A DNA stretch of 64,000 nucleotides, from NCBI RefSeq assembly GCF_037042905.1, contig NC_087245.1, positions 17,548,001 to 17,612,000 of the forward strand, given 5' to 3'. Below are positions 1 to 64,000 of this stretch, piece by piece. The translations under genes were made by a program, and so were the position numbers. The stretch comes from Lytechinus pictus (Eukaryota). The notes under the pieces were generated by a model, which saw only the letters and a program-made list of their open reading frames with translations, made no database searches and was not told where the DNA came from. The number at the start of each line of letters is the position of its first letter. The first letter of the stretch is position 1.

Positions 1-8
1 AAAGAAAC

Positions 9-46
9 GCTCTATTCAACTCGGCTCACGCCTCGTTGAATAGAGC
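9..46. repeat. 12-bp-stem hairpin, probably the subterminal part of an interspersed repeat
   Basis: GCTCTATTCAAC ... GTTGAATAGAGC perfect inverted pair. Confidence 0.45.
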
Positions 47-691
47 ATCTTTCTTTCACCTCATGCGAAATCTCGCACCATCGCACTCATACCTATTCGC
101 TATTTGTATATTGTAACGTTGATTCTTTGTTGGTCTAATTTTAAACAAATCCAACGATGCACCATCTCCATCAAACAGTTTTCAACACTGTGCCATCATC
201 ATCTGTAACCTGTTCATGATTCTATCAAAAAACATTACAACTATTATTACAGCTATTTATTTCTTTTCATTCTTTCTGTTACAAGTCTCTTCACATAATT
301 AAGAGGAATCAAGAGAATTACGTGTGATATTTATTTATCACAAAAACTCACATGTGTAATTGCAGTCTCTCAGTATTTACAAAATCTAAAAGGAAGGTCG
401 CGTAACTTGGCCTCACTCAGAGTAACGTAACTACTGCCTACTGTAACTAAAGAGTGCCTCTTTTTTATTAAGATAGAAGTCAACTGATATCTCAATATGC
501 ATGGCCATGGCCCAGTCTCGCTCGTGCCATAACTATTAAATGATATTTCAGCGTCAAGTGTAGCATGCCTCACATAGCAACTACAGGTTTGACTGCAGTT
601 GGAAAACACTCGGTCCAGGTTAGGCCAGGCAGGACCGACCAGGTCAATTCAAGGCAGCGTATAATAAATAAGGCAGGAATGCCAGGTAGCA

Positions 692-1177
692 AGTCATTGG
701 GTGATTTCAAGTACGGTGTACGGTGTTGAGAGCGTGAAAGGGCTGCTGAACTGAGCTCCAACACCAAGCGTAATATTATTTTTCATTGAAATGTATTAAA
801 ACTCTAATGATTTGCTCTCATCTTAAATGTAAAAGATAATTTTACGGAGATGGTTCGTCGTGTTCGCCCCCTGTTCGTGAGCTACAGTTCATCAACACCA
901 ACACTGAACTTTAAATCACGATTCTCCCAATCCCTGGGGGCCGGTGTTGCTGAATGGGGAAATTGCTTGTAGATCATCAACACCATGCAGCCACAGTGCA
1001 GTGTTGGGTTCAGCAGATGACAATCAACACCAGCCTTCAACACAAACTGCCGGAAATACACCATATTTTCCAAGGTCAATCTCAACACCAGCCTGATTCA
1101 AGTACGGTGTTGTCACAACTCCAACACCAGATTTCAACACTAGCTGTACTTGAAATTATTGAAATCACCCAATGACT
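692..1177. mobile_element. MITE-like non-autonomous element
   Basis: Perfect 19-bp TIR AGTCATTGGGTGATTTCAA (692-710) / TTGAAATCACCCAATGACT (1159-1177), with internal TCAACACCA repeats. No clear TSD. Confidence 0.7.
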
Positions 1178-2099
1178 GTTGCCTTGCCCTTGGAATCGCA
1201 TACTCGTTCCCACTCACACGTATTGCGAGGTTAGTATTATATTAGTCACTCACACAAGCTAATTACGAGGTTAGTTAGTATGTTATACTGTGCAGTGACT
1301 GGTGTTAAGTACTACTTTACTACTACTTACACGAATATAGTAGCGTCGGACTGTACGCGCACAGAAGCTGACTCCGGGATCTTTCGGAGGGGATCAATGG
1401 TTGCAGTTACCGATTATCTGCAAGTGCAAAGAAAATTCCACTGTAGATTGTAGGTCCTAAATATGCAGCTTATAAGTACTGTTCCAGATCACTAGATATT
1501 CTGGAATTCAATTGTCTATATCCACTATCCAGTCCAAATTCTACCAGATTCTTCAAGTTCAAAATTGAAGGAAGCAGACTACACAGACATGACAGAAGGA
1601 GTCCGACGTCGAGACTAATTCTGCGCATCATAATAGTATGGTATTTTTAAATAGGCACATTTGATGCTTGTATTTCCTTCTTCAATTTCTTCTAGTTATG
1701 TGACGGTAGGCCTATGAATTATCTCGTACTTACTGTGAAAGGCCGAGCCAGCTGCAAAGGACGAGGGCGTTTCTGGAAATTCTGGTCTTGAACTACATTT
1801 TTTTTCTTGTTTTTCTCCTTTATTTTCTATATTAATCGACACATTTGCATCCCCCGGTGCATGTAGCCTCTCTATTCTACCCCATCTTTATTTTTGTTTT
1901 CCCCTTAGACTTAGTTTTAGTTCCTCTTTCCCTTCCCATTATTTTCCTTCTCTCTCGATTTCTTTTCCCCTTATTGCTGGGGGATACCAAGGGTGACATG
2001 GATAGACAAGCAAACTTACTTGATCGACCCCCCCCCCCTTGGCCCCATTAATAATTATGCGAGTAGTCGTCTGTATATCATTATCAATTCTCCAATGAA

Positions 2100-3890
2100 C
2101 CAGTTTCTAACGTTCTCAACACTGTGTATATTATGCCGGGATATTATGTTGACTGTCAAACAAATATCCAACAAACTATAGTTTCCAACATTGTGTCAAT
2201 GTTAACTGTCAACAACTCTCCAATAAACTATTCCAATTACGCTGTCCACGTTGTGCCATTGTCCGTTGTTCAACAACTCTCCGTCAAACTAGTTTCCACT
2301 CCTTTGTCAACGTTGTGCCATTTTTTATTTTTTTTATTATTTTTTTTTTATTTCCAGGCAAAAGACAATAAGAATATATACAAGAGGAATAAATTACCAC
2401 CGACTAGTGCCTGAGGATGACTAAAAGAAAAACTAGTTTCTGTTATGAAGCTCTCCTCACTAGTCGGGGTTTACAAATATACAAAATAAAATCAGATAAA
2501 ATGGCAATATATGTTTAGATGCATTACTTAATAAAACAAAGAACTTAATAATAAAGAGTGTTTGTTTCCATGTGCAATTATAATATCCAGTCAATATGAA
2601 GTGTTAACGTATTTAAATAAACAACTTTATGTTATTATCAGATAGTCAAGCCTATGGAGATGGAGTTGCATATATTGTGAGAACTTCAATGTTACATAAG
2701 CAGAGAATAAGCAATTGTCGACTGTCCAACAAATCTCCAAGAAAATAGTTTCCAACGTTGTTCCTTTGTCGGTTGTTCAGCAACTCTCCATCGAACTAGT
2801 TTCCGACGTAGTCAACGCTGTGCCTTTGTTGGCTGTTCAACACCTATCCAATCAAACACGCGTTTCCAACGTTGTGACGTTATTGGCTGTCCAGCAAATC
2901 TCCAACACACTAGTTTCCAATGTTGTGCCATTGTCTGTTGTTCAACAACTTTCCAACGTTGCCAACGTTGTGTCATCGTCGACTATCCTACTGATCTCCA
3001 ATCTACCAGTTTCCAACGTTGTGCCAGTGTCAGTTGTTCAACAACCTCCCATCTAACTAGTTTCCAGCTTTATCAACGTTGTGTCATTGTATACTATCTA
3101 ACTAATCTCCAATCTACCAGTTTCCAACGTTGTGCCATCGTCGACTATCCAACAAATCTCCATCGAACTAGTTTCTAGCTTTGACAACGTTGTGCCATAT
3201 AGTTGGTTGTTCAACAACTTTCCATCGAACTAGTTTCCAACGTTGCCAACCTTGTGTCATCGTCGACTATCCAACTAATCTCCAACCTACTAGTTTCCAT
3301 CGTTGTGCAATTGTCGACTGTCCAACAACTCTCCAACTAACGTACAAGTTTCCAACGTTGCCAACGTCGTGTCATTGTTGATTGTTCAACAACTTTCCAG
3401 CGAACTAGTTTCCAACGTTGCCAACGTTGTGCATTTGCTGGCTGTCAACAACTATCCAATCAAACGTGTCTCCAACGTTGAGACATTGTCGACTGTCCAA
3501 CAACTCTCCAACTTACTAGTCTCCAACGTTGTGCCATTGTCGACCGTCCAACAAATCTCCAACAAACTAGTTTCCAACTTTGTCGACGTTGTGCCATTGT
3601 CGGTTGTTCAACAACTTTCCAGCGAACTAGTTTCCAACGTTGCCAACGTTGTGCCTTTGCTGGCTGTTCAACAACTATCCAATCAAACGTGTTTCCAACG
3701 TTGTGACATTGTCGACTGTCCAACAACTCCCCAACTAACACGTTTCCAACGTTGCCAACGTCGTGTCATTGTTGATTGTCCATCATCTTTCCATCAAACT
3801 AGTTTCCAACGTCGATTCAACGTTAATCCATCAAGTTTTTCCAACGTCCAACGACTTTCAAGTTTCCAACGTGGAGCCAACGTTGGCTTG
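2100..3890. repeat. Degenerate tandem repeat, units of about 51 and 60 bp (GTTTCCAACGTTGTGCCATTGTCGACTGTCCAACAACTCTCCAACAAACTA)
   Basis: Recurrent CAACGTTG palindrome core, with an optional 9-bp GCCAACGTT insert. Interrupted at about 2320-2712. Its right end abuts the start of array homology. Confidence 0.9.
2320..2712 (-). mobile_element. Probable 5'-truncated retroposon 3' end inserted in the satellite
   Basis: The minus strand ends GCCTGGAAATAAAAAAAA with an A-rich tail. Subterminal stem CCGACTAGTG/CACTAGTCGG at about 2400-2467. It splits a satellite unit (GTGCCATT / ATTGTCGAC). Confidence 0.5.
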
Positions 3891-4000
3891 TTACCTGGGA
3901 TATTACCCGGCTAAGCTAGGCGTTCTTCCATGTTCCTACAGGAAGTTCTGTCCCAACACAATCACCATCGGTAATTGTTTTTTATGTCAATATCGTATAG

Positions 4001-4995
4001 ATACTCCCATGGATGCATCACCACCCCAAGAAACTCCTGGTGGAGGAAGTTCGACAACTTCACCAGAACTTTCATCCATTGGATCACCTGAAGCTTCGTC
4101 AGAACAAGCAATGACCCCAATGACAGGCTCTTCAACTACTCCATCAGAACCTGCGACCAATGGTACAACAATATATTCGCAGGAACATACGTCAGGTTAT
4201 TCGACAACTCCATCAGAACATACGACAGACGATGCGGCTACAACTTTGTCACACCCTACAACAATTCCTTCTACGGAGGCTTTACCTGAAACCACAACTA
4301 AAGGAAATTTAGATGTGAATTCATGTAAGATGCTCTATTCAATGGGGCATCAAACAAGTGGTGTCTATGCCATCTCTCCTAGCGGTGTGGGACTGACCGA
4401 TGTCTACTGCGATATGACCACCGATAGCGGAGGGTGGACAATCTTCCAGGTACGTTCCGCTAGGTTCTCGGTGTGAAATGAATCTATCCGATGTTTATGT
4501 TTTATTAAGATGGTCAATATTTTTGCTTAATCGCATCTTTTTTTTTCCTTTTTTTTTTAATTTTTTTTTAAAAGAACTTTCGCTCTATCCACCATTTCAT
4601 TCTGGCCTCTTCATCATGTTAATATAGGCCAAATAAGTAGAATTTTGTAGACTTGCTCGGTTCGCCCGCTCACAATTTTTCTGAAATATTCCAACGTATC
4701 TAAACTCAACCTTCTCTTGCACGCTCACTATTCGATAATTTTTTTCACATACCACATCCTTCACAATAATAATGTGCATACAGAAACGTTATGACGGATC
4801 TGTGGATTTTTACCGCAATTATACCGAGTATGTTCGTGGATTTGGTGACGTCGAGGGCGAATACTGGTTGGGATTAGACCAACTCTACTTACTTGCTAAA
4901 GATGGAGTCGAACTCAGAATCGATATGGTTGATTACGATAACAATCCATTCTACGCTCATTATGGCAGTTTTAGCATTGGAAGTACCAACACCAA
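4001..4995 (+). pseudogene. FReD/mucin-stalk gene copy A, truncated
   Basis: Exons 4001-4449 (S/T-rich, then NSCKMLYSMGHQTSGVYAI...VYCDMTTDSGGWTIFQ; TAG acceptor, GTACGT donor) and 4784-4995 (KRYDGSVDFYRNYTEYVRGFGDVEGEYWLGLD). The terminal exon is absent: homology to copy C breaks near 9300 and resumes near 10861. The 5' exons were not found in 1-3900 but could lie outside the window. Confidence 0.8.
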
Positions 4996-5288
4996 GTAAG
5001 GTTCTTACAATTTTCCTTCGCTATAATTATAGAGAGAGCGTATGGAAAACGTTACATTTTGGAAAAGCTGTCAAAATTACGCTTATTAATGAAGTATCAT
5101 TGTGTAATATCTCTAAAATCTTCTCTATTAGATGACACCACGATATATTTTGTTCATGCTTGAGCGCAAAACGACATGTTTTATCAGAGTGACGAGAATG
5201 GCTTGCGCCATAATGAAGGAAATGGGCAGTCAAATCAAATGATTTGCTCGAGTTATTAAGATCTTTTCACATACTATTTATTCTTAAT

Positions 5289-8072
5289 TAGTACAGGATA
5301 GAAGAGGCATATCCTTGTTTTTACATATATATTATATTTTTTGATGGTTTCTTGTCAATTTGAGGGTGCTGATTACGAATCTGAATGATGCCACTCGTGT
5401 AACCTTGAGCATTTTCCACAAATGGGCAAAATCCAATATGGCCGCCAAAATATGCAAATTACCCATGAAAATCATAAAATTGCCCGCACATTGGCAACAA
5501 AATACATGAAAGTGTGTGGCAGGAGTGAAATACTCGCTGAAAAAATAATTTTTGACAAAATATCTATTTTCTGGATCATAATGGCCGCCATAGGCCTCTG
5601 TATACTCTATTATGTGCAACATGAATAGGGAAAACTAATTTTCACAAAAAATGAGCACTAAACTGCAAGAAATCGTGATCTATGAACGAAGTTCTGTATG
5701 CAAATCGTCATTACTAACGAGATATATCATTTATTATATCATGTATGGGAACATTTCTGTATTTTGATATTTAAAATAGCCGCCACTGGCCAAAACAGTA
5801 TTATGTACAATGGCAAAGGGGGCCAAAAAAATCACAAGAGTGAGCACTAAAATGCATATTATTAAGATAAACGAGTGGAATACTGACTAAAAACATAATT
5901 GTTAGCGAAATTTATCATTTAATATACCATATATGTGATAAATGTTGTATTTTGATATTCAAAATTGCTGCCTAAGACCCTAACAGTATTATGTACAATG
6001 AGAAAGAGGACCAAAGAAATTACAAGAGGTGGCACTAAAATGCATATGTATGTGATAAAGTTACGTAATACTGTCTAAAAAAAAAAACCATAATGAATAT
6101 TCGTAGTACACGTAAATGGAGTAGATCTCGAACGAAATATAGTTTGTGTTAAATACTGTATTTTGACTTTCAAATTGGCCGCCATAGACATTGACTGTAT
6201 TATGTATAATGCGAACTGGGAAACTAATATTCACAGGAGTGAGCACCATAAATGTACGTTGTATTGATCCATGAGTAAAATATTGCCTGAAAGCATAATT
6301 TCTAACAAGATATATCATTTATTCTGCCAGTTAGGTGACAAATACTGTATTTTAAAAGTAAAAATGGCTACTACAGGCCCTTACGGTATATTATGTACCA
6401 TGTAAATGGAAAAAAAATGATTTCAACATAATTTGGCTTTGCTTGACTAAATGGTGTTGTATGAGTGAAATATTGTCTGAAAACATCATTTATAACAAAA
6501 ATATATCATATCTTGTGTAATTTAGGTGATAAATATTGTATTTAAACATTCAAAATGGCCGTCATATGCCCTTTTGTGAAAATTATCTGTCGTCATTCAA
6601 ATTGACGATAAGGGCCTATGATGGCTATTTTCAATTTCAAAATGCAGCATTTTCAACTTAATTACACAAGATATGATATATCTCGGCAGAAACCATGGTT
6701 TTAGGCAATATTTCACCCTTACATCACAATTATATGCAATATCTATAGTCACTCAAGCAAAGCCAAATTCTGTCAAAATTATATGTCACATGTTCCTATG
6801 TACATAATACTTTTAGGACCTATGGCAGCCATTTTGGATTTCAAAGTATACAGCATTTATTACCTCCATGACCAATATGTGATGTATGTAGTTAGAAATC
6901 ATGTTTAAGACAATATTTTTAATCGTACATAACAGTTACATGCATTTTATGATTCTCACTCTTGTGAAAATTAGTTTGGTTAGGGCTTGTAGCGGCTATT
7001 TTGAATGTCAAAATACAGTATTTATCACCTACATGGCAGAAGAAATGCTATAATTCCTTCAAAATTATGTTTTCAAATAATATTTTACTCATACAACAGG
7101 ATTATATGGATTTCATAGTCAAGCAAACCCAAATTCTTACAAAATTATATGTCCCCATTTACATTCTAGATAATACTGTTAGGGCCTTTATGGGCCAATT
7201 TTGAATTTCACAATACAGCATTTATCTCATGCATGACAAAAGAAATGATATGCCTCGCTAGAAAACATGTTTTCAGACAAAATTTTACTCGTAGATCACA
7301 ATTACATGTATTTTATGTTTCTTACTCTTGTGAAAAATAGTTTCTCCATTTGCATTGTACATAATGAATATAGGGCCCATGGCGGCCATTTTGAATGTCA
7401 AATTATAGCATTTATCACATACATGGCATGATGAATAATATCTTTTGTTAACAATTATGTTTTTAGTCAGTATTCCACACGTTTATCTTAATAATATGCA
7501 TTTTAGTGCTCACTCTTGTGATTTTTTTGGCCCCCATTGCCATTGTACATACTACTGTTTGGGCCAGTGGCAGCTATTTTAAATAATAAAATACAGCAAT
7601 TTTCCCATACATGACATAATATATATATCTCGTTAGTAATGGTGATTTGCATACTGTACTTCGTTCATATATCACGATTTCTTGCAGTTTAGTGCTCATT
7701 TTTGTGAAAATGAGTTTTCCCTATTCATGTTGTACATAATAGAGTTTACAAAGGGCTATGGCGGCCATTTTGAATATCCAGAAAATATATATTTTGTCGA
7801 AAATTAATTTTTCAGAGAGTATTTCACTCCTGCCACAAAATGTCATGCATTTATCGCCAATGTGCGGGCAATTTTGTGACTTTCATGGGTAATTCAAATA
7901 TTTTGGCGGCCATATTGGATTTTGCCAATTTGTGGAAAATGCTCAAGGTTACGCGAGTGACATCATTCAGATTCATAATCAGCACCCTCGAATTGACAAG
8001 CAACCATAAAAAAATATTGTATATATGAAAAAACAAGGTTCGTCAATTTTCTATGGGGCCAATCCTGGACTA
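5289..8072. mobile_element. Non-autonomous foldback DNA transposon, Academ-like (copy A intron)
   Basis: Termini TAGTACAGGAT...ATCCTGGACTA, 3-bp TSD AAT, inverted arms over 600 bp, and subrepeats of about 155 bp containing AAAATGGCCGCC. TAG...CTA ends with a short TSD fit Academ; the family call is inference. Confidence 0.8.
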
Positions 8073-9469
8073 AATCATGCTTAAAACAGTGGACAATAGA
8101 AATTTAAAAAATCTATTTTGGGTATTCACGTACGTGATTTTGACAGCTTTTTCAAAATGAAACGTTTATCGTTCATCAAATTTTGATTTTTGTTTATATT
8201 GCTTATATAATTCTTCATTACACATTACTACCGAACCAACAGCAACGGTAATTATCATTTCCCTAATCATCCCCGGGTAATTTGTGCATTTTCACTCCCG
8301 GTTCACCCCCCCCCCCCCTCCGCTCGTAATCGCGATATCTGCGCGATGGCGGAAAATGACGGTTGCATCTTAGCAAACTTTCACTAAATCTATATTATCT
8401 TGTCCCATACACAAATTAACTATCTTTATTTGCGCTATGGAAGTAGAATTTGGGGGTAAATCTATCGATAAAGCCATCGAAAAACTTTTTTTTCAGAGAC
8501 TCTTTGTATCTAGGATTGTTATAAATATGCATACACATAAAATGTTTTCTTAAGTGGGTCTTTTTATCGTTGTGTTTTTCCTGTTTATTTATTTTTTTTA
8601 ACTATGTTTTTTCATGGAATTTTTCGTCGATACTTGAAAGTGCTATTTAAATCGAATGTTACAAGGGCCGCGAAACCGAAGGGGGGGCGGGTGGCGCTTC
8701 ATCTCTCCCAGTATTTAACCATTTTCACAAAGAGTGAAAATGACCAACGATTTTATGCATGCCCCCCCCCCTCGCTTTCCATATCGTTCTGCAGCCCCTC
8801 TGTTAAAAGATACAGTTACTAATTTTGACTAGAAACAGAGTTTACATTGGATTTGTGCATGAAATTACCTTTTTTAAGCAAATTTGGGCCTAACAATAAC
8901 CATGAGCAGATGACCAATAAACCGTGAATTACGATAATTTAAGGGGTACTCCAGGCTGAAAATGATATGATTTGAAAAAGATAAAGAAAAAATAGACAAA
9001 CAAAACACTGAAGAATTGTTTGAAAATGGACAAGGAATAACAAAGTTATGACATTATATAGATTTGCATTATTTATTTCATATTTTCATACATGTGTGTG
9101 TGATATATCTTTATCATGATAAAATAAGTTGCAGCCATGAATATCTCATATATTATATCAATTGTCTATCCTTTTATATTTTGTTCTTAAAGAAAAAAAT
9201 GAATAAACATACTTTCATGTAAAAAAATACAAAAGAACAAGTGGGGATATGATATTATCGGTCTACTCATGAAGACATGTTTAGAACTGTTTATTACGGT
9301 AGGGAGCTTTTGCAATTTTGAACTTGAAATCGTGCAATCTGATGCATACTTAATGAGGTAAAATAACACACACAAGCGCGCGCGCACGCACACACACACA
9401 TACTCACACACACACACACACACGGGTGCGCGCACCACACACATACTACGCCTTGATGACAGACCTTGT

Positions 9470-10110
9470 GACAGACCCTGTCGCAGAAGGAATCGCAATC
9501 TCTTGAAGACCTTCATCAGTGCTCGTTGGGCTGTTTCCTGCTGTTGACGGCGGTTGGCGTCCATTTTGACATCGATTTTAGCCTCAGGTTTCAAGGAAAT
9601 CGCTGCCTTTGCGACTCTGTGACAATTTGAAGCCTTGTGGCTCTCAAATCTGGGTGATGCCTTTTTCCAGTTACAAAAGCCGACTGAAACAAATGCTGGT
9701 TCTTTGTTCTTGGCCAATTTCAAGAGTCCGCGTTTTTCTGCCTGTGCACAGTAGAAACACAGTACCCGTTTCAGGGAGGGTTCGTAATGGATCCAGGGGT
9801 AGCTTTGGTACCATTTGGCTTGAAACAGAATTTTCTGTTTTAGTTTCTACTACGGGAATGGAAGAAGTAGGGGGTGATTGGGGCTAACCCAGTCGTCAAA
9901 ACCGGCATCAGCTTCATCATCATCTTTCGCCTCAGATGCTCCATCACCCTCAACGGCACTTTCTTCTGGTTGAACTTCAGGAAGAACAGGCCTATCTCCG
10001 ACATCATCCGATTTTGATGTAGACGGTTGTTCGTCATCATGTTCTTCTTTCTCATTGTGCTTGAAAAAAGAAGTGATCTTTGATGTTTTCAACTTCTTAT
10101 TATGAGCCAT
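9470..10110 (-). pseudogene. hAT transposase N-terminal fragment (TTF-type zinc finger, ZMYM1-like)
   Basis: MAHNKKLKTSKITSFF..., then frameshifted FQAKWYQSYPWIHYEPSLKRVLCFYC...FVSVGFCNWKKA..RFESHKASNCH...LRFLLRQGL. Truncated beside a (CA)n tract. Confidence 0.85.
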
Positions 10111-10330
10111 CCTAGAATCCTAAAATCAATTCACACTGTGAATTATGTAAGTGACACACTCACATATATTTCCCCCTTAAAAAGTTAAGGAAGACAAGGC
10201 CTCCTGCTGAGCGGACTCACCACGTGTTTTTGTTTTCTAGCTAACTGCCTTAGCGCGTCCCTTCTCTCCCCGCACGTAATGCGCACATAACACGGCGTAC
10301 GCTCGTAATCCGCATCCCTGATTTTCAATA

Positions 10331-10615
10331 GCTTCTTTCACACGTTAAAAGCCAGTCTTGTGGTTATCTTGTGGTTATCTTGTGGTTTGCAATCTTAGAG
10401 GTATCTTGTGGTTATCTTGTGGTTTGCCCCATTTGAACACGCAAAACTCGTGGTTATCTTTTGGTTTCCACACCACGAGATTGCGCGCACTGCAAAATAT
10501 GCGCGATTAATCTTGTGGTTATCTTGTGGTTTCCAAACCACAAGATAACCACAAAATACTCGTAAGATTTTCTTTTTTTTACCGTCTGAATTGGCTTTCA
10601 CCGTGTGAATGCGGC
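10331..10615. mobile_element. MITE nested in the hAT fragment
   Basis: TIR TTCACACGTTAAAAGCCA / TGGCTTTCACCGTGTGAA (16 of 18 match), flanked by TA, with internal TCTTGTGGTTA 11-mer repeats. Confidence 0.65.
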
Positions 10616-10745
10616 TAATAACAATAAACACAATTACAATAATGATGAGGATTATTATTATCATCATCATAATTATTATTATTATTAATATTATAGTTGT
10701 TATCATTATTATTATTACTATTATTATCATCATTATGACTTATTA
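10616..10745. repeat. (AAT/ATT/ATC)n low-complexity microsatellite
   Basis: Seen directly in the sequence. Confidence 0.9.
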
Positions 10746-11274
10746 AGTAACCAAATATCATTCCCCAAAACCTGGGGGGGATGATTGTACATGCCATCCC
10801 CCCCACCTTGTGAGGTGGGGGGATGCATCCCCCTCATCCCCCCCGTTGTCTACGCCCCTGACCCGCCCCCCCCCCAAAAAAAAAAATGCAGAACTTCAGT
10901 TATTAAGAGTATGGCATCTGATTTTCTGGCCAAACATCCGTATCCTTTCCAATCCGAGTGGGGGGGGGGGGGTGCCTCTCACTGAAAAACCAGTCCAGAA
11001 TGATAGTCCTTTCTCAAGAGCTTTCAAGACACTGGACCCTGGTTCCTTTCACACCTTAAGGGCGCCACCTATTGCTGTCCTTTACCAGGAAACGAAACAA
11101 AACTGTTTATTCATATTTATTTATCAAAACCTAATAGACAATCATTATTCGGAGTTATTAAAACTCATATTAGTGAAAAGTGCGTAAGTTTCAATATTTT
11201 ACATCAAATCCAGACAATAACAGACTGTCATGAAAATTGCATTTTTCTCGTGACAATTTTATTTTCACTTTACA

Positions 11275-11500
11275 AAATCCCAGCCATGGCGTAATTTCCT
11301 TCAGCAAGAAAATTATCCACATTGTGCTGCACTCAACCCAGGTGAGGTGAATGGGTACCCGGTAGGAAGAAATTCCTTGAATGCTTGAGCAGCCCAGCTA
11401 AAGCCAGGGTAATAATAATAGCAGGGCCCGCTGGGAGAACAGTTTTCAGAACTGAAGTGGCTTCCCTGGGTAAATATACCTATATAACTATATTATTATA
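11275..11500 (+). mobile_element. 5'-truncated SINE-like element (also about 28044-28269, 45464-45689, 59757-59982)
   Basis: Core GCACTCAACCCAGGTGAGGTGAATGGGTACC resembles conserved invertebrate SINE central domains (from recall); ATT-type tail. Confidence 0.6.
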
Positions 11501-13049
11501 AAATACGTACCTTTTAAATTTATCTTTGATACAACCGATGTAGAAGAAGTTTGGCGATTATAGTATGACGTATAAATTTATATGTCTCTCTCTCTCACTT
11601 ACACACTCTCCCTTTCTACCCTGTATGATTTTCTATTATTCATGCCATGTAAGTAGACTTAAGTTTTTGACGAAATACTGCTATGTTTTTGTTTATCTGC
11701 TTATATTCCTCAAATTGTATATTTGTTTTGCATTACCTAGTATTTTTGTTTTGAACAAAATATTGGCGAATGCCAGTGATGCTCTAATAATAAATTCAGT
11801 TCAATTCATGTTAGCAGTAAACAAACATACTCCAAGGAAGAAAAAAAACGAGTTCGGTCTAAAGTCTGTCCTTGGATGAACGGCGAGTTAATTAGTGAGA
11901 TGAATAGACGAAATAAGTTTCATAAAATGATATTAAAGTATAAGTGCTCAGAATATACTGACAATGGACAAAACATCGAGAATTACCGTTTACCCTTTCA
12001 AGCCACTTTAAATGTTAATGTGGAAGTGTGTGGACAATTGTAAAATGTTGATTTAAAACTTGTCAAATTTTGAGGATTTTCACATTTTTGAACTGTCTTA
12101 CTGTTATACCATATTTTGCCCAATTTCTGGATATATTAATGTTTTGATATATATTTCGTCATGTGCTAATTTTATATCCACATTTTGTGATCAAATCAAA
12201 TCATTTTTTTCTATTTTATGTAATGTGAAGTATATACCCAAACCATTTTTTTTTCTAATTATTATGTTTATGTTGTAAACATTATGGATTGTTTTATATA
12301 TTGCAAACAATGTAAAAAAATTTTGATAATGTATTGTGAACGCAGAAATAAAATAAAACAAACAAACAAACAAATAAAATTGGAAATATTCGCATCTATT
12401 ATCTATTTTCAACAAAACTCACTTTCTAGTTTTCCCATGAAACTGGTGGCATCACGGGTCGCCAACAAAGGCTACATTGCACCTGTGTATTCTTTTGTAT
12501 TTCTTTAGAAATCGAAAGCTACATGAATTAATTTGCATTTCGTTGACACTCCATCTTTTTTACATCCATGGAATTATCGACCAATTTCTCTCCTTAGTTA
12601 TAATTTTTATCGAAGATTCAAGAGAGAGCTGTAGTTGCGTAACTATGGGGGGCAGAGATAACGGAGGAAAAAGAAGAGAATTGAGGAAGGAAGAAAGAGA
12701 GACATTGTGACAGACATTGTGGGAAATGAAAGAAAGGGAATGTAAGAAATATTATTTTGATAATTTGATGAAAAATAATGTGTATAGGGTCTATGTGCTC
12801 ATCACTCCTGGTGCTAATATTGCCTGATTAGATACATAATCCCGTTCAAGAGGATTAAATGGAGCCATGCATTTTCAAGTCATACACCAAATATTTTTCC
12901 TCGAGCGCTCGCCTGGCCTAATTCGCTTTGTGAATTAGGATATCCCTCGCTTCGCTCGGGAAGCAGCCGCCAGGGCCTCGACAAGCATGACAAGAGGCTA
13001 CGTCAGTGGCTGTTCAGACAGCAGCATCAAATGCAGCACCATCAACCGG

Positions 13050-13310
13050 AAAAATTATGCAGTAAAAATTATTTATACAGGAGCACCTCAAGGCTCAGTC
13101 CTTGGGCCGCTGCTATTTACCATCTTTATTAAGGATCTACCAATACAAGTCGAGACGTTTTCTCATGTACTGTTGTAATGTTTGGTCTAATCGATTTCTA
13201 AACAATAACGAAATACTTAATCAACTGCACAAGCGTGCAGCGTATAGGGCTATTATATCCGGTTTCTCTTGGATGACCCCATCAAAACAGGTATTTTATC
13301 AACTTACAAC
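13050..13310 (+). mobile_element. Decayed LINE (CR1/L2-group) reverse-transcriptase fragment
   Basis: TGAPQGSVLGPLLFTIFIKDLP (RT motif) joined by internal deletion to YCCNVWSN...LNQLHKRAAYRAII. Confidence 0.8.
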
Positions 13311-14044
13311 CAGCACAACAAAATGTTGATTTGATTTGAATAAAAAGAGAAAAATCCAACAAGCATAACACTGAAAATTTCATCAGAATCGGTTGTAAAA
13401 GGAGAAAGTTATGACATTTTAAAGTTTTGCTTAATTTCACAAAACAGATATACAAATACTGGTCGGTATGCAAATGAGGAGACTGGTGATGCCATCTACT
13501 CACAGTTCTTTGTATTTTAGTATATGAAATATGTAATATTCTAATTTTCTCCTCATCGTCAAGTGAAATAACGATTATTTCTCCCCTGAACCCGTGGAAT
13601 TAACATTGTATAGATGTGGACGTCATTAGACGAAGCGGGTATTGGACGAAACTGGGTCGACGGACGAACTGACGGACAATTTGGTCGAAATGATTATGTC
13701 GGGGCACTGTGGGCAATGGTAATGGAACTGAATCAGCAAAGCCCCCCCCCCCCCAAAAAAAAAAAAAAAAAAAAGGGAAGAAGGAAGGAAAGAAAAATGG
13801 GCTAAGGTAATCAATTTCAATGGGGTTTTATTGACCAAATGTTGTATATTCCCTGGAATCTTTCCGTCATCTGACAGAAGAAAAAAAAAGACACCTTTGT
13901 TTCAAGACTCGTGAAATTTACAAACATTTTTAGGTGTAAGTCATGAATATTCATATATTTCCATGTCCCACTTTTTAAATACATTTTTTAGTTATTTATC
14001 TGCATCTTCACTTCGTGGTTGCGTTGTTTTAAGTTATACTAATT

Positions 14045-15985
14045 CATAGGCGGATCCAGGGGGGCCCAGGCCTTCCCTATTGGCGGAGCAACAAGAAAAG
14101 AAAAAAGGAAAGAAAGAAAAAAAGGGAAAAAAGAGGAGAAAAAGGAGAGGAGGAAGACGAGTGAATGAAAACAAGATTAAAATGAGGGGAAGACTTGGAA
14201 AATAAAAAGAATCTTTCATGTCACTAGGCCTATATAAAATTTTCGCTCGCGCTTCGCGGTCGCACTGTTAGGTGATTTACATAACTTGTTCAACGTGGAG
14301 CTTAAATATCAAGTTTGGAAGTCAATATACAAAACATATTTCACCTCGGAAATCAAACATTCATTATGTTGTGTGATTTACAAATTGATTTTTATAAAGT
14401 GCTCTGTACAAATAGTTTGATTTATCAGGTACTTATTATTTTCGTGTATTCCATAAAATTTTCAAAATATCCCTTTTCAGGTCTGATTGTCAAAACGTAT
14501 CAGCTAGCGTTGCACGATCGCCTTTTGATTGGCGAGTTATGTATGTGTCAGTATTGATTACGCAACAAACTACTTAAAATCCTTTGTTCATGACTGTATG
14601 ATTTTCTGCTCGCGATGTGCACTCACATTAATTCCGCACCCTCATGCATTAATAAATAATATATCAATTTAATAATTAAATTGTCCCTTTTGTTTTATCT
14701 CGCGCTTGGCAAGAGAAATAGAAAGATAGTCATCATTTTCGTATGATGACATGTCCTAAGGATGTCCCGGTCCTATGTCAAAACTCAAAGTAATAATAAT
14801 GAAAAATATCAGCTCTTTATTAAGTGCAATCTATATCCACCTCACAATTTTCCTACAAAGTGCTTGAAATAATGAGCTGAATTTGACCCTTTTTAGATCG
14901 GAATATCAAATATTTTATGCTCGCGCTTCGCGCTCGCTTTGATTTCCATGATAATATGTACTTTTAGAATGCCTAGATTGTAGGATTAAATCTGAAACAG
15001 GCGCGCGTGCATCTGCTCGCGCTTTGTCCTCGCATTATTAATGTAGGTCCTTTTCATGACAATACATAATAGAGCGTCCTGTTTTTAGGTCTAAATCTCG
15101 ATTTTTTCCGCTCGCGCTTCGCGCTCGCATCAATTGTTTAGTTATCACGATTATAAATATTGATTAAAATTTTCCATTCTTTACGTACTAGAAATGTCAA
15201 AAATTTTCAGCTCGCGCTCGCATTATATTGATTGTTGAAATATTTAACGTCTTCATGGCTAAGTGCTAGCAGTCCTTAACAGGTAGGGCCTACCTTTTCG
15301 ATCAGTTCAAAACTCTGCTCTCGCTTTGCGCTCGCATTATTAATGTAAGGAAGATCCCCAATTACTCATCCTTTTCATTATTTAAAAAACATGAATAGAG
15401 TGTCTCGTTTTTAGGTCTAAATCTCGAAATTTTCGGCTTGCACTTCGCCCTCGCATCAATTGTTAAGTTATATACCTGTTCTGTTTAAGTTACAAAAAGT
15501 GCATAGAATTTCCAATCTTCAGGTAAAAGTGTCAACAAATTTCAGCTCGCGCCTGACGCTCGCATTATTTGATTGTTGAAAATTATGTAACGTCTTCATG
15601 GCTAACTGCAAGCAGTAGGTAGGCCGTAGGCCTACCTTTTCGATCAGTTCAAAACGTGTATTAAACATTTCTGCTCGCGCTTCTCGTTCGTAGTATAGTT
15701 GCATACACATCTTTTTCAGGATAACAAACATTGCCTAAAATGTCCAAATTTTAGGGAAAAATACATAAAATAAAAAAGATTGCTCGCTTCGCGCTCGCAT
15801 TATATAAATTATGATTATGATATTATATATTTATGTTGATTTATAAGAGTAATGCTAAGAAGCAACTATTAGAACCACCCCTTCAAAGAAACAAACAAAA
15901 ATCATGTTCGAGCGGCCGATCGGGGAAAATATGGCTGAAAATTCCCCCCCCCCCCCCCTATTGGTGAAGGCTGGATCCGCCCCTG
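14045..15985. mobile_element. Non-autonomous hAT-like DNA element with 6-bp TSD
   Basis: CATAGGCGGATCCAG...CTGGATCCGCCCCTG flanked by CTAATT on both sides. Empty site at 30662-30667. Internal GCTCGCGCTTCGCGCTCGC repeats. Confidence 0.9.
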
Positions 15986-16786
15986 CTAATTGTCTTGTTA
16001 TTGTATTTGTATATCATAAAATCCAAGTCCACCCCAACAATCAAGAAGTGGATTTTGAGAAAATGGAGAAAAATCAAACTACTATAATTATAACGCTGCA
16101 TCATGAGACGGCTATTCTGATTGGAGGTTTACTAGACATTTAATTAATTAAAGTTCTCATCGAGGAAAAGTTCTTCATCACGGTCAAGTGTTAAATAATG
16201 CTTGATCGAGAGCTCGATAACTCTCTAAACTATTTTGGTGGCAGCATACCATTTTTAAAAGGTTATTTTGATAGGGTCTCGCGTTACAATAGAGACGGGC
16301 ACATTACCTCAAAAGGCAAATCCTTGTTGGGCCTATTTAAAAGCGACACATTTTGCAAATTGCATGTCTTTTCTCTAAACAACCTCTAAATGTAAACTGA
16401 AACTAATCAAACTAATTACTCTGTCAGAGTTGTATAAAGGGCTTATCCCATTCATCAAAATCTACGGCAATTTTTTTTTATTTCGCTTAAATCTGTTTGC
16501 CAGAGTGCACATAATAATGACTCTAATCCTCGGTAAACTTGGGCAAAAGTTGCCATAATTAAGCGAACCTTTAAATAAAATTCACAATTATCGTTTATAC
16601 CATCACGACAACTTGATACTTTATATATAATGTATACCAATTTGATGAGCATCAATAGCAAAGGCCAGATATTGCAGAATAAATATAATATTCATGAACT
16701 TCTTTGTGATAGCTAATTATGTCCTTCATACAAACGTCCTTGGCTCGATGGCGTTATTCTCCCATGCAGCGGATGGGAGGCCTCGA

Positions 16787-16793
16787 TATAAAA
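16787..16793 (+). promoter_or_regulatory. Putative TATA box, copy B
   Basis: TATAAAA about 140 nt upstream of the modelled ATG, at the same position in C and D. Confidence 0.5.
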
Positions 16794-16925
16794 TGTTGAT
16801 ATCATTACTGTAACAACGGCACATTCAGATGAACAAATTCTTCATTCTGAGAGAGGAACTATACCTCTTTCACATTTCACGAAACTATTTGAAGATTTCC
16901 TTCTGCTGCTCTCAGGACTCGGTGC

Positions 16926-19900
16926 ATGAAAAAAACATCAGTAATCATGGTAAGCTCATACTTTCTAGTATCATTATTATTACTACACTGTAAAAAATGA
17001 AGTGCTAATTAAGCACTTACAGTGCTTGCATAGTGACTGCACTACGAGTGCTGATTTTTTAGTTCAAATTTAAACTAGAAAATCAATACTCGTATAGTGC
17101 AGTCACTATACATGCACTTTAAGTGCTAAAATAGCACTTTATTTTTTACAGTGTATTATCATTATTATTATTATCATTATCGCAGATTTCATATCCGTCA
17201 TGATTTATCATGGACATAATTACGGTTTCATGATGTTTACTTTTACTTCTTAGGCCAATTTTCCATTTCCTTTCTTGGTCAATAAAAAAAATGAACTAAA
17301 ATAGTTGCCTGTTATTTACATGTTGCACTCCTGTATTTGTCCCCCCCCCCCCTCATCTCTCTCTATATATATCTCTCTCTCCCTCCTTGAACAGTCTTGA
17401 AAACAAGTCCTTGTTCTTTTTTAATGTTCGATTTATTTAGGGAAAATTGATTTTGTATTCAGTTACGTCCATCACAATCGTCATGGAATTCTTAATTGAT
17501 ATCTCTTTCTGCTTCTTTCAGTCTGTCGTATGCTCATCACAGAGTTTGCCTATTTTCCTGTTCCTCATTCCAGTGAGTTTCGTTCATGGTGGTAAGTTTG
17601 AATTTGATATTTTGACCCTTTTTTATTTGTATTGATTATCATGATTACAAACAAAACATCTCATAATTACTGTAGACAAAAAGAAAAACAACATAGAAAA
17701 AATAACTAAAATAATAATCAGAATAACAATATCAATAAGAATATAAAGTGACCCTGTTTTTAATCATACACTTTCTTCTTATAATATTTTTGCGATACAT
17801 AAATCGCGGTATAATCTGTGAAGAGAATGTAATGTTGGATTGTAACATAGCCAATCCTTACTATCTTTTCAACAGTAAAGTAAATCGTGGAGAAAACACT
17901 CGGAATGATCACGAATGTATCGTAGATCCCGTGATCCCACTTTTATTTTTTGTAACTTCCAGTTTAGTTCATACTTCAGTACTTTACATATTTAACAGAA
18001 ATATTCGGGGAAACGCATAAACGATCAAAATTACCGTCTTGTCGATTTTTTTTAACAATACAGTTGCTGAATTAAAAGAGCTTTGCGACCCAGACCCTTT
18101 ATCATGTAAGAACATCAATCTATCTGGAGGGAGATCGATTCAACTAATTCCAAGATGAGCATCAACATCAAACGATCCTGAACCAGTTCTGGGAAAACTC
18201 CCATCTTGGCGCCATTTTGTCTGTGTTTTACCGAAAAGAAATGGTGAGTGCATAAAAACAATCTTCTACAGATATTTTGGACATGATAGGCCTTTGTCCC
18301 CTTATATCGTGAGATTTCGCAAAAATATTTTCTAGGCTATTTGGATTACAGTTGCTCATTTCACCTTTCTTTAGATGGGTATTATGACCGGTTCTCTCGA
18401 GCCATTTGGCGCATCTTCCTCCCGGATCTTCCTGTTCCTATAATATGCTAATATGTCGTCTATCGTGTTTAAGTATTTCTGGAGGAGCCGCATCTGTTAC
18501 AGGTGCTCTTCGAATTGTCATTTTTGTGTGACATTGTAGAGTTTTGCTTCTGACCAAATTGCTTTGTTGCACCAAATATGCAAAAGTCTATACATGTTAT
18601 TCATTGGCAGCGGAACGGTTTTGAAAGGGGGAGGGGCTGAACATACACAAAATCGCAATCATGGTCATTTTTGCGTTTTTGTACAAAGTTTTGGGAAAAG
18701 TGGGGCTGAAGCCCCTAGCCCCCCCCCCCCCGGTTCAGTGAGCCATGTTAATCTGTAAATGTGGAAGGGTCTGGTTAATTAAAGAATTCATTATTAACTT
18801 TTCCCCTTGTTTGTCCTTTATTTCGGATCGTGCTTTCCTACTATCTTTTGCAAAGAGCGATTTTGTACGATTCGTATTGACTATTGACTGCATCCTATGC
18901 AGTCTGCTTCCTCTTCTTGAACCATGGACCGTGTTTTAAAGTGTTTCGTAAATATCTTATCGAGAATAGTACTTCTATACAATGTGCCTTTACACTATCT
19001 TCTATAGGCGGGCCAGACCGGATTCGTTAATGTTTTTGCTCTCTTCCATCATCATGATCATGTGTCCATGTTTCTACTGTCTACAGGAAGTTCTGTCCCA
19101 ACACAATCACCATCCGTAAATAGTTTTTTAATTAGCATTATTATATCGTCTTTGTATTATTATGTCAATATCGTAGAGACTCCTACGGATACATCACCAC
19201 CACTAGAAACTCTCGATGGAGGAAGTTCGATAACCTCGCCAGAAATTTCATCCAGTGGATCAACTGAAGCTTCGTCAGAACAAGCAATGTCAGGCTCAGT
19301 AACTACTCCATCAGAACCTACGACCAATGGTAAAACAAGCCCCCAGCCCCCCTTCTCGGTTCCGTGCCCATAATAATCTGTAATAGCTCCATGGTTAAAG
19401 TGATAGGGTCTGATAACACTTCCATAATGATTTTCCTCGTTTGTCCTTTATGTCGGATCATGCATTCCTCCTAACCTTTTTGCAGTTAGGTATTGCGATT
19501 TTGCACGATTCTTATTGACCCAATCCTGTGCAGTCTTCTTCCTTTTCTTGAACCATGGATCATGTTTTTCATTGTTCCTTTAATGTCTCATCGAGAATGG
19601 TACTACTATCAATGTTTCTTCTAGACCAGACCGGTTTTGCTAATGTTTTTGCTCTCTTCCATTCATCTATGATCTTCCATGTTTCTCCTACACGAAGTTC
19701 TGTCCTAACACAATCACCATCGGTAATTGTTTTTTATGTCAATATCGTATAGATACTCCCATGGATGCATCACCACCCCAAAAGACTCCTGGTGGAGGAA
19801 GTTCGACAACTTCACCAGAACTTTCATCCAGTGGATCAACTGAAGCTTCGTCAGAACAAGCATTGACCCCAATGACAGGCTCTTCAACTACTCCATCAGA

Positions 19901-22900
19901 ACCTACGACCAATGGTGAAACAAGCCCCCAGCCCTCCTTCTCGGTTCCGTGCCCATAATAATCTGTAATAGCTCCATGGTTAAAGTGATAGGGTCTGATA
20001 ACACTTCCATAATGATTTTCCTCGTTTGTCCTTTATGTCGGATCATGCATTCCTCCTAACTCTTTTGCAGTTAGGTATCGCGATTTTGTACGATTCTTAT
20101 TGACCCAATCCTGTGCAGTCTTCTTCCTTTTCTTGAACCATGGATCATGTTTTTCAGTGTTCCTTTAATGTCTCATCGAGAATAGTACTGCTATCAATGT
20201 TTCTTCTAGACCAGACCGGTTTTGCTAATTTTTTTGCTCTCTTCCATTCATCTATGATCTTCCATGTTTCTCCTACACGAAGTTCTGTCCTAACACAATC
20301 ACCATCGGTAATTGGTTTTTATGTCAATATCGTATAGATACTCCCATGGATGCATCACCGCCCCAAGAAACTCCTGGTGGAGGAAGTTCGATAACTTCAC
20401 CAGAACTTTCTTCCAGTGGATCAACTGAAGCTTCGTCAGAACAAGCAATGACCCCAATGACAGGCTCTTCAACTACTCCATCAGAACATACGACAGACGA
20501 TGCAGCGACAACTTTGTCACACCCTACAACAATTCCTTCTACGGAGGCTTTACCTGAAACCACAACAAAAGGAACCTCAGGTGTGAATTCGTGTAAGACG
20601 CTCTATTCAATGGGGCATCAAACAAGTGGTGTCTATGCCATCTCTCCTAGCGGTGTGGGTCTGACCGATGTCTACTGCGATATGACCACCGATAGCGGAG
20701 GGTGGACAATCTTCCAGGTACGTTCCGCCAGGTTCTCGGTGTGAAATGAATCTATCCGATGTTTATGTTTTATTAAGATGGTCAATATTTTTGCTTAATC
20801 GCATCTTTTTTTTCGTTTCTCTTTTCTTTTCTTTTTTTAAAAGAACTTTTGCTCTATCCACCATTTCATTCTGGCCTCTTCATCATGTTAATATAGGCCA
20901 AATAAGTAGAATTTTGTAGACTTGCTCGCTTCGCCCGCTCACAATTTTTCTGAAATATTCCAACGTATCTAAACTCAACCTTCTCTTGCACGCTCACTAT
21001 TCGATAATTTTTTTCACATATCACATCCTTCACAATAATAATATGCATACAGAAACGTTATGACGGATCTGTGGATTTTTACCGCAATTATACCGAGTAT
21101 GTTCGTGGATTTGGTGACGTCGAGGGCGAATACTGGTTGGGATTAGACCAACTCTACTTACTTGCTAAAGATGGAGTCGAACTCAGAATCGATATGGTTG
21201 ATTACGATAACAATCCATTCTACGCTCATTATGGCAGTTTTAGCATTGGAAGTACCAACACCAAGTAAGGTTCTTACAATTTTCCTTCGCTATAATTATA
21301 GAGAGAGCGTATGGAAAACGTTACATTTTGGAAAAGCTGTCAAAATTACGCTTATTAATGAAGTATCATTGTGTAATATCTCTAAAATCTTCTCTATTAG
21401 ATGACACCACGAGATATTTTGTACATGCTTGAGCGCAAAACGACATGTTTTATCAGGGTGACGAGAATGGCTTGCACCATAATGAAGGAATGGGCAGTCA
21501 AATCAAATGATTTGCTCGAGTTATTAAGATCTTTTCACATACTATTTATTCTTGATTAGTACAGGATAGAAGAGGCATAACCTTGTTTTTACATATATAT
21601 TATATTTTTTGATGGTTTCTTGTCAATTTTAGAGTGCTGATTACGAATCTGAATGATGCCACTCGTGTAACCTTGAGCATTTCCCGCAAATTGGCAAAAT
21701 CCAATATGGCCGCCAAAATATGCAAATTACCCATGAAAATCATAAAAATTGCCCGCACATTGGCAACAAAATGCATGAAATTGTGTGGCAGGAGTGAAAT
21801 ACTCGCTGAATAAATAATTTTTGACAAAATATCTATTTTCTGGATCATAATGGCCGCCATAGGCCTCTGTATACTCTATTATGTACAACATGAATAGGGA
21901 AAACTAATTTTCACAAAAAATGAGCGCTAAACTGCAAGAAATCGTGATCTATGAACGAAGTTCTGTATGCAAATCGTCATTACTAACGAGATATATCATT
22001 TATTATATCAAGTATGGGAACATTTCTGTATTTTGATATTTAAAATAGCCGCCACTGGCCAAAACAGTATTATGTACAATGGCAAAGGGGGCCAAAAGAA
22101 TCACAAGAGTGAGCACTAAAATGCATATTATTAAGATAAACGAGTGGAATACTGACTAAAAACATAATTGTTAGCGAAATTTATCATTTAATATGCCATG
22201 TATGTGATAAATGTTGTATTTTGATATTCAAAATTGCTGCCTAAGACCCTAACAGTATTACGTACAATGAGAAAGAGGACCAAAGAAATTACAAGAGGTG
22301 GCACTAAAATGCATATGTATGTGATAAAGTTACGTAATACTGTCTAAAAAAACCATAATGAATATTCGTAGTACACGTAAATGGAGTAGATCTCCAACGA
22401 AATATAGTTTGTGTTAAATACTATATTTTGACTTTCAAAATGGCCGCCATAGACATTGACTGTATTATGTATAATGCGAACTGGGAAACTAATATTCACA
22501 GGAGTGAGCACCATAAATGTACGTTATAGTGATCCATGAGTATAATATTAGCAACAGTAAGGAAAGACTATCCCCCAGCAAAGCACAATCATATCATCTT
22601 CCTTATCTTTTCTTTTAACTACCCTTTTCCCAACAACTTCGCCGGTTAAAAATAATCAGCAGTGCGCTGCCTGCATATAACCGGCGCCGATCAAGGATAA
22701 TCAGCGCCACCTAAATCTAAATCGGGGCCGGACAAGAATAATCAGCGCCATCTGGTTATAAATCGGCGCTGCCAGAGTCTTAACCGGCGCCGATCAAGAA
22801 TAGGCCTAATCAGCTCCACCTAAATCTAAATCGGCGCCAGGCAAGAATAAACGGCGCCATCTGGTTATAAATCGGCGCCGGTATAGAAAAATCGGCGCTG

Positions 22901-25900
22901 CCTGAGTTCGTAACCGGCGCCGATCAAGGATAATCAGCTCCACCTATATCTAAATCGGGGCTGGTCAAGAATAATCAGCGCCATCTGGTTATAAATCGGC
23001 GCTGCCTGAATCTTAACCGGCGCCGATCAAGAATAATCAGCTCCACCTAAATCTAAATCGGCGCCGGGCAAGAATAAATGGCGCCATCTGGTTATAAATC
23101 GGTGCCGGTAAAGAAAAATCGGCGCTGCCTGAGTTCGTAACCGGCGCCGATCTAGGATAATCAGCGCCACCTATATCTAAATCGGGGCTGGTCAAGAATA
23201 ATCAGCGCCATCTGGTTATAAATCGGCGCTGCCTGAGTCTTAACCGGCGCCGATCAAGAATAATCAGCTCCACTTAAATCTATATCTGTTTTAGAAAGAT
23301 TATATGTTTAAATTGATGTATATTTCTGTTATAATGAAATAATTTAAGTGGACTTCAGGGAATGGTCGTACGCAGCAAGGGGGAAGGGGGGGGGGGCACA
23401 TTCGCGATCTGCTGTTGTGAAAAACATTTTTTTTCCTTAACATTTCATGAAAACTATGAAAAATGTGCAAATGTGAGATGTGCACCAAATTTTCGAGTCT
23501 TGCCCCCCCCCCCCCGGAAACATTATCTGCGTGTGGTCATGCAAAATGGCGTGACTGGAAATCCTAAATTTTGAAAAGAGCATTTGACAGGGTCAGACTT
23601 TACTCCTTTTTCAACATTTTCTTTTATGTCGCCGGTGAAGTGCAAAAATATGTGCGCCGCTCGGCAGTGCGCCCCCCCCCCCTTTCGCCAAAAGCTGGAT
23701 CCGCCTATGCAATTATATGCAATATTTATAGTCAAGCAAAGCCAAATTCTGTCAAAATTATATGTCACATGTTCCTATGTACATAATACTTTTAGGACCT
23801 ATGGCAGCCATTTTGGATTTCAAAGTATACAGCATTTATTACCTCCATGACCAATATGTGATGTATGTAGTTAGAAATCATGGTTAAGACAATATTTTTA
23901 ATCGTACATAACAGTTACATGCATTTTATGATTCTCACTCTTGTGAAAATTAGTTTGGTTAGGGCTTGTAGCGGCTATTTTGAATGTCAAAATACAGTAT
24001 TTATCACCTACATGGCAGAAGAAATGCTATAATTCCTTCAAAATTATGTTTTCAAATAATATTTTACTCATACAACAGGATTATATGGATTTCATAGTCA
24101 AGCAAACCCAAATTCTTACAAAATTATATGTCCCCATTTACATTCTCGATAATAATGTTAGGGCCTTTATGGGCCAATTTTGAATTTCACAATACAGCAT
24201 TTATTTCATGCATGACAAAAGAAATGATATGCCTCGCTAGAAAACATGTTTTCAGACAAAATTTTACTCGTAGATCACAATTACATGCATTTTATGTTTC
24301 TTACTCTTGTGAAAAATAGTTTCTCCATTTGCATTGTACATAATAAATATAGGGCCCATGGCGGCCATTTTGAATGTCAAATTATAGCATTTATCACATA
24401 CATGGCATAATGAATAATATCTTTTGTTAACAATTATGTTTTTAGTCAGTATTCCACTCGTTTATCTTAATAATATGCATTTTAGTGCTCACTCTTGTGA
24501 TTTTTTTGGCCCCCATTGCCATTGTACATACTACTGTTTGGGCCAGTGGCGGCTATTTTAAATATCAAAATACAGCAATTTTCCCATACATGACATAATA
24601 TATATATCTCGTTAGTAATGGTGATTTGCATACTGTACTTCGTTCATATATCACGATTTCTTGCGGTTTAGTGCTCATTTTTGTGAAAATGAGTTTTCCC
24701 TATTCATGTTGTACATAATAGAGTTTACAGAGGCCTATGGCGGCTATTTTGAATATCCAGAAAACAGATATTTTGTCAAAAATTATTTTTTCAGAGAGTA
24801 TTTCACTCCTGCCACAAAATTTCATGCATTTATTGCCAATGTGCGGGCAATTTTGTGACTTTTATGGGTAATTCACATATTTTGGCGGCCATATTGGATT
24901 TTGCCAATTTGTGGAAAATGCTCAAGGTTACACGAGTGACATCATTCAGATTCGTAATCAGCACCCTCGAATTGACAAGCAACCATAAAAAAATATTGTA
25001 TATATGAAAAAACAAGGTTCGTCAATTTTCTATGGGGCCAATCCTGGACTAAATCATGCTTAAAACAGTGGACAATAGACATTTTTTTTAAATCTATTTT
25101 GGGTATTCACATACGTGATTTTGACAGCTTTTTCAAAATGAAACGTTTATCGTTCGTCAAATTTTGATTTTTGTTTATATTGCTTATATAATTCTACATT
25201 ACACATTACTACCGAACCAACAGCAACGATTGCATCTTAGCAAACTTTCACTAAATCTATATTATCTTGTCCCATACACAAATTAACTATCTTTATTTGC
25301 GCTATGGAAGTAGAATTTGGGGGTAAATCTATCGATAAAGCCATCGAAAAACTTTTTTTTTCAAAGACTCTTTGTATCTAGGATTGTTATAAATATGCAT
25401 ACACATACAAAAATTTCTTTAGTGGGTCTTTTTATCGTCGTGTTTTTCCTGTTTATTTATTTTTTTAACTATGTTTTTTTATATAATTTTTCGTCGATAC
25501 TTGAAAGTGCTATTTAAATCGAATGTTACAAGGGTCACGAAACCGAAGGGGGGCGGGTGGCGCTTCAGCTCTCCCAGTATTTAACCATTTTCACAAAGAG
25601 TGAAAATGACCAACGATTTTATGCATGCCCCCCCCCCCCTCGCTTTCCATATCGTTCTGCAGCCCCTCTGTAAAAAGATACAGTTACTAATTTTGACTAG
25701 AAACAGAGTTTACATTGGATTTTTGCATGAAATTACTTTTTTAGCAAATTTGGGCCTAACAATAACCATGAGCAGATGACCAATAAACAAATTACGATAA
25801 TTTAAGGGGTACTCCAGGCTGAAAATGATATGATTTGAAAAAGATAAAGAAAAAATAGACAAACAAAACACTGAAGAATTGTTTGAAAATGGACAAGGAA

Positions 25901-27248
25901 TAACAAAGTTATGACATTATATAGATTTGCATTATATATTTCATATTTTCATACATGTGTGTGTGATATATCTTTATCATGATAAAATAAGTTGCAGCCA
26001 TGAATATCTCATATATTATATCAATTGTCTATCCTTTTGTATTTTGTTCTTAAAGAAAAAAATGAATAAACATACTTTCATGTAAAAAAATACAAAAGAA
26101 CAAGTGGGGATATGATATTATCGGTCTACTCATGAAGACATTATATAGATTTGCATTATTTCGGTGAAACAGTTCTAAACATGTCTTCATGAGTAGACCG
26201 ATAATATCATTTCCCCACTTGTTCTTTTGTATTTTTTTTACATGAAAGTATGTTTATTCATTTTTTTCTTTAAGAACAAAATATAAAAGGATAGACAATT
26301 GATATAATATATGAGATATTCATGGCTGCAACTTATTTTATCATGATAAAGATATATCACACACACATGTATGAAAATATGAAATAAATATGATTTCATG
26401 TAACAACATAAAAAGGTAAAGTGGGGAGGTGACATCATCAGTCCACCTACTGAATATTCATGCAGCGTTCAAATAACTGTTTCACAATATTGCTGAATTT
26501 TAATATTCAATAACTTTGTTATTTGTAATTCGATTTTAATGAAATTTTCGTCGTTTGGCTCGGTGAATTTTACTCTAGACAAATAAACTTAGATATAATA
26601 ATTTTCAACCCGGAGTAACCCTTTATTCTGATGTTGATTACATTTTCAATGTAATGCTTGTTTAAATTTATTTTAAAGTAAATGAATAAAGATATTAATG
26701 AATTAATTGAAAAAAAATAGATAAAATATAATGACGTGACAAAAAATTAATGAATTACAAAATAATATTTATGCACGGAGCATTTTTCAACTTAGGGGCC
26801 CTACGAAAAAAAGAAGTAAAAATTAAAGTGCTGATACTTAGATCCTCGGGTGCGATACGTCAGACATATTTTCATTATATTTTCTCTTCAATCGCAATCT
26901 TGAATTTACATGACTGTTTTAAGGTTCTATATAGTCTTAGACTAAATTCAATTTAATGTATGTATTTACTATCTTCAACAAAGCTACAGAATCGGGTTTT
27001 CATCATATACCGGTACTGCAGGAGAAGGGCTAGATGCAGCCAACGGACAGGACTTCTCAACCTATGACAATGACCATGATGACAACTGGTCTAATTGTGC
27101 TTCTTGGTGCAAAGGGGGGTGGTGGTATAACGACTGTTATACATCCAACTTGAATGGGGTACACGGACTCCAAACTGGTGTGACAGCGATTATTTGGGAT
27201 TACTCTAACTCAAAATACATGAGAGCTACAGAAATGAAGTTAAGATGA
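16926..27248 (+). CDS. Fibrinogen C-terminal domain protein (ficolin/tachylectin/MFAP4-like FReD) with mucin-like stalk, copy B; possible pseudogene
   Basis: Exons 16926-16949, 17522-17591, [18064-18243, in-frame TGA at 18156], 19177-19329, 19753-19914, 20338-20717, 21053-21264, 26984-27248. All have GT-AG sites with compatible phases. Open for 421 aa if the 180-nt symmetric exon is skipped. Confidence 0.75.
16986..17153. mobile_element. 168-bp hairpin MITE, CACTG termini, TA TSD (copy B intron 1 only)
   Basis: TA-CACTGTAAAAAATGAAGTGCTA...TAGCACTTTATTTTTTACAGTG-TA; empty site TACTATTATC in C and D. Confidence 0.9.
18780..20480 (+). repeat. Intragenic tandem repeat of about 580 bp (intron + S/T exon), three units in copy B
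   Basis: Exon starts at 19177, 19753 and 20338 (spacing 576 and 585), with repeated intron sequence. Copies C and D have two units. Confidence 0.9.
21557..25051. mobile_element. Same Academ-like foldback (copy B), centre replaced
   Basis: Same termini; about 22549-23709 is foreign sequence. Confidence 0.8.
22660..23280. repeat. GGCGCC-core minisatellite with higher-order structure
   Basis: Subunits of about 20 bp. The block AACCGGCGCCGATC(A/T)AGGATAATCAG recurs at about 22679, 22913 and 23139. Confidence 0.9.
25806..26621. mobile_element. Kolobok-like MITE at a TTAA-like site (also about 43298-44039; truncated at 8942-9300 and about 57839-58333)
   Basis: TTAA-GGGGTACTCCAGGCTGAAAAT...ATTTTCAACCCGGAGTAACCC-TTTA. 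The family call is inference. Confidence 0.65.
26984..27248 (+). CDS. Terminal FReD exon, copy B (not in the ORF track)
   Basis: AAG acceptor, phase 2. YRIGFSSYTGTAGEGLDAANGQDFSTYDNDHDDNWSNCASWCKGGWWYNDCYTSNLNGVHGLQTGVTAIIWDYSNSKYMRATEMKLR*. Confidence 0.93.
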
Positions 27249-29639
27249 TCGGATTGATCCATGTTGTTGTCATTCCTTTCTACCTAATTTTTTAAGTTCT
27301 TATACATAGTTATTTTAAAGGACAATGTAGTCCAAGTGATTGTGTATATTAGAGAATCACTTGAAAAACAGGAATAAGCAATTTAAACATATTTCATGTA
27401 ATGATCTATATCTATAATGGATTTCATGTCAACATGGTAACACGAACATGGGCCTCATGTTTCGGAGGGGGGGGGGGGGATGGGCTGCTCACGTATAATG
27501 GTAGAACCGGTACGTGGCTCTTAAGACCCCTTTTCACTCATTGACCAACCCGTTCTCCCTCGCTCCTTCATGTCCTAACTAAGCCCTTTATTTTATTCGT
27601 CAGTTCTCGATGACCACATTTCATTGTAAATTCCACCCACCCCCCCCCCCAAAAAAAATGCAGAACTTCAGTTCTTAAGAGTATGGCATCTGATTTTCTG
27701 GCCAAACATCCGTATCCTTTCCAATCCGAGTGGGGGGGGGGTGCCTCTCACTGAAAAACCAGTCCAGAATGATAGTCCTTTCTCAAGAGCTTTCAAGACA
27801 CTGGACCCTGGTTCATTTCACACCTTAAGGGCGCCACCTATTGCTGTTCTTTACCAGGAAACGAAACAAAACTGTTTATTCATATTTATTTATCAAAACC
27901 TAATAGACAATCATTATTCGGAGTTGTTAAAACTCATATTAGTGAAAAGTGCGTAAGTTTCAATATTTTACATCAAATCCAGACAATAACAGACTGTCAT
28001 GAAAATAGCATTTTTCTCGTGACAATTTTATTTCCACTCTGCAAAATCCCAGCCATGGCGTAATTTCTTTCAGCAAGAAATTTATCCACATTGTGCTGCA
28101 CTCAACCCAGGTGAGGTGAATGGGTACCCGGTAGGAAGAAATTCCTTGAATGCTTGAGCAGCCCAGCTAAAGCCAGGGTAATAATAATAGCAGGGCCCGC
28201 TGGGAGAACAGTTTTCAGAACTGAAGTGACTTCCCTGTGTAAATATACCTATATAACTATATTATTATAAAATACGTACCTTTTAAATTTATCTTTGATA
28301 CAACCGATGTAGAAGAAGCTTGGCTATTATAGTATGACGTATAAATTTATATGTCTCTCTCTCTCACTTACACACTCTCCCCTGCATGATTTTCTATTAT
28401 TCATGCCATGTAAGTAGACTTAAGATTTTGACGAAATACTGTTATCTTTTTGTTTATCTGCTTATATTCCTCAAATTGTATATTTGTTTTGCATAACCTT
28501 GTATTTTTGTTTTGAACAAAATATTGGCGAATGCCAGTGATGCTCTAATAATAAATTCAGTTCAATTCATGTTAGCAGTAAACAAACATACTCCAAGGAA
28601 GAAAAAAACGAGCTCGGTCTAAAGTCTGTCCTTGGATGTACGGCGAGTTAATTAGTGAGATGAATAGACGAAATAAGTTTCATAAAATGATATTAAAGTA
28701 TAATTGCTCAGAATAAACTGACAATGGACAAAACATCGAGAATTATCGTTTACCCTTTCAAGCCACTTTAAATTTTAATGTGGAAGTGTGTGGACATTTG
28801 TAAAATGTTGATTTATAACTTGTCAAATTTTGAGGATTTTCACATTTTTGAACTGTCTGACTGTTATTATACCATATTTCACCCAATTTCTGGATATATT
28901 AATGTTTTGATATATATTTCTTCATGTGTTTATTTAATATCCACATTTTGTGATCAAATAAAATTGGAAATATTCGCAATTATCTATTTTCAACAAAACT
29001 CACTTTTCAGTTTTCCCATGAACAGATGAAACTGGCGGCATCACAGGTCGCCAACAAAGGCTACATTGCACCTGTGTATTCTTTTGTACTTCTTTATTAA
29101 TCGAAATACATGAATAAATTTGCATTTCGTTGACACTCCATCTTTTTTACCTCCATGGAATTATCGACCAATTTCTCTCCTTAGTTATAATTTTTATCGA
29201 AGATTCAAGAGAGAGCTGTAGTTGCGTAACTATGGGGGGGGGGAGATAACGGAGGAAAATGAAGAGAATTGAGAAAGGAAGAAAGAGAGACATTGTGACA
29301 GACATTGTGGGAAATGAAAGAAGGGGAATGTAAGTAATATTATTTTGATAATTTGATGAAAAATAATGTGCATAGGGTCTATGTGCTCATCACTCCTGGT
29401 GCTCATATTGTCTGATTAGATACATAATCCCGTTCAAGAGGATTAAATGGAGCCATGCATTTTCAAGTCATACACCAAATATTTTTCCTCGAGCGCTCGC
29501 CAGGCCTATATTCGCTTTGTGAATTAGGATATCCCTCGCTTCGCTCGGGAAGCAGCCGCCAGGGCCTCGACAAGCATGACAAGAGGCTACGTCAGTGGCT
29601 GTTCAGACAGCAGCATCAAATGCAGCACCATCAACCGGA

Positions 29640-29960
29640 AAAATTATGCAATAAAAATGATTTCTACAGGAGCACCTCAAGGCTCAGTCCTTGGGCCGCT
29701 GCTATTTACCATCTTTATTAACGATCTACCAATACAAGTCGAGACGTTTTTTCATGTACTGTTGTAATGTTTGGTCTAATCGATTTCTAAACAGTAACGA
29801 AATAAGCACATAACGAAATAAGCACAATAACGATGAGCACATAGACCCTATGCACATTATTTTTCATCAACTGCACAAGCGTGCAGCGTATAGGGCTATT
29901 AGCCTATATCCGGTTTCTCTTGGATGACCCCATCAAAACACGTATTTTATCAACTTACAA
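29640..29960 (+). mobile_element. Decayed LINE RT fragment (duplicate)
   Basis: STGAPQGSVLGPLLFTIFINDLP. Confidence 0.8.
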
Positions 29961-31072
29961 CCAGCACAAAAAAATGTTGATTTGATTTGAATAAAAAGAG
30001 AAAATCAAACAAGCATAACACTTAAAATTTCATCAGAATCGGTTGTAAAATGAGAAAGTTATGACATTTTAAAGTTTTGCTTAATTTCACAAAACAGTTA
30101 TACAAATACTGGTCGGTATGCAAATGAGGAGACTGGTGATGCCATCCACTCACTATTTCTTTGTATTTTAGTATATGAAATATGTAATATTCTCATTTTC
30201 TCCTCATCGTCAAGTGAAATAACGATTAATTCCTCCCTGAACCCGTGGAATTAACATTGTATAGATGTGGACGTCATTGGACGAAACTGGGTCGACGGAC
30301 GAACTGACGGACAATTTGGTCGAAATGATTATGTCGGGGCACTGTGGGCAATGGTAATTGACCTGAATCAGCAAAGCCCCCCCCCAAAAAAAAAAAAAAA
30401 AAAAAAAACGAAAGAAGGAAGGAAAGAAAAATGGGATAAGGTAATCAATTTCAATGGGGTTTTATTGACCAAATGTCGTATATTCCCTGGAATCTTTCCG
30501 TCATCTGACAAAAGAAAACAAAAGACACCTTTGTTTCAAGACTCGTAAAATTTACAACATTTTTAGGCGTAATTCATATATTCCCATGTCCCACTTTTTT
30601 AATACATTTTTTAGTTATTTATCTGCATCTTCACTTCGTTGTTGCGTTGTATTAAGTTATACTAATTGTCTTGTTATTGTATTTCTATATCATAAAAGCC
30701 AAGTCCACCCCAACAATCAAGAAGTGGATTTGGAGAAAGTGGAGAAAAATCTCGGAGAAAAATCAAACTACTATAATTATAACGCTGCATCATGAGACGG
30801 CTAGTCTGATTGGAGGTTTACTAGGCATTTAATTAATTAAAGTTCTCATCGAGGAAAAGTTCTTCATCACGGTCAAGTGTTAAATAATGCTTGATCGAGA
30901 GTTCAATAACTCTCTAAACTATTGTGGTGGCAGCATACTATTTTTAAAAGGTTATTTTGATAGAGTCTCGCGTTACAATAGAGACGGACACATTACCTCA
31001 AAAGGCAAATCCTTGATGGGCCTATTTAAAGTGACCCATTTTGCAAATTGCATGTCTTTTCTCTAAACACTC

Positions 31073-34000
31073 TGTTGGGACGGATCCGAGTATTTATGAA
31101 TTTGGTGGAGAAAATGTTATGTTTCCCTTTAAAAAAACGAAAGACAAATCAAACACACCAATCAATCAGACTAGGAAAAAGGAAAAACTTAACAAGCAAC
31201 AACAAGCACGGCGACTCAACATCCCAACTTTTTAACTACGTGATCATTGCAACAAATGATCTTTCATCGGTTTTTTTGTGCTATTTGACCTCAGGAATAA
31301 CATACTAAAAATCTACCAAAATCTGCATCCGGGGCTGAGTGGTTATTTTCAACATGGCGTCCAAGATGGCCGCAATTCACTGAAAATGGATACAACTGAC
31401 TTATTATCCACCCTAGAATCCTATTTCGGTTAATAATCCATGGTCTAGGGGTAAAAAATGTTGATACAGGCTAAAGTGAATTATAGCCCCTCCAGTGTAC
31501 CTGGCAAATCCAAGATGGCGCCCAAAATGGCTGCCGTAGACTGAAAATCCACAATTCATCTAAGTGGCTTTAATTTTGTTTTTATTCAATGATTTTTAGG
31601 GTGAAGTAGTACATTTGAACAAGTTACAAGGACAGCCAGTGGTCTAGTGTGTCCAAAAATCCAAGATGGCTTCAAAAAATGTTTTAAATGGCTGTTGATC
31701 ATTAAAATGGACATAGTTCATTTCATATCCACCTGGGACATAATGATTTGTGTGTCTATGCCATAGTTAAATGGGTCAAATAATACATTGGGACAAGTTA
31801 CAAGGAAAGTCAGTGGTCTAGTATGTGCAAAAATCCGCGATGGGTTCCAAATATTGAGTCTGAAATGGCTGCTAATACTTAAAGCGGACATAACTCATTT
31901 CATTTTGGCATGGGAGATGTGACTTCAATGTCTAAACCACTGGTTTCAAGGGTCAAATAATACATTAGGATAAGTTACAAGGACTGTCAGTGATCTGATA
32001 TGTCCAAAAATCGAAGATGGCTTCCAAAAATTGATCTTAAAAATAGGCTGCTTATTCTTAAAGCGGACAAAGCTCATTTCATATTGGCCTGAGAGATGTG
32101 ATTTTGGTATCTAAACCACTGGTTTCAAGGGTCAATTAATACATTAGGACAAGTTACAAGGACAGTCAGTCGCCTGGTATTTCAAAAAACGTATGTTGGC
32201 TTCCAAAAATTAATTCTAAATTGACTGCTGTTACTTAAAGCGGGCATAGCTTATTTCATATCGGCCTGGGATATGCGATTTTGGTGTCTAAACCACTGGT
32301 TTCAAGGGTCAAAATATTCATTAGGACAAGTTTTAAGGACAGTCAGTGGTCTGGTATGACCAAAAATCCAATATGGCTTCCAAAAATTGATTCTAAAATG
32401 GCTGCTGATACTTAAAAGTGGCATAGCTCATTTTATATCCGCCTGTGATTTGATTTCGGTGTCTAAACTATGGTTTTTAGGGTCAAATCATATATTAGGA
32501 TAAGTTACAATGACAGTCAGTGATCTAGTATGTCCGAAATTCAAAGATGGCTTCCAAAAATGGAGTAAAAATATGTCTGATGTTACTAATAAAATGAGAT
32601 AGTTTGTTCCATATGTGTCTGGGGAATATGAGTTCGGTGTCTAAACCGTGGTTTAAAGGGCCTAGTAATACACTAGGGTAAGTTACAAGATGACTTAAAA
32701 AATTGGGTGAAACTTGACTGTTGTTACTTAAAATTATACATAGTTTATTAGAAATACACCTCGGAGGTATGATTTTACTGTCTATACTAGAGTTTAAAGG
32801 GTCAAGTAATACATTGGGTTAAATTGAAAGGACAGTCAGATGTCAGGTATGTCCGAAAATTGAAGATGGCTTTAAAATTGGGGGTCTTAAATGACTGTTG
32901 TTACTTAAAATTAGATAAAGAACATTACAAATACACATTGGGGATATTATTTTGGTATCTACACTAGGGTTTCAAGGGTAAAAAATACTTTGTGACTGGT
33001 TACCATGATATGCAGTTATCCATTTTGCCTTAAAATCCAAGTTGGCTGTAAAAATGGGTTGTAAAGTGACTGTTGTTAATTAAAAATTGACATAGTTCAT
33101 ACAATATCCACCTGTGAAAAATGATCTTGGTGCCTACACTTAAATGCATGGGGAGAAATTATCATATTGTTTCATGAGTTGGTAACAGCACCCATTTTGA
33201 TGAAATTTTAGAATCCGCCATGGATTTTTTGGACAAAATGGAATACTAACCATCCTTATTACTTGTCCGAATGTATCATTTGACCCTTCATACCAAAATT
33301 TAAACACCAACATTATTTCTTACAGATAGATATTGCAGAACTCTGACCATTATTGAGTGATATGAATCGTTTTAGATGTCTTTTTTGAAAACCCTCTTGG
33401 ACAACTGCATATCCATGTAACCAGTCCAAACGTATTATTTCAACCATGAAACCAAAGTGTGTACACCGAAATCATATCTTCTTGGTGGATTTTAAATGAA
33501 CTATGTCAATTTTTAAAGTAACAGCAGTCACTTTAGACTCCGATTTTTTGGAAGCCATCTTGGAATGACGACATACTGGACCACTGACTGTCCTTGTAAC
33601 TAATTTTCTGACTTTTAAAACCATGGTAAAGACATCGAAATCATATACCCTTGATGGATATTACATGAGCTATATCCATTTGTAAATACCAGCGGCTAAT
33701 TTATACTATTTTTTAAGCCACTGTGGACTTTTGGGCAAACTTGACCACCCTTCGTCCTTGTAACTTATCCCAATGTATTATTTGACAATTGAAAGCATGG
33801 TCTAGACACCGAAATCATATCTCCCAGGTGGATATTATATGAGCTATGTCAATTTTAAGTATCAACAGCCATTTTAAACTCAATTTTTGGAAGCCATCGT
33901 GGATTTTTGGACACACCAGACCACTGGCTGTCCTTGTAACTTGTACCGATGTACTACTTCACCATCAAAACCATTGAATGAAAACAAAATTAAAGCCACT

Positions 34001-34763
34001 TAAGTAAGTAATAAATGAATTTTTTGTTTTTTAGCCTCCGGAAGCCATTTTGGGCGCCATCTTGGAATTTCCTGGTACCCAAGAACACTAATATTCACTC
34101 TAACTTGTATCAATAAATTATTTTACCCACTGGAACATGGAATATGTACCTAAATAGGATTCTAGGGTGGATAATGAGTGAGTTATATCCATTTTCAGTG
34201 AATGGCGGCCATCTTGGACGCCATCTTGAAAATAACTACTTTCCCACATGCGGATTTTGGTAGATTTTTAGTATGTTATTCCTGAGGTCAAATAGTACAA
34301 AAAACAGTTGAAAAATCATTTGTTGCAATTTGTTCCGGGTCAAACCATATAATGAAATGATAGAAAAAGATGCAACCAAAATTAAACACAGACAACTCTG
34401 CTGAAGTATCAGCAACCGGTTTTTTTTTAAGAGTCGAGTATCGTTAATTAAGAATGCACGAAACCGCCCTTACAGGGCGAGATCTAATTGGTCATTTTGC
34501 GTAACCAAGAAAAACATTATTTACATAATATTACTCAGTCCGTGTCTCTTAGGGTTCAACACGTATCGGAAATGCTTTCTTTTGAAATTCATCTGCTGTT
34601 CGGAAAATACTGTCTTTAATAATAACAGGGGGAAATTTCTTTGCGTCCAACAAAAAAAATCAAAATTGCTTTTGATTCTTTTTTTTTTTTTTTACACATT
34701 ATCACATAAACGTATTTCAGGCTTCTTTGATATCATAAAATAAACTCAGAAATTGTCACAACA
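31073..34763. mobile_element. 3.7-kb insertion with TGT...ACA ends and 4-bp TSD (Ginger-like, or LTR-derived)
   Basis: ACTC-TGTTGGGAC...GTCACAACA-ACTC; empty sites at about 16381 and 50433 (CTCTAAACAACCTCTAAATG). Confidence 0.8.
31246..34329. mobile_element. Nested foldback element with subrepeats of about 177 bp
   Basis: ATTGCAACAAATGAT...TGACCTCAGGAATAACATACTAAAAATCTACCAAAATC is mirrored at about 34254-34329. The motif AAGTTACAAGGACAGTCAGTGGTCT recurs every about 177 bp and flips orientation near 33200. Confidence 0.85.
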
Positions 34764-35166
34764 ACTCTCTAAATGTAAACTGAAACTAATCAAACTAATT
34801 ACTATGTCAGAGTTGTGTAAAGGGCCTATCCCATTCAACAAAATCTAAGGCAATATTTTTTTATTTTGCTTAAATCTGTTTGCCAGAGTGCACATATTGA
34901 CTCTTATCCTCGGTAAACTTCAGCAAAAGTTGCCATAATTAAGCGAACCTTTAAATAAAATTCACAATTATCGTTTATACCATCACGACAACTTGATACT
35001 TTAGATATAGTGTATACCAATTTGATGAGCATCAATAGCAAAGGCCAGAAATTGCAGAATAAATATAATATTCATGAACGTCTTTGTGATAGCTAATTAT
35101 GTCCTTCATACAAACGTCCTTGGCTCGATGGCGTTATTCTCCCATGCAGCGGATGGGAGGCCTCGA

Positions 35167-35173
35167 TATAAAA
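35167..35173 (+). promoter_or_regulatory. Putative TATA box, copy C
   Basis: TATAAAA at the homologous position. Confidence 0.5.
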
Positions 35174-35305
35174 TGTTGATATCATTACTGTAACAACGGC
35201 ACATTCAGATGAACACATTCTTCATTCCGAGAGAGGAACTATACCTCTTTCACACTTTACGAAACTATTTGAAGATTTCCTTCTGCTGCTCTCAGGACTC
35301 GGTGC

Positions 35306-38300
35306 ATGAAAAAAACATCAGTAATCATGGTAAGCTCATACTTTCTATTATTATTATTATTACTATTATCTTTATTATTATTATTATCATTATCGCAGAT
35401 TTCATATCCGTCATGATTTATCATGGACATAATTACGGTTTCATGATGTTTACTTTTACTTCTTAGGCCAATTTTCCATTTCCTTTCTTGGTCAATAAAA
35501 AAAATGAACTAAAATAGTTGCCAGTTATGTACATGTTGCACTCCTGTATTTGTCCCCCCCCCCCCCTCATCTCTCCATATATATATCTCTCTCTCCCTCC
35601 TTGAACAGTCTTGAAAACAAGTCCTTATTCTTTTTTAATGTTCGATTTATTTAGGGAAAATTGATTTTGTATTCAGTTACGTCCATCACAATCGTCATGG
35701 AATTCTTAATTGATATATCTTTCTGCTTCTTTCAGTCTGTTGTATGCTCATCACAGAGTTTGCCTATTTTCCTGTTCCTCATTCCAGTGAGTTTCGTTCA
35801 TGGTGGTAAGTTTGAATTTGATATTTTGACCCTTTTTTATTTGTATTGATTATCATGATTACAAACAGAACATCTCATAATTACTGTAGACAAAAAGAAA
35901 AACAACATAGAAAAGATAACTAAAATAATAATCAGAATAACAATATCAATAAGAATATAAAGTGACCCTGTTTTTAATCATACACTTTCTTCTTATAATA
36001 TTTTTGCGATTTATAAATCGCGGTATAATCTGTGAAGAGAATGTAATGTTGGATTATAACATAGCCAATCCTTACTATCTTTTCAACAGTAAAGTAAATT
36101 GTGGAGAAAACACTCGGAATGATCACGAATGTATCATAGATCCCGTGATCCCACTTTTATTTTTTGTAACTTCCAGTTTAGTTCATACTTCAGTACTTTA
36201 CATATTTAAAAGAAATATTCGGGGAAACGCATAAACGATCAAAATTACCGTCTTGTCGATTTTTTTTAACAATACAGTTGCTGAATTAAAAGAGCTTTGC
36301 GACCCAGACCCTTTATCATGTAAGAACATCACTCTATCTGGAGGGAGATCGATTCAATTCATTCGAAGATTAGCATCAACATCAAACGATCCTGAACCAG
36401 TTCTGGTAAAACTCCCATCTTGGCGCCATTTTGTCTGTGTTTTACCGAAAAGAAATGGTGAGTGCATAAAAACGATCTTCTACATATATTTTGGACATGA
36501 TAGGCCTATGTCCCCTTACATCATAAGATTTCGCAAAAATATTTTCAAGGCTATTTGGATTACAGTTGCTCATTTCACCTTTCTTTAGATGGGTATTATG
36601 ACCGGTTCTCTCGAGCCATTTGGCGCATCTTCCTCCCGGATCTTCCTGTTCCTATAATATGCTAAAGAGATACTGTAACCGGCGTGTGGTTTATCGTGTT
36701 TAAGTATTTCTGGAGGAGCCGCATCTGTTACAGGTGCTCTTCGAATTGTTATTTTTGTGTGACATTGTAGAGTTTTGCTTCTGACCAAATTGCTTTGTTG
36801 CACCAGATATGCAAAAGTCTATACTTGTTATTCATTGGCAGTGGAACGGTTTTGAAAGGGGGAGGGGCTGAACATACACAAAATCGCAATCATGGTAATT
36901 TTTGCGTTTTTGTACAAAGTTTTGGGAAAAGTGGGGCTGAAGCCATGTTAATCTGTAAATGTGGAAGGGTCTGGTTAATTAAAGACTTCATTATTAACTT
37001 TTCCCCTTGTTTGTCTTTTATTTCGGATCGTGCTTTCCTACTATATCTTTTGCAAAGAGCAATTTTGTACGATTCGTATTGACTGCATCCTATGCAGTCT
37101 GCTTCCTCTTCTTGAACCATGGACCGTGTTTTACAGTGTTTCGTAAATATCTTATCGATAATAGTACAATGTGCCTTTACACTATCTTCTATAGGCCGGC
37201 CAGACCGGATTCGTTAACGTTTTTGCTTTCTTCCATCATCATGATCATGATATGTGTCCATGTTTCTACTACAAGAAGTTCTGTCCCAATACAATCATCA
37301 TCCGTAAATAGTTTTTTAATTAGCATTATTATATCGTCTTTGTATTATTATGTCAATATCGTAGAGACTCCTACGGATGCATCACCACCACTAGAAACTC
37401 TCGATGGAGGAAGTTCGACAACTTCGCCAGAAATTTCATCCAGTGGAGCAACTGAAGCTTCGTCAGAACAAGCAATGTCAGGCTCTTCGACTACTCCATC
37501 AGAACCTACGACCAATGGTAAAACAAGACCCCAGCCCCCCTTCTCGGTTCCGTGGCCCATGTTTATCTGTAATAGCTCCATGGTTAAAGTGATAGGCCCG
37601 TATTCTGAAGTCAGGTTTAAGCTAAACTCAGGTTTAAAGTTGTGGTTTAAGTATGGACAGCCAAAAGTATCAATTTTTTTATTAAGTTGTACGTTTCTTA
37701 TGTTTACTGTGCTCTTTCTTGATTCATCGATGGTGAAGACAATAATCTATATATACTTCCTAGACAATTATGAATGATTTGAGAGCCAAATGAGCTGAAA
37801 TATGATATCCCTACTGTTAGTGATTTATGTAACAATTGGCTGTCCATACTTAAACCACAACTTTAAACCTGAGTTTAAGTTAAACCCGACTTCAGAATAC
37901 GGGCCATAGGGTCTGATAACACTTCCGTAATGATTTTCCTCGTTTGTCCTTTAAGTCGGATCGTGCATTCCTCCTAACTCTTTTGCAATTTGGTAGCGCG
38001 ATTTTGCACGATTCTTATTGACCCAATCCTGTGCAGTCTTTTTCCTTTTCTTGAACCATGGATCATGTTTTTCATTGTTCCTTTAATGTCTCATCGAGAA
38101 AAGTGCTACTATCAATGTTTCTTCTAGACCAGACCGGTTTTGCTAATGTTTTTGCTCTCTTCCATTCATCTATGATAATAATAATAATAATATAGGGTAT
38201 TTATATTGCGCACATATCCACCTTGTTAGGTGCTCAAGGCGCTCCTATATTACCCGGCTAAGCTAGGCGTTCTTCCATGTTCCTACACGAAGTTCTGTCC

Positions 38301-41300
38301 CAACACAATCACCATCGGTAATTGTTTTTTATGTCAATATCGTATAGATACTCCCATGGATGCATCACCACCCCAAGAAACTCCTGGTGGAGGAAGTTCG
38401 ACAACTTCACCAGAACTTTCATCCATTGGATCACCTGAAGCTTCGTCAGAACAAGCAATGAGCCCAATGACAGGCTCTTCAACTACTCCATCAGAACCTG
38501 CGACCAATGGTACAACGATATATTCGCAGGAACATACGTCAGGTTATTCGACAACTCCATCAGAACATACGACAGACGATGCGGCTACAACTTTGTCACA
38601 CCCTACAACAATTCCTTCTACGGAGGCTTTACCTGAAACCACAACTAAAGGAAATTTAGATGTGAATTCGTGTAAGATGCTCTATTCAATGGGGCATCAA
38701 ACAAGTGGTGTCTATGCCATCTCTCCTAGCGGTGTGGGACTGACCGATGTCTACTGCGATATGACCACCGATAGCGGAGGGTGGACAATCTTCCAGGTAC
38801 GTTCCGCTAGGTTCTCGGTGTGAAATGAATCTATCCGATGTTTATGTTTTATTAAGATGGTCAATATTTTTGCTTAATCGCATCTTTTTTTTCGTTTCTC
38901 TTTTCTTTTCTTTTTTTAAAAGAACTTTTGCTCTATCCACCATTTCATTCTGGCCTCTTCATCATGTTAATATAGGCCAAATAAGTAGAATTTTGTAGAC
39001 TTGCTCGGTTCGCCCGCTCACAATTTTTCTGAAATATTCCAACGTATCTAAACTCAACCTTCTCTTGCACGCTCACTATTCGATAAATTTTTCACATACC
39101 ACATCCTTCACAATAATAATATGCATACAGAAACGTTATGACGGATCTGTGGATTTTTACCGCAATTATACCGAGTATGTTCGTGGATTTGGTGACGTCG
39201 AGGGCGAATACTGGTTGGGATTAGACCAACTCTACTTACTTGCTAAAGATGGAGTCGAACTCAGAATCGATATGGTTGATTACGATAACAATCCATTCTA
39301 CGCTCATTATGGCAGTTTTAGCATTGGAAGTACCAACACCAAGTAAGGTTCTTACAATTTTCCTTCGCTATAATTATAGAGAGAGCGTATGGAAAACGTT
39401 ACATTTTGGAAAAGCTGTCAAAATTACGCTTATTAATGAAGCATCATTGTGTAATATCTCTAAAATCTTCTCTTTTAGATGATACCACGATATATTTTGT
39501 TCATGCTTGAGCGCAAAACGACATGTTTTATCAGAGTGACGAGAATGGCTTGCGCCATAATGAAGGAAATGGGCAGTCAAATCAAATGATTTGCTCGAGT
39601 TATTAAGATCTTTTCACATACTATTTATTCTTAATTAGTACAGGATAGAAGAGGCATAACCTTGTTTTTACATATATATTATATTTTTTGATGGTTTCTT
39701 GTCAATTTGAGGGTGCTGATTACGAATCTGAATGATGCCACTCGTGTAACCTTGAGCATTTTCCACAAATTGGCAAAATCCAATATGGCCGCCAAAATAT
39801 GCAAATTACCCATGAAAATCATAAAATTGCCCGCACATTGGCAACAAAATACATGAAAGTGTGTGGCAGGAGTGAAATACTCGCTGAAAAAATAATTTTT
39901 GACAAAATATCTATTTTCTGGATCATAATGGCCGCCATAGGCCTCTGTATACTCTATTATGTGCAACATGAATAGGGAAAACTAATTTTCACAAAAAATG
40001 AGCACTAAACTGCAAGAAATCGTGATCTATGAACGAAGTTCTGTATGCAAATCGTCATTACTAACGAGATATATCATTTATTATATCATGTATGGGAACA
40101 TTTCTGTATTTTGATATTTAAAATAGCCGCCACTGGCCAAAACAGTATTATGTACAATGGCAAAGGGGGCCAAAAAAATCACAAGAGTGAGCACTAAAAT
40201 GCATATTATTAAGATAAACGAGTGGAATACTGACTAAAAACATAATTGTTAGCGAAATTTATCATTTAATATACCATGTATGTGATAAATGTTGTATTTT
40301 GATATTCAAAATTGCTGCCTAAGACCCTAACAGTATTATGTACAATGAGAAAGAGGACCAAAGAAATTACAAGAGGTGGCACTAAAATGCATATGTATGT
40401 GATAAAGTTACGTAATACTGTCTAAAAAATAAACCATAATGAATATTCGTAGTACACGTAAATGGAGTAGATCTCCAACGAAATATAGTTTGTGTTAAAT
40501 ACTGTATTTTGACTTTCAAATTGGCCGCCATAGACATTGACTGTATTATGTATAATGCGAACTGGGAAACTAATATTCACAGGAGTGAGCACCATAAATG
40601 TACGTTGTAGTGATCCATGAGTAAAATATTGCCTGAAAGCATAATTTCTAACAAGATATATCATTTATTCTGCCAGTTAGGTGACAAATACTGTATTTTA
40701 AAAGTAAAAATGGCTACTACAGGCCCTTACGGTATATTATGTACCATGTAAATGGAAAAAAATGATTTCAACAGAATTTGGCTTTGCTTGACTAAATGGT
40801 GTTGTATGAGTGAAATATTGTCTGAAAACATCATTTATAACAAAAATATATCATATCTTGTGTAATTTAGGTGATAAATATTGTATTTAAACATTCAAAA
40901 TGGCCGTCATATGCCCTTTTGTGAAAATTATCTGTCGTCATTCAAATTGACGATAAGGGCCTATGATGGCTATTTTCAATTTCAAAATGCAGCATTTTCA
41001 ACTTAATTACACAAGATATGATATATCTCGGCAGAAACCATGGTTTTAGGCAATATTTCACCCTTACATCACAATTATATGCAATATCTATAGTCAAGCA
41101 AAGCCAAATTCTGTCAAAATTATATGTCACATGTTCCTATGTACATAATACTTTTAGGACCTATGGCAGCCATTTTGGATTTCAAAGTATACAGCATTTA
41201 TTACCTCCATGACCAATATGTGATGTATGTAGTTAGAAATCATGTTTAAGACAATATTTTTAATCGTACATAACAGTTACATGCATTTTATGATTCTCAC

Positions 41301-44300
41301 TCTTGTGAAAATTAGTTTGGTTAGGGCTTGTAGCGGCTATTTTGAATGTCAAAATACAGTATTTATCACCTACATGGCAGAAGAAATGCTATAATTCCTT
41401 CAAAATTATGTTTTCAAATAATATTTTACTCATACAACAGGATTATATGGATTTCATAGTCAAGCAAACCCAAATTCTTACAAAATTATATGTCCCCATT
41501 TTCATTTTAGATAATACTGTTAGGGCCTTTATGGGCCAATTTTGAATTTCACAATACAGCATTTATCTCATGCATGACAAAAGAAATGATATGCCTCGCT
41601 AGAAAACATGTTTTCAGACAAAATTTTACTCGTAGATCACAATTACATGTATTTTATGTTTCTTACTCTTGTGAAAAATAGTTTCTCCATTTGCATTGTA
41701 CATAATGAATATAGGGCCCATGGCGGCCATTTTGAATGTCAAATTATAGCATTTATCACATACATGGCATGATGAATAATATCTTTTGTTAACAATTATG
41801 TTTTTAGTCAGTATTCCACACGTTTATCTTAATAATATGCATTTTAGTGCTCACTCTTGTGATTTTTTTGGCCCACATTGCCATTGTACATACTACTGTT
41901 TGGGCCAGTGGCAGCTATTTTAAATAATAAAATACAGCAATTTTCCCATACATGACATAATATATATATCTCGTTAGTAATGGTGATTTGCATACTGTAC
42001 TTCGTTCATATATCACGATTTCTTGCGGTTTAGTGCTAATTTTTGTGAAAATGAGTTTTCCCTATTCATGTTGTACATAATAGAGTTTACAGAGGCCTAT
42101 GGCGGCCATTTTGAATATCCAGAAAATAGATATTTTGTCGAAAATTATTTTTTCAGAGAGTATTTCACTCCTGCCACAAAATTTCATGCATTTATCGCCA
42201 ATGTGCGGGCAATTTTGTGACTTTCATGGGTAATTCAAATATTTTGGCGGCCATATTGGATTTTGCCAATTTGTGGAAAATGCTCAAGGTTACGCGAGTG
42301 ACATCATTCAGATTCATAATCAGCACCCTCGAATTGACAAGCAACCATAAAAAAATATTGTATATATGAAAAAACAAGGTTCGTCAATTTTCTATGGGGC
42401 CAATCCTGGACTAAATCATGCTTAAAACAGTGGACAATAGAAATTTTAAAAATCTATTTTGGGTATTTGACGTACGTGATTTTGACAGCTTTTTCAAAAT
42501 GAAACGTTTATCGTTCATCAAATTTTGATTTTTGTTTATATTGCTTATATAATTCTACATTACACATTACTACCGAACCAACAGCAACGGTAATTATCAT
42601 TTCCCTAATCATCCCCGGGTAATTTGTGCCTTTTCACTCCCGGTTCACCCCCCCCCCCCCCCCCCCCCCTCCGCTCGTAATCGCGATATCTGCGCGATGG
42701 CGGAAAATGACGGTTGCATCTTAGCAAACTTTCACTAAATCTATATTATCTTGTCCCATACACAAATTAACAATCTTTATTTGCGCTATGGAAGTAGAAT
42801 TTGGGGGTAAATCTATCGATAAAGCCATCGAAAAACTTTTTTTTCAGAGACTCTTTGTATCTAGGATTGTTATAAATATGCATACACATAAAATGTTTTC
42901 TTAAGTGGGTCTTTTTATCGTTGTGTTTTTCCTGTTTATTTATTTTTTTTAACTATGTTTTTTATGGAATTTTTCGTCGATACTTGAAAGTGCTATTTAA
43001 ATCGAATGTTACAAGGGCCGCGAAACCGAAGGGGGGGGGGGGCGGGTGGCGCTTCGTCTCTCCTAGTATTTAACCATTTTCACAAAGAGTGAAAATGACC
43101 AACGATTTTATGCATGCCCCCCCCCCTCGCTTTCCATATCGTTCTGCAGCCTCTCTGTTAAAAGATACAGTTACTAATTTTGACTAGAAACAGAGTTTAC
43201 ATTGGATTTGTGCATGAAATTACTTTTTTTAAGCAAATTTGGGCCTAACAATAACCATGAGCAGATGACCAATACACCGTGAATTACGATAATTTAAGGG
43301 GTACTCCAGGCTGAAAATGATATGATTTGAAAAAGATAAAGAAAAAATAGACAAACAAAACACTGAAGAATTGTTTGAAAATGGACAAGGAATAACAAAG
43401 TTATGACATTATATAGATTTGCATTATTTATTTCATATTTTCATACATGTGTGTGTGATATATCTTTATCATGATAAAATAAGTTGCAGCCATGAATATC
43501 TCATATATTATATCAATTGTCTATCCTTTTATATTTTGTTCTTAAAGAAAAAAATGAATAAACATACTTTCATGTAAAAAAATACAAAAGAACAAGTGGG
43601 GATATGATATTATCGGTCTACTCATGAAGACATGTTTAGAACTGTTTATTACGGTGAAACGGTTCTAAACATGTCTTCATGAGTTGACCGATAATATCAT
43701 ATCCCCACTTGTTCTTTTGTATTTTTTTACATGAAAGTATGTTTATTCATTTTTTTCTTTAAGAACAAAATATAAAAGGATAGACAATTGATATAATATA
43801 TGAGATATTCATGACTGCAACTTATTTTATCATGATAAAGATATATCACACACACATGTATGAAAATATGAAATAAATATGATTTCATGTAACAACATAA
43901 AAAGGTAAAGTGGGAGGTGACATCATCAGCCCACCTACTGAATATTCATGCAACGTTCATATAACTGTTTCACAATATTGCTGAATTTTACTATAGGCAA
44001 ATATACTTAGATATAATCATTTTCAACCCGGAGTAACCCTTTATTCTGATGTTGATTACATTTTCAATGTAATGCTTGTTTAAATTTATTTTAAAGTAAA
44101 TGAATAAAGATATTAATGAATTAATTGAAAAAAAATAGATAAAATATAATGACGTGACAAAAAATTAATGAATTACAAAATAATATTTATGCACGGAGCA
44201 TTTTTCAACTTAGGGGCCCTACGAAAATAAGAAGTAAAAATGAAAGTGCTGATACTTAGATCCTCGGGTGCGATACGTCAGACATATTTTCATTATATTT

Positions 44301-44666
44301 TCTCTTCAATCGCAATCTTGAATTTACATGACTGTTTTAAGGTTCTATATAGTCTTAGACTAAATTCAATTTAATGTATGTATTTACTATCTTCAACAAA
44401 GCTACCGAATCGGGTTTTCATCATATACCGGTACTGCAGGAGAAGGGCTAGATGTAGCCAACGGAAAGGACTTCTCAACCTATGACAATGACCATGATGA
44501 CAACTGGGGTAATTGTGCTTCTGTGTACAGAGGGGGATGGTGGTATAACGACTGTTATACAGCCAACTTGAATGGGGTACACGGACTCCAAACTGGTTTG
44601 ACAGGTATTATTTGGGATTTCTCTAACACAAAATACATGAGAGCTACAGAAATGAAGTTAAGATGA
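35306..44666 (+). CDS. Secreted fibrinogen C-terminal domain protein with mucin-like stalk, copy C (450 aa model)
   Basis: Exons 35306-35329 (MKKTSVIM), 35736-35805 (SVVCSSQSLPIFLFLIPVSFVHG, signal-like), 36278-36457, 37365-37517, 38348-38796, 39131-39342, 44402-44666. Total 1353 nt, open to TGA. FReD motifs VYCDM, GGWT, GEYWLG, FSTYDNDHD, GGWWY, NLNG and TEMKLR are present. Confidence 0.88.
37595..37905. mobile_element. 311-bp PIF/Harbinger-like MITE (copy C only)
   Basis: ATA-GGCCCGTATTCTGAAGTC...GACTTCAGAATACGGGCC-ATA; empty site GTGATAGGGTCTG in B. Confidence 0.9.
38177..38270 (-). mobile_element. Short SINE/LINE 3'-tail insertion
   Basis: Minus strand ...AGCGCCTTGAGCACC...GCGCAATATAAATACCCTAT(ATT)n. 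Empty site CTATGATCTTCCATG in B and D; remnant at 3900-3923 in A. Confidence 0.7.
39636..42413. mobile_element. Same Academ-like foldback (copy C)
   Basis: AAT-TAGTACAGG...CCTGGACTA-AAT. Confidence 0.8.
43426..43878. repeat. Near-perfect palindrome, 222-bp arms, 9-nt loop
   Basis: Arms 43426-43647 and 43657-43878 are reverse complements with about 3 mismatches; loop ATTACGGTG. Confidence 0.95.
44402..44666 (+). CDS. Terminal FReD exon, copy C (not in the ORF track)
   Basis: YRIGFSSYTGTAGEGLDVANGKDFSTYDNDHDDNWGNCASVYRGGWWYNDCYTANLNGVHGLQTGLTGIIWDFSNTKYMRATEMKLR*. Confidence 0.93.
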
Positions 44667-47059
44667 TCGGATTGATCCATGTTGTTGTCATTCCTTTCTA
44701 CCTAATTTTTGAAGTTCTTATACATAGTTATTTTAAAGCACAATGTAGTCCAAGTGATTGTGTATATTAGAGAATCACTTGAAAAACAGGAATAAGCAAT
44801 TTAAACATATTTCATGTAATGATCTATATCTATAATGGATTTCATGTCAACATGGTAACACGAACATGGGCCTCATGTTTCGGAGGGGGGGGGGTGGGGT
44901 GGGCTGCTCACGTATAATGGTAGAACCGGTACGTGGCTCTTAAGACCCCTTTTCACTCATTGACCAACCCGTTCTCCCTCGCTCCTTCATGTCCTAACTA
45001 AGCCCTTTATTTTATTCGTCAGTTCTCGATGACCACATTTCATTGTAAATTCCACCCACCCCCCCCCCCAAAAAAAAATGCAGAACTTCAGTTCTTAAGA
45101 GTATGGCATCTGATTTTCTGGCCAAACATCCGTATCCTTTCCAATCCGAGTAGGGGGGGGGTGCCTCTCACTGAAAAACCAGTCCAGAATGATAGTCCTT
45201 TCTCAAGAGCTTTCAAGACACTGGACCCTGGTTCATTTCACACCTTAAGGGCGCCACCTATTGATGTCCTTTACCAGGAAACGAAACAAAACTGTTTATT
45301 CATATTTATTTATCAAAACCTAATGAACAATCATTATTCGGAGTTGTTAAAACTCATATTAGTGAAAAGTGCGTAATTTTCAATATTTTACATCAAATCC
45401 AGACAATAACAGACTGTCATGAAAATTGCATTTTTCTCGTGACAATTTTATTTCCACTCTACAAAATCCCAGCCATGGCGTAATTTCCTTCAGCAAGAAA
45501 TGTATCCACATTGTGCTGCACTCAACCCAGGTGAGGTGAATGGGTACCCGGTAGGAAGAAATTCCTTGAATGCTTGAGCAGCCCAGCTAAAGCCAGGGTA
45601 ATAATAATAGCAGGGCCCGCTGGGAGAACAGTTTTCAGAACTGAAGTGGCTTCCCTGGGTAAATATACCTATATAACTATATTATTATAAAATACGTACC
45701 TTTTAAATTTATCTTTGATACAACCGATGTAGAAGAAGCTTGGCTATTATAGTGTGACTTATAAATTTATATGTCTCTCTCTCACTTACACACTCTCCCT
45801 TTCTCCCTTGCATGATTATCCCTCTTTTCTATTATTCATGCCATGTAAGTAGACTTAAGTTTTTGACGAAATACTGTTATGTTTTTGTTTATCTGCTTAT
45901 ATTCCTCAAATTGTATATTTGTTTTCATAACCTTGTATTTTTGTTTTGAACAAAATACTGGCGAATGCCAGTGATGCTCTAATATTAAATTCAGTTCAAT
46001 TCATGTTAGCAGTAAACAAACATACTCCAAGGAAGAAAAAAACGAGTTAGGTCTAAAGTCTGTCCTTGGATGAACGGTAAGTTAATTAGTGAGATGAATA
46101 GACGAAATAAGTTTCATAAAATGATATTAAAGTATAATTGCTCAGAATAAACTGACAATGGACAAAACATCGAAAATTATCGTTTACCCTTTCAAGCCAC
46201 TTTAAATTTTAATGTGGAAGTGTGTGGACATTTATAAAATGTTGATTTAAAACTTGTCAAATTTTGAGGAATTTCACATTTTTTAACTGTCTTACTGTTA
46301 TCATACCATATTTCGCCCAATTTCTGGATATATTAATGTTTTGATATATATTTCGTCATGTGTTAATTTAATATCCACATTTTGTGATCAAATAAAATTG
46401 GAAATATTCGCAATTATCTATTTTCAACAAAACTCGCTTTCTAGTTTTCCCATGAAACTGGCGGCATCACAGGTCGCCAACAAAGGCTACATTGCATGCA
46501 CCTGTGTATTCTTTTGTACTTCTTTAGAAATCGAAAGCTACACGAATTAATTTGCATTTCGTTGACACTCCATCTTTTTTACCTTCATGGAATTATCGAC
46601 CAATTTCTCTCCTTAGTTATAATTTTTATCGAAGATTCAAGAGAGAGCTGTAGTTGCGTAACTATGGGGGGCAAAGATAACGGAGGAAAAATAAGAGAAT
46701 TGAGGAAGGAAGAAAGAGAGACATTGTGACAGACATTGTGGGAAATGAAAGAAGGGGAATGTAAGTAATATTATTTTGATAATTTGATGAAAAATAATGT
46801 GCATAGGGTCTATGTGCTCATCACTCCTGGTGCTCATATTGTCTGATTAGATACATAATCCCGTCCAAGAGGATTAAATGGAGCCATGCATTTTCAAGTC
46901 ATACACCAAATATTTTTCCTCGAGCGCTCGCCAGGCCTAGTTCGCTTTGTGAATTAGGATATCCCTCGCTTTGCTCGGGAAGCAGCCGCCAGGGCCTCGA
47001 CAAGAGGCTACGTCAGTGGCTGTTCAGACAGCAGCATCAAATGCAGCACCATCAACCGG

Positions 47060-47325
47060 AAAAATTATGCAGTAAAAATTATTTCTACAGGAGCACCTCA
47101 CGGCTCAGTCCTTGGGCCGCTGCTATGTACCATCTTTATTAACGATCTACCAATACAAGTCGAGACGTTTTCTCATGTACTGTTGTAATGTTTGGTCTAA
47201 TCTATTTCTAAACAATAACGAAATACTCAATCAACTGCACAAGCGTGCAGCGTATAGGGCTATTAGCCTATATCCGGTTTCTCTTGGATGACCCCATCAA
47301 AACACGTATTTTATCAACTTACAAC
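47060..47325 (+). mobile_element. Decayed LINE RT fragment (duplicate)
   Basis: Homologous to 13050-13310. Confidence 0.75.
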
Positions 47326-48058
47326 CAGCACAACAAAATGTTGATTTGATTTGAATAAAAAGAGAAAATCAAACAAGCATAACACTTAAAATTTCATCAG
47401 AATCGGTTGTAAAATGAGAAAGTTATGACATTTTATAGTTTTGCTTAATTTCACAAAACAGTTATACAAATACTGGTCGGTATGCAAATGAGGAGACTGC
47501 ATGGTGATGCCATCCACTCATTATTTCTTTGTATTTTAGTATATGAAATATGTAATATTCTAATTTTCTCCTCATCGTCAAGTGAAATAACGATTAATTC
47601 CTCCCTGAACCCGTGGAATTAACATTGTGTAGATGTGGACGTCATTGGACGAAGCGGGTATTGGACGAACTGGGTCGACGGACGAACTGACGGACAATTT
47701 GGTCGAAATGATTATGTCGGGGCACTGTGGGCAATGGTAATGGACCTGAATCAGCAAAGCCCCCCCCCCCCAAAAAAAAAAAAAAAAAAAAAAGGAAAGA
47801 AGAAAGGAAAGATAAATGGGCTAAGGTAATCAATTTCAATGGGGTTTTATTAACCAAATGTCGTATATTCCCTGGAATCTTTCCGTCATCTGACAAAAAA
47901 AAAGACACCTTTGTTTCAAGACTCGTGAAATTTACAAACATTTTTAGGTGTAAGTCATGAATATTCATATATTCCCATGTCCCACTTTTTAAATACATTT
48001 TTTAGTTATTTATCTGCATCTTCACTTCGTTATTGCGTTGTTTTAAGTTATACTAATT

Positions 48059-50038
48059 CATAGGCTGAACCAGGGGAGCCGAGGGGCCCAGGCCCTCCCA
48101 ATTGGCGGAGCAACAAAAAAAGAAGAAAAAGGAAAGAAAGAAATAAAGGGAAAAGAGAGAAGAAAAAAGGAGAGGAGGAAAACGAGTGAATGAAAAAAAG
48201 ATTAAAATGAGGGGAAGACTTGGAAAATAAAAAGAATCTTTCATGTCACTAGGCCTATATAAAATTTTCGCTCGCGCTTCGCGGTCGCAATGTTATGTGA
48301 TTTACATAACTTGTTCAACGTGGAGCTGAAATATCAAGTTTGGAAGTCAATGTACAAAACATATTTCACCTCGGAAATCAAACTTTCATTATTTTGTGTG
48401 ATTTACAAATTGATTTTTATAAAGTTCTCTGTACAAATATTTTGATTTATCAGGTACTTATTATTTTCGTGTATTCCATAAAATTTTCAAAATATCCCTT
48501 TTCAGGTCTGATTGTCAAAACGTATCAGCTAGCGTTGCACGATCGCCTTTTGATTGGCGAGTTATGTATGTGTCAATATTGATTACGCAACAAACTACTT
48601 AAAATCCTTTGTTCATGACTGCATGAATTTCTACTCGCGATTTGCACTCACATTAATTCCGCGCCCTCATTATGCATTAATAAATAAGATATCAATTCAA
48701 TAATTAAATTGTCCATTTTGTTTCATCTCGCGCTTAGCAAGAGGAATAGAAAGATAGTCATCATTTTCGTATGATGACATGTCCTAAGGATGTCCCGGTC
48801 CTATGTCAAAACTCAAAGTAATAATAATGAAAAATATCAGCTCTTTATTAAGTGCAATCTATATCCACCTCACAATTTTCCTACAAAGTGCTTGAAATAA
48901 AGAGCTGAATTTGACCCTTTTTAGATCGGAATATCAAATATTTTATGCTCGCGCTTCGCGCTCGCTTTGATTTCCATGATAATGTACTTTTAGAATGCCT
49001 AGATTGTAGGATTAAATCTAAAACAGGCGCGCGTGCATCTGCTCGCGCTTTGTCCTCGCATTATTAATGTAGGAAGATCCCCTTATTACTCATCCTTTTC
49101 ATGACAATACATAATAGAGTGTCCCGTTTTTAGGTCTAAATCTCGATTTTTTCCGCTCGCGCTTCGCGCTCGCATCATTTGTTTAGTTATCACGATTACA
49201 AATATTGATTAAAATTTTCCATTCTTTACGTACTAGAAATGTCAAAAATTTTCAGCTCGCGCTCGCATTATATTGATTGTTGAAATATTTAACGTCTTCA
49301 TGGCTAAGTGCTAGCAGTCCTTAACAGGTAGGGCCTACCTTTTCCATCAGTTCAAAACTCTGCTCACGCTTTGCGCTCGCATTATTAATGTAAGGAAGAT
49401 CCCCAATTACTCATCCTTTTCATTATTTAAAAAAACATGAATAGAGTGTCTCGTTTTTAGGTCTAAATCTCGAAATTTTCGGCTTGCGCTTCGCCCTCGC
49501 ATCAATTGTTAAGTTATATACCTGTTCTGTTTAAGTTACAAAAAGTGCATAGAATTTCCAATCTTTAGGTAAAAGTGTCAAAAAATTTCAGCTCGCGCCT
49601 GACGCTCGCATTATTTGATTGTTGAAAATTATGTAACGTCTTCATGGCTAACTGCAAGCAGTAAGTAGGCCGTAGGCCTACCTTTTCGATCAGTTCAAAA
49701 CGTGTATTAAAAATTTCTGCTCGCGCTTCTCGTTCGTATTATAGTTGCATACACATCTTTTTCAGAATAACAAACATTGCCTACAATGTCCAAATTTTAG
49801 GGAAAAATACATAAAAATAAAAAAGATTGCTCGCGCTTCGTGCTCGCATTATATAAATTATGATTATGATATTATATATATGTTGATTTATAAGAGTAAT
49901 GCTAAGAAGCAACTATTAGAACCACCCCTTCAAAGAAACAAACAAAAATCATGTTCGAGCGGCCGATCGGGGAAAATATGGCTGAAAAAAAATTCCGGGC
50001 CCCCCCCCCCCTATTGGCGAAGGCTGGATCCACCCCTG
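48059..50038. mobile_element. Same hAT-like element at the paralogous site
   Basis: CTAATT-CATAGGCTGAACCAG...CTGGATCCACCCCTG-CTAATT. Confidence 0.9.
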
Positions 50039-50838
50039 CTAATTGTCTTGTTATTGTATTTGTATATCATAAAATCCAAGTCCACCCCAACAATCAAGAA
50101 GTGGATTTGGAGAAAATGGAGAAAAATCAAACTACGATAATTATAACGCTGCATCATGAGACGGCTATTCTGATTGGAGGTTTACTAGGCATTTAATCAA
50201 TTAAAGTTCTCATCGAGGAAAAGTTCTTCATCACGGTCAAGTGTTAAATAATGCTTGATCGAGAGTTCAATAACTCTCTAAACTATTGTGGTGGCAGCAT
50301 ACTATTTTTAAAAGGTTATTTTGATAGGGTCTCGCGTTACAATAGAGACGGGCACATTACCTAAAAAGGCAAATCCTTGTTGGGCCTATTTAAAGCGACA
50401 CATTTTGCAAATTGCATGCCTTTTCTCTAAACAACCTCTAAATGTAAACTGAAACTAATCAAACTAATTACTCTGTCAGAGTTGTATAAAGGGCTTATCC
50501 CATTCATCAAAATCTGCGGCAATTTTTTTTTATTTCGCTTAAATCTGTTTGCCAGAGTGCACATAATAATGACTCTAATCCTCGGTAAACTTGAGCAAAA
50601 GTTGCCATAATTAAGCGAACCTTTAAATAAAATTCACAATTATCGTTTATACCATCACGACAACTTGATACTTTATATATAATGTATACCAATTTGATGA
50701 GCATCAATAGCAAAGGCCAGATATTGCAGAATAAATATAATATTCATGAACTTCTTTGTGATAGCTAATTATGTCCTTCATACAAACGTCCTTGGCTCGA
50801 TGGCGTTATTCTCCCATGCAGCGGATGGGAGGCCTCGG

Positions 50839-50845
50839 TATAAAA
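50839..50845 (+). promoter_or_regulatory. Putative TATA box, copy D
   Basis: TATAAAA at the homologous position. Confidence 0.5.
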
Positions 50846-50977
50846 TGTTGATATCATTACTGTAACAACGGCACATTCAGATGAACAAATTCTTAATTCT
50901 GAGAGAGGAACTATACCTCTTTCACATTTCACGAAACTATTTGAAGATTTCCTTCTGCTGCTCTCAAGACTCGGTGC

Positions 50978-53900
50978 ATGAAAAAAACATCAGTAATCAT
51001 GGTAAGCTCATACTTTCTATTATTATTATTATTACTATTATCATTATTATTATTATCATTATCGCAGATTTCATATCCGTCATGATTTATCATGGACATA
51101 ATTACGGTTTCATGATGTTTACTTTTACTTCTTAGGCCAATTTTCCATTTCATTTCTTGGTCAATAAAAAAAATGAACTAAAATAGTTGCCTGTTATGTA
51201 CATGTTGCACACCTGTATTTGTCCCCTCCCCCCCTCATCCCTCTCTCTATATATATATCTCTCTCTCCCTCCTTGAACAGTTTTGAAAACAAGTCCTTAT
51301 TCTTTTTTAATGTTCGATTTATTTAGGGAAAATTGATTTTGTATTCAGTTACGTCCATCACAATCGTCATGGAATTCTTAATTGATATATCTTTCTGCTT
51401 CTTTCAGTCTGTTGTATGCTCATCACAGAGTTTGCCTATTTTCCTGTTCATTCCAGTGAGTTTCGTTCATGGTGGTAAGTTTGAATTTGATATTTTGACC
51501 CTTTTTTATTTGTATTGATTATCATGATTATAAACAAAACATCTCATAATTACTGTAGACAAAAAGAAAAACAACATAGAAAAAATAACTAAAATAATAA
51601 TCAGATTAACAATATCAATAAGAATATAAAGTGACCCTGTTTGTAATCATACACTTTCTTCTTATAATATTTTTGCGATTTATAAATCGCGGTATAATCT
51701 GTGGAGAGAATGTAATGTTGGATTGTAACATAGCCAATCCTTACTATCTTTTCAACAGTAAAGTAAATTGTGGAGAAAACACTCGGAATGATCACGAATG
51801 TATCACAGATCCCGTGATCCCACTTTAATTTTTTGTAACTTCCAGTTTAGTTCATACTTCAGTACTTTACATATTTAAAAGAAATATTCGGGGAAACGCA
51901 TAAACGATCAAAATTACCGTCTTGTCGATTTTTTTTTTACAATACAGTTGCTGAATTTAAAGAGCTTTGCGACCCAGACCCTTTATCATGTAAGAACATC
52001 ACTCTATCTGGAGGGAGATCGATTCAATTCATTCGAAGATTAGCATCAACATCAAACGATTCTGAACCAGTTCTGGTAAAACTCCCATCTTGGCGCCAAT
52101 TTGTCTGTGTTTTACCGAAAAGAAATGGTGAGTGTATAAAAACAATCTTCTACATATATTTTGGACATGATAGGCCTATGTCCCCTTACATCATAAGATT
52201 TCGCAAAAATATTTTCTAGGCTATTTGGATTACAGTTGCTCATTTCACCTTTCTTTAGATGGGTATTATGACCGGTTCCCTCGAGCCATTTGGCGCATCT
52301 TCCTCCCGGATCTTCCTGTTCCTATAATCATGATAATATGCTAAAGAGATACTGTAACCGGCGTGTGGTCTATCGTGTTTAAGTATTTCTGGAGGAGCCA
52401 CATCTGTTACAGGTGCTCTTCGAATTGTCATTTTTGTGTGACATTGTAGAGTTTTGCTTCTGACCAAATTGCTTTGTTGCACCAAATATGCAAAAGTCTA
52501 TACATGTTATTCATTGGCAGCGGAACGGTTTTGAAAGGGGGAGGGGCTGAACATACACAAAATCGCAATCATGGTCATTTTTGCGTTTTTGTACAAAGTT
52601 TTGGGAAAAGTGGGGCTGAAGCCATGTTAATCTGTAAATGTGGAAGGGTCTGGTTAATTAAAGAATTCATTATTAACTTTTCCCCTTGTTTGTCCTTTAT
52701 TTCGGATCGTGCTTTCCTACTATCTTTTGCAAAGAGCGATTTTGTACGATTCGTATTGACTGCATCCTATGCAGTCTGCTTCCTCTTCTTGAACCATGGA
52801 CCGTGTTTTAAAGTGTTTCGTAAATATCTTATCGAGAATAGTATTTCTATACAATGTGCCTTTACACTATCATCTATAGGCCGGCCAGACCGGATTCGTT
52901 AATGTTTTTGCTCTCTTCCATCATCATGATCATGTGTCCATGTTTCTACTACAAGAAGTTCTGTCCCAACACAATCACCATCCGTAAATAGTTTTTTAAT
53001 TAGCATTATTATATCGTCTTTGTATTATTATGTCAATATCGTAGAGACTCCTACGGATGCATCACCACCACTAGAAACTCTCGATGGAGGAAGTTCGACA
53101 ACTTCGCCAGAAATTTCATCCAGTGGATCAACTGAAGCTTCGTCAGAACAAGCAATGTCAGGCTCAGTAACTACTCCATCAGAACCTACGACCAATGGTA
53201 AAACAAGCCCCCAGCCCCCCTTCTCGGTTCCGTGCCCATAATAATCTGTAATAGCTCCATGGTTAAAGTGATATGGTCTGATAACACTTCCATAATGATT
53301 TTCCTCGTTTGTCCTTTATGGCGGATCATGCATTCCTCCTAACTCTTTTGCAGTTAGGTATCGCGATTTTGCACGATTCTTATTGACCCAATCCTGTGCA
53401 GTCTTCTTCCTTATCTTGAACCATGGATCATGTTTTTCATTGTTCCTTTAATGTCTCATCGAGAATAGTACTGCTATCAATGTTTCTTCTAAACCAGACC
53501 GGTTTTGCTAATGTTTTTGCTCTCTTCCATTCATCTATGATCTTCCATGTTTCTCCTACACGAAGTTCTTTCCCAACACAATCACCATCGGTAATTGGTT
53601 TTTATGTCAATATCGTATAGATACTCCCATGGATGCATCACCACCCCAAGAAACTCCTGGTGGAGGAAGTTCGACAACTTCACCAGAACTTTCTTCCAGT
53701 GGATCAACTGAAGCTTCGTCAGAACAAGCAATGACCCCAATGACAGGCTCTTCAACTACTCCATCAGAACATACGACAGACGATGCAGCGACAACTTTGT
53801 CACACCCTACAACAATTCCTTCTACGGAGGCTTTACCTGAAACCACAACAAAAGGAACTTCAGGTGTGAATTCGTGTAAGATGCTCTATTCAATGGGGCA

Positions 53901-56900
53901 TCAAACAAGTGGTGTCTATGCCATCTCTCCTAGCGGTGTGGGACTGACCGATGTCTACTGCGATATGACCACCGATAGCGGAGGGTGGACAATCTTCCAG
54001 GTACGTTCCGCCAGGTTCTCGGTGTGAAATGAATCTATCCGATGTTTATGTTTTATTAAGGTGGTCAATATTTTTGCTTAATCGCATCTTTTTTTTCCTT
54101 TTTTTTTTTTTTTTTTTTTTTTAAAGAACTTTCGCTCTATCCACCATTTCATTCTGGCCTCTTCATCATGTTAATATAGGCCAAATAAGTAGAATTTTGT
54201 AGACTTCCTCGGTTCGCCCGCTCACAATTTTTCTAAAATATTCCAACGTATCTAAACTCAACCTTCTCTTGCACGCTCACTATTCGATAATTTTTTTCAC
54301 ATATCACATCCTTCACAATAATAATATGCATACAGAAACGTTATGACGGATCTGTGGATTTTTACCGCAATTATAACGAGTATGTTCGTGGATTTGGTGA
54401 CGTCGAGGGCGAATACTGGTTGGGATTAGACCAACTCTACTTACTTGCTAAAGATGGAGTCGAACTCAGAATCGATATGGTTGATTACGATAACAATCCA
54501 TTCTACGCTCATTATGACAGTTTCAGCATTGGAAATACCAACACCAAGTAAGGTTCTTACAATTTTCCTTCGCTATAATTATAGAGAGAGCGTATGGAAA
54601 ACGTTACATTTTGGAAAAGCTGTCAAAATTACGCTTATTAATGAAGTATCATTGTGTAATATCTCTAAAATCTTCTCTATTAGATGACACCACGATATAT
54701 TTTGTTCATGCTTGAGCGCAAAACGACATGTTTTATCAGAGTGACGAGAATGGCTTACGCCATAATGAAGGAAATGGGCAGTCAAATCAAATAATTTGCT
54801 CGAGTTATTAAGATCTTTTCACATACTATTTATTCTTAATTAGTACAGGATAGAAGAGGCATAACCTTGTTTTTACATATATATTATATTTTTTGATGGT
54901 TTCTTGTCAATTTGAGGGTGCTGATTACGAATCTGAATGATGCCACTCGTGTAACCTTGAGCATTTTCCGCAAATTGGCAAAATCCAATATGGCCGCCAA
55001 AATATGCAAATTACCCTTGAAAATCATAAAATTGCCCGCACATTGGCAACAAAATGCATGAAATTGTGTGGCAGGAGTGAAATACTCGCTGAAAAAATAA
55101 TTTTTGATAAAATATCAATTTTCTTGATCATAATGGCCGCCATAGGCCTCTGAATACTCTATTATGTGCAACATGTGAATAGGGAAAACTAATTTCCACA
55201 AAAAATGAGCACTAAACTGCAAGAAATCGTGATCTATGAACGAAGTTCTGTATGCAGATCGTCATTACTAACGAGATATATCATTTATTATATCATGTAT
55301 GGGAACATTTCTGTATTTTGATATTTAAAATAGCCGCCACTGGCCAAAACAGTATTATGTACAATGGCAAAGGGGGCCAAAAAAAATCACAAGAGTGAGC
55401 ACTAAAATGCATATTATTAAGATAAACGAGTGGAATACTGACTAAAAACATAATTGTTAGCGAAATTTATCATTTAATATGCCATGTATGTGATAAATGT
55501 TGTATTTTGATATTCAAAATTGCTGCCTAATACCCTAACCGTATTATGTACAATGAGAAAGAGGACCAAAGAAATTACAAGAGGTGGCACTAAAATGCAT
55601 ATGTATGTGATAAAGTTACGTAATACGTACTGTCTAAAAAAGCCATAATGAATATTCGTAGTACACGTAAATGGAGTAGATCTCCAACGAAATATAGTTT
55701 GTGTTAAATACTGTATTTTGACTTTCAAAATGGCCGCCATAAACATTGACTGTATTATGTATAATGCGAACTGGGAAACTAATATTCACAGGAGTGAGCA
55801 CCATAAATGTACGTTATAGTGATCCATGAGTAAAATATTGCCTGAAAGCATAATTTCTAACAAGATATATCATTCATTCTGCCAGTTAGGTGACAAATAC
55901 TGTATTTTAAAAGTAAAAATGGCTACTACATGCCCTTACGGTATATTATGTACCATGCAAATGGAAAAAAATGATTTCAACAGATTTTGGCTTTGCTTGA
56001 CTAAATGGTGTTGTATGAGTGAAATATTGTCTGAAAACATCATTTATAACAAAATATATCATATATTGTGTAATTTAGGTGATGAATACTGTATTTAAAC
56101 ATTCAAAATGGCCGTCACATGCCATTTTGTGAAAATTATCTGTCCACATTCAAATTGACGATAAGGGCCTATGATGGCTATTTTCAATTTCAAAATGCAG
56201 CATTTTCAACTTAATTACACAAGATATGATATATCTCGGCAGAAACCATGGTTTTAGACAATATTTCACCCTTACATCACAATTATATGCAATATTTATA
56301 GTCAAGCAAAGCCAAATTCTGTCAAAATTATATGTCACCTGTTCCTATGTACATAATTCTTTTAGGACCTATGGCAGCCATTTTGGATTTCAAAGTATAC
56401 ATCATTTATTACCTCCATGACCAATATGTGATGTATGTAGTTAGAAATCATGTTTAAGACAATATTTTTAATCGTAAATAACACTTACATACATTTTATG
56501 ATTCTCACTCTTGTGAAAATTAGTTTGGTTAGGGCTTGTAGCGGCTATTTTGAATGTCAAAATACAGTATTTATCACCTACACGGCAGAAGAAATGCTAT
56601 AATTCCTTCAAAATTATGTTTTCAAATAATATTTTACTCATACAACAGGATTATATGGATTTCATAGTCAAGCAAACCCAAATTCTTACAAAATTAAATG
56701 TCCCCATTTACATTCTAGATAATACTGTTAGGGCCTTTATGGGCCAATTTTGAATTTCACAATACAGCATTTATCTCATGCATGACAAAAGAAATGATAT
56801 GCCTCGCTAGAAAACATGTTTTCAGACAAAATTTTACTCGTAGATCACAATTACATGCATTTTATGTTTCTTACTCTTGTGAAAAATAGTTTCTCCATTT

Positions 56901-58956
56901 GCATTGTACATAATAAATATAGGGCCCATGGCGGCCATTTTGAATGTTAAATTATAGCATTTATCACATACATGGCATAATGAATAATGTCTTTTGTTAA
57001 CAATTATGTTTTTAGTCAGTATTCAACTCGTTTATCTTAATAATATGCATTTTAGTGCTCACTCTTGTGATTTTTTTGGCCCACATTGCCATTGTACATA
57101 ATACTGTTTGGGCCAGTGGCGGCTATTTTAAATATCAAAATACAGCAATTTTCCCATACATGACATAATATATATATCTCGTTAGTAATGGTGATTTGCA
57201 TACTGTACTTCGTTCATATATCACGATTTCTTGCGGTTAAGTGCTCATTTTTGTGAAAATGAGTTTTCCCTATTCATGTTGTACATAATAGAGTTTACAG
57301 AGGCCTATGGCGGCCATTTTGAATATCCAGAAAATAGATATTTTGTCAAAAATTATTTTTTCAGAGAGTATTTCACTCCTGCCACAAAATTTCATGCATT
57401 TATTGCCAATGTGCGGGCAATTTTGTGACTTTCATGGGTAATTCACATATTTTGGCGGCCATATTGGATTTTGCCAATTTGTGGAAAATGCTCAAGGTTA
57501 CACGAGTGACATCGTTCAGATTCGTAATCAGCACCCTCGAATTGACAAGCAACCATCAAAAAATATTGTATATATGAAAAAACAAGGTTTGTCAATTTTC
57601 TATTTGGCCAATCCTGGACTAAATCATGCTTAAAACAGGGGACAATATAAATTTTAAAAATCTATTTTGGGTATTCACATACGTGATTTTGACAGCTTTT
57701 TCAAAATGAAACGTTTATCGTTCATCAAATTTTGATTTTTGTTTATATTGCTTATATAATTCTACATTACACATTACTACCGAACCAACAGCAACGGTAA
57801 TTATCATTTCCCTAATCATCCCCGGGTAATTTGTGCCTTGATTTGAAAAATATAAAAAAAATAGACAAACAAAACACTGAAGAATTGTTTGAAAATGGAC
57901 AAGGAATAACAAAGTTATGACATTATATAGATTTGCATTATTTCGGTGAAACAGTTCTAAACATGTCTTCATGAGTAGACCGATAATATCATATCCCCAC
58001 TTGTTCTTTTGTATTTTTTTACATGAAAGTATGTTTATTCATTTTTTTCTTTAAGAACAAAATATAAAAGGATAGACAATTGATATAATATATGAGATAT
58101 TCATGGCTGCAACTTATTTTATCATGATAAAGATATATCACACACACATGTATGAAAATATGAAATAAATATAATTTCATGTAACAACATAAAAAGGTAA
58201 AGTGGGGAGGTGACATCATCAGCCCACCTACTCAATATTCATGCAACGTTCATATAACTGTTTCACAATATTGCTGAATTTTACTATAGGCAAATATACT
58301 TAGATATAATAATTTTCAACCCGGAGTAACCCTTTATTCTGATGTTGATTACATTTTCAATGTAATGCTTGTTTAAATTTATTTTAAAGTAAATGAATAA
58401 AGATATTAATGAATTAATTGAAACAAAATAGATAAAATATAATGACGTGACAAAAAATTAATGAATTACAAAATAATATTCATGCACGGAGCATTTTTCA
58501 ACTTAGGGGCCCTACGAAAATAAGAAGTAAAAATGAAAGTGCTGATACTTAGATCCTCGGGTGCGATACGTCAGACATATTTTCATTATATTTTCTCTTC
58601 AATCGCAATCTTGAATTTACATGACTGTTTTAAGGTTCTATATAGTCTTAGACTAAATTAAATTTAATGTATGTATTTACTATCTTCAACAAAGCTACCG
58701 AATCGGGTTTTCATCATATACCGGTACTGCAGAAGAAGGGCTAGATGCAGCCAACGGACAAGCCTTCTTAACTTATGACAATGACCATGATGATTGTGCT
58801 TTTCTGTACAGAGGGGCGTGGTGGTATAACGACGTATACTGTGATACCACAGCCAACTTGAATGGGGAACACGGACTCCAATATGGTTTTACAGGGATTT
58901 TTTGGGATTTCCCTAACTCAAAATACATGAGAGCTACAGAAATGAAGTTAAGATGA
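50978..58956 (+). CDS. Secreted fibrinogen C-terminal domain protein with mucin-like stalk, copy D (425 aa model)
   Basis: Exons 50978-51001, 51408-51474, 51948-52127, 53045-53197, 53621-54000, 54336-54547, 58695-58956. Total 1278 nt, open; all exonic indels relative to C are multiples of 3. Confidence 0.85.
54841..57621. mobile_element. Same Academ-like foldback (copy D)
   Basis: AAT-TAGTACAGG...CCTGGACTA-AAT. Confidence 0.8.
58695..58956 (+). CDS. Terminal FReD exon, copy D (not in the ORF track)
   Basis: YRIGFSSYTGTAEEGLDAANGQAFLTYDNDHDDCAFLYRGAWWYNDVYCDTTANLNGEHGLQYGFTGIFWDFPNSKYMRATEMKLR*. Confidence 0.92.
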
Positions 58957-61189
58957 TCGGATTGATCCATGTTGTTGTCATTCCTTTCTACCTAATTTTT
59001 TAAGTTCTTATACATAGTGATTTTAAAGCACAATGTAGTCCAAGTGATTGTGTATATTAGAGAATCACTTGAAAAACAGGAATAAGCAATTTAAACATAT
59101 TTCATGTAATGATCTATATCTATAATGGATTTCATGTCAACATGGTAACACGAACATGGGCCTCATGTTTCGGAGGGGGGGGGGTGGGGTGGGCTGCTCA
59201 CGTATAATGGTAGAACCGGTACGTGGCTCTTAAGACCCCTTTTCACTCATTGACCAACCCGTTCTCCCTCGCTCCTTCATGTCCTAACTAAGCCCTTTAT
59301 TTTATTCGTCAGTTCTCGATGACCACATTTCATTGTAAATTCCACCCGCCCCCCCCCCCCCAAAAAAAAATGCAGAACTTCAGTTCTTAAGAGTATGGCA
59401 TCTGATTTTCTGGCCAAACATCCGTATCCTTTCCAATCCGAGTGGGGGGGGGGGTGCCTCTCACTGAAAAACCAGTCCAGAATGATAGTCCTTTCTCAAG
59501 ATCTTTCAAGACACTGGACCCTGGTTCCTTTCACACCTTAAGGGCGCCACCTATTGCTGTCCTTTACCAGGAAACGAAACAAAACTGTTTATTCATATTT
59601 ATTTATCAAAACCTAATAAACAATCATTATTCGGAGTTGTTAAAACTCATATTAGTGAAAAGTGCGTAAGTTTCAATATTTTACATCAATTCCAGACAAT
59701 AACAGACTGTCATGAAAATTGCATTTTTCTCGTGACAATTTTATTTTCACTTTACAAAATCCCAGCCATGGCGTAATTTCCTTCAGCAAGAAATGTATCC
59801 ACATTGTGCTGCACTCAACCCAGGTGAGGTGAATGGGTACCCGGTAGGAAGAAATTCCTTGAATGCTTGAGCAGCCCAGCTAAAGCCAGGGTAATAATAA
59901 TAGCAGGGCCCGCTGGGAGAACAGTTTTCAGAACTGAAGTGGCTTCCCTGGGTCAATATACCTATATAACTATATTATTATAAAATACGTACCTTTTGAA
60001 TTTATCTTTGATACAACCGATGTAGAAGAGGCTTGGCTATTATAGTATGACGTATAAATTTATATGTCTCTCTCTCACTTACACACCCTCCCTGCATGAT
60101 TTTCTATTATTCATGCCATGTAAGTAGACTTAAGTTTTTGACGAAATACTGTTATGTTTTTGTTTATCTGCTTATATTCCTCAGATTGTATATTTGTTTT
60201 GCATTACCTAGTATTTTTGTTTTGAACAAAATATTGGCGAATGCCAGTGATGCTCTAATAGTAAATTCAGTTCAATTCATGTTAGCAGTAAACAAACATA
60301 CTCCAAGGAAGAACAAAACGAGTTCGGTCTAAAGTCTGTCCTTGGATGAACGGCGAGTTAATTAGTGAGATGAATAGACGAAATAAGTTTCATAAAATGA
60401 TATTAAAGTATAAGTGCTCAGAATATACTGACAATGGACAAAACATCGAGAATTACCGTTTACCCTTTCAAGCCACTTTAAATTTTAATGTGGAAGTGTG
60501 TGGACAATTGTAAAATGTTGATTTAAAACTTGTCAAATTTTGAGGATTTTCACATTTTTGAACTGTCTTACTGTTATACCATATTTTGCCCAATTTCTGG
60601 ATATATTAATGTTTTGATATATATTTCTTCATGTGTTAATTTAATATCCACATTTTGTGATCAAATAAAATTGGAAATATTCGCAATTATCTATTTTCAA
60701 CAAAACTCACTTTCTAGTTTTCCCATGAAACTGGCGGCATCACAGGTCGCCAACAAAGGCTACATTGCACCTGTGTATTCTTTTGTACTTCTTTAGAAAT
60801 CGAAAGGTACATGAATTAATTTGCATTTCGTTGACACTCCATCTTTTTTACCTCCATGGAATTATCGACCAATTTCTCTCCTTAGTTATAATTTTTATCG
60901 AAGATTCAAGAGAGAGCTGTAGTTGCGTAACTATGGGGGGGGGGGCAGAGATAACGGAGAAAAAAGAAGAGAATTGAGGAAGGAAGAAAGAGAGACATTG
61001 TGACAGACATTGTGGGAAATGAAAGAAGGGGAATGTAAATAATATTATTTTGATAATTTGATGAAAAATAATGTGCATAGGGTCTATGTGCTCATCACTC
61101 CTGGTGCTAATATTTACGGAAGCTTAAAAGTGCCACCGAGATGACGAGATAATTCCTCGTCTTCTCGACTTTTTGGGTCCGATAAAGCG

Positions 61190-61862
61190 AGACGGTGAAA
61201 TTCCAAATCTCGTCTTCTCGACTTCTCGGATACGAGAAGATGAGAAAGCGAGATTCCAAATCTCGTCTTCTCGACTTCTCGGGTATGTGAAGATGAGAAA
61301 GCGAGATTCCAAATCTCGTCTTCCCGTCTTCTCGTGTATGTGAAGGTGAGAAAGTGAGATTCCGAATCTTGTCTTCTCGACTTCTCGGGTATGTGAAGGT
61401 GAGAAAGCGAGATTCCAAATCTCGTCTTCCCGTCTTCTCGGGTATGTGAAGGTGAGAAAGCGAGATTCCGAATCTCGTCTTCTCGACTTCTAGGGTATGA
61501 GAAGGTGAGAAAGCGAGATTCTAAATCTCGTCTTCTCGACTTCTCGGGTATGTGAAAATGGGAAAGCGAGATTCCGAATCTCGTCTTCTCGACTTCTAGG
61601 GTATGAGAAGGTGAGAAAGCGAGATTCTAAATCTCGTCTTCTCCACTTCTCGGGTATGTGAAGATGAGAAAGCGAGATTCCGAATCTCGTCTTCTCGACT
61701 TCTAGGGTATGAGAAGGTGAGAAAGCGAGATTCTAAATCTCGTATTCTCGACTTCTCGGGTATGAGAAGATGAGAAAGCGAGATTTCAAATGTCGTCTTC
61801 TCGACTTCTCGGGTATGAGAAGGTGAGAAGGCGAGATTCCAAATCTCGTCTTCTCGACTTTT
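61190..61862. repeat. 53-bp minisatellite, about 12.5 copies
   Basis: Unit GAGATTCCAAATCTCGTCTTCTCGACTTCTCGGGTATGTGAAGGTGAGAAAGC starts at 61250, 61303 ... 61621 ... 61833. Confidence 0.97.
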
Positions 61863-61965
61863 TCGGTATTAAAATGTACGGAAGCTTGAGAGTGCCACAA
61901 TGGTAGTCTGTCGTCATCCTGAGCCATTGTTTGTCTATATATAGGCACAGAACACGGGTTAAAGC

Positions 61966-62153
61966 CCGATAGACCGCGGGTCCGATAGACCGCGGGTCCG
62001 ATAGTCCGCGGGTCTGATAGACCGCGGGTCCGATAGACCGTGGGTCCGATAGTCCGCGGGTCCGATAGACCGCGGTTCGATAGACTGCGGGTCCAATAGA
62101 CCGCGGGTCCGATAGTCCGCGGGTCCGATAGACCGCGGGTCCGATAGTGCGCG
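61966..62153. repeat. 16-bp minisatellite (CCGATAGACCGCGGGT)n, about 11.5 copies
   Basis: Seen directly in the sequence. Confidence 0.97.
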
Positions 62154-62228
62154 GTGTGTGTAAAATTATGATCAGGATATAGTGAGATCCAATTAAGAGG
62201 TCAAAAGGCCAATGATACGAGTCCATGG

Positions 62229-63206
62229 GGTTCTATAACGATGACCCTAAGGACAATCTACTTCAAGGAAAATATTATCCCCATATTTTTATCGTCAGGG
62301 ACTGCTACCCACCCCCCCCCCCCCCGGAAATTTACCCTCTATAGACGCCATACGGAGCCTCTAAAATGCCATCGACTAGACGACATGGCTAGATACTTTA
62401 TCTTGCCATGTCGACTAAATAAGCTTATTATGTCCGCATGGCGCGATACGTTATTCTGCCACTTATAAAAAGTTATATGTCAACATGGCGAGATATTTTA
62501 TCTTGCCAAGTCGACTTAAATAAGTTACATGTCAACATAGCGATATATCGGGATTCTCGCCGGGACTTGTACACTTCATATCTCGCCATGTGGACATATC
62601 GACTTGACAAGATAGAATATACCGCTATGTCGAAATAATAAGCGTATTAATTACTTAGGCGGCGGAAGCGGTGGGGGGGGGGGACCTTTCCCCCCTAAAT
62701 TTGAGGTGAGGGACGATCCCCCCTAGATTTTTAGTTGAGAACCTTTTTTTGCTTGTCAATTTGTTTTCTACGTCCCCTCCCCCCCCCCTACATTGAGGTG
62801 GACCCCCCTAAAATCTTTTTGCCCCCCCCCCCTAATTTTGGTTGATAACCTTTTTTTTCTTGTCAAAAAATGTTGGTGGTCCTTCTTATAAATTTTGGTT
62901 GATTTGCTTGTCAAATTTGTTATCTGTGTCCATCCCAAAATTTCAGGTGGACCCCCCTAAATTGTTTTGCCTTCCGCCGCCAATGATTGATTAAGACATG
63001 GCAAGATAAAGTACCACGCCATGTCGTCACGTTGATGGCATTTTCAAGGATCCGTACTAGGGGTAATTATCCGGGGTAATTGTCTGGAGGGTAAATTTCC
63101 GGGGGGGGGGGTATCAGTCCCCGGCGGTAAAAATATAAGGATAATATTTTCCTTGAAGTAGTTGTCAGGGGTTGATTGCCCTAATTGGGTTATTGTTATA
63201 GAACTC
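62229..63206. mobile_element. Nest of three inverted-repeat elements
   Basis: Outer: GTTCTATAAC...CTACTTCAAGGAAAATATTATCC, mirrored at about 63086-63206. Middle: TACGGAGCC...GGATCCGTA (62351-63056). Inner: GGCGGCGGAAG...CTTCCGCCGCC (about 62657-62985). Confidence 0.75.
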
Positions 63207-64000
63207 AGGCGCGGATCCAGGATTTCGTGGGGAGGGGTAGACGTCAAAGAAAATCTGAGATTTCATTCTTAAAAACAAATTGAGGTATCTCACAAGGCCT
63301 AAATAAATAATGAGAACGCGAAGCGCGATCTTTTTTTTTTTTTTTTTTAAATAGATTTTTCATGTATTATATCCTGAAAGCCTAAGTCAGGGGCGGACCC
63401 AGCTTCCGCCAATAGGTTGAGGGGCCATTTTTTCACCCATATTTTCAAATCATATTATCAAAATTGATTTTTTTTCTTTCTTTGAAGGGGTTGTCCCAGT
63501 GCCGTAATGAGCCAACAATTTCGAGGGGGCTCGATATGGTGTATCGCATAAAATTAATAAGAAGTTGCCAGTGAGCGAAGCGAGCAATCAAATATGCTGA
63601 AATTTTTATCACAAAAATACAAGGTTGTGGTAGATTTTGACATAATATTTGGAAAATAATATTATAATTTATCCTAATTCCTTTCCTTTTCTCTCTATTT
63701 TTTCTCAGTTTTGATTCTGTCTTTTATTTATTTTTTTTTTTTGGGGGGGGGGGGCAAAACGCCCTTTTCCTAACAGTCATTTCCTAGCTTTACTTTATAA
63801 GCAACATAAATGTGTAATAATCTCTTAAGCCCTATGTAATCTAAAAATGAAATTTCATGTATTTTGTCCTGAAAATTGAACATTTTGGGCAATGTTTGTG
63901 AACCTGAACAGGACGCGTATGTAACTAGATAATTACCACGAGCGCGAAGCGCGAGCAGAAATGTTAAATATTCGTTCTGGCCTGGTCAAATAGGGTCCTG
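63207..64000. mobile_element. Cluster of hAT-like MITE fragments
   Basis: Element starts AGGCGCGGATCCAGG (about 63207), CAGGGGCGGACCCAG (about 63388) and CAGTGCCGTA (about 63497). GAGCGCGAAGCGCGAGC motifs are shared with the 14045 element. Confidence 0.5.

What the first reader, a model, noticed from the sequence alone, without database searches (positions are those of the whole stretch)
3900..61112. Young tandem cluster of secreted mucin-stalk FReD proteins: candidate diversifying innate-recognition family
Seen: four near-identical paralogues built as signal peptide, 60-aa Cys exon, variable-length S/T/P stalk and C-terminal FReD. There is no collagen (ficolin), Ig (snail FREP), obvious coiled coil (angiopoietin/fibrinogen) or transmembrane segment. 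Copies differ in two modular ways, stalk length and ligand-subdomain sequence, and span intact (C, D), conditional (B) and truncated (A) states. Known: invertebrate FReD families such as tachylectin-5, ficolins and FREPs expand as pattern-recognition lectins. Inference: birth-and-death evolution of a recognition or adhesion family. FReD expansions are well known; only this architecture may be undescribed.
Basis: partly seen in the sequence, partly recalled or inferred. Interest (0 to 1): 0.72.

Follow-up and report, generated by a model that had tools for sequence, protein, structure and literature searches.

The report
Sea urchin variable-tip fibrinogen-domain gene array
A young cluster of near-identical sea urchin genes encodes secreted proteins with a long stalk and a fibrinogen-type head that differ mainly at the binding tip, as expected of a diversifying recognition family of a known kind whose target is still unknown.

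Summary
Four 15-18 kb units, 95-99% identical, encode signal peptide, 60-aa module, S/T/P stalk and FReD. C and D are intact, B carries a stop, and A has lost both ends. The C and D models match RefSeq Lytechinus pictus proteins, auto-named ANGPTL/MFAP4-like, and about 11 such loci are annotated. Five of six predicted junctions occur as spliced GT-AG joins in public runs.

Added here: variation is concentrated in the ligand-binding P subdomain (42 of 79 columns, against 10 of 127 in the rest of the FReD). Its DNA is 3-4 times more diverged than non-coding DNA of the same units, the variable columns lie beside the calcium and acetyl-pocket positions, and tips are recombined onto different N-termini. 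The canonical acetyl pocket is not conserved.

Not shown: dN/dS clearly above 1, tissue, induction, ligand, or rescue of B. Stalk-plus-FReD layouts occur in other echinoderms, and a 21-gene tandem FReD cluster is published. Verdict: a real, apparently uncharacterised variant of a known kind; an immune role is inferred (about 0.55).

The parts
3900..9300 (+). Copy A, truncated at both ends; derived from a C-like unit. Keeps E6 (4001-4449) and E7 (4784-4995) only
   Evidence: 98.7% to C over 5.4 kb; no E1-E3 or E8 by probe; exon edges
9301..10860 (-). Insertion with a transposase-like zinc-finger fragment that replaces the last FReD exon of A
   Evidence: Gap in homology to C 43655-45054; zf-C17orf113 E=0.0025, below the curated cut-off; transposon origin is inference
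16926..16949 (+). Copy B exon 1 (start codons)
   Evidence: ATG followed by GTAAG donor
17522..17591 (+). Copy B exon 2, signal peptide
18064..18243 (+). Copy B exon 3, 60-aa module with in-frame TGA at codon 56
   Evidence: otherwise one residue from RefSeq locus P0005
19177..20717 (+). Copy B stalk exons E4 (19177-19329), E5 (19753-19914, extra repeat) and E6 (20338-20717, stalk end + FReD start)
21053..21264 (+). Copy B exon 7, FReD core
26984..27248 (+). Copy B exon 8, FReD P subdomain and stop
35306..35329 (+). Copy C exon 1 coding part (two in-frame ATGs)
   Evidence: RefSeq P0001 uses the first ATG; the E1-E2 join was not among the joints shown
35736..35805 (+). Copy C exon 2, signal peptide
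   Evidence: spliced join to E3 in X1
36278..36457 (+). Copy C exon 3, 60-aa three-Cys module of no known family
   Evidence: no Pfam hit; Lytechinus-only hits; weak homologue in stalkless P0182; joins on both sides in X1
37365..37517 (+). Copy C exon 4, S/T/P repeat exon (phase 1-1; absent from RefSeq isoform P0002)
38348..38796 (+). Copy C exon 6, stalk with 23-aa insertion + FReD start
39131..39342 (+). Copy C exon 7, nearly invariant FReD core
   Evidence: 0-4 differences in 212 nt among B, C, D; Pfam; joins
44402..44666 (+). Copy C exon 8, hypervariable P subdomain (calcium loop and ligand-pocket loops) and stop; transcript contigs run on to about 45049
50978..54547 (+). Copy D exons 1-7 (E1 to 51001, E2 51408-51474, E3 51948-52127, E4 53045-53197, E6 53621-54000, E7 54336-54547)
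   Evidence: equals RefSeq P0003
58695..58956 (+). Copy D exon 8, P subdomain with a 12-nt deletion in the calcium loop and a 9-nt insertion shifting the second Cys, both in frame
   Evidence: folds with pLDDT 84-98 per block

Best explanation
A recently amplified Lytechinus family of secreted FReD recognition proteins. Each gene makes a signal peptide, a small N-terminal module, an extended and probably O-glycosylated S/T/P spacer whose length is set by adding or skipping phase-1 repeat exons, and one FReD head.

Unequal crossing-over and gene conversion keep introns, UTRs and the FReD core nearly identical and shuffle modules between copies. The loops around the calcium site and ligand pocket escape this homogenisation and differ from copy to copy. 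The array therefore delivers several binding specificities on one scaffold, most likely against variable foreign surfaces (microbes or parasites), with non-acetyl or altered ligands because the classical acetyl pocket is remodelled.

Shown: gene structure, splicing, fold, localised divergence, mosaicism. Inferred: secretion, glycosylation, oligomerisation, selection as the cause, and the immune target.
For: Five of six predicted junctions of C appear as GT..AG joins at the predicted edges. The head folds as an FReD (pLDDT 80-98 per block; Foldseek to M-ficolin E=2e-25, rmsd 1.4 A), and so does the indel-bearing D head.

Among 11 loci, 42 of 79 P-subdomain columns vary against 10 of 127 in the rest; 15 against 0 have three or more states; there are 9 distinct P sequences; mean identity is 79% against 98%. 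Eleven of the 15 most variable columns lie within 2 residues of FIBCD1 calcium or S1 positions (33 of 75 positions qualify, p=0.018).

P-subdomain DNA differs at 15/229, 21/199 and 20/199 sites against 2.2-2.7% in non-coding DNA of the same pairs and 0.7-1.7% in the flanking 300 nt on either side. Loss of constraint alone should not exceed the non-coding rate. Both indels in D's E8 keep the frame. All four combinations of two N-module types and two tip types occur (loci D, E, F, G). Expanded invertebrate FReD families acting in recognition are established (PMC11741071, passages).
Against: E8 dN/dS is 1.13, 0.76 and 0.65 and synonymous divergence is raised as well (0.056-0.13, on only 3-7 changes), so three DNA copies do not demonstrate positive selection. 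Older alleles or donor tracts would give the same pattern. The P boundary was drawn after seeing the alignment, so the p-values are descriptive. In B-C and B-D, 1.2% and 3.9% of equal-sized windows elsewhere reach the same count; these involve the stalk-repeat exons, where the alignment register is ambiguous.

No tissue, challenge or binding data were obtained. The only echinoderm tandem FReD cluster I read about is linked to regeneration (PMC5638244, passages). At least 2 of the 4 window copies look dead.
Confidence: 0.55

Rival explanations
1. Neutral patchwork. A dosage-driven or neutral segmental amplification in which conversion tracts happen to spare, or import from older paralogues, the last exon. 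The tips differ by history and weak constraint, not by selection for new specificities.
For: dN/dS not above about 1 and dS raised in E8; A truncated and B nonsense; calcium-loop residues deleted in three loci and both Asp ligands lost in one; repeat-rich, unstable units.
Against: The divergent island is about 180 nt wide, coincides with the ligand loops and is flanked by nearly identical sequence on both sides; scaffold motifs inside the same exon stay nearly invariant and indels are in frame.
Confidence: 0.17
2. Matrix, adhesive, mucus or wound-repair protein. The stalked FReD binds host or substrate glycans or proteins, in the manner of MFAP4 or tenascin heads, and copy number serves bulk secretion in one tissue.
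For: Best solved-structure sequence hit is MFAP4, on a par with ficolins and tenascin; the acetyl pocket of immune lectins is not conserved; the sea cucumber tandem FREP cluster rises in regeneration; spliced contig depth differs about 100-fold between X1 and X2 (a poor measure of expression).
Against: A fixed host ligand predicts a conserved, not hypervariable, binding tip.
Confidence: 0.15
3. Self/non-self or gamete recognition. A polymorphic FReD ligand on the egg coat or body surface, working like ascidian v-Themis, with a co-evolving receptor.
For: v-Themis genes are highly polymorphic fibrinogen-like egg-coat proteins (PMC8849226, passages); rapid change confined to the binding tip fits receptor-ligand co-evolution.
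Against: v-Themis genes sit inside an intron of their receptor gene, on the opposite strand; no such partner was seen in this window (ORF list read by eye). Here the diversity is between tandem copies; allelic diversity was not measured.
Confidence: 0.1
4. Assembly artefact. Haplotypes of one or two genes stacked in tandem.
For: B differs from locus I by only a stop and one residue, and F and G share an identical tip, so one or two loci could be allelic duplicates; read depth and spanning long reads could not be checked.
Against: A diploid gives at most two haplotypes per locus, but 9 distinct tips occur among 11 loci, and copies carry different insertions.
Confidence: 0.03

Closest known systems
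Ficolins / tachylectin-5A / FIBCD1 (acetyl-binding FReD lectins)
   Same: C-terminal FReD with the same fold; Asp393/Asp395-type calcium ligands in 10 of 11 loci; Cys401 invariant; stalk-and-head layout.
   Different: No collagen, coiled coil or TM segment. Pocket residues differ: His415 is Tyr throughout, the Tyr431-Ala432 pair aligns to a gap plus Leu/Val/Phe, and the Trp443 loop is two residues shorter. The tip is hypervariable between copies.
Apostichopus japonicus tandem FREP cluster (21 genes; PMC5638244)
   Same: Lineage-specific tandem amplification of FReD genes in an echinoderm (passages).
   Different: Reported as regeneration-induced; architecture and tip variability are not described in the passages read. 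The Holothuria leucospilota FReDs in my tree fall outside this clade; A. japonicus sequences were not compared.
Other echinoderm and invertebrate stalked FReDs (Patiria XP_038065619, Acanthaster XP_022101895, Plectus A0A914VWG1; unnamed P0042, P0227)
   Same: Low-complexity S/T/P stretch in front of an FReD.
   Different: Their N-terminal parts are PAN-like, coiled-coil-like or lectin-like rather than the 60-aa module; apart from P0042 they lie outside the Lytechinus clade. All are automatic annotations.
Biomphalaria IgSF-FREPs
   Same: Diversified secreted FReD family used in recognition (PMC11741071, passages).
   Different: No Ig domain here; variation is in the FReD tip and is germline in the assembly.
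SpTransformer (Sp185/333) family of the purple sea urchin
   Same: Clustered, near-identical sea urchin genes diversified by segmental duplication, deletion and conversion (PMC5103432, abstract).
   Different: Unrelated protein; immune function is tested for SpTrf and untested here.
MFAP4 / ANGPTL1 / ANGPTL7 (the RefSeq names of these genes)
   Same: FReD similarity at the level of any FReD (MFAP4 E=1e-46, ficolin-2 E=1.2e-46).
   Different: Names are automatic and differ between near-identical copies; no coiled coil; the family groups with unnamed records and a Diadema FReD, although MFAP4 and ANGPTL rows were not in that tree.

Membership tests
FReD (fibrinogen-related domain) superfamily | Complete fibrinogen C-terminal domain | tested here: met
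   Pfam PF00147 positions 4-219 over three exons; model and Foldseek TM(target) 0.90
FReD (fibrinogen-related domain) superfamily | Calcium-site aspartates and P-subdomain disulfide | tested here: inconclusive
   Both Asp kept in 10 of 11 loci, but the loop that supplies the carbonyl ligands is four residues shorter in D, E and H, and the second Cys is shifted in D and E; binding not testable
Ficolin | Collagen-like Gly-X-Y stalk | tested here: not met
   longest Gly-X-Y run is one triplet
Ficolin / TL5A / FIBCD1 acetyl-binding lectins | S1 pocket Tyr405, His415, Tyr431, Ala432, Trp/Tyr443 (FIBCD1 numbers) | tested here: not met
   Tyr405 kept in 8 of 11; His415 is Tyr in all; Ala432 aligns to Leu/Val/Phe; Trp443 not aligned to an aromatic. 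Based on sequence alignment with gaps in these loops
Ficolin / TL5A / FIBCD1 acetyl-binding lectins | Oligomeric, multivalent carbohydrate binding | not testable with these tools
   needs recombinant protein
Gastropod IgSF-FREP | One or two N-terminal Ig domains | tested here: not met
   no Pfam match on E3, E4 or the stalk
Angiopoietin / ANGPTL | N-terminal coiled coil | tested here: not met
   0-1 Pro-free 28-aa windows before the FReD; no long helix in the models
FIBCD1 | Type II transmembrane anchor | tested here: inconclusive
   only one moderately hydrophobic N-terminal stretch (maximum 1.9), read as a cleavable signal; no SignalP available
PAN/apple-FReD proteins | N-terminal PAN domain (is the 60-aa module a degenerate PAN?) | tested here: not met
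   HMM of 21 PAN-like domains scores the module -2.5 bits; 1696 of 2000 shuffles score as high; hhalign probability 0.1%
v-Themis-type allorecognition ligand | Egg-coat location, allelic polymorphism, nested in a receptor gene | not testable with these tools
   no nested partner seen in the window; tissue and alleles not available
Innate pattern-recognition receptor | Binds microbes or is induced by challenge | not testable with these tools
   run descriptions are coded and carry no tissue or treatment

The most novel reading that the evidence does not exclude
A previously uncharacterised sea urchin germline recognition repertoire in which a constant scaffold is homogenised while a hypervariable, non-acetyl-binding FReD tip is maintained by selection and recombined between copies, with copy sets differing between animals. 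It would be a second SpTransformer-like diversifying system, built on an FReD and a new N-terminal oligomerisation module, in a laboratory sea urchin.
Probability: 0.2. Interest if true: 0.65.

Novelty: new variant of a known kind. Interest (0 to 1): 0.38.

Why it matters
Invertebrate FReD expansions are common, but this one is young enough (FReD core 98% identical, tips 66-100%) that the few residues that change specificity can be read off directly. If the tips bind different foreign surfaces, it gives a compact test of how selection at a binding site resists gene conversion, and a candidate immune family now hidden under misleading ANGPTL/MFAP4 names. If the rivals hold, it is one more tandem FReD array.

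Tried and rejected
No whole genome is held for this window, so loci outside the window are known only as RefSeq proteins.

Degenerate-PAN origin of the 60-aa module: suggested by eye, tested and rejected. Pfam and two ESM Atlas look-ups gave no family for the module; these blanks do not show novelty. The structure models give the module pLDDT about 50 or lower, with four tentative strands, which is not usable. A homodimer prediction for the module returned no answer, score 0.00; this is not evidence either way.

The run search listed no holder on record as RNA. The two raw-read RNA runs gave only 2 junction reads each in about 6% of each run. The table of other letters was dominated by intronic repeats, so I could not tell which copy is expressed or whether the stop of B is present in RNA.

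The first whole-unit divergence scan was distorted by misaligned insertions and was redone on collinear blocks. The global alignment of P0182 with the family misplaced the module and was not used.

Literature searches that found no description of this family in their listings. The library lacks most subscription papers, and no supplementary gene tables were searched, so the family may be listed there. Three look-ups of earlier scan findings returned nothing.
Full report
Observation. The window is AT-rich, repeat-laden animal DNA with four tandem units of 15-18 kb at about 94-99% identity. Exon probes and splice-site anchors give a common plan: E1 (start), E2 (signal peptide), E3 (180 nt), one or two phase-1 S/T/P repeat exons (E4, E5), E6 (stalk end plus FReD start), E7 and E8. 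Joined by coordinates, C gives 443 aa and D 418 aa without stops. B has one TGA at codon 56 in E3. A keeps only E6 and E7, with its last exon replaced by a 1.6-kb insertion. The stalks are 134-188 aa and 54-56% S/T/P. There is no second hydrophobic segment, collagen run or coiled-coil-compatible stretch. Pfam places Fibrinogen_C across E6-E8 and nothing on E3.

Identity and size of the family. E3 and E8 searches return RefSeq proteins of Lytechinus pictus and one L. variegatus cluster. C and D equal P0001 and P0003 after seven extra N-terminal residues. The cluster look-up lists 14 current-assembly L. pictus proteins, all with a longest contig of 44.3 Mb. From accession and isoform labels I group them into 11 loci. 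This grouping is my inference and a lower bound, and it does not show that all are adjacent. For counts I used one protein per locus and left out three second isoforms and three older nr-only models. RefSeq names them ANGPTL1-, ANGPTL7-, MFAP4- or fibrinogen-alpha-like, inconsistently. In an FReD tree of 36 rows, the Lytechinus genes plus two unnamed records form a clade (100/99). Its sisters are a stalkless unnamed protein, P0182 (99/93), and a Diadema PAN-EGF-FReD (95/89).

Transcription. I laid 4 of the 23 listed runs on copy C at 85% likeness, so reads may come from any copy. Run X1 has all five (contig depth 162-459), X2 has three (about 2.5), and raw-read runs X21 and X22 have two junction reads each in about 6% of the run. 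The AAG acceptor of E8 is used. The family is therefore spliced as modelled and seems unevenly expressed, although contig depth is a poor measure and tissue is unknown. No join skipping E3 was shown, and the RefSeq models matching B start after the stop. B differs from locus I (P0005) only by the stop and one residue, so it is most simply a recently disabled copy, or an allele or sequencing error.

Where the copies differ. Among the 11 loci, 10 of 127 columns vary in the FReD core and 42 of 79 in the P subdomain. Columns with three or more states number 0 and 15, mean identity is 98% and 79% (minimum 66%), and there are 9 distinct tips. Against L. variegatus the figures are 92% and 74%, so some L. 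pictus pairs differ more at the tip than the two species do on average. In DNA, E8 differs by 6-9% between B, C and D, while the 300 nt on either side differ by 0.7-1.7% and E7 by 0-1.9%. On collinear blocks the P part differs at 15/229, 21/199 and 20/199 sites against 2.2-2.7% non-coding. The only rival peaks involve the stalk-repeat exons, where register is ambiguous. I set the P boundary after seeing the alignment, so the p-values are descriptive. dN/dS in E8 is 1.13, 0.76 and 0.65, with synonymous divergence also raised, against 0.16-0.30 among B, C and D in the stalk end and FReD start. This shows a divergent island, not formal positive selection. The two indels in D's E8 (-12 and +9 nt) keep the frame. 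Modules are recombined: two N-module types and two tip types occur in all four combinations (loci D, E, F, G), and repeat number and a 23-aa insertion vary between loci.

What the tip looks like. The head is modelled with pLDDT 80-98 per block in C and 84-98 in D and matches ficolins, tenascin, FIBCD1 and MFAP4 about equally. I took the FIBCD1 calcium and acetyl-pocket residues from PMC3908420 (passages) and mapped them through pigeon FIBCD1, which carries all 12 residues at a one-residue offset. Eleven of the 15 most variable columns lie within two residues of those positions (33 of 75 qualify; p=0.018). Both calcium aspartates are kept in 10 of 11 loci, but the loop that supplies the carbonyl ligands is deleted in three. 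The pocket is not canonical: His415 is Tyr, Ala432 aligns to Leu/Val/Phe and the Trp443 loop is shorter. The paper states that no residue other than Ala completes that pocket, so these proteins should not be filed as ficolin- or tachylectin-type acetyl lectins. These loops align with gaps, so the mapping is approximate.

The N-terminal module. It has no Pfam or Atlas match and only Lytechinus hits in the large search. It has one weak homologue at the same position in P0182 (18 of 43 identical, pairwise E=1e-4; E=0.0055 among 277 proteins), which is also the sister in the FReD tree, so the module is probably older than the stalk. Only the first Cys has a possible counterpart there, so 'Cys exon' overstates its conserved character. 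A lone conserved Cys would suit interchain linking, but that is inference. A degenerate-PAN origin was tested and rejected.

Architecture in context. Of 258 non-family FReD proteins fetched, 16 have a 50-aa window of at least 45% S/T/P before the FReD. Several of these are FN3 tenascins, but P0042, P0159 (Patiria), P0188 (Plectus), P0216 (Acanthaster) and P0227 carry real low-complexity stalks. Stalk-plus-FReD is thus a recurring layout; the combination with this module is what I could not find elsewhere.

Literature. A 21-gene tandem FREP cluster is published for Apostichopus and linked to regeneration (PMC5638244, passages; recapped in PMC13228809, passages). PMC11401434 notes many FReD proteins in L. 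variegatus and S. purpuratus without describing them in the passages read. PMC11741071 summarises FReD expansions and varied N-terminal partners (passages). PMC8849226 describes polymorphic fibrinogen-like v-Themis (passages). PMC5103432 describes the SpTransformer cluster dynamics (abstract). PMC10381214 has no mention of fibrinogen, and PMC3342357 mentions it only for molluscs and in references (passages). Seven searches showed no paper on this family in their listings; subscription papers and supplements were not covered.

Mechanism and verdict. The most likely reading (0.55) is a secreted, stalked recognition protein whose scaffold is homogenised and shuffled by unequal crossing-over and conversion while the binding loops diverge under pressure from variable foreign ligands. 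The rivals are a neutral conversion patchwork (0.17), a matrix, adhesive or repair role (0.15), gamete or allorecognition (0.10) and stacked haplotypes (0.03; at most two haplotypes per locus cannot give nine tips). It works like other diversified invertebrate FReD families but fails the membership tests for ficolin, IgSF-FREP, ANGPTL and acetyl-binding lectins. It is a new variant of a known kind, already auto-annotated and functionally untested. Interest 0.38.

Noticed in passing
window 9301-10860 (- strand ORFs 9187-9846, 9850-10119): Transposase-like zinc-finger fragment (weak zf-C17orf113 hit) inserted where copy A lost its last exon, next to half of an inverted-repeat element.
   Followed up: partly
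window 5313-8040 and the same intron in B, C, D (E7-E8 intron): Nested inverted repeats (about 690-1090 bp arms, 79-90% identical, with 188-bp subunits) fill the 4-6 kb intron just before the variable exon; they could promote or delimit recombination.
   Followed up: no
window 12939-13178, 29528-29767, 46958-47188: Short ORFs in the spacers of three units resemble a LINE reverse-transcriptase motif (recalled, not searched).
   Followed up: no
window 2147-3885 and 61156-61860: The array is bounded by tandem repeats: a 51/60/222-bp family upstream of A's breakpoint and a 53-bp array at the end of D.
   Followed up: no
window 22549-23710 and 31069-34760: Insertions private to unit B: a 41/124/227-bp tandem block and a 177-bp tandem array with an inverted arm.
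   Followed up: no
window 37530-37905 and 38176-38270: Small insertions in the E4-E6 intron of C draw very high read depth in all four runs, on both strands: high-copy repeats present in many transcripts. A's 5' breakpoint lies inside the second one.
   Followed up: partly
window 26984-26989: B has a CAG six bases inside E8, a possible in-frame second acceptor beside the AAG acceptor shared by the copies.
   Followed up: no
P0182 (unnamed Logan protein): Stalkless relative with signal peptide, the same N-terminal module and a 53% identical FReD; a compact candidate for solving the module's structure.
   Followed up: partly
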